Positions 1 to 39,097 of a stretch of DNA of 39,097 bases are shown in pieces. Below the pieces are notes generated by a model. That model did not search any database and had not been told where the DNA came from. It saw only the letters and a list, made by a program, of their open reading frames with translations. The position numbers were made by a program, and so were the translations under genes. How positions within the stretch are numbered: the first letter of the stretch is position 1; each line of letters opens with the position of its first letter. Source of the DNA: Bigelowiella natans CCMP2755 (lineage: Eukaryota > Protista > Cercozoa); contig ADNK01000564.1 in the NCBI GenBank assembly GCA_000320545.1, positions 1 to 39,097 of the forward strand, given 5' to 3'.

Positions 1-44
1 TAACTTAAATTGTAGGAATGAGGCTAATACGAAAACGCTGTGAT

Positions 45-1461
45 ACCTGCGAGACATGCACCTTGCCGTCCCTCTGCTCGCCCAAGGGGGGGGGGGTCCC
101 TGGAAGGGACGATCCTCACTTGGATTCCTTCGCCATAATCCTTGCTAAAATTATCCAATTTCCTGGTTTTCGGCCCCTTATCACCAACAAGGAAATTTCC
201 AAGGGGGGTGGGGGGGGGGGAGAAGCAGAGGCAGAGAATGAATTAATGGGATTTCGTGAACACACGTATAACACACAGCTGCTTACGCCTGCATTACAAA
301 CAATGGGTGTTGAGCTGTAAAGGTGTGTGTGTGTGTGTTTGTGTGTTTGTTTGTGCTACGACAGTGCGTTATACCTGCAATTCTTTATCGGTCTTGAACA
401 TGTATAGGAAACTGTCCTGAATAACGCAGTACCGCGTCAGCATTGTCTTGAAGGTCTTACCGCGCTTCTTCAGGTATCCCGTCCTTGGCCTTTTGGCCTT
501 CTTGAACACGTGAGCACGCAGCGTTGTCTCCATGAAGCTGAATCATGATGATGATGATGATGATAATGATGATAATGATAATGAGGAGAAATAGAGCAAA
601 CCAAATGCGGCAAACAAACAGAACCAAAAAGAAAGAAAAAAGCAAGACGAGAAGAGAGGGAAGAGCGATGATACATACATACATACATACACAGCAGCAG
701 CATCAGCATTAGCATCGATACCATCTATGGTCGCTATTTTACTACTACTACTACTAGTAGTACTACTTTGTGATCTGCGGTGTTGCCTGAATCCAGTCGC
801 TGAACTCAGCAAAGGTGAGGAAGCTCTTCCCCTTTGCGAAGGTGACGAGTGTGTGGTCCAGGAGATTCTCGGCAACCAACGTCTGCGCATCGATGTTCTA
901 TGGTTGGTGGCAGCACAACAACAACAACAACAACAACAAGATGATGATGATGAAGAAGAAGAAACGGTGATGAGGAAATAAGGTGGCCAGATGCCATAAA
1001 TATTAGAAGCAATTGCACGAGAGAAAGATATTAGAAAAAAGTGGGGGGGTTGAAGTGTGTATGCAGGACAGATGGAGGCGTCTCGTTGCTTCATCATCAC
1101 CATACTACTTCTAGCACTACTACTACTACTACTGCTACTGCTACTACTACCACTAATGGGTTCTACCTCATCGTGCACATTCTTAATGTAATCGTCCACT
1201 TTCTCTGCCTCTACGAAGCTCTTGGGCTTTGCAGGAGACTGAATGAACACGTGCATCATGGATCGCAGGGAAGAGGAGGAGGAGGAGGAGGATGGTGTTT
1301 AGATGAAGAAGAACAACACTACGAAAGAGAAGGCTCAGTTGCAGGAAGAAGAAAATAATGATGATAATGATGAAGATGCAGAACCTTGCAGCATTCCCAC
1401 AACATGGGGCATCATCATGAAGGAGGGAGTGGTGCGAATGCATTGTAAGAGGATGAGAAGG

Positions 1462-1518
<57 letters not shown>

Positions 1519-2085
1519 TACACACCTGGGTAGACTGCAACTTGACGTCTTCGGTCAATTTGGCATTTACATCTATAGCTGCAGAATCATATAAACTCAT
1601 TTGGTCGATTATCGATTTCGTTGGCTATTGCTTTAGTATACATTATCGAGACACACATCCATGCGCACACACAAAAACGCCACACACATCGCATCACAGC
1701 CCTCCGTTTTGTGAGCATATGGTATGATTGGCATCGCCCACCCCACCCCGTCTCATCAGGAGGGATTCTGATCTTGCATCATCATCATGATCATCAATTA
1801 TCAATTACCTGGGGGTCTGAAAGGGTGCTGCTTTGCAGGTGTTGATGTAGCTGAGCCGCCACTGCTATTGCCAGCATTTGTTTTGTCCTCTAATTGACCA
1901 TTAGCATTGCTGTCGCCGCGTAGATTGGGGCTGGGAAAACCTACAATTATATATTTTATGATGATCAGGTCGGTTTCCCCGCTGCTTCTTCAGTTGTGTC
2001 GTGCTTGGTCATTCACGTTATTTGGCAGCACAAATAAGAACAACCTGTCTTTGGTTTCCAGCTCCCAAGTTCATCTTCTCCTTTG

Positions 2086-2126
<41 letters not shown>

Positions 2127-3295
2127 ACAGACAGTAGCAGCAGAAGCAGAAACAACAACAACAATAGTGTAAGTACTAGCACCACCACCACCGAGCGATT
2201 GGGAGACTCGATAATTGGTCAAACAATGAGTGCAGTTACGCTGCTGCTATGAACAAGGAAATAGTTGTGGTGCATAGGAATATTTGTGAGAAGGAAGACA
2301 CATGCGAGGGAGGCGAGGCGTCATTCAGAGGGCCGGCCCAAAATTTCTCAAATAACTTTTGTGTTTTTATTTTTGGTTGGTAGGGAAGGGGGAGGAAGCA
2401 TAGTGATTGGTGGATGGGCGGTTGCGACGTATGATAATATTAATTATGGGATCGAGGTTTTGTAGGACGTTAGAAGATGAAGATGATAAAGAAGAAGAAG
2501 AAGAAGAAGAAGAAGAAGAAGAGGTGAAAGAGGGGGGGTGGAATACAAGCCCATTCGATTTTATAGTTTGTTGTTGTTGATGATGATGATGATGATGATG
2601 GCCCCAAAAAGGGAATTTCCATCGGCAAAAGAATACGCACACGTTAGTATTCGCATATCGATCGATATTTCGTTGTCGTCATCGTAACCTCACCTTGGTA
2701 CTGGTAGTGTCCATCTTGGTCAGGGACGATTGCACGCTCGTAGTGCTCACTTGCCGACTCACGCTCTGTCGTCATCAGATGTATAATATAACGCAATCCT
2801 CATACTATTATTATTATTATTATTATTATTATTATCATTATCTTGGCAGTATGATGAATGCTTCCTCGCCATCCATCTATCCATCTATCTATCTATCTAT
2901 CTATCGTTTTAATTATTATTACCTCTCTAATGTCATCGTGCTGCAGCATTGAGTACACCATAGTCCGAAGCTCATCAAGGGTGATCTGCAGCAATGGTGT
3001 TTGTTGGGAAGTAGTAACAAAAGAGACTGAGCACAAGGTGGAGAGAGGTTCCAATCTTACGTGTTTGTGTTGATGTATGTGATTGATGATGTGCTACGCT
3101 ATGAACATTTCCGCATTTATTGGATTAAACCCACGGTAGCCACCTTGTCATTCGAGCGCAGATCAAACATTTTAAACAGCAGCTGTATTTTCTCCTGGTT
3201 AGAGCCGTTTAAGAACCTAATAATCCAAAAAGCCATTTAGGTCTTGCAAGTTTGTATCATGCATTCATGTTGTGTGTGTGTGTGCGTGTGCGCGC

Positions 3296-3336
<41 letters not shown>

Positions 3337-4165
3337 AACAGATAGGAAAGAGCGATCGAGAGACTATGATCTAGACCAAAATTACTACCGCGTGATGCCG
3401 GTGAGAAATTCTTCTAAGTCGATAAGGTTGTTCTAAGTGGATTTGAAGGAAGGAAGGAGGGGAGTGAGTAAGTGAGCGTGTGTTCTAAAAGTCTTGCTCA
3501 TTTCCTTACATACATGCATACAACAGGCATGCAGAGTAACACAGATCAATCATCTGTGATGCTCGAGGAGGTTATCGCCCAGCGATTGTTGCTCAAAGAA
3601 CCAAAGCATACGACAAACACGACGAGATAACATCCGTCTTCCTTCCTTGCTTCACCTCCGTGACTTAATGATTGTGAATTCACCTTCTTGGTATCGAATG
3701 CGTCGAATAGCCGTTCCCCAAACATGCCTTCGCAAGAAAACAATGATGTCATCCACACAATACGTAAAATTGCTTTTCAGATCATTTTCTTCCTTGTTCA
3801 CTTCTTCTTCTTTCTACTCTCTCTACTTCTTCCACCACTACCACGGAAGTCCACATAGTTCAAGAACGTCTTCTTGTCCATCGTACGGCCTGGCGACCTC
3901 GATGCAAGCCCTGTGGCAAAACCGATCATTCCAAATGAGAGGGGTGCGTAAATTTGGTTTGAAATAAATGCCATGATGGAATAAATGCTATGATGAAATA
4001 AATGCTATGATGACTAAAACAGATTGCTAACTCTAACGGGAGGGCTTTGTCTGAAGCGTGTTCACAAGTTCGTTTATTACCATCAAAAACGTTCTCCAGG
4101 AGCCTGGCCTCCAGGACATCCATTCCAGCATACACATCAGAACTGCATGAAGGAGAGTTTCCCAT
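45..4165 (-). CDS. N-myristoylated EF-hand + PH domain protein, CDPK7-like architecture (multi-exon; 3' part including any kinase domain lies beyond the left edge)
   Basis: Spliced minus-strand exons read MGNSPSC...ENVFD|GLASRSPGRTMDKKTFLNYVDFR|GMFGERLFDAFDTKK|NNLIDLEEFLTGITR|FLNGSNQEKIQLLFKMFDLRSNDK|ITLDELRTMVYSML (calcineurin-B/recoverin-like EF hands). Exon 767-897 reads LTFAEFSDWIQATPQIT. Exon ~375-538 reads RTGYLKKRGKTFKTMLTRYCVIQDSFLYMFKTDKELQ (start of a PH domain). These joins are GT-AG and in phase. MGxxxS-C suggests myristoylation plus palmitoylation. Exons left of ~375 are uncertain. Confidence 0.8.
3961..4011. repeat. 17-bp x3 minisatellite in intron 1 of the EF-hand/PH gene
   Basis: GAAATAAATGCCATGAT / GGAATAAATGCTATGAT / GAAATAAATGCTATGAT. 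Confidence 0.9.
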
Positions 4166-4510
4166 TGACTAGCACAATAACCAGGGGGGCCTTCCCTCTG
4201 GGGATGCTGTCGGCCAGTCGAAATTCGAAATAGCACCGAATAGCATGCGGTTCTCTCCCATTTTTAAAGTAAAAATATTGTCGCACGCAATGCAACATCT
4301 ATTTATGTTCCGCGTCTCCCTCGGCTGCAAACCCTAGAACAGTATCTAGAAACCAAGGTTCGATATTCCTTGTCGCGATAGTGAAACAAAGGCCATCTGT
4401 CGGAATCGTATTCGTGGAAAATCATGTTTTTCCTTCCTTTTTTTCGGGCGAACGAACTGCACAGGACAAGCACAAGCTCGATCGGTCGGCTGCTGCTGCT
4501 GCTGCTGCTA
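4166..4510. promoter_or_regulatory. Probable bidirectional promoter between the EF-hand/PH gene and the LRR gene
   Basis: Divergent start codons lie ~260-350 bp apart. This is a positional inference only. Confidence 0.45.
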
Positions 4511-6044
4511 ATGGGCGACTACTACCAGGGTACTGCTACTGCTGTGCTTGGTGTGATGCGTGGAGGGGTGCATGGGGAATCGGACAGAGAGGGGATAACG
4601 CTTCATTGAGGATTGAAGCGCAGCAATTGATGATTCGCTGAGGAATGACATTTTGACTGTCCCCTCCCAGAAGGCATGCTCAACGACGAGGAGAATGAGG
4701 AAGGGTCGGCACAAATCTGAACGGCAAGCTGCAGTTATGGATCTCACAATTTGTCTATTATTGCCTCTCATAGGAGAATGGATTCTGTTCGTGTATCCCG
4801 TCCCTCCTCAGTCCCGGATCTCCTAAACTCTCTCAAATCGAATCTGAGGTGTGCTGTAGAGCTGTTATCACCCGCCCGATTTTATGCTAACAAAGACGTT
4901 TATATTTATCTAGGGAACTATGTCTCCATCATGCAGGTGCCCCCCCCCCCCCCCCCTCTCTCTCTCTCTCTCCTACGTACCATTCCAAAACATATTATAC
5001 TACCAGGGATAGATCACAAAGGCGCCGAACTCATAGCGGACAGTCTCTCAAATAAACCCCATCTTACCAAGCTCTCTCTGGCCTTCAACCGATTACGTAT
5101 CGTACCGCATCATACGCATCTTCTTGGCACACAATAACTACAACCTAGTTCCTCACAAGTCATGCTAATAATAAATAAAACACCATCGATCACAAGTGGG
5201 ATAGATGGGTTGATGGAAGCTTTTGCATGTGAGACATCAGTCGTCATATTTATCAGCTACTTGTTGCATCAGTGTCGTCTATGTGTGCACAGGAGACATG
5301 GGCGCTGCAGCACTTTCACCATTATTGATGAAGAAAGACTCCCAACTACGATATCTTAACCTCGCGAGAAATCATATTTCCTCCCAGGTAAGAGAAGCAG
5401 CAGCAGGGGTATTAGCTGCAGTAGTAGTAGTGGCAGGAGCAGCAGCAGCAGCAGCAGCTGCACGGATCGACAGCACGATGACGATATAAGAGAGGCAAGA
5501 TAAGGATGAGAAAGAGAAAGGGATTCTTTATGAGTTAGAGACCGTTGGTTGTAATTTCTATTGTCTCCATAATTTCAGGGCTGCATTGCACTGGCCAAAG
5601 GGCTAGCGCAGTGCACAAACCTTCAGCATTTGGATCTCGCGGAGAATAAGATTGAGGACGATGGAATCATCAGCATCATCAAAGCCGCCAAATCCAAGGG
5701 TAGTAGTAGTAGTAGTAGTAGTAGTAGTGTCGGCGGTTGAGTAGTAGTAGTCTATTAGAAGTCGTCAATCAACCCTAATTGTCATCGCCCGAATCTTCGT
5801 CAGTCATCGCAGCTGTGCTCCTCCTCCTCCTCCTCCTCCTCGTCATCGTCGTCCATTTACTATAATTACTTCTGACTGAACCATTGATCATCATCAGGGT
5901 GGAGATCGTTGGTCCTATCTAAAAACCGAATCAGTAGGAAGGGGTTCGGTAATGGCATCATCACAGATCATCAATCATCAGAGAAAGAGAACACACAAGA
6001 TAACAAAAGACATAGGACGCCAAACGCGCAACCACCTACTATTT

Positions 6045-6083
<39 letters not shown>

Positions 6084-6292
6084 TCCCTCTCTCCCCACTT
6101 GTGTTAATAGCCCATGCTTGATATTTATCGATAGATGCAATTGCGGGTTTGGTGCGTGATAGCACAACGTTGGAATCTCTGAGCCTTTATCTCAACGGCA
6201 TAGATGTACAGGTGGTTTTGTTGTTTTGCCAGTTTTTAGTGTCGTCGTCGTCGTCTTCTTCTTACACCGCAGCAGCAGTAGAAATATGTTCC

Positions 6293-6329
<37 letters not shown>

Positions 6330-7086
6330 ACAGCACTCAAACACGCTACCAAGCATCTCGCACAGCATCATCGCTGCGCATTGACCTCTCTCCCATTGTC
6401 CTCATTCTCCACCACCACCACCACTACTACTACTATCTGCTGATCAACTTACTACTCCTTGTGGCTTAAATAACAATCCCCCAGGGCTGCATCATGATAT
6501 CAGATGCAGTAATGCGGAATACATCCCTTCGGCACCTGGATTTGGGTGCGAACCCTCTTGGTAATAGCATGATATAGAAGTGCTGCTCAAAGCTGCTGCA
6601 TGATGATAGTGGTGGTTACTTGTTCTCCATCGTCCTTGACTTCATCATCGTCGATACCCCTCGCTAATGGCGGCGCTGGTTTGCTATCCTTTGCTCGTTT
6701 GCTCATCATAGGTGCGCATGGAATATACGCGCTAGCATCAATGCTGGCAAGGAACAGAACCCTGCAATCACTTGACTTAAGAGGCACTGACCTATGTTAC
6801 GTCCTCGAGGTAGAGTCGATCGTACTTGCAGTAGTAGACTACTACTACTAGTAGTAGTAGTAGTAGTAGCAGTAGTAGTAGCAGTAGTAGCACCAGGTAT
6901 GGCCTGATAATATAGAATCGCTTTCACTCTATCCATGAGCTATAGTCGTACCTTTCTGTCGGACTGTGCTCATTAAATAGCTGCTGTAGATGTTCTTCTG
7001 TAACAATTATAGAGGAATTAGTGGGATATGATGTATGGAAGGAGGATGATGGTGATGACGACGATGATAGGAAACAATTAAATAAT

Positions 7087-7154
<68 letters not shown>

Positions 7155-7931
7155 CACACATTATATTAATCTTAGGGTCCCCAATCAGTGCTGCAATCTG
7201 CGCTACCATCTTCCGATAATAAGACAAATAGTACAGCACCCGCTTCTTCTTCTTCTTCTTCTTCTTCTTCTTCTTCTTCTTCTTCTACAACTCCTCCTCC
7301 TTTTCCTCCTGCTGCTGCAGTTGCTGGTAGGTCAGCATCTCCATCGTCACCAACCACCAACACAATCTCCCCTCCCGCACCAGCTGCAGCAATTTCGACT
7401 CCTGAGCACTACTCGCCGCCAAAGAAGGTGGATCTTATAACAGTCAGTCTGTCTGGGGTTAAGCGTAACGATAGATCACGATGATAACGCTCATGGTGTT
7501 GATGATGATGATGATGATTATTATTATTACTAAAATCATAATTATCCTACTACACAATTGCCCGAGACAGCAGCGGAACTCGTTCGGCGTCTTGAAGCTG
7601 TGCGAAGAACTGGGAAAGCCAGGCTGCCAGCTGAAGCATCTCCTCCTCTCTTTCAACCTCTTCGGTGCGCTAAATGCGGAATGATGCGAGATGTGATGAT
7701 GAGTGACGAATATTGATGATGCTGTGAGAGAAGAAGGTAGAAGATAGGTGCTTTTGGTCGCCTCCAAAGACGCCGTTTTATGTGTTGTTGTTGTTGGTGG
7801 TGTTGGTGTTGGTCTTATAGATGACTACAGCCTCCGGCATCTATGCCAAGCAATTCAGCAGGTGCAGCGATGACGATGGTGATGATGATGATGATGATGA
7901 TGACGAAGATGATCTATAGGATATACAAATT

Positions 7932-7969
<38 letters not shown>

Positions 7970-8661
7970 ATTATGTATATATTCACATATGACATCAATC
8001 CATCAGAGCCAGGTTGAGGTGCTCGATCTAGTCAATTGCGGGATTACACAAAAAGGCATGGAGGACGTTGCCAGTAAGTGTTAGAAATGATCCAAACGGA
8101 CGATGAAAGGAAGAGGAGAGAAGAGGAGGACGAAGGCGGGGGGGGGGGATTGAAGAGAGGCACCATAGAAACACGTATTAGAATCGATGATATTAACAGC
8201 ATCACCCCATCCCATTCGTCACGATAACAACAGAGATGATATCGACTGCCCAAGAGTCTCAGCGAGGTGGATATATCCCTGAATACGATCACAATGAAAT
8301 CGGCACGACTGATTGCCCAGAGTTTACGTAAACACAAGACGCTCACCAAACTAGGTCTCATTCAGGTACTATGACTATTATTACTACTACCATTACTACT
8401 ACTACTACCACTACTACTATTACTACTACTGCCCGGTGTTATCATCTCACTTATGCTGTGACTTTCTATCTATATACTATCTAACCATGGTGCCTACTGC
8501 TTCTTCTGCTTCTGATTATCATCGCCATCTTCATCGCCATCATCATCATCATCATCAACAACAACAACAAAAACCACAATAGTGTCGCCTAAGCGAGGGT
8601 ATCAGTCCCATATTGGCGGCTCTCCCTCACAACAACTCCCTCAGGTTGTTACGTCGTAGGT

Positions 8662-8695
<34 letters not shown>

Positions 8696-8809
8696 GTAAA
8701 TGGGTCGAGAAATGCTGCTCTTTGGTTTTCTTCATCATTATTACTGATGCTGTTGTTGGTTGTCGTATAAAGAGAGAGAGGAGGGAGCGCAAGGAGTAAA
8801 TCTTATTTG

Positions 8810-8854
<45 letters not shown>

Positions 8855-10882
8855 TTCCTCTTCCCCTTACGTGTTCTCTCTTCCTCTTTCATTGTTGCGG
8901 CCATACGCGTACAAATATTCTCAGGACGATTCTACTTGGAGGAAACCTCCTGCAAAAGCAGCATTATGCCGATTTAGCCGATAAGCTCAAGGTGCGCCAC
9001 TACTGCCTACTACTACCACTCCTCCTTCTCCTACTACTACTACTAATACTACTACTATTTCATCAGTAATAGTACCCATAACCACCTCCACAATAAAAAC
9101 AACTATTACTACTACTACTTACTGCTGCTACTACTACTACTAATACCACCACAGAAGAACACAAGCATCGAGAATCTTGGTCAGCTTGTTTGCCGGTATG
9201 TATGTTGTAGGAAGACAGTAGCAGTAGGCCCTTTATCTTATCGATCTGTCTGATGACCTCTTGTTTTGGTTCGCCCCCTTCTTCTCTCCTCGATTTTCTA
9301 CGTCGTGTGTGCGTTATAGCTGCTCACGATGCGCGTGCAAGACGCTGCAGCACAAGTATCGATGGCATCTTCCGGTAGCGGTAGCAGCAGTAGTAGAATT
9401 CTTGTAATTGGTGATGGTGATAATGTTGTTAATGCTGTCGTTATCTACCACGTACACGTCAATGTGCTTCACGATGCGTGCGGCTATGAGCGGCGATCGT
9501 TGTTTGAATTGATGTTACGTCGTGTTCCATCCTAGGCCGTGGTCGCTAGCACCGCCGTTGATAAAGTACCCGGAAGCAGGAGGAGGATGATGATGATGCG
9601 GAGGAGGAGGAGTAGTAGTAGTGGTGGTGGTTCAACGTTGACATCAACAACGACGACGACGACGACGACGACGACGGCGACGGCCCCGAGTAGTAGTAGG
9701 AGGAGGAGGAGGAGAGATGCTAGTAGTAGCACGAACTCACCAGAGCAGCAGCAGCAGCAGCAGGACTTGAGGATATTGTCACGTGGAGTCTCGGGGATGG
9801 GCTCGGAGGGTGGTAACCAAAAGTCTTCCTCTTCCTCTTCTCCTTTTTCTACTTTTTCTTTAGCACTAAAAAGACACCAGGTAGTAAGCAGCAGCAGCAA
9901 CGGCAGCAGCGGTGCAGCAGCAAATAACGACGACTCTAAGAAGAAGAAGACGATCAAGAATGGCAAGGACGAGGAGCACCGAACTGCGTTGTCGTCCTAC
10001 CGGATACGTAGCAGCAGCGGTGGTGGTAGTGACGAAAAGAGCGCTGAAAGAGATGTAGGGAAGAAGAAGAAGAAGAAGAAGAAGAAGAAGAAGCCTCCTT
10101 TACTAATGAGTGCTCCTGTGTGTGGATTATCTCAACTTTCCAATCATTTTTTAAATTTTGAAAAGAAGCTACTGTCACAGCACCAACCTCACCACTACTA
10201 CACAATCAGATGGCCGCCCCTTCTTCCTCAGCAGCGAGGAGAACAGCAGTAGCATTCCGGGTGCAAGAAAGCAAGTTTCGGAGGATGGAAGGCAACAACA
10301 ACAGCAGCAACAACAATATCAGCGGCTTCAAGACAACGATGATGACATATAAGCGGGAGACGACAGGGGACTGCATCGAAGCCATGCTCATAAGAAATCA
10401 ATTTGCCAACAGAATGTAATGTTAATGCATGCATACAAGAGTGATAGAGAATTAGTGGAAAAGAGGAGAACAATAGTCAAGTAATATGCATGTATGATCA
10501 CTCGTGTGTACGCGTGCGTGTGTCTCATTAGGGATCGACGAATGGCGTTGATGTTGGGCTTGCACAAGCGGGTGGGAGAAAACAGCATTCTCTACGAGAT
10601 CATGGTACTACATTTTCCCGACTTAATTGCAATAGGACGAAGGGGGGTAAAAAGAGGACGTCGGGGAAGAGAAAGAAGGGAAAGAGGAAGAGAAATGATG
10701 TTGGAGACATCATAACAATGAATCACGATGTAAAGAGTAGAATGGCTGCTCTTCTCTAGATGTTCTATCTTGCAAATTAATTTATGATTCTATGATTTGT
10801 TCACGTGCTATGATGATAGGGCCAGAGCAAGATTCTAGAAGCAGGCGTGTTTGAAAGCGTATTTGCTTATGCGAAAATATGA
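4511..10882 (+). CDS. Leucine-rich repeat protein, ribonuclease-inhibitor/NLRC3-like 28-aa LRRs (~20 exons)
   Basis: Exons give LRELCLHHAGIDHKGAELIADSLSNKPHLTKLSLAFNRL, LRYLNLARNHISSQGCIALAKGL, LQHLDLAENKIEDDG, LESLSLYLNGIDVQG, LRHLDLGANPLGAHG, LQSLDLRGT, LKHLLLSFN, VEVLDLVNCGI, LSEVDISLN, LRTILLGGN. The C-terminus reads RRMALMLGLHKRVGENSILYEIM|SKILEAGVFESVFAYAKI*. There is one apparent 1-nt frameshift near 8250 and an unresolved low-complexity exon at 9536-10414. The start could also be 4424. Confidence 0.8.
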
Positions 10883-10989
10883 ACAACTTTCAGACGATGA
10901 GCATATTCCAAAATAATCAATCCAGCCTGATGGATTTTGTGACATATGATACGACCCAGCACATGCACTCATGATATGTATATGTCTAC

Positions 10990-11720
10990 GACTAGTCTGG
11001 TTTGAATATCTTATGCCACAAACAAAATGCACTACATTGCATGGACCAGCGAACTATTGACCACACATGTCTAGATGTGTGTATGTAGACATAGCCCATG
11101 CTAGCATGGATAGTGCAAGTACACTAGTACACCCATGCACGCAATGCTCACACCTGTGTTTCCATCTGACACATCATCGACTGCTAGACTGGATCATTTT
11201 GTCATCACAAGCATGTACATGTTGCATGTACCTCCAAGCCAGCTAGCCTGCTAATCTTGTCAGTGTGCATGAAACCTTGCAACACCTCTACATCAAATCT
11301 CTAGATCTAGATTTCGCGACATCTAGATGTGCGCATCTCTGTTTAGATCTAGAGATCACTAGATCATGCTAGCATGCTAGCATAGCTAGCTTACTAGATG
11401 GACTAGTAGAGCTAGAGAGGCGCGCTAGCGCGTGAATGAGTTTCTTGCACTACTAGACTAGTTCTAGAATCGTCACATTGCACACTGGAGATCACCAGAG
11501 CATCAACTCATGGCACACTCTAGCACTGAAAATCGCATTTCTTGCCGCGTCATGTGCATTTAGCCGAGCTAGCGAGTGCTAGAGTGGTGCCATCTACCCG
11601 TCTACCCATGCTAGCAGGCTAGCATGCTGCTACCGTGATAGTTTCATCATTCTGCCTATGCATCGCACATGTGATCTTTGTCTTTGCATAATGTTCATCG
11701 ATGAGCTTTCAATTTCTGCA
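10990..11720. other. CTAG/CATG/TGCA palindrome-rich convergent spacer A
   Basis: About 25 CTAG counted by eye in 10990-11625. Perfect palindromes: CCATGCTAGCATGG (11096-11109), ACATCTAGATGT (11319-11330), CATGCTAGCATG (11365-11376), CGCGCTAGCGCG (11421-11432). Confidence 0.85.
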
Positions 11721-11922
11721 GTGTTTAGAGTGTAGAGCTTTGACAGTATTTTTCTATTGGGTGTTTTTTCTCACTGTTGCGCATTAGGATCCGCAACAAT
11801 GCTATCATATTGCACCTACAGATGTGCGCCAAATGTTGATTACTAATGAAAGTCGTTTTTCTTATATTTTCACATGCGGCTTTTCTGTCGCCTTCGAATA
11901 CATCGAAGCTATTATTGGTCGT

Positions 11923-12819
11923 TTATGCCTGGGCTAACCTTTCAAATAAATGAGATAGATCTACAACGTGGCCTTTCCCAGCCTGAACAAAGTAGCTATT
12001 TGGATGCCTAAGCTTGAAATTCGAAAATATCTTTTCATATCCTTTGTCATTAGAAATAATGCAAAATTGCTCAAAGTTTGACATCATCTTTGCCTCATAG
12101 AGGAGCATCGTAATGACATTATCTGCAAGTTGTTTACCCTTTCCAACACACAAGAATTTCAGCTTGTTCTCAACCAGGGCAGTTGCTATCTCACTTGTTA
12201 GCTTTTCTTGTGTCACAGGGCAAAGAAGTTGGTAAACTATTAAAACCAGGTAATTTTCCCTAATTTTAGCAGCCGTTGAATCCAGCCTTACATTATCCCC
12301 ATCTATAAGAATAATGCCTTTGTAGTGTTCGAGCACATTGTAATCGAGGGGAAGTTCCAGATGATTGTCACGAACAACACCTGGACACTTACCCCAATTT
12401 CTTGCTTGATTAGCTGCAAGTTGTGGTTTCATGAACATTAAATCTACACCTAGCGATGGCATCTCTTTCTCATTTACCATCATTTCCTTGACCTTCGCTT
12501 CTTGAGATAGCATCTGCTTCAACTTCTCCGATTTATCATGCCCATTAAGCTGAGTTGGCTTTGATTCGTATTTTGTGGACAGATTTTCGCTTTGATCTAC
12601 CTTGACTTTCCATTCTGTTGACTCTTGCTTGTTCCTCACGTTGTTATTCTCACTATTTTCATTTTTGCTTGGCTGGGAATACTTGGTCACATATCTGATT
12701 GTCTCCCTAGGTGATATCGTAGAAAGCGATGATCGAACACTTGAAAGCCTTGTGAATGTGACCGACTTGAAAGCAGGACGCAGAGAGGAGCTGATTGATT
12801 TCCGAAGCAGCATTTGCAT
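11923..12819 (-). CDS. Intronless PIN/NYN-fold (LabA/DUF88, PIN_7-like) ribonuclease with predicted mitochondrial presequence
   Basis: Uninterrupted ORF (track 11923..12924; first true ATG at 12819). It carries the motifs IILIDGDNV, GKGKQLADNVITMLL and FCIISNDKGYEKI, matching the acidic motifs of PIN/NYN domains. The N-terminus MQMLLRKSISSSLRPAFKSVTFTRLSSVRSSLSTISPR is R/K/S-rich with no acidic residues. Confidence 0.75.
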   Translation of the reverse strand: MQMLLRKSISSSLRPAFKSVTFTRLSSVRSSLSTISPRETIRYVTKYSQPSKNENSENNNVRNKQESTEWKVKVDQSENLSTKYESKPTQLNGHDKSEKLKQMLSQEAKVKEMMVNEKEMPSLGVDLMFMKPQLAANQARNWGKCPGVVRDNHLELPLDYNVLEHYKGIILIDGDNVRLDSTAAKIRENYLVLIVYQLLCPVTQEKLTSEIATALVENKLKFLCVGKGKQLADNVITMLLYEAKMMSNFEQFCIISNDKGYEKIFSNFKLRHPNSYFVQAGKGHVVDLSHLFERLAQA

Positions 12820-13257
12820 GGGGCTGCTCGTGATTTTTGTCACTTGCACAAGAATGTTCTGTTGGTACTGCAGGATTTGTTCCCGAATAAATAAACAAAA
12901 AAAACTCTTGATAGATGAGATCAAACCAGGTATGAAATAAATATCTTAAAATTATGTTTGATTTTTGCAAACAGTTTTATATTTTTATTTTGCACATTGC
13001 GACAAGAATATGTGAGTGTCTCTTAATAGAGTATAATTCCATTTTCAACACAACTCTCATATTTTTATGAAATTCTATAACGAAGATTCCTCTTAAAAGC
13101 TCCACAAAAATATCATCGGCTTCGCAAATCCCAAAGTACAAGGTAGTCATCCCCTCCCAAACGCGTAGAAGATGAACATCACGTTGCATGTGAGCACAGT
13201 CATTTGATCAAAGGCAATAACTTTTCACAGAATCTCTTTTCACAGAATTGGAGAAAT
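12820..13257. promoter_or_regulatory. Probable bidirectional promoter between the PIN nuclease gene and the C2 gene
   Basis: Divergent ATGs lie ~440 bp apart in AT-rich sequence. This is a positional inference only. Confidence 0.45.
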
Positions 13258-14187
13258 ATGTCTTCCCACGTCGCAAAATTGAACGGAACTGTTAAGATCA
13301 CATGTGTGAGAGCTGTAGACATCCCCCGCACCCAAATGATGGGCAAGCAAGATCCTTTCGTGCGCATCTATTACGGTCCATCTAAGGCGAAAACTAAGGT
13401 ATCTACGAGCTATTTCGGAGTGAGAAGCAAGAATGTTTCAGCCCGGGTTTGCGAAATTTTGATGACATTTGGTGTAATTTTCAGACTGCAAAGGACGGTG
13501 ACAAGAATCCAATCTGGAATGAAGAGGTAAGCATAGAAGCAAAGGATTCGGCCGAAAAGGATATCAAAATCGTCGTGAAGAACGACAATTTCGGTATTGA
13601 TGGAAATATCGGTATGGTCAAGTTCCCTATCTTTGCTCTCCTTTCCTGGCCAGGAGAGGAAAAGTGGTATCCTCTTTTTAAGGTAAGAAAGCAGGAAAAG
13701 CACTCTGTTGCCTGTGGTTATTTTTGTTGCTTTGTTTTATATTTAGGAAGAAGGTCATAAGAGGCAGGCTGGCCGAATCCTCTTGAAGGCTACCTTTGAA
13801 GGGACAGGCGGCCTTCCAGAGTTGAAAGCTCCTCAGTGGGGAATTGTGCAGGCTACATATGGTGCTCACCCAAATCCACCAATGATTGATGTATCTGGGT
13901 TTCTGGAAGTTCAGGCTATGGTATGTGTACAGCATAGATTCAATAACCCATCATCCCCATCATCATCATCAACATCGTATTTGTTCTACCCTAGGTTCAC
14001 AATGGAACTCTTAAATTTCCTAAGAACACGGATTTGAGCCATTATTTTGGATTTGATCCTCTACCGCATCACAGATCTGCCAAAAATCTGATCCTACGAT
14101 ACATGAAAGGAGGTAGATACCTAGCTTTGGATTGAAGAGAGTAGAAGAAAGTAACCGCTTCTCTATCTTTTCTCCATACATGTACAT

Positions 14188-14223
<36 letters not shown>

Positions 14224-15532
14224 CGTCATCCATGAAGCGAAGATTGGTGAATCTCACGATGACACAGAAGTGGTCCTTGAAAATGCTGCTGCAAAAGCTC
14301 AAGCATTACTGGAAGAAAGACAGAAGAGGGAGGCAGCTCGTCGCGCAGCTGAAGCAGAGAAGCTTGCCAAGGAAAAGGCCGAGGCGGACGAAAGAGCGAA
14401 ATTACAGGTGACATGATAGGATAGATCTCCGATGAGTACTTAATAGAATCGCAAATTCCATGTTGTTTACTTGATGTAAGAATACAGCTGTGCTAACAAT
14501 GGTATTTGCTTTTCTTTCTTCTTTAGGCTATACTGCTCGCTCGACAGGAGGAGGGACTTCGAATGCAAAAATTGCAGTCAGTGCGATCCTACGCCCCCAC
14601 CGAATCAGGCACAAACCCTTTTCCTAAAGCAGAGGTCAAAACCGACGGAAAGGTAGGATGCTACTGGAAATACGAAGATTATCCAACGGTCTACTGGGCC
14701 TCTGCAGCCAAAGCAGGAATCATTGAGTAAGAAATATTTTTGTCTCTGGTTGATCATACCATCCTGATTTGTGTGTGCATGTGTGTTGTGTAGTGTCCAA
14801 TTTTTTAACCCGGAACAATACTTGAAACATCGTGGTGAAAATGGATGGCAAAAAGACTGGAGTGCCATAACCATACTGCCACCTCCTAAGGGCTGCTACT
14901 TCAAAATTGGGAAGGCACCTTGGGTCTACTGGTCGATCACCGGGAAACCTGATCAGACAGATTTTAAATTTGAAAACGCTGAAGTTTACAATATTCATCG
15001 CAAAAAGCACGGTTGGCCAGCTGATTGGTCTGGGATCGTTACAAACCCAACAGTTGGTTGCTATTGGAAGCACCTGGAGCATCCCACAGTGTACTACTCG
15101 CAGACGAAACCTGGTGTCAAACATGTAACTTTTGCCGATGAGAAAGTTTATATGGAACACCGTTTCAATCATGGTTTCGAGAAAAACTGGAATGGGATCG
15201 TTGGCATTCAAAGGGGATGTTACTGGAAGGCTGAGAAACTACCTCACATCCATTGGAATCACAAAACTGCTTATCCACCTGCAGAAGTCACATTAAAAAA
15301 TCCACAAGAATTTATGAAGCACAGGTTGGAGCATGGAATGCCACAAGATTGGTCTGACATAAAGACTGTGAAAGGATGTTACTGGCAGAAAAATGGGGAG
15401 GCCACCATATGGTGGGCTGAGGATGGAAAAGCAGGAACCCAAACATTTGCCTTTCCTAACGCAGAGGTATATATGGAGCATAGAAGGCTGCTCGGTTTCC
15501 CTCAAGACTTTAGTGGCGTTGTAAAGATTTAA
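13258..15532 (+). CDS. C2-domain protein with a DUF3395/SUEL-like middle domain, coiled coil and five C-terminal ~54-aa aromatic repeats (7 exons)
   Basis: C2: VKITCVRAVDIPRTQMMGKQDPFVRIYYG...KTK|TAKDGDKNPIWNEEVSI...IVVKNDNFGIDGNIG...WYPLFK|...GRILLKATF. Middle domain: IVQATYG..DVS..LSHYFGFDPLP..KNLILRY. An E/K/A-rich helix follows, then the repeats in the last two exons. All introns are GT-AG and in phase. Confidence 0.8.
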
Positions 15533-15719
15533 ATTTTTATACATGTCTTATGGGGCACATCTGATATTTCACCGCAATTGTTGCATAGAGTCAGCTTGGG
15601 TGTGATTCGATTTACATTATTTGTTACATAAATCTTCTTGCACCTATGAAGGAAGGAAGCACTTCCTATCTAGCTATGTAGGCATTTGCATTCATGTACA
15701 AATTAGCTTTGAGGTGTTA

Positions 15720-16560
15720 AACTAGGGTGTTGTGGACGTTAAATATGTGGGTGAACGGTGCGCTATACGTACAGGCTATGATAGACATGCAATACACAAT
15801 ATACATAATATATATAGTGTATTGCTGTGTCTATTATGAGTATGGAATACACAATATATATAATATATATAGTGCATTGCTGTGTCTATTATGGCTAGCA
15901 TGGGGCGATCGCGTGTTCTAGCTAAGCTAGTAAGCAACATGCATTCTTAGCTTCACTTGCACGGCAAGGTGACTAGTAGGGCCGTGCTAGCGTGCTAGCG
16001 TGCTAGCGTGGCGTGCGTGAAGCGCTTACGCACGAACATGCATACGTTGTTTCTAGATGACACATGCCATCTCTGGATGTCTAGATGTAGCCATGTGAAA
16101 AATCAGGCTTTAGAATGAACAGTGACACTCACAATCTAGACAATCTAGCAATGCTAGAATGCTAGTGGCTAGCTAGCTAGCATGCACGTCTACGTGGCCA
16201 ATGAGATGTCAGCTGTGCATTGTGCTGTGTGTGCAGTCTAGCAGTCTAGCAGTGCTAGCTAGCTAGGGTGTTCTTGTGTTCTCACGCACAAACGCTAGAA
16301 ACGCCATCATGTCTTCATGCTTGCAGGCGCTCTGCTAGTTCTAGAGTTTGATAGCGCACGCTAGCATGAAATGACGCGCATTTCGCAGTGAACCAGATGT
16401 GAGCACACGAGCGTCATCGCACTTGTTGTGCAGACACTAGCACATCTAGACATTGCACGTGCATATTTCTTGTCCTAGACCTAGATATCTAGACATGCAC
16501 GCACGACTTCTTTTGTGAATCGATTCTTCCTTTACATGTCACAAAACAGTTCTAGAGTTG
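15720..16560. other. CTAG/CATG/TGCA palindrome-rich convergent spacer B
   Basis: About 30 CTAG counted by eye. (CGTGCTAG)x3 at 15983-16006 and GCTAGCTAGCTAG runs near 16168 and 16254. Confidence 0.85.
15791..15893. repeat. 48-bp near-perfect direct duplication
   Basis: AATACACAATATAYATAATATATATAGTGYATTGCTGTGTCTATTATG at 15791-15838 and 15846-15893. Confidence 0.9.
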
Positions 16561-16815
16561 TGACACTTCTCTGCATTCGTCTTTGCTCAATGCGCGGTTG
16601 TTGTTGACAGTTAAATATTTTGGCGGGCGTTCACGCTTGGTTTATTTTTTAAACTTGTGGATATCGATGCGCTTCCGTCTCGCTTTACAACCCTACCTAG
16701 TGCAGAGGAGGAGACTTAAATCTGAAGGAGTTGCTTCAAGAGTGTAGAAGCTTCTTCTTCGATAAATTACTTTCGCTCAATGAGAGGATATCAATGAGGC
16801 TGAAATTCAGACGAT

Positions 16816-18034
16816 TTAATTCATCGCCTCTGATTTGAGAGTTTTTATCTTCTCCACGATTTCGTCCCGCTAAATATAGAGACACAACACACATTGATGA
16901 TAATATCCAGCCTCCTCCTCTATGATGATGATGATATAGATAATGTGTTGCTGTTGGTTGTTCTTTGGCAAAGGACCTCTTTCATGTTGACGCATTCGTA
17001 CTCCCTCTTCGTTCCGTTGGAGAAGACTATCGAGAAGCACCCTGCATCGCGCGCGCGTGCACACATAAACACACACAAACACACACACACACACGTCTTA
17101 GGGATGGGGCATAATAATATCTGAGCAATAGACTACACGTTGCGAGTTCGTGTGTGGCATGTGTGAGCATGTTCGTCGTCTCTTCGCTTCTCATTGCTGG
17201 CGTCTATGATGATTGGTTATACACCTGATTCGGGAAGGGCCGTGACATCAGTTACCTCCTGCAAGCTTCTCTGCTTCCGCCACACGCCGCCCCCACTTCC
17301 ACCGGGCTTCTTGTTGTGAAGATACTAGTGTAGCAGTTGTAGTAGTTGGAGGAGGAGAATGAGGATGAGGATGAGGAGAGGGATAAAACAACAGGTAAGT
17401 AGTGGTCATATTATTGAAGAAGCTAATTTTGTTCTAGGAATAATAATAATTAACTAAGTAGTATCATTGTCCATTGTCGCTTTAGCCCCTTCCCCTCCCC
17501 CCGTCTAACTTCAGATGAAAGCGATATTGAGACTACCTTCGCATCTATGCCTAATATCCGTTCCTGGCGCTTGCCCCTCACGTTTGTTTTCACAACCCTG
17601 TATTCGCTATAACCCTATTGGTTGAGTGAGAGGAATAAGGACACGGTGAAGAAGAAAAACGTCAGCGAGTTAAAAAATATCGATGCATCAGAGTACACAG
17701 TGCCTCTCAAAATATCGCATCATACACCTGTTTAATTGAAGAGGATCTTTCTTTCGGCGCCTTTTCACTATTTCCTGTGCTACTTCTCACACCCTCTTTC
17801 TGTTTCTCATTGCCGTCGGCCTCGGGGATTGATAAGTAGAAACTTGTTCCTGAGAAATCGGAGGGGAGTTAGTTGAATGGAGAGAATTCGCAAGAGGATA
17901 GATGTGTGAAGATTTAATAATGCACAACACAACGAATGAATAATATTAGGTCCTTCCGAGATCCCAACTCAACAGCACCAGAGATACACCGCACGGAACG
18001 CACACACAAATACACACGCACATATAAATATATT

Positions 18035-18078
<44 letters not shown>

Positions 18079-19728
18079 TCTGTGAAGATGTTGTTTTGAT
18101 CTAAAGCCACCTCTACCACAATTACTATAAATGGCTTAGTATGACTACCTAATGGCTCGATTTTCATCTTTCCTTGTAACGGTAGATGCTCTACACCATA
18201 AAAAGTGATATTAGGTGATCACTTTAGATGACAATGATAATGGTAAGATGATGATGATGTTGTTGTTGTGATGTTGTTGTGATGATGAGGACCACGACGC
18301 TTAACTAGTAAGTATATATTAAATATGATATGTGTGTTTGTTGAGGGGGGCAACCGATTTCTCCATCCTCGTCGACAAGTAGCAACGTCGCCCTAAAAAC
18401 ACAAATGCATATATTCAATTGCTATCATCGAATTTATCATCCTCATCGTCGTCATCAGAGTTAATTTGTCGGTCATGTGCGAGACAAGCGAGTCAAAGGT
18501 ACGACTTCTTGCCCACAACGTCCAGCATCGCCAGTTTCGCAGCCTTCAGTATCACATCATCGACCGTATCTTCTCCTAAGCAAACAATTATGAATTATGC
18601 CCCTCCCTATAAATTGCAGCACTACCAAGCTCAATCGCAATGCTATCTATAAATCATAATGAGCCCCATCCGCTCCCCAGACAACAACGACAACTGACAA
18701 CTGACTAGGATTACTTGATATCTTGAGAGCGATAGGAGGCTCTTCCATGTCAACAAGAACCGTGATGCTAATGCCTAGGAGGAGGAAATTGAAGGAGAAA
18801 TGTCAGTTTTGTGATTGAAGGTGACTGTATGATGTAATTACACTGCTACATGCTCTACCTGCTGCCGACGCTGCTGATTTTCCCTCTCCCACTCTTACGC
18901 CTGCTTGTTTTCCTGCCACCGTTGCAAATTTTGGTGCTGCTCTTTCTGCTCTAGGAGAGCTGGAACCGAAGGACGACAGCGATGATCCAAAGCCACTGCG
19001 CCTGCTACTTACATGCATACGCTCGCTCTAATATAAAGATATATTTTTGGAGGAAAGAAGTAGGAGTACGGGAGTGAATCAACGCGACTTTGAATGAAGA
19101 AGGGAAATAGTAGGATTTTTCCTTATTCTAATAATGATGCTATACTACCTCCTGCGTAGCTGTCCTCTCTAGAAGAGTAGAAAGTGAGGAGACGTTCGCC
19201 GTTACTGCTCCCGTTGACTTGACGACTTTTTGCTGTTGTTTAGTGGGTTTGTGAGGGGTTGTACTATGGAGGATAGTGCTACGTAGATGTGCGCACGTGC
19301 TATTGCTAAACGTATAGAATTAGTGAATGCTGTTGTTCGTTATTTCCCCTCGCGTCTCTAGAAACCTTAACGAAGAATGCCGATACACTTTGTCGCCGTG
19401 CCACCGCAACCTTCTTGGCATCCTGATTTGAGGTTGATTTCCGTGTGAGGGGAAGAATGCCACGAAAACCACCATTCGTGTCTGTGTGTGTGTGTGTGTT
19501 TGTTGTCATTGCATATTTGAAACATCGATGCACTAGCCTTTGCTGGCTCTTCTCCCTCCTTCGTTTCCTTGGATTGTTCTTCATCCTCAGTGGTAGCAGC
19601 TGTCCCAGCCTTCGCAGATGCTACCGCTGACTTGTTTGTGGCTCTCTGCTCCTTCAGTCGAGATCCTTCAATGCTACACAATTTCGAAAGTTAAAATTGC
19701 GTAGGCGGATTATGCACGCTTGTGTATT

Positions 19729-19803
<75 letters not shown>

Positions 19804-20705
19804 GGGGGGGGAGAGAAAGAAAAGTAGATAGGAAAGACCAAAGACATTACCTCAGCAATTTCTTCGGAGGTGAATGTTCCAATAGATTGACGAGCTGTAT
19901 ACCGTTGTGTGTGTGGAAGGGGTGAGGGGGGGGGGGGGGGTGTTGGTGTGTGCATAATTTCTTGTTCAGAGTAAATGGATTAGTCTATCTGATAAGTAAA
20001 ACATCAAAATAGTTTGAATCGGAATTTCATGGGAACTGTGAAGATCACTCACACTACGCTGTTGCTTGTCTTTTCCCATGCCAAATCCCTCTTCATCATC
20101 ATCGTCGAAATCCACAGCATTTACAAGCCCGCGTGAAATCAGCATGGCTTTAGGTGGAACAATAACATGAGTAAAGTAACTACCGAAGACTTTTTAACGA
20201 ATGCTCTGGTCTCATATCTCTCTACATCCCGGTATTCCCACGATAAGATGAATGCGAACATAGCATATATTCTCGATTCCAATGATACACATCGAATTAC
20301 TTTTAAACGCTCCCCTTCCTTCCGTCTCCTTGATGAGGGCCAAGATTCAAGGGGGATGCCACAGGAAGCTGTTTGATTTGGCCCCACAGCGACAACAATA
20401 TTTGAGACATTTAGAATTAAAACATAGGTCTTTTTTGTCCATATGAAATTTAATGTATTTGGCCTGAATTAGGTATTTTCCTCAATAGCCAACCTTGAAG
20501 CTAATTTAGGTACTACGACATATGTTTAAGACTAAAAGATTTTGAACGGGGTACTCACATGGATGAGAAGGCGAGAAGGCAAGGAAACTATGGAGAACTT
20601 ACTTAGATCTACCTACAAGTTTGTTAGTCTCAAAGACCTCATAAACCCACTGCTCATGCAAGCATGCAAGCCCGAAAATTGGGGGAAAACCGCCTTTCCG
20701 GACAT
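16816..20705 (-). CDS. SIN1: TORC2 subunit SIN1/Avo1/MAPKAP1 homolog (CRIM + SIN1-type PH domain); start codon unresolved
   Basis: C-terminal exons read GYSEYRVVKTNVRGKRQERILGIDAK|YLHNKK...|CFSIVFSNGTKREYECVNMKE|RDEIVEKIKTLKSEAMN* (SIN1_PH pattern). The CRIM-like part reads SSLSTLL...ISITVLVD..PIALKIS|EDTVDDVILKA..|TLLLVDEDGEIEHLPL. The 5' exons are uncertain. Confidence 0.8.
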
Positions 20706-21297
20706 CCGATGATAAAATGGGACCAAAATTACATAATCTTTTGTAACATTGATTTACCGACTGGCCGACTTTCGAATTCGATCATTTTTCTCCTGATAGT
20801 ATCCGTCTTTATCGTCAACATTGTAAATTTTGCCTTAATTTTTTACATGAAATACGCGATCATGCACGTATTTCAGCAACAAATTTAGTGTCAGACGCGA
20901 CTACTTCTGTCTTAAATATTGAGAGAGCAAGCTGGGGTCCATCTCTTCCGTTGGCGACGCCGGTAACATGGGGTCAAGAGGCTACGGGAGGGGGCATTCT
21001 GAGTGATTATTTGACTTTAAAAATCAGCTTGCTGGGTTGTTGGGAGCTGTAGCGCCCGTAGATTACTAAGCTCATATCGTCAGCCAATACGAAATCTGAT
21101 TAGTTTTCATGGAAAACCCTGCGAGAGAAAGCTAATGAGTTTAGGTGGATTTGTTCTCTGCGAGAAATTTGATTATTCTTACCTGCAGGCAAGGCGAAGA
21201 AGTTACAACTTATTAAGGGGAATCACTCGCCAAGCATCAGCTTGTGAGCTGGACAGGAGGTCGCCATCAAAGAAAATAATAAACGAATGAATAAAAA

Positions 21298-21336
<39 letters not shown>

Positions 21337-21429
21337 ATGAGATTTTGGGTTCTCAATAGATTTTTCGCACTTACCCCGCACTTATTTTTTGAAATCCACG
21401 GTCTAATCAAACAATTTTTATCACTAGTC

Positions 21430-23238
21430 ATGAGCGTGAAGTCAACTCCCATGGAATCCGATACAAAATGGAACAACCTCCAAAACCTCAAGGTTTGTTT
21501 TTTTGACTGACCTAATTTTCTGCGAGATACGATGCTTATTGCATTCTGTTTCATGAATTCTCAGAAACTGTTAAATGATGGGTTGATTACAAAAACTGAA
21601 TACTCTGTAAGACGGAATCAACTCATCGACGAATTGACAGGTCTGGTCCTAATAAGCCACAACTTTGAGTGCATAGTGATAGGGTTGGCGCATTGATTTT
21701 TCACAATTTATATCAATATCGCCGCTGAAAGATAAATGTTTGCTTCGAGATCGCTCATAAAATTTTCCAATGTGGGAATTAATAGTGTTGTCGCATACTC
21801 ATACCAAACGCAGGCACTTCGCTCACTACTCTGGCAGCCTCTCAATATAAACGTAGACGGGGATCCAGTGCAAGTGACAATGGTGAGAGTAGATGAAACA
21901 GGAATGGGAGAGCTCTTTGTATTTTTCATATGAGTCCATAGAGAGAAATTTTAAGTTTTCCATTACACGGCAGTGTAAAATTATACAATTTCTTCCCAGC
22001 TATATTGTATTTTAAGTTTTGTTATTTCTTAGTTTCAAATGTCCCAGCCATCATTCCTAAGCCCCCGCCAGATTTCACCAATTTTCCAGGTTCGCGAAGT
22101 TACAGCAAATTAACCAGATAATCACATCATTAATTCTTAAGAAATTAGAAATTCTTTTCTACTCACATACCCATATCCATACCTCTCTCTCATTTCTCTG
22201 TTGCTCTTTCAGCTGAAAAGTCGATAAAATATACGTACGACCTCAAGACAAGAACATGGACGCAACAGGAAGTGAACCTGAAACTCGGTGATTAACACAA
22301 TGATCACAAAGAATAGATGAATATGAAATGCGCAGGAGAGGCTTCGCGGTACACTTACATCCAATTGTACAACTACTCCTCCTCTAACTGAAGCAGTTCG
22401 ACATGATTTGGGATGTCACCATCCGAAATGATGCCAGCATCTCCTTATCGAATGAAATTTTCTTGCTGACGCAGTGCTTTCTCCATTTCAGACACAGTTC
22501 CATTTTCGCGCGGGTCACTGCGTGTAGTGTATCACATGGAGATGGAAGAAACGGATAAGGACAAAGATAGGGAAGTAGTCCCTGGGGAGGCCAAGAACCG
22601 ATTCGTAGCCAAGATTAGCATGGTAAGTGGAAGAAAGAAGTAGGAGTAAAAAAAATCTATCTCGTCACCATGTTCCTATGTCTCATCATCAGAATCCGAG
22701 CGATAACAAAAATACTAAAGTGTATTTCCGGGATGTAGAGACGCAGGTAGTAATGCTGAAGCATGTGCCACGATACCAATAGAAAATGAAAATGCGATTT
22801 AAAATCGCCAAATATTGACAGCGAGAACCGTGAATTATGTTATGTACCATGACCCCTAGACATTCGCTGTCGTAGAACAAAAATCATATTATTTTTTCTA
22901 GTATTATTGAACTTGAAGTCAGGATAAATTTAAATGACATGTAAGTATTTGGCCAAGGTCTTCCTCCTCCTCCTCCTCATCCTCCTCCGTTCTCTTGATT
23001 TAATTTGCTCCTCTTCTTCTTTCTTCGTTTGCAGACAATCGCCAAGTACTACGCCGAGAAGTTCAATCAGTACCATCCTCCTAAGAAGGTAGTAGGCGGG
23101 TGGGCGGAGAAGTGATTGATAATGATGATGATGATGATGGTTATGATAATGATGAGTCAGTTTTCTTGTAAAAGGAGTTGAACGATTCATGAGGAAGAGG
23201 AATTCACCACTATCTCCACAGAATAATATTGCGACATG

Positions 23239-23273
<35 letters not shown>

Positions 23274-23625
23274 CTGCGTGCGCGCATGTAACATATTACT
23301 TGTACGTTTTTTAGGTGGATTTCATAAAAGCATGCGTACTCGAGCTTATTATGAGAGAAGGTAGCAACTTTAATAACAAAAGTGGTAGCGGTCGTGGTGA
23401 TGGATCCTTGAATAAACTAGTAGCTAGAGTCAACATAGCACGTACACTCCTATGCTGCAGAAATCGGATTTGAATTACATAAAGTTGTTATTATTCATTA
23501 CCCCCCCCTCCCCCCTCTCTCTCTCTCGCACTCGCTCTCTAAGGAAATCCTATTGTTGGTGTGGAGAAGTTCATCCCAGGACCATATCGTAAGCATAACT
23601 CCAACTACGGTTATGTCTCCGGTAG

Positions 23626-23661
<36 letters not shown>

Positions 23662-24064
23662 TTGATTCGCATGAAACCTTCGTCTCAGCAGGGGCTACTA
23701 GAAGGATAAATAAATAGATGGATAGATAGATAGATGAATGGATGGGGGTGTGGGGATGGTGTGTGGGGGGTTGCACGAAACAATGCGCAATGTGATGAAT
23801 AGATGGTGTTGATTTGTTGCAGACGAGGAGAGGAATACACCGCAAGCTTTTTCCCACTTCTCCTGGGAGGTAGTTAGAAGAGAGTATGAGTTGCATTTGT
23901 TGTGTGTTTTTGGTATCAGAAGTAAAACACGCGTCACAGCCAATAGCAGCTGCTGTGGCTATTTCCCCCCCCCCCCCGCGCGCGCCCTTTCTACTCCCCC
24001 CCTTCCACCTTATTAGGGAGGAGTGTTCAGTGAGACAGAGTCTCGTGTGTGGTGGTGGTGGGTG

Positions 24065-24101
<37 letters not shown>

Positions 24102-24523
24102 CGGCACTGATATTCTGGTTGCGCTCAGGCATCTGATCACACACTTCTCGTATGCGACATCCAAGGGGTGGGCGACCTCTATACCGACCCCCAAATTCAC
24201 CACATCTCAGGAGAAGGCTTCGGAAAAGGTTACTGCCACCCACGAATTACACACACATACACACCAATACGTGTTTATAATAAATATGACTTCCTGCACA
24301 GCCTATCATCATCATATACTTCCTCGTCTCGAATAAATGGAAACAATCAGCTCCCCGTTTCATGTTCCTTACGCTCTCCCCCTCCTCCTCCATCCCCTCC
24401 TTGCGCTTCTTTTTCATAGGCAATCTGGGAATGGCTGGGATATCCAAGTTCCTTCAAAAGCACAGATGTAATGCCATCTGCCGCTATCTCAAGCTCCCAC
24501 AGGTTTATCATTTCTATTATTAC

Positions 24524-24558
<35 letters not shown>

Positions 24559-25188
24559 GTACAATCATCTCTTCGACAAATGAGACTAGTGATTGTGGCT
24601 GGAGGAATGATGAGTTGCATAATTACATGTATCACCAATCCGCATCTTTCCCTCAAATCGAAGTCTCACATTTCTATTCAATACTATGTATCTTGTCAGC
24701 TGGGAAACAAAGTTAGTGACATAGGAACGATTCCTACCACACGCCTTATGGCCCTGAACAACATCCAAATCGTCACGATGGTGCAGCAAGCTGGAGCACA
24801 GGTAATAGTAGTGCCGTTGTTGTAGTTACATACACACAAACACACACACACACACACAAATTGCCCCCTAAGCAACTGAAATGCTCGAATTTCCCACCTA
24901 TCCCAGCTTCATTCGCAGACTGCAGTGCTACCTGTTTTAAAGAGACAGGTATGTTCTTATTTTATTAAAAAGAATATAACGAAACAAAAAAACCATGAAA
25001 AGGGGGAAGAAGAAAGTTGCTTGGTGAACTTGCGATTTGTCCTGAATATCGTCGGAGTTGCTCTTTTTGGGAGACGATCAAATCTTGTGTTTCGATGGCG
25101 GGTTGGAAATGTAATTACGTATTAATTTCTGTAATATTTTCCTTGCTCAGGTTGTGGTGGACTCGACAAAGGAACATACGCGATGTAG
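21430..25188 (+). CDS. Alpha-kinase (eEF2K/myosin heavy chain kinase family) with N-terminal SHOCT-like motif
   Basis: Exons read LQNLK|KLLNDGLITKTEYSVRRNQLIDEL (SHOCT-like); KYTYDLKTRTWTQQEVNLKL|DTVPFSRGSLRVVY; FVAK; YFRDVETQ|TIAKYYAEKFNQYHPPKK|VDFIKACVLEL; VEKFIPGPYRKHNSNYGYV; RNTPQAFSHFSWE|ASDHTLLVCDIQGVGDLYTDPQIH..GFGKG|NLGMAGISKFLQKHRCNAICRYLKL. Extra 5' exons are possible near 20968-21243. Confidence 0.92.
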
Positions 25189-25299
25189 TCGTTGCTCAAT
25201 TCTCTAAGCGCCAGCGTTTTGTTTACGTTTCAAAAATTAACATCGTGCGCATTTATACGCAAAAATATAACGGCTCCAGTTCATGCATTATTATGCATG

Positions 25300-26012
25300 T
25301 CTAGACGATGTACGTATCTTACAAATGCCATAGCAAGTATTCATTTAAATGCATTCTAGCCACGGACATGCTGCTTGCATAGATCTAGCTAGTCACTACA
25401 ATTCCTACCACGCACTTTGCATTTAGATCTCATGCTCTGATAATAAACTAATACAGGTTTTAATATGACTTCATTCTGTAATTTTTTCGATACGCGATGT
25501 GCCAGCCAAAACTCGTAGCTAAATAACATCTAAATCTAGCTAGAGTACATCTTAACTACTTACGAGCTGATGCCTCTAGGCGGCCGTTCTAGCTATAGGC
25601 TAGCAGGCGTTCTTCTAGTCTTGTGCATGCATGCGACTGCTGCTCTATCTTCTAGATCTTGTCTAACTAGCTAAAGTTGTCTAGATATAATATATAGACA
25701 TAGCTAGATAGCTAGACAGTAATACTATATGTACATTGTACACAGCTACATCAGGATGACCATTGAAAAAATTTAATTTGTTCATTACATCCGTCTCATA
25801 TGTACATTGTATTACATGTGCATCACCTAGCTGTTTGAGGACGAGCTAGATGAGTCAGGCAGATATGTCTATATAGACATTTATATCTATCTGTGCTTGC
25901 ATAATGCAATGCATGATGGATTGTAATGAAAGCGATAGCGTGTAAGTGCAGGTGCACATGTCTAGCTGTAGACATGTATCTCTGCATATCGTAATTACAC
26001 CATGCTAGCATG
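25300..26012. other. CTAG/CATG/TGCA palindrome-rich convergent spacer C
   Basis: Close to 20 CTAG counted by eye. Palindromes ATGTCTATATAGACAT (25865-25880) and CATGCTAGCATG (26001-26012). Confidence 0.8.
25762..25800 (+). repeat. ~40-bp dispersed element, copy 1 (other copies at 30900-30940 and 31104-31144)
   Basis: ATTGAAAAAATTTAATTTGTTCATTACATCCGTCTCATA vs ATTGAAAATTTCTGATTTATTCATTATACACCCGTTTCATA vs ATTGAATAAAATAATTGTCGTTCATTACTACATCCGTCTCA. Confidence 0.7.
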
Positions 26013-26051
26013 CGTTGCTCGCTCCCTGAAATTGGGTTTGTGCATGCGTGG

Positions 26052-28938
26052 CTAATTCTCCGCTTCCGTCGTCGTAGATGGATTCCAATCCTCAGCGATG
26101 TCTAGAGCCACCTATGGTTGAGACAATGGGTATGAAGAAAACTTGGTCAATTCATCATCTTACTGGACATGCTTTGCGCGCGAAAACCAAGAAAAAAGTA
26201 ATATTAAAGTAGTGAGGAGGTACCAGGCAGCTCTCTTTCACAATTTGCTGTTTATCCTTCACGTAGCCCTCAAGGATTTTTACCGCCTCTGTGCTGGATA
26301 TGCTCCCCAAAGCCTCAGCCTTTACGATAGGGGGAAGGGGCAGAATAAAGGGGAAAGGGGGGGGGAGGAGTAACGAAACTGGTTACGATATTGCTTGCGC
26401 AGACATTTACTGAAGAGGAAAGGCGAGTATATTCAGCGGAAGTCGTTGCAGTATTAAATTGAGTCTTAAATAATACCACTTTGGGATGTTCACGTCGATG
26501 ATCATAAACCAGCACAAACGTTCATGATGCATGCCGTTGTATTCTGGCTACTAGTAATTTATTACCGCCTCGTGCCTCACCATGGAGTGCTCCTTGTCAT
26601 TTTCCAGCACCTGAGAAGCGAGAAGGAGGAATCGCAAATTGAGATTTCGCGCCACGTGTTATTTCTCTTTGTTTCATACTACTGTCCGACACCATTGTGC
26701 AATTTCTTATCAGGTCTAAAAGAAAGCCTCATATTTTCCTCGCTGTGTAACTCCCATACGCCCCCACCCCAGCCCGCCCCACGCTACGTTGATTCTACAA
26801 CTGGTGCTAGCATCACACCACCTTTTTAAGGTGCGGTATGGAGGCCTCATGGCGCATTTGTCCCATCACATAGGCTATCTGTATTTTATGAGTCACGGGT
26901 GTAAATATTTCAAATCTCACAATGATGCAGTACTATAAGCAGCAGCTGTAATTCGGATAAAATTTGCTGCGAGCGAGATTTGACAGATAGATCAACCTCG
27001 TGGCGTACGATGGCGCTCTTATCCTCAAAAGCCACGGCCAAAGCCTATATACAAGCGAACGCAATTATCAAAGCCTCATTTGCTTTTGCTTTTCCATCTC
27101 ATCATCCATCATCTTCTCCTAATCGATCGATACTAGCACTATCAGTAGTAGTACAGTGGTAATAGTAGTAAGTAGTAATAAAAGTGTACAGCTGCAGGAA
27201 CGACAACATAGCAGCTTCTAGTAAGTAGTAATAGCAGTGATCTTTCTTCTACCTTAACCGCTTCTTCGGTGCCAAGATCACGCAGTGCGAACATTGCACG
27301 ATACCGATGGAACAAGCCTTAAATAACAGAATTGTAAACTTTGTGCATGCGCCTGAGGCTGTCTTATGTGTTGTTGTTGCTGTTGTTGTTATGTAGTATT
27401 ATTCGGTGTGCCTACGCAATCATCAAGGTAATCGGAGTAATACGGACAGATATGTGGAACACAGACACCATTTCCCTGCACCCCCACATCCCAAATTCTC
27501 TATCAGAAGTACTATCTCCCCCTCACCCCGCCCCCACCCTCATTCCTGTCCCTTACTTATCGTGGTATCGGTGAGTGTCTTTTGGAGTTTCTCAGGAGAC
27601 GTTTCGCCTTCCTCAGCGGGGGCTGGGTCTACAGATAGGTATTTGGATGATGGCGCATCATCCCCTGTATAATAATATCAGCACAATAATAATAATCTAG
27701 TGAATAATGATGATGGTGATGATTATGATGATGGCATACTTGTGGTCAATAAACAGCGAACATATAAAGCTACTAACCATCGTTCTCCGCATTTTCCTTT
27801 TTCTTCTTCTCGGCCAGTGCAAGGCTGTGCTTAATGGTATCTATGGCAAGTTTGCAGGTCTTGAGGTAGGAAAAACAACAAGATCGAACGACGACACGAC
27901 AGGACAGAAGCAAAATTACCGTCTTGAACATGCACAATATGAAGAAAGAAGAGTATCGTTTATATCGCTACCTCAGCTACTTCTGTGACTTTCGAATCTT
28001 TGTATTTTTCCAAAAGCTGGTAAGGAGGCACAAGGGTTGGATTCATTAGAATATAATTATCATTGGTCTCAGTCCCTCTCCTCTGTACTCTCCCCCCCCC
28101 CCCCCCCCGATAACAACCTCGATAGACTTCTCCATGCCAATTGCTCCAAGAGCTTCAGCCGCCTTCCAACGGATTTATGACTTAGGAAATCAATTGATGG
28201 CGAGAAGAAGGAAGGCAAGCAGCAAGCACAGTACAATTATTACCTCATGTCGAACGACGGGATGCGCCTTTTCGTCCTCAAGGACAGCGTTTAGTACTGG
28301 CAGAGCCTGCGGATCCTGCATTTGACCTGTAGTTATGTACAGTAATTCAACCTGACATCACCAAGTGCTGTCTCTCCCAAGAAATAATAAGCTACTTTCG
28401 TAGCAGCAGTAGAGAGGAACATTACTGTTGTGTTCAGTATGGTGTTTAATGCTGACCGAGAACGTAGCATATCTCATGATTTAGCAGAACTGATTCGGAA
28501 ACAAGACCTCCCGCAAGCGCATCTATCGCCTCCTGCACATGCATTGACAGAGAAGAAGCGTTGCACTGAGATGAAATTCGTTTATACGCACAAGCTATTG
28601 CTACCTTCCCGCCGTGCATCTTGAGGTAGAACACGGTACGCATTCGCTTGCCAATATTGCATTTCTAAGTTATAATGCAGGATGAGTATGATCACTAGGC
28701 CTTTCAAGCTCCATGCCACGCGTCTTCTCAGAGTAGCGTGGTTATGAATAGGAGCAATTGTTTTAACTCATATACGGCTAGCAGCACTGGACTCATGACC
28801 AAGGAAGAAGAAGAGGGGGAGTTTCAGAAAAATAGATATTCTCCAATTCAGCGATCAGAAAATTGAAGATAACATCCTACAGCAGACCGGGTCCTTGAGG
28901 TCGTCTCGGAGAGTTCGGATCGGCGGAGGGGCCTCCAT
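26052..28938 (-). CDS. DOHH: Deoxyhypusine hydroxylase (HEAT-repeat diiron enzyme)
   Basis: All four HE motifs are recovered across in-phase GT-AG exons: LLNHEICYVLGQMQ, VVRHE|AAEALGAIG, IVRHE|IAYVMGQM, MVRHEA|AEALGSI. Also RMRTVFYLK, EVAE|TCKLAID, YLSVDPAP, FHRYRAMFALR and VKESCL|VALD. Confidence 0.95.
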
Positions 28939-29465
28939 TGTTTGGTGCAGAAACTTCCTGAAATGTCCTTGAATTCGTTACAATTATACATTTTTTGTGA
29001 TGTCGTAGTATCGAAAATGAAGCAAATTAAACCTTTGTGTATAATGGCCTGGAAATTCGGAGATCGTCATTTAAACTATGCTGAAACATCGATGAATTAA
29101 GAAAAGCTGTGCGTATTGTACGTTTAGAAGGATAATGTTCTTGTCGTAGGCCATTAAACAGCGCATCGGCTCTCCCGCACCAGGCCCACGCATAACCCAT
29201 TCGAGTCCTCCAGAACAAAGAAAGGTCAAATTGAATGTGGCCCGGGGCAACAAAATTGATACAGTGTTGTTCAGTGGACAAATAATCCCTGTAGAGATGC
29301 AAAAGACAGTAGTAGGAACTGCCCTGTATGCTAAAAAATCGTCGAGTGACATCTTGCCCCCCCCCCCCCCCCTATTTTGTTTCTTCTCATACTCTATGAT
29401 ACGCATTTCTCCACTTCTTGCCCCACCTTATTATATTTAGTATAAGCTCATTTTACTTATCTGCA

Positions 29466-29467
<2 letters not shown>

Positions 29468-29521
<54 letters not shown>
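29468..29521. repeat. (TA)n microsatellite
   Basis: Direct read. It is representative of dozens of (TA), (CA/GT), (GA/CT), (CAT/GAT), (CTA/GTA), (GAA) and (GAG) arrays, nearly all intronic. Confidence 0.95.
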
Positions 29522-29523
<2 letters not shown>

Positions 29524-29561
29524 GAGGAGAAAAACCGAAAGCGGTCTAAATTTCCCTGAAA

Positions 29562-30560
29562 ATGGCCCCGGGGAAAAAAAAATCCGATGTCGATTACCTC
29601 AAAGGGAGTTCCTCACAAAAAACCGGTAGCATAATATTTCAACGAGCTAGATTCCCTTCTTAAAATAAACCCACCCCAATTTGGCCCCCTTCCCACAGTT
29701 TTAATAGAGTGTGGGAGTAGTAATTCTCAGGGTGTTTTCTTACTGTTAATGCATTTGATATTTCCAGCAAGGAGAGCGCAGCGGAGGTTGCAGAACTTCA
29801 TTTACATGGAGCAACAGAAGGTAAGCAACGTTCTGATTGAATGTGGGATAAAAACCAAAAAATGTAGAGCCTCGTGCAGGGGAGGTAAGTGAGTAATCTG
29901 TCAAGGGTAGTGGTTGTCAAAGTTAGAGCTCCATAAGATGTAATAGTGATATCCAGATACGATTCTTCGTTTACTAGTACTACAGGATAAATATCACGAT
30001 TTCTCGCCATGAATTCTATAATTCACTTCATTTAAGTCAATACGCTTTATTCACTCTCCCTTGCTAATAATGTATACCAACAGGAAACCATGACTAATGC
30101 GGTAGTGCGCCTTACGGACAAGTGCTTTGGCCTTTGTTCGGTAAGAATTTCTCTAGTAAAATCAGTAAATCTGCAATGGAAGCATGGTCAACAATTTTTG
30201 TTAAAAGGCCCTGCCTTTAGAGCTGGATAAGGATTTTTTAAATTTGTTTTTTTACTTATTTTACATCGATATGTCCTCATCCTCGCCTCCGCAGACCCCG
30301 GGAACGCGAAGGTCTAGAACTCTTGACGACTGCATGACAAACTGCTCGAATAGGTAGTGAAATATCTTCTCAGCGTATTCTACCCATATTACTGATGCGG
30401 CGGTGGTTCGTCTGGATTATTGAGACATTTAATCTTACATATATCACGCACATTGCTTTTCAGATATGTGGAAGCCAGCATCCTCGTCCTAAAAACGATT
30501 GGTTCTAAAGTGAACAAGATCGACACGGACCTAAAATACCTCTCGAAGCCACCAAAATGA
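29562..30560 (+). CDS. Small Tim mitochondrial intermembrane-space chaperone (Tim8/Tim13-like, twin CX3C)
   Basis: Exons read RRAQRRLQNFIYMEQQK|ETMTNAVVRLTDKCFGLCS|TPGTRRSRTLDDCMTNCSNR|YVEASILVLK...PPK*. The twin CX3C motif and LQxFIxxEQQK resemble Tim8. The start is uncertain, with possible upstream exons from ~29045. Confidence 0.8.
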
Positions 30561-31375
30561 TTATGGTTTGCTGTAATTTCTGAAGAACGATGGAGAAGTT
30601 TGAACAAAATGGGGATGTACAATTAGATCAGCGTGATGGTGAAATGTCGTCTTCGTTGTGGGATTTCATGCCACCGCTATCGCTATCATCTTATTGTATG
30701 TATCCAGCAATGCATCTTAGAACCGTCAATCTTGATTCCTGCCAACGTCATGTCACCGCATCGTTAAATGAAGCGCGCAATATAAGTTATCACGCACGCT
30801 TGTTAATATGTCGAAAGACAACATGCTCGCCAACGCTACAGCATGTATGTGGCCAGCAGTAACTGCGGCATAGCATTGCATAGCTATATTAGGTTAACAA
30901 TTGAAAATTTCTGATTTATTCATTATACACCCGTTTCATATATGGCCAAGCTAGCAAGCTGGCAAGCGCATGCATATCAGTCACAATTATCAGTATGTGC
31001 TATAAACGTTGTGTATACATGAAGTGCAGAAACTAACAGATGCAATCCAAACGCTGTAGTCACCACTTTATTGAATAGCTACGTTGTTATCATTAATGTG
31101 ACGATTGAATAAAATAATTGTCGTTCATTACTACATCCGTCTCAGTCAGTCTGCAGTGGAATTGTTGGATACGTTGTGTTTGTATATTTGTTGTCACATC
31201 ACATCTATATTATGCATCAGCGTATCGTACGTAGCAACAATACATGGTGGAACACAAATGCTTAGTATTATTATTGCAACCATTGCTATAGCGATTGCAT
31301 TCGAATTTATATCTGTTGCGGGAACAAATTAATTTCATCATATAGCTGTGAGTCACACATACTCTCTCTCCCTCA

Positions 31376-32995
31376 TTATGAATCTTTACTGTCCTCCTCT
31401 CTGCATGAATCTAGAGTCCCACAGAAAGATTCAAGGGAATTGGCCAAATCTTCGTCGTTGAACAGATCTCTGGTACTCTCTACCAACGCCCGCCCTACAA
31501 GCCCTCCGGAGAAGCTCTTAACACGTTCTGACAGGCGAGGGTCTAGCTTCTTCGAGATTGCGTTGACGAATCGAAAGCCAATCGCCGTGACTGCCGCGGA
31601 GAAAGGGAGAAAATAATCCTTTGAGTACCCGATGAATTGCCGCACCTCAGAGAAGAAATTTGCCCATGAAAAGCTAGATGTGAAGCTTTTGCTCCCGGAG
31701 CTGCTGTACCAATGAGTCGAATTGTATCTGTGATAGACTTGCGCTACGAGTAAATGCGAAAGATCGCACGACCGCAGAAACCCCATCACAACCTTAACGT
31801 CCCTTGCAGCCTATATCAGAGTATTATTAGAAGAGCTGGTATAGAAAATCAAGGAAAAAAATCTCTCAGGCTAATCTCTGTAGGGTTCTACTGACCATTT
31901 CGCACAAATTCCATCCTGTATAAAGGTTTAGAATGAACCGAAAGTCGGCATCTTCGAGCTTTAGTACACGTTCACAATCTGGAATGCTTCTTTCTCGGCC
32001 GAACGGGAGGCGCTGCGACGCGGCCTGAAGGACCTCTTCCTCATAATTAGCATCGCTGGTGGCATCCATAACTATGTGCTCAAAGCTGTAGTAACTTTCG
32101 TCGATAAAATACATGGGAACGATGAACGAGATTGTGAAGATAAACAGGACGCTGCTCAGCAGGCCTAACACAATTGTCGCTGAACTAGCCGAAAAATTAG
32201 TTCCGGAGTCTCTTGACGCAAAGAGGAATATTTGGAGCGGCTGAGCTCCCAGAGCCATGAATGCAAGAGCCATCGACATGTACACATCTTGGTTGCAAAG
32301 AACACCCCAACTGTACCTGGTGTAAATCCGTGTTGACTTTATCACAGATAGGAGAGACTAGCAACACTAACATGAAAAAAAAATTGGCCTCTGAAGTAAT
32401 AACAATACGACCCTCCCTCCTCTAACTACGTAAATACCTCCAATCTAGAAAGGCCAACAGGGCCATTCCAACCTGCCCTAGACGAAGGGAGACAGACTTT
32501 ATCCTTCCAACTAGAGGAAGCTCGACTACTTGTCGTTCATAACAGAAGAATATTTCTGCCTGCAAGCAGCGTTGGGTAAGAAAATGTCAGTTTCCCGAGC
32601 GCTGCTATATTTCCTACTACGGTGATATATCTAAAGAAATAAAATATTTTCGATCCCTCGCCATACAGATAAATAAACCGATACATAGGACAGGAGAGGG
32701 TGAGTGAGTGAGAGAGAGGGGGGGGGAGGGGGGGGGGGGTATTTGGGTGATTGCTTGATAATGAATAAATGAATTTACCAAGCTGTGCAGGAGGCCTGGG
32801 ACCTCTTTGATAACCGAGTGATAGCGCATAACCCACATGAAACGCGTTAGTCCTTTCGGGAGTACTTCAGGAGAAAATTGCCACCATAGCAAGCCTAACG
32901 GCGACGTAATGTAAAGTTTTTGTTAGTATCAAAATTGAGAGTGTCGTGTGTGTGGATAGCATAGAGATCTATTGGACATACGACGTATAATAGAG

Positions 32996-33028
<33 letters not shown>

Positions 33029-34044
33029 GTGTATAAGATCTAGTAATACGGCATCGTATTTCCAATATAAAACCAGGCATGCAGCTCAGTGTAATATCAC
33101 GCAAGGGCCAGTGTTTTGGCAACCTAAAGAGACTCCTCTCAAAATAAAAGAGGAGAACCATTGTGAAAGCAGAACTCCAATATTCTGCTGACGTTTTTCG
33201 GGTCGTTTGGGATCGTCCAAGATACGCAACCAATAGCTGGAAACCACCACTATGAGATGTATCGCCGCAGCCACGAGAATCTCTTCTGGAGAATTCAGTG
33301 TGCTCGCGAGAGTGCCCCAAAACGGTGCCATCCGGTGAATAAGAACTGAGCATACATGGAAGAGGGTTAGGGGTTCAGGAATCTGTTCGTCTCGGCAGCA
33401 ACAGTACAAAGTGGTACGTTTTTCTGGCGGCATAGCTAAACCTTTACATGACAAATCGCTTCCTACCAATCAGAATATTTCGTATCAGCTCTTCCCAGCT
33501 AAGCGAGAGGCCAATGCTGTCTCCTCCATGTTGCTTCTCAACAGCTGTCGACTCCGAATCATCCCCCTCGCTTTTGGACTCCTTTGATTTCCTGGCTGAC
33601 AATCTCCGAAAGGTTTTAATTCTGTTTCTCAGTTGAAAATTGCCCCTTGCTTTCTTGTCAGATAAGGTGCCTCTAGAACCGAGTTCAGGGCTCAGTCCAT
33701 CGTGATTTTTGGGTTTGGATAGCTTCTCCGAGGCTGTGCTCATTCCCGCATTGATCAGATGCGGCCTGAAGCTTGCACAGATGAATATTCAGAGTCTTAG
33801 CCCTGGCAATGATGATTCGGGAAGGGAAAAAAGATTTCCTTTGCAGACAATGGTCCAGTTGCAACCGTTTCGGCAACCAGCTTCCGCCGCTGGGAGATAA
33901 TAAGAGTCTGCCGACCGTTTCGAAATTCCCCGATGTTGCGCGAAAATCGGCAAGATTGCTGTCAGAAGCGGGCCAAATCGTAGAGAAGGAGAATACTCGT
34001 AGAAATGTTTGCCCAACTTTATGATGAGATGATGTGAACTGCAT
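31376..34044 (-). CDS. Hypothetical multi-pass membrane protein (multi-exon)
   Basis: Chain of long non-repetitive minus-strand ORFs joinable by GT-AG introns. Hydrophobic segments include ILVAAAIHLIVVVSSYWL, SAFTMVLLFYF, MSMALAFMALGAQPLQIFLFA and ATIVLGLLSSVLFIFTISFIVPMYFI. No family was recognised and the 5' structure is uncertain. Confidence 0.55.
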
Positions 34045-34751
34045 GCCTTTTTTTTAGACTGACTTTACTTTTTTTTTCAGGAAACCAGTCTTGTTTCTCA
34101 GCGTGTTCCCAGGAGAGAAAATCAACGACTCGTAGATCTACTACAAGTACTGGGGAGCCGACTGAGGCCAGAAAAGTAGTGCTCAAGAGCGCACTGTTTC
34201 GTCTTTTTTTGGTACCGAAAACATCTTAAAACGGATTCACCAAACGACAAACGTGCTCTCAGATGCACGCCTCGACTCGGTCCTCGTCGGTTCCGAAGCC
34301 GGCCCGCCACATCCACTACATCGAAGCCCTCGCCAACGAACGACTCGGCTGTGGAGAGACGACGGAATAAGGCTTGTGGTGCTTCTTGACTGCCAAGCGG
34401 ATCTTCCCACCACTTCCATCACCACCACTACCGGCAGTGCTCCCCGGGAAGTTTTGGCATAATGGTTGTCTGCTGCTTTCAGGCGTGGCGGCCTGGTCAC
34501 TACTTGCGACTTTGTTTTGAATGCATGCACTTGTTTTGGTCAGGAGATTAATGCGTACGAGACGACATTCGTACTCACTCTAGTTCTCGTCGCCGTAGGT
34601 CATGGATATGTTCAATCCTTTTGAATCTTAAAGAAAAACAACATGAGAGGGGGGAAAGCAACCAACAACAAACCCCCAGAAATCAACAACCCTGGAAACA
34701 CATAGGGGCTTTTCTTCAAACGTTGTCATAATTACCACCACTATCATCGTT

Positions 34752-34789
<38 letters not shown>

Positions 34790-34801
34790 AAAAACCAACA
34801 G

Positions 34802-35828
34802 GCTTGGGCTTGGACACACTCTGTCGCGTTGATCCGCACACATCTCCCCATACAGCCAGCGCTCATTATCGGGTTATAACATGTTGTTGGTTGGGGAGAA
34901 AGGGGAACGGGAGGGGAGAGGAAATATGATTCTGAATGATCGGATAATAATTAGGGAAGAATATTATCCGTGTTTCGTCATCATGATGCATCCAGGATAC
35001 GTATGCGAGGGAGGGGATAAAGCCCACTAAATAATGAACATAAATTATCATAAATTGAAGAACAAGGCGGCATTTGCTCTTTGCTGAGATTTTGATCATG
35101 TTTATGATGACTAATTCCAAGGGGGGCGGCAGTCAAGCGAAGCACCCACATGGAGGTAAGCTCGTCATGAATGCCGCAATTTAAATTACGCACACACATA
35201 CACAAACACACACACCACCTGTCAGAGAGGGGGGGGGGGGGGAGAAAAAGAGAGAAATGTAGTTGTGTACAAATTTTACGTGTTTGTGTGAACAAGTAAG
35301 TATCAAATCAAACTTCCGATCTGAAGGAAGGAAGATTAACAAATACGTGCCAACGAATCAAATCATTCTATCTTCTTCATTTGTATTTTTCGCAGTACTT
35401 GGTCCAAACAAGGACATCGAGGCTTTTCGATGGCTGCAGGTATTTCAACTCCTCTTCTACGTGTTTCCTCTAATTACCTTTCTTCAAATGGAGACGACAA
35501 CAACTGACCGATGACTTAGATGATAGTGAATATTCATCAGTTCCAGTCGCAGTTGCCTTCATAAACATTTCCTCCCTGCCACTCCCCCATGTATAGGTGC
35601 GATACCTTCTGATCTGGGCTCTCGCCGTCTTTGGGGACTGGCTGCAGGTGTCATCTCTAGTGAGTGGATCGAGAGGAGTAATGAGAAGGAAGGCCGATGG
35701 AGGAAGCATCACCAACAGAGATGCATCTTGCTTACCTTGAACGTGATCCTTTGTTATTTCTGTTGGCGTTTTCTTCTTCTTTCCCTTCTTGTACTTTTCC
35801 AGGGGCCATACGTGTACAAAGTCTACCA

Positions 35829-35869
<41 letters not shown>

Positions 35870-36666
35870 CTTGCGTAAGAGAGAGACAATAATCGATACT
35901 GCTCTTAGCGATCAATTCTATATTCATCATCATCATCATCATCATCTTCTTCTTCTTCATCATCATCATCATCATAATTTCTCATTTTGAAAGGCACGGG
36001 TATGATCGAATAGAGATTCAGAGTCTCTTCGTGACAGGATGTCTCTCGGCAGCGATTCTTGGAGCTCCAGCGGTATTACGACGTGCTCGTTGGCACACAC
36101 ATCCCTCGTATTGTCCTCTTTCCATCGCCATTCTGCATTATCATCACCATCATCATTATCACCATCATCTTCTATTTCTTGTTCTCCTCCAGGCGGGATT
36201 GGCTGATTTCGTGGGTCGAAAGAAGGTGGTGATGGCCTATTTCATGACCTATGCAGCCTCGTGCTTCACATACCACTTCCAGGTCGCCGTAGTATGTCGT
36301 AAATAGTACCAGTAGCAGTAGTAGGTGTGGTACTATCCCCTCGGCGTCGCTGTTGCTGATGCTGCTGCTACTTTTCCACTCTTTAGCAAAGCGTCCCTAT
36401 TGTTATAATATCAAACAAGTATACATACGGCGGTGTACCGAAGGGACCCTCAGCTATGAAATTCTGTCCATTTCATTATTTTCCCCCGACTACTCCGCAT
36501 TCACACTTGTAACGCTATGATCGTCGACATCATCTTCGTCATCATCATCATCATCATCATCATTCGTAACCAAATAAAGAACATGTGGATATTGGTACTC
36601 GGCCGCATTTTGAGTGGAATCTCTCAGTCGCTCCAGTGAGGCGACTACCACTACTACTACTACTAT

Positions 36667-36698
<32 letters not shown>

Positions 36699-36848
36699 CT
36701 GTTATTATTCGACTCTAACAATAGAACTCCAAATAGCATACATAGCACATACGTACACACAAACACGCACGTGCACATACATGCATGCATTCGAGCATAT
36801 TTGCTGCACTGCATTAAGGACGTAGACAAGTGCGTGCGTGCGTGCGTG

Positions 36849-36885
<37 letters not shown>

Positions 36886-37412
36886 CTCATCGGATGATCT
36901 CTTCAGGTATTCTGTTTTCGAGTCGTGGCTGGTGAGGAGGCATAACACTGAGGTAATATCATCACTATCATCAAAATATCTACATGTACTTCCTATCATC
37001 ATCATTCTTATGGCATTACTATAATCGTTGCCAGGGGTTTCCCTCGGAATGGATCAGAGACACCTTCAAGAAGGCCTCGTAAGTTGTGTCGGCGAATCTA
37101 AACCCTACCTCATATGAACCAAGATCAGAGGAGAGAGGAGCGCATGCGTATTTTGTGCATGTGCGCGTGTGCCCATGTGTGTGTGTGTGTGTGCCCATGT
37201 GTGTGTGTGCGTTATGTGTATATCGTAAGAAAAGACAATGCCTGTGCCCTATGTGTGGTGTAATTATGCACGAGCTACTACTAAGCCTACATCACTCCAA
37301 GATGATTCCTCATTAGTTTTTATTCAATTTTATATTTGCGTACGTTCCCATTCACTCGAAATCGACGATGGTAAAGTCCCCCTGCCCGCCATCTATGAAC
37401 GTCGTTGTCGTT

Positions 37413-37450
<38 letters not shown>

Positions 37451-37730
37451 AGGATGGTTACCGGGATCGTTGCGATACTAGCGGTCAGCACAGCATGCGT
37501 CGTTTGATGAGCAAACAATGACTACAAGAAAGAGGGAGGAATAAGAGAGGATTGTTGATAGAAGAGTGTGTGTGTGTGTGTGTGTTTTGGATTACGACGA
37601 CAGAGGTCATCAATTTTCTCACTAATTTTGTGGTTTCTTTGGACAATATAGGGCCTTCTAGCACAAATGATGGTGACGAATACGTCTGCGTTTGATGTCG
37701 GTAGGGACCCTTAAGTATGACGACGACAAC

Positions 37731-37761
<31 letters not shown>

Positions 37762-38603
37762 GTGAGAATTACGATGACAAAACATACACAATTGGATCAA
37801 CGCGGATACTTCCTAAATTTCTTCATTTTTTACTGCTTTTATATGTAGGTAGGTAGTAGTAGTAGTAGTAATAGTAGCCTGTATTCCATTTCCCAGTCAT
37901 CATCATCATCATCATCAACAACATCATCATCATCATCATCACTGCATACGATCATAATGCCTTGGTATGGTTATCTTCTGTTGGTTAATCCCTGCTGCTT
38001 CTGCTCCTCATCCCTCCTCCTCCTCCTCCTCTTTAGGCGTGGTGAGCTTTGGAGAAGAAGTCGCTGTCTTTGAACTCGCAGCAGCAGTCTTACTCTTCGG
38101 TTGTCATCATGCGAGAAGAATACATGTGTTAGATAAAGAGGAGGAGGAGGAGGAGGAGGAGGAGGAGGAGGAGGAGGCGGAGGAAGCAAATAACAATAAA
38201 AACGTCGTTGCTGTAGCTGTGTAGTGAATGCGGTCGTTGATGGATGCTGCTCCATGATTCTGTCACTTCAACGAATGAATTACGACACTTCCAGTTTTAA
38301 GCTGCTTCGTGGCAGAGCCTCATCAAATGACCATTATTGATTCGTCTCCCATCTGCCCCCCTACTTGTGGGCTGACCTTAGGTTTCGCGTGCACATGGTG
38401 GTTTTGGGAAGAGGAGGGCGACGCTGCTCCGATGCAAAGGCATAACACCAGCTTAAACGCAGACGACATCGATGACGATGACCTAGATGAGGACATGACT
38501 TTAGAATCAAAGAGGAGTTATCTCAACGGTATGTACGATGATATCCGCACATATGCTTCTCAGTCATTTCGAATTCCAGTGAGGCTGGTGATGATGAGGA
38601 TGC

Positions 38604-38644
<41 letters not shown>

Positions 38645-39097
38645 ATGGGGATGATGATCTGACAAAGGAAAATGGAGAGATCGTTCTATCCTAGTATCGT
38701 ACTCACATAAAAGGCCAAAGCAACGTAATTCAGACATCCGAAATGTTACCCCCCTACCCCCCCTGCCCATATGGACGATGAGCAACTTGGATAATAGAGA
38801 CCCACCCCCCTTCATCTTGTTAGAAAATCCTGGAAGATGTAGGTTATCGATCTGCTCAAAGTTAGGTAAAGCTGTGCCTTACATAGAGAGAGTACCAAAG
38901 TGTGGTGAAAATGATGGTAGATTGATTGATTGATAGATTGGTAATAGGTAGATAGGTACAAAGGAGGTACAAGAACTAGCTGGGTTGGGAGGGATAATCC
39001 CTGCTTTTCCTCTCTCTCTCTCTCCCTGCTCTCTCTCTCTCTACGTACGTAACGTAACGTAACGTAACGTAACGTAACGTAACGTAACGTAACGTAA
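34802..39097 (+). CDS. MFSD5: MFS transporter, molybdate-anion transporter family (MFSD5/MOT2, DUF791); runs off the right edge, start unresolved
   Basis: Exons read FRWLQ|VRYLLIWALAVFGDWLQ|GPYVYKVYH|..IQSLFVTGCLSAAILG..|AGLADFVGRKK..|ILVLGRILSGISQSL|QYSVFESWLVRRH..|GFPSEWIRDTFKKA|..GIVAILA|GLLAQ. DWLQGPY and SxFESW are family signatures. Confidence 0.88.
39047..39097. repeat. (AACGT)n pentanucleotide array running off the window end
   Basis: About ten perfect units following a (CT)n tract. Confidence 0.95.

Follow-up and report, generated by a model that had tools for sequence, protein, structure and literature searches.

Convergent gene junctions form a distinct sequence class, partly built of CTAG islands, in a strand-alternating locus of Bigelowiella natans

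Introduction

Why should ten neighbouring genes switch strand at every junction, and what is the sequence worth in which their 3' ends meet? Both questions are raised by the window analysed here, a 39,097-nucleotide stretch of Bigelowiella natans nuclear DNA. The first-pass annotation had proposed two-gene modules bounded at their tail-to-tail ends by an encoded element, possibly a terminator, an insulator, a modified base or an origin. The stopping of RNA polymerase II and the avoidance of collisions are known from few lineages, with no rhizarian found in the literature; if convergent junctions carry a recognisable class of sequence, termination or boundary formation could be approached through it in this supergroup.

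Results

The array opens with gene 1, a PH-domain protein (1..4165, minus strand; Pfam PH at 372-542), which has its 3' end beyond the window and an ATG at 4165 picked by eye. Gene 2 encodes a leucine-rich-repeat protein (4778..10419, plus; LRR_6 at 5573-5737 and 6470-6574), and its candidate stops lie within 10252-10419. Gene 3, a single-exon PIN-domain protein (11923..12819, minus; PIN7), has an identical EukProt protein, P0001, and gene 4, the C2-domain protein JGI Bigna1 86436 (13258..15532, plus; Pfam C2), matches P0005 at 100% identity. The SIN1-like gene 5 (16816..20145, minus; SIN1_PH above cut-off) is covered exon by exon by P0007 and its cluster members and has a 5' untranslated exon extending to 20343 or further. 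Alpha-kinase gene 6 (21430..25207, plus) shows Alpha_kinase matches in three exons and a stop codon at 25188 or 25207; gene 7 (26052..28938, minus; bounded by codons) has HEAT_PBS/HEAT_2 matches in three exons, and we take its product to be deoxyhypusine-hydroxylase-like. Gene 8 (29562..30560, plus) is a small twin CX3C protein, presumably Tim-like, assembled from ORF fragments. Gene 9 encodes a membrane protein of no known family (31376..34866, minus), to which P0006 maps from 33566 to 31385; its 5' part above 33741 is a by-eye reading, and a check of the upstream exon gave no confirmation. Gene 10 is an MFS_5 transporter (35098..39097, plus; MFS_5 at 35893-36303) with an approximate 3' end.

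Pfam, transcript-derived proteins, the mapping of a relative and, for gene 8, a by-eye reading place a strand switch at all nine gene junctions; the alternation (- + - + - + - + - +) is borne out, with database support for nine of the ten strands. Expected-strand Pfam matches were obtained for genes 1, 2, 3, 4, 6, 7 and 10, most of them scoring under the curated threshold, since the scan was run on exons one at a time. The strand of gene 5 is set by exon-by-exon mapping of a transcript-derived protein and that of gene 9 by a relative with 62% identity; gene 8, which gave no match in Pfam and protein look-ups, was read by eye from four GT..AG introns and its twin CX3C motifs. No missed gene was found: none of 10 gap ORFs looked up, out of 20 ATG-initiated ones of at least 50 aa, occurs in the protein collection, and the Pfam scan of gap ORFs returned matches for 1 of 19 (two, both weak). 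The gaps contain no tRNA genes, and none of 35 Rfam matches reached the gathering score, the one in a convergent gap lying on an AT-rich duplication.

The chance of about 0.002 initially attached to this order is overstated, since (1/2)^9 does not suit a compact genome as a null expectation and leaves out of account that the window was selected because of its pattern. Some eukaryotes alternate at 61-66% of junctions (Cyanidioschyzon 66%, Monosiga 65%, Cryptococcus 63%, Thalassiosira 61%; PMC2871058 Table S1), and at these rates nine switches have p 0.012-0.023. The locus shares with such compact genomes an excess of head-to-head and tail-to-tail neighbours, whereas its nominal 95% lower bound of 72%, from nine of nine junctions in one selected window, exceeds the maximum in PMC2871058.

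Divergent gaps had been described as short, which holds for those of about 610, 438 and 622 bp and fails for one of 1284 bp (ATG to ATG); that between genes 9 and 10 is about 230 bp by eye and at most 1356. Co-expression of head-to-head partners is not uniform, whichever of the two mappings of the JGI models is used: in one expression table, neighbour correlations along six consecutive models around gene 4 are 0.92, 0.69, 0.21, -0.07 and -0.38.

The four convergent gaps are C1 (10420..11922), C2 (15533..16815), C3 (25208..26051) and C4 (30561..31375). The range first given, about 0.8-1.3 kb, fits C2 (1283 bp), C3 (844 bp) and C4 (815 bp), while C1 is longer, at about 1503 bp and up to 1670 bp given the uncertain stop of gene 2. 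The reported CTAG saturation of three of them is confirmed: C1 holds 28 copies (island at about 10990-11625), C2 34 (about 15890-16555) and C3 19 (densest at 25536-25712), that is, 19-27 per kb with a central island, and C4 has no island and a single GCTAGC at its centre (30950). Against dinucleotide shuffles, with the first gap boundaries, the z values are 10.3, 12.5, 7.5 and -0.4 for C1 to C4. The remaining DNA carries 1.86 CTAG per kb, with a maximum of 6.25 among 39 tiles of 800 bp, and outside the convergent gaps the word is under-represented (0.65). Counted on both strands, the gaps contain 164 CTAG against a trinucleotide expectation of 97.9; CTAG is their top residual tetramer (z 6.6; TATA 1.9), and all 12 matches of CATGCTAGC fall in C1-C3, against 0.43 expected. 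The median CTAG position, as a fraction of gap length, is 0.63, 0.50, 0.48 and 0.48, and only 11 of 82 copies lie within 250 nt of a stop (34.5 under uniform spread). Since C4 manages with one CTAG, the word itself is not required, which counts against the termination zone proposed below.

What unites all four convergent gaps, C4 included, is composition: they are CC/GG-poor, GpC-rich and CATG/TGCA-rich outliers, and the proposed distinct sequence class is thus supported within the window (4/4 convergent and 0/5 divergent gaps, 1 in 126 by chance). Their CATG plus TGCA density exceeds that of all 39 tiles, and under a leave-one-out order-2 model each of the n = 4 gaps outranks all 39 other tiles, which belonged to the background training set. 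The CC-poor signature sets in no more than 100-300 nt from the stops, in probable UTR. CpA/TpG is high (rho 1.27-1.48) and TpA is not depleted (rho 0.85-1.21). The absence of microsatellites was also upheld, none of 50 perfect ones of at least 20 nt lying in a convergent gap (5.7 expected). As the window includes no tandem gap, "convergent-specific" here is indistinguishable from "downstream of any gene".

The islands consist of short self-complementary words that have multiplied as tandem copies of 8 bases. Across 2.1 kb of island sequence we counted five exact period-8 copies, all containing CTAG, against 0.18 expected, and 14 against 1.6 with one mismatch allowed; one duplication has period 9 and none has periods 7 or 10-12, and runs reach 2.4-3.5 copies. 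CTAG spacings of 8 and 9 number 19 (8.1 expected, p 0.002). Spacings of 10 and 11 number 6 (4.9 expected), and nucleosome-type 10-base phasing was rejected. A MITE or dispersed repeat was likewise discarded: among the matches listed, those between gaps are shorter than 50 nt with about 75% identity, and the longest shared words have 12 nt. By sequence comparison, the islands of different gaps are not homologous repeats. Long hairpins or cruciforms are not favoured, because folding z values of -5.0, -4.0 and -3.4 against dinucleotide shuffles shrink to -1.5, -0.8 and -1.8 against 4-let shuffles, the folding being mostly explained by tetramer content. Perfect palindromes of at least 10 bp are in modest excess (20 against 10.5, p 0.009), mostly in C1.

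C2 is the only gap where an island could be placed relative to an mRNA. The gene 5 transcript contigs, which come from other isolates and are possibly short at their ends, measure 1595 and 1629 nt with a coding part of 1257 nt; the 3' UTR is therefore at most 372 nt and covers at most 6 of the 34 CTAG, so that most of the C2 island is situated past the end of the assembled mRNA.

Discussion

We tentatively suggest that converging transcripts may well share the gap centre as a zone of termination or buffering that works in both directions. Termination is the best-supported of the roles first listed, by the position of the islands and by analogy with yeast, where clustered palindromic Hrp1 sites (UAUAUA) end transcripts in both directions (PMC3875857; 10.1101/2022.11.02.514956). 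Both systems place clusters of a self-complementary word, readable on both strands, between convergent genes. However, the B. natans word is a CTAG/CATG octamer and not TATATA, the islands of 600-700 bp are five times wider than the yeast zones of about 120 bp, and those zones lie on overlapping 3' UTRs whereas the C2 island is mostly downstream of the mRNA. The transcripts of both polymerases would be cleaved and polyadenylated a few hundred bases past the stop codons; the polymerases would next run into the island from either side, where the clustered CTAG/CATG words, identical on both strands, could be bound, either in the DNA or in the RNA being made, so as to release both enzymes. Slippage would add 8-base copies and thereby set island size, and a promoter common to one side with a stop zone common to the other would favour alternating orientation.

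The main rival of a termination zone, which we consider somewhat unlikely, is a neutral by-product: the gap centre, as the only DNA neither transcribed nor promoter, would drift towards whatever spectrum mutation, repair and slippage impose on untranscribed DNA, and 8-base self-complementary units would expand where unopposed. The excess of period-8 copies, an island size that only loosely tracks gap length (with C4 lacking an island) and the absent homology between gaps all agree with it, as do the AC-repeat density of B. natans, the highest among the rhizarians compared (PMC13746701), and its context-specific mutator (10.64898/2026.01.13.699255). Yet it leaves the alternation unexplained, and the CC-poor signature already appears in probable UTR. 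Unconstrained DNA here might moreover be expected to carry microsatellites, and so their absence from the gaps counts for the termination zone. Were the islands neutral, they would show how untranscribed DNA mutates and slips in an alga already known for a TpA-specific mutator.

Base J, a glucosylated hydroxymethyluracil that goes with JBP/JGT enzymes, marks kinetoplastid convergent strand-switch regions, and CTAG or its TpA core could similarly be the target of a DNA-modifying enzyme marking the junction, or the junction could be an island of silent chromatin. The likeness would be that of a mark confined to sites of converging transcription. The analogy fails on gene arrangement, with long one-way arrays in kinetoplastids (Leishmania is 98% co-directional; PMC2871058) against a switch at every gene here. 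A dense palindromic tetramer is the form that methyltransferases read, a TpA-specific process turns TpA into TpG/CpA in viral inserts of this alga (10.64898/2026.01.13.699255), and the gaps are rich in CpA/TpG; nevertheless, their TpA level is the opposite of a TpA mutator's mark, CCAG is not raised (16 against 21.7) and no B. natans methylome was found in the literature examined. A modified base is unlikely, and the analysis gives no support for a base-J-like system, an insulator or an origin. TpA hypermutation was also rejected as the cause of the islands, the gaps not being TpA-depleted. We give equally little credence to chance combined with selection of the window, in which a mild genome-wide orientation bias met three islands that fell in convergent gaps by luck. 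The window was indeed chosen for its pattern, nine switches have p 0.012-0.023 at the alternation rates cited, and three islands all fall within four of nine gaps with p 0.048, but the composition signature separates all convergent from all divergent gaps and the islands sit centrally. Least probable are footprints of hAT-type DNA transposons, whose repeated insertion and excision in safe gaps, each time at an 8-base target with TA at its centre, would have multiplied CTAG. Their target duplications are 8 bp (PMC3942097), like the specifically 8-base duplications of the islands; a centred target duplication, however, should produce matching flanks at distances 1-2 and no further, and the register test found a flat 17, 13, 15 and 16 of 22 at distances 1-4. 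Runs exceed exactly two copies, and no element or common ends appear among the matches listed.

A bolder version is doubtful. Here nearly the whole nuclear genome would be made up of two-gene units, with alternation at 85% or more, and their tail-to-tail boundaries would be spelled in CTAG/CATG octamers. A dedicated protein, either binding the DNA or modifying its bases, would recognise this code and halt RNA polymerase II arriving from either direction. If true, this would be a kind of sequence-encoded boundary for which no eukaryotic precedent is known. According to the available excerpt of PMC11754127, convergent gene pairs of Dictyostelium are chromatin loop anchors; there too convergent junctions are special and possibly boundary-forming, but the anchors have short spacers and the excerpt describes no sequence code. 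In yeast, short inverted repeats are found close to poly(A) sites (PMC6420913) and are similarly enriched at gene ends; these are AT-rich and at the cleavage site, while the B. natans islands have 39-44% GC and are CTAG-centred.

The island pattern was sought elsewhere. In metagenome contigs it occurs at 28 loci, none with microsatellites or the make-up of the window; the seven loci in genome contigs are prokaryotic by title, and 121 stretches in viral DNA represent background level. No paper joining Bigelowiella and CTAG was found in the literature. Yeast-type zones are also characterised by nucleosome depletion; ATAC-seq of B. natans, in which nearly all open chromatin lies no further than 2 kb from a start (PMC8887012), is too coarse for the gaps. 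The junctions might also supply terminators for chlorarachniophyte transgenes and help annotation by indicating strand and gene ends. Public B. natans data comprise genome, RNA-seq, ATAC, KAS-seq, Hi-C and histone sets.

Sequence class of the convergent gaps

The convergent (tail-to-tail) gaps C1–C4, located between genes 2/3 (10420..11922), 4/5 (15533..16815), 6/7 (25208..26051) and 8/9 (30561..31375), carry a real sequence feature, more sharply defined than in the first description: all four belong to a strand-symmetric class with two layers, and three of them have octamer-amplified CTAG islands. All counts of genes, gaps and CTAG refer to this one window, in which convergent gaps are compared with divergent ones, there being no tandem gap as a control.

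CTAG occurs 28, 34, 19 and 1 times in C1–C4 (z of 10.3, 12.5, 7.5 and -0.4 versus dinucleotide shuffles of each gap), which bears out the first-pass annotation in calling three of the four gaps CTAG-dense. Elsewhere, its mean is 1.86 per kb and its maximum 6.25 (39 other tiles of 800 bp). The richest 500-base window overall holds 25 CTAG versus at most 8 across 30 shuffles. The tetramer exceeds trinucleotide expectation inside the gaps and is under-represented outside them; all 12 occurrences of CATGCTAGC in the window fall within C1–C3. The position is central: 11 of 82 CTAG are 250 nt or less from a stop (34.5 expected if uniform), and the sole CTAG of C4, the gap without an island, sits mid-gap. 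Outside the islands, 24 of 57 CTAG belong to 6-base palindromes (14.9 expected).

The second, broader layer spans all four convergent gaps and none of the five divergent ones. Here rho(CC) is 0.50–0.62 (lowest other tile 0.71), rho(GC) is 1.44–1.88 (highest other tile 1.32), and CATG plus TGCA amount to 19.6–32.8 per kb (highest other tile 17.5). When an order-2 model was trained on three gaps, the one left out scored higher than every one of the 39 tiles in four of four trials; an order-1 model achieved this in three of four. The 39 tiles had served in background training too. The reported lack of microsatellites also holds, since none of 50 perfect ones (at least 20 nt) is in these gaps versus 5.7 expected.

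Gap-to-gap alignment gave nothing beyond short word matches. CTAG spacing peaks at 8–9 bases, not 10, and exact 8-base tandem copies, all containing CTAG, number 5 in 2.1 kb of islands versus 0.18 expected (5 in the remaining 30.8 kb). CTAG stands 4 bases from CATG in 12 cases, which gives the islands the look of a CATG/CTAG octamer lattice that has decayed. Around the 8-base duplications, the flank-match profile is flat, consistent with slippage; centred transposon target duplications (8 bp for hAT, PMC3942097) were rejected as their source on this profile. Folding of the islands is strong versus dinucleotide shuffles and weak versus 4-let shuffles.

A 55-base tandem duplication with AT-rich palindromes (1.9 copies, 94%) occupies 15787-15893 on the left side of C2. 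C3 and C4 have in common an oriented minus-strand element of ~35 nt (25770-25800 and 31110-31145), 230-260 nt downstream of the gene 7 and gene 9 stops on their sense strand, which may act in 3′ processing or be what is left of a repeat. Its core, GAGACGGA, has 4 matches in the window versus 0.71 expected, and a shorter, weaker match lies at 16674-16681, 135 nt below gene 5.

Possible role of the convergent gaps

By analogy with yeast, where clustered palindromic Hrp1 sites are described as terminating transcripts both ways between convergent genes (PMC3875857; 10.1101/2022.11.02.514956; PMC6420913), the convergent gaps would serve the two converging genes jointly as a zone of two-way termination or buffering, the favoured reading, to which we give a little under an even chance. 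In symmetry and location the B. natans islands resemble the yeast zones, but their word, their width and how far they lie from the mRNA end are different; they may therefore act like such zones without being members. In Dictyostelium, loop anchors reported at convergent gene pairs (PMC11754127) point to a role as boundary that involves no sequence code.

A neutral origin of the gap composition and islands is distinctly less probable: it accounts for the 8-base copies and for C4 having no island but leaves the absent microsatellites and the strand alternation unexplained. That the islands carry a modified base is improbable. The appeal of this reading is indirect: a TpA-specific mutator of viral inserts is reported from B. 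natans (10.64898/2026.01.13.699255), yet TpA is not depleted in the convergent gaps.

Published ATAC-seq places open chromatin of B. natans almost exclusively near starts (PMC8887012), and one silent state, with H3K9me3/H3K27me3, is described in a survey of histones (10.1101/2025.03.17.643675); the accessible portions of these two papers do not address convergent gaps. A full-text search yielded no paper combining Bigelowiella and CTAG, and the accessible literature on orientation, methylation, polyadenylation, transposons and CTAG with convergent genes was not found to describe the feature; the supplement of the 2012 genome paper could report gene orientation. B. natans is absent from the main text of PMC5890265 and 10.1101/2024.10.28.620566, its DNMT6 is mentioned once in PMC9998398, and PMC4739763 reports a head-to-head lincRNA bias.

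Strand alternation and gene models

The alternation of ten genes stands, with a strand switch at nine of nine junctions, the strand of gene 8 being assigned without a database match. The probability of 0.002 ((1/2)^9) attached to it was too small: at the 61-66% alternation listed for four eukaryotes (PMC2871058 Table S1), nine switches have p of 0.012-0.023. The nominal 95% lower bound of the rate is 72%, for a window chosen for its pattern. Divergent ATG-to-ATG gaps measure ~610, 438, 1284 and 622 bp, and ~230 bp by eye for genes 9/10, so that "a few hundred bp" describes all except the one of 1284 bp; convergent stop-to-stop gaps (~1503, 1283, 844 and 815 bp) agree with the range of ~0.8-1.3 kb in C2–C4 and exceed it in C1. 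The median intergenic distance given for B. natans is 960 bp (PMC13746701).

A Pfam scan of 89 exon-sized frames assigned PH, PIN7 and HEAT_PBS to minus-strand genes 1, 3 and 7, and LRR_6, C2, alpha-kinase and MFS_5 to plus-strand genes 2, 4, 6 and 10; most scores are below curated cut-offs because the exons are short. In sequence comparison, the B. natans EukProt protein jgi/Bigna1/86436 matches the last exon of gene 4 at 100% identity; its model name, C_100242, is read as denoting scaffold 10. The SIN1-like gene 5 (20145 to 16819, minus) was mapped with a transcript-derived protein, and gene 9 (at least 33566 to 31385, minus) with a protein relative, whose ~150 extra N-terminal residues are consistent with by-eye exons up to ~34866; a single upstream by-eye exon compared with this relative gave no alignment. 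Gene 8 (plus) has four GT..AG introns and twin CX3C motifs, and database searches gave no match.

Ten of the 20 gap ATG-ORFs of at least 50 aa were looked up, and none is present in the protein collection; 1 of 19 gap frames scanned had Pfam matches, which were weak. A small spliced gene may lie within 20150-21430 or 33742-35097. The 90-codon ORF of C4 (30590-30862), beginning 30 nt past the gene 8 stop, has no Pfam family and is absent from the protein collection. In the longest divergent gap (20146-21429), canonical splice signals on the minus strand (21374, 21182 and 21118) together with a (CA)17 run give a hint of 5′ UTR splicing or of a transcript missing from the annotation.

Transcripts and expression

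With transcript contigs taken as near-complete, as in all UTR limits for genes 3, 5 and 9, the gene 5 contigs (1595 and 1629 nt for 418 codons) leave at most 372 nt of UTR, and therefore at most 6 of the 34 CTAG of C2 lie in gene 5 mRNA; the non-coding remainder in relatives is 226-388 nt for gene 3 and 247 nt for gene 9. The outer CTAGs of C3 are near enough to the stops to fall in UTRs.

Among six consecutive expressed models, C_100241-246 (PMC12730881 Table S3), neighbour correlations over 13 time points in that paper's data are 0.92, 0.69, 0.21, -0.07 and -0.38; for pairs that are not neighbours, drawn from 14 nearby models, the median is 0.21 and the 90th percentile 0.77. C_100242 alone is tied to a window gene (gene 4, Bigna1 86436), and the model direction is not fixed; if the order is forward, head-to-head pairs correlate at 0.92, 0.21 and -0.38, that is, one tight pair and no general rule of co-expression.

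The end of gene 4 (14768-15532) encodes a repeated Trp/Tyr-rich unit without a Pfam family, present in more copies in a paralogue, Bigna1 89630. Genes 3 and 4 (11923-15532) have few, short introns and one microsatellite, whereas the introns of genes 1, 2 and 10 are laden with repeats. The window ends (39043-39097) in 11 copies of ACGTA, a pentamer array that probably borders an assembly gap.
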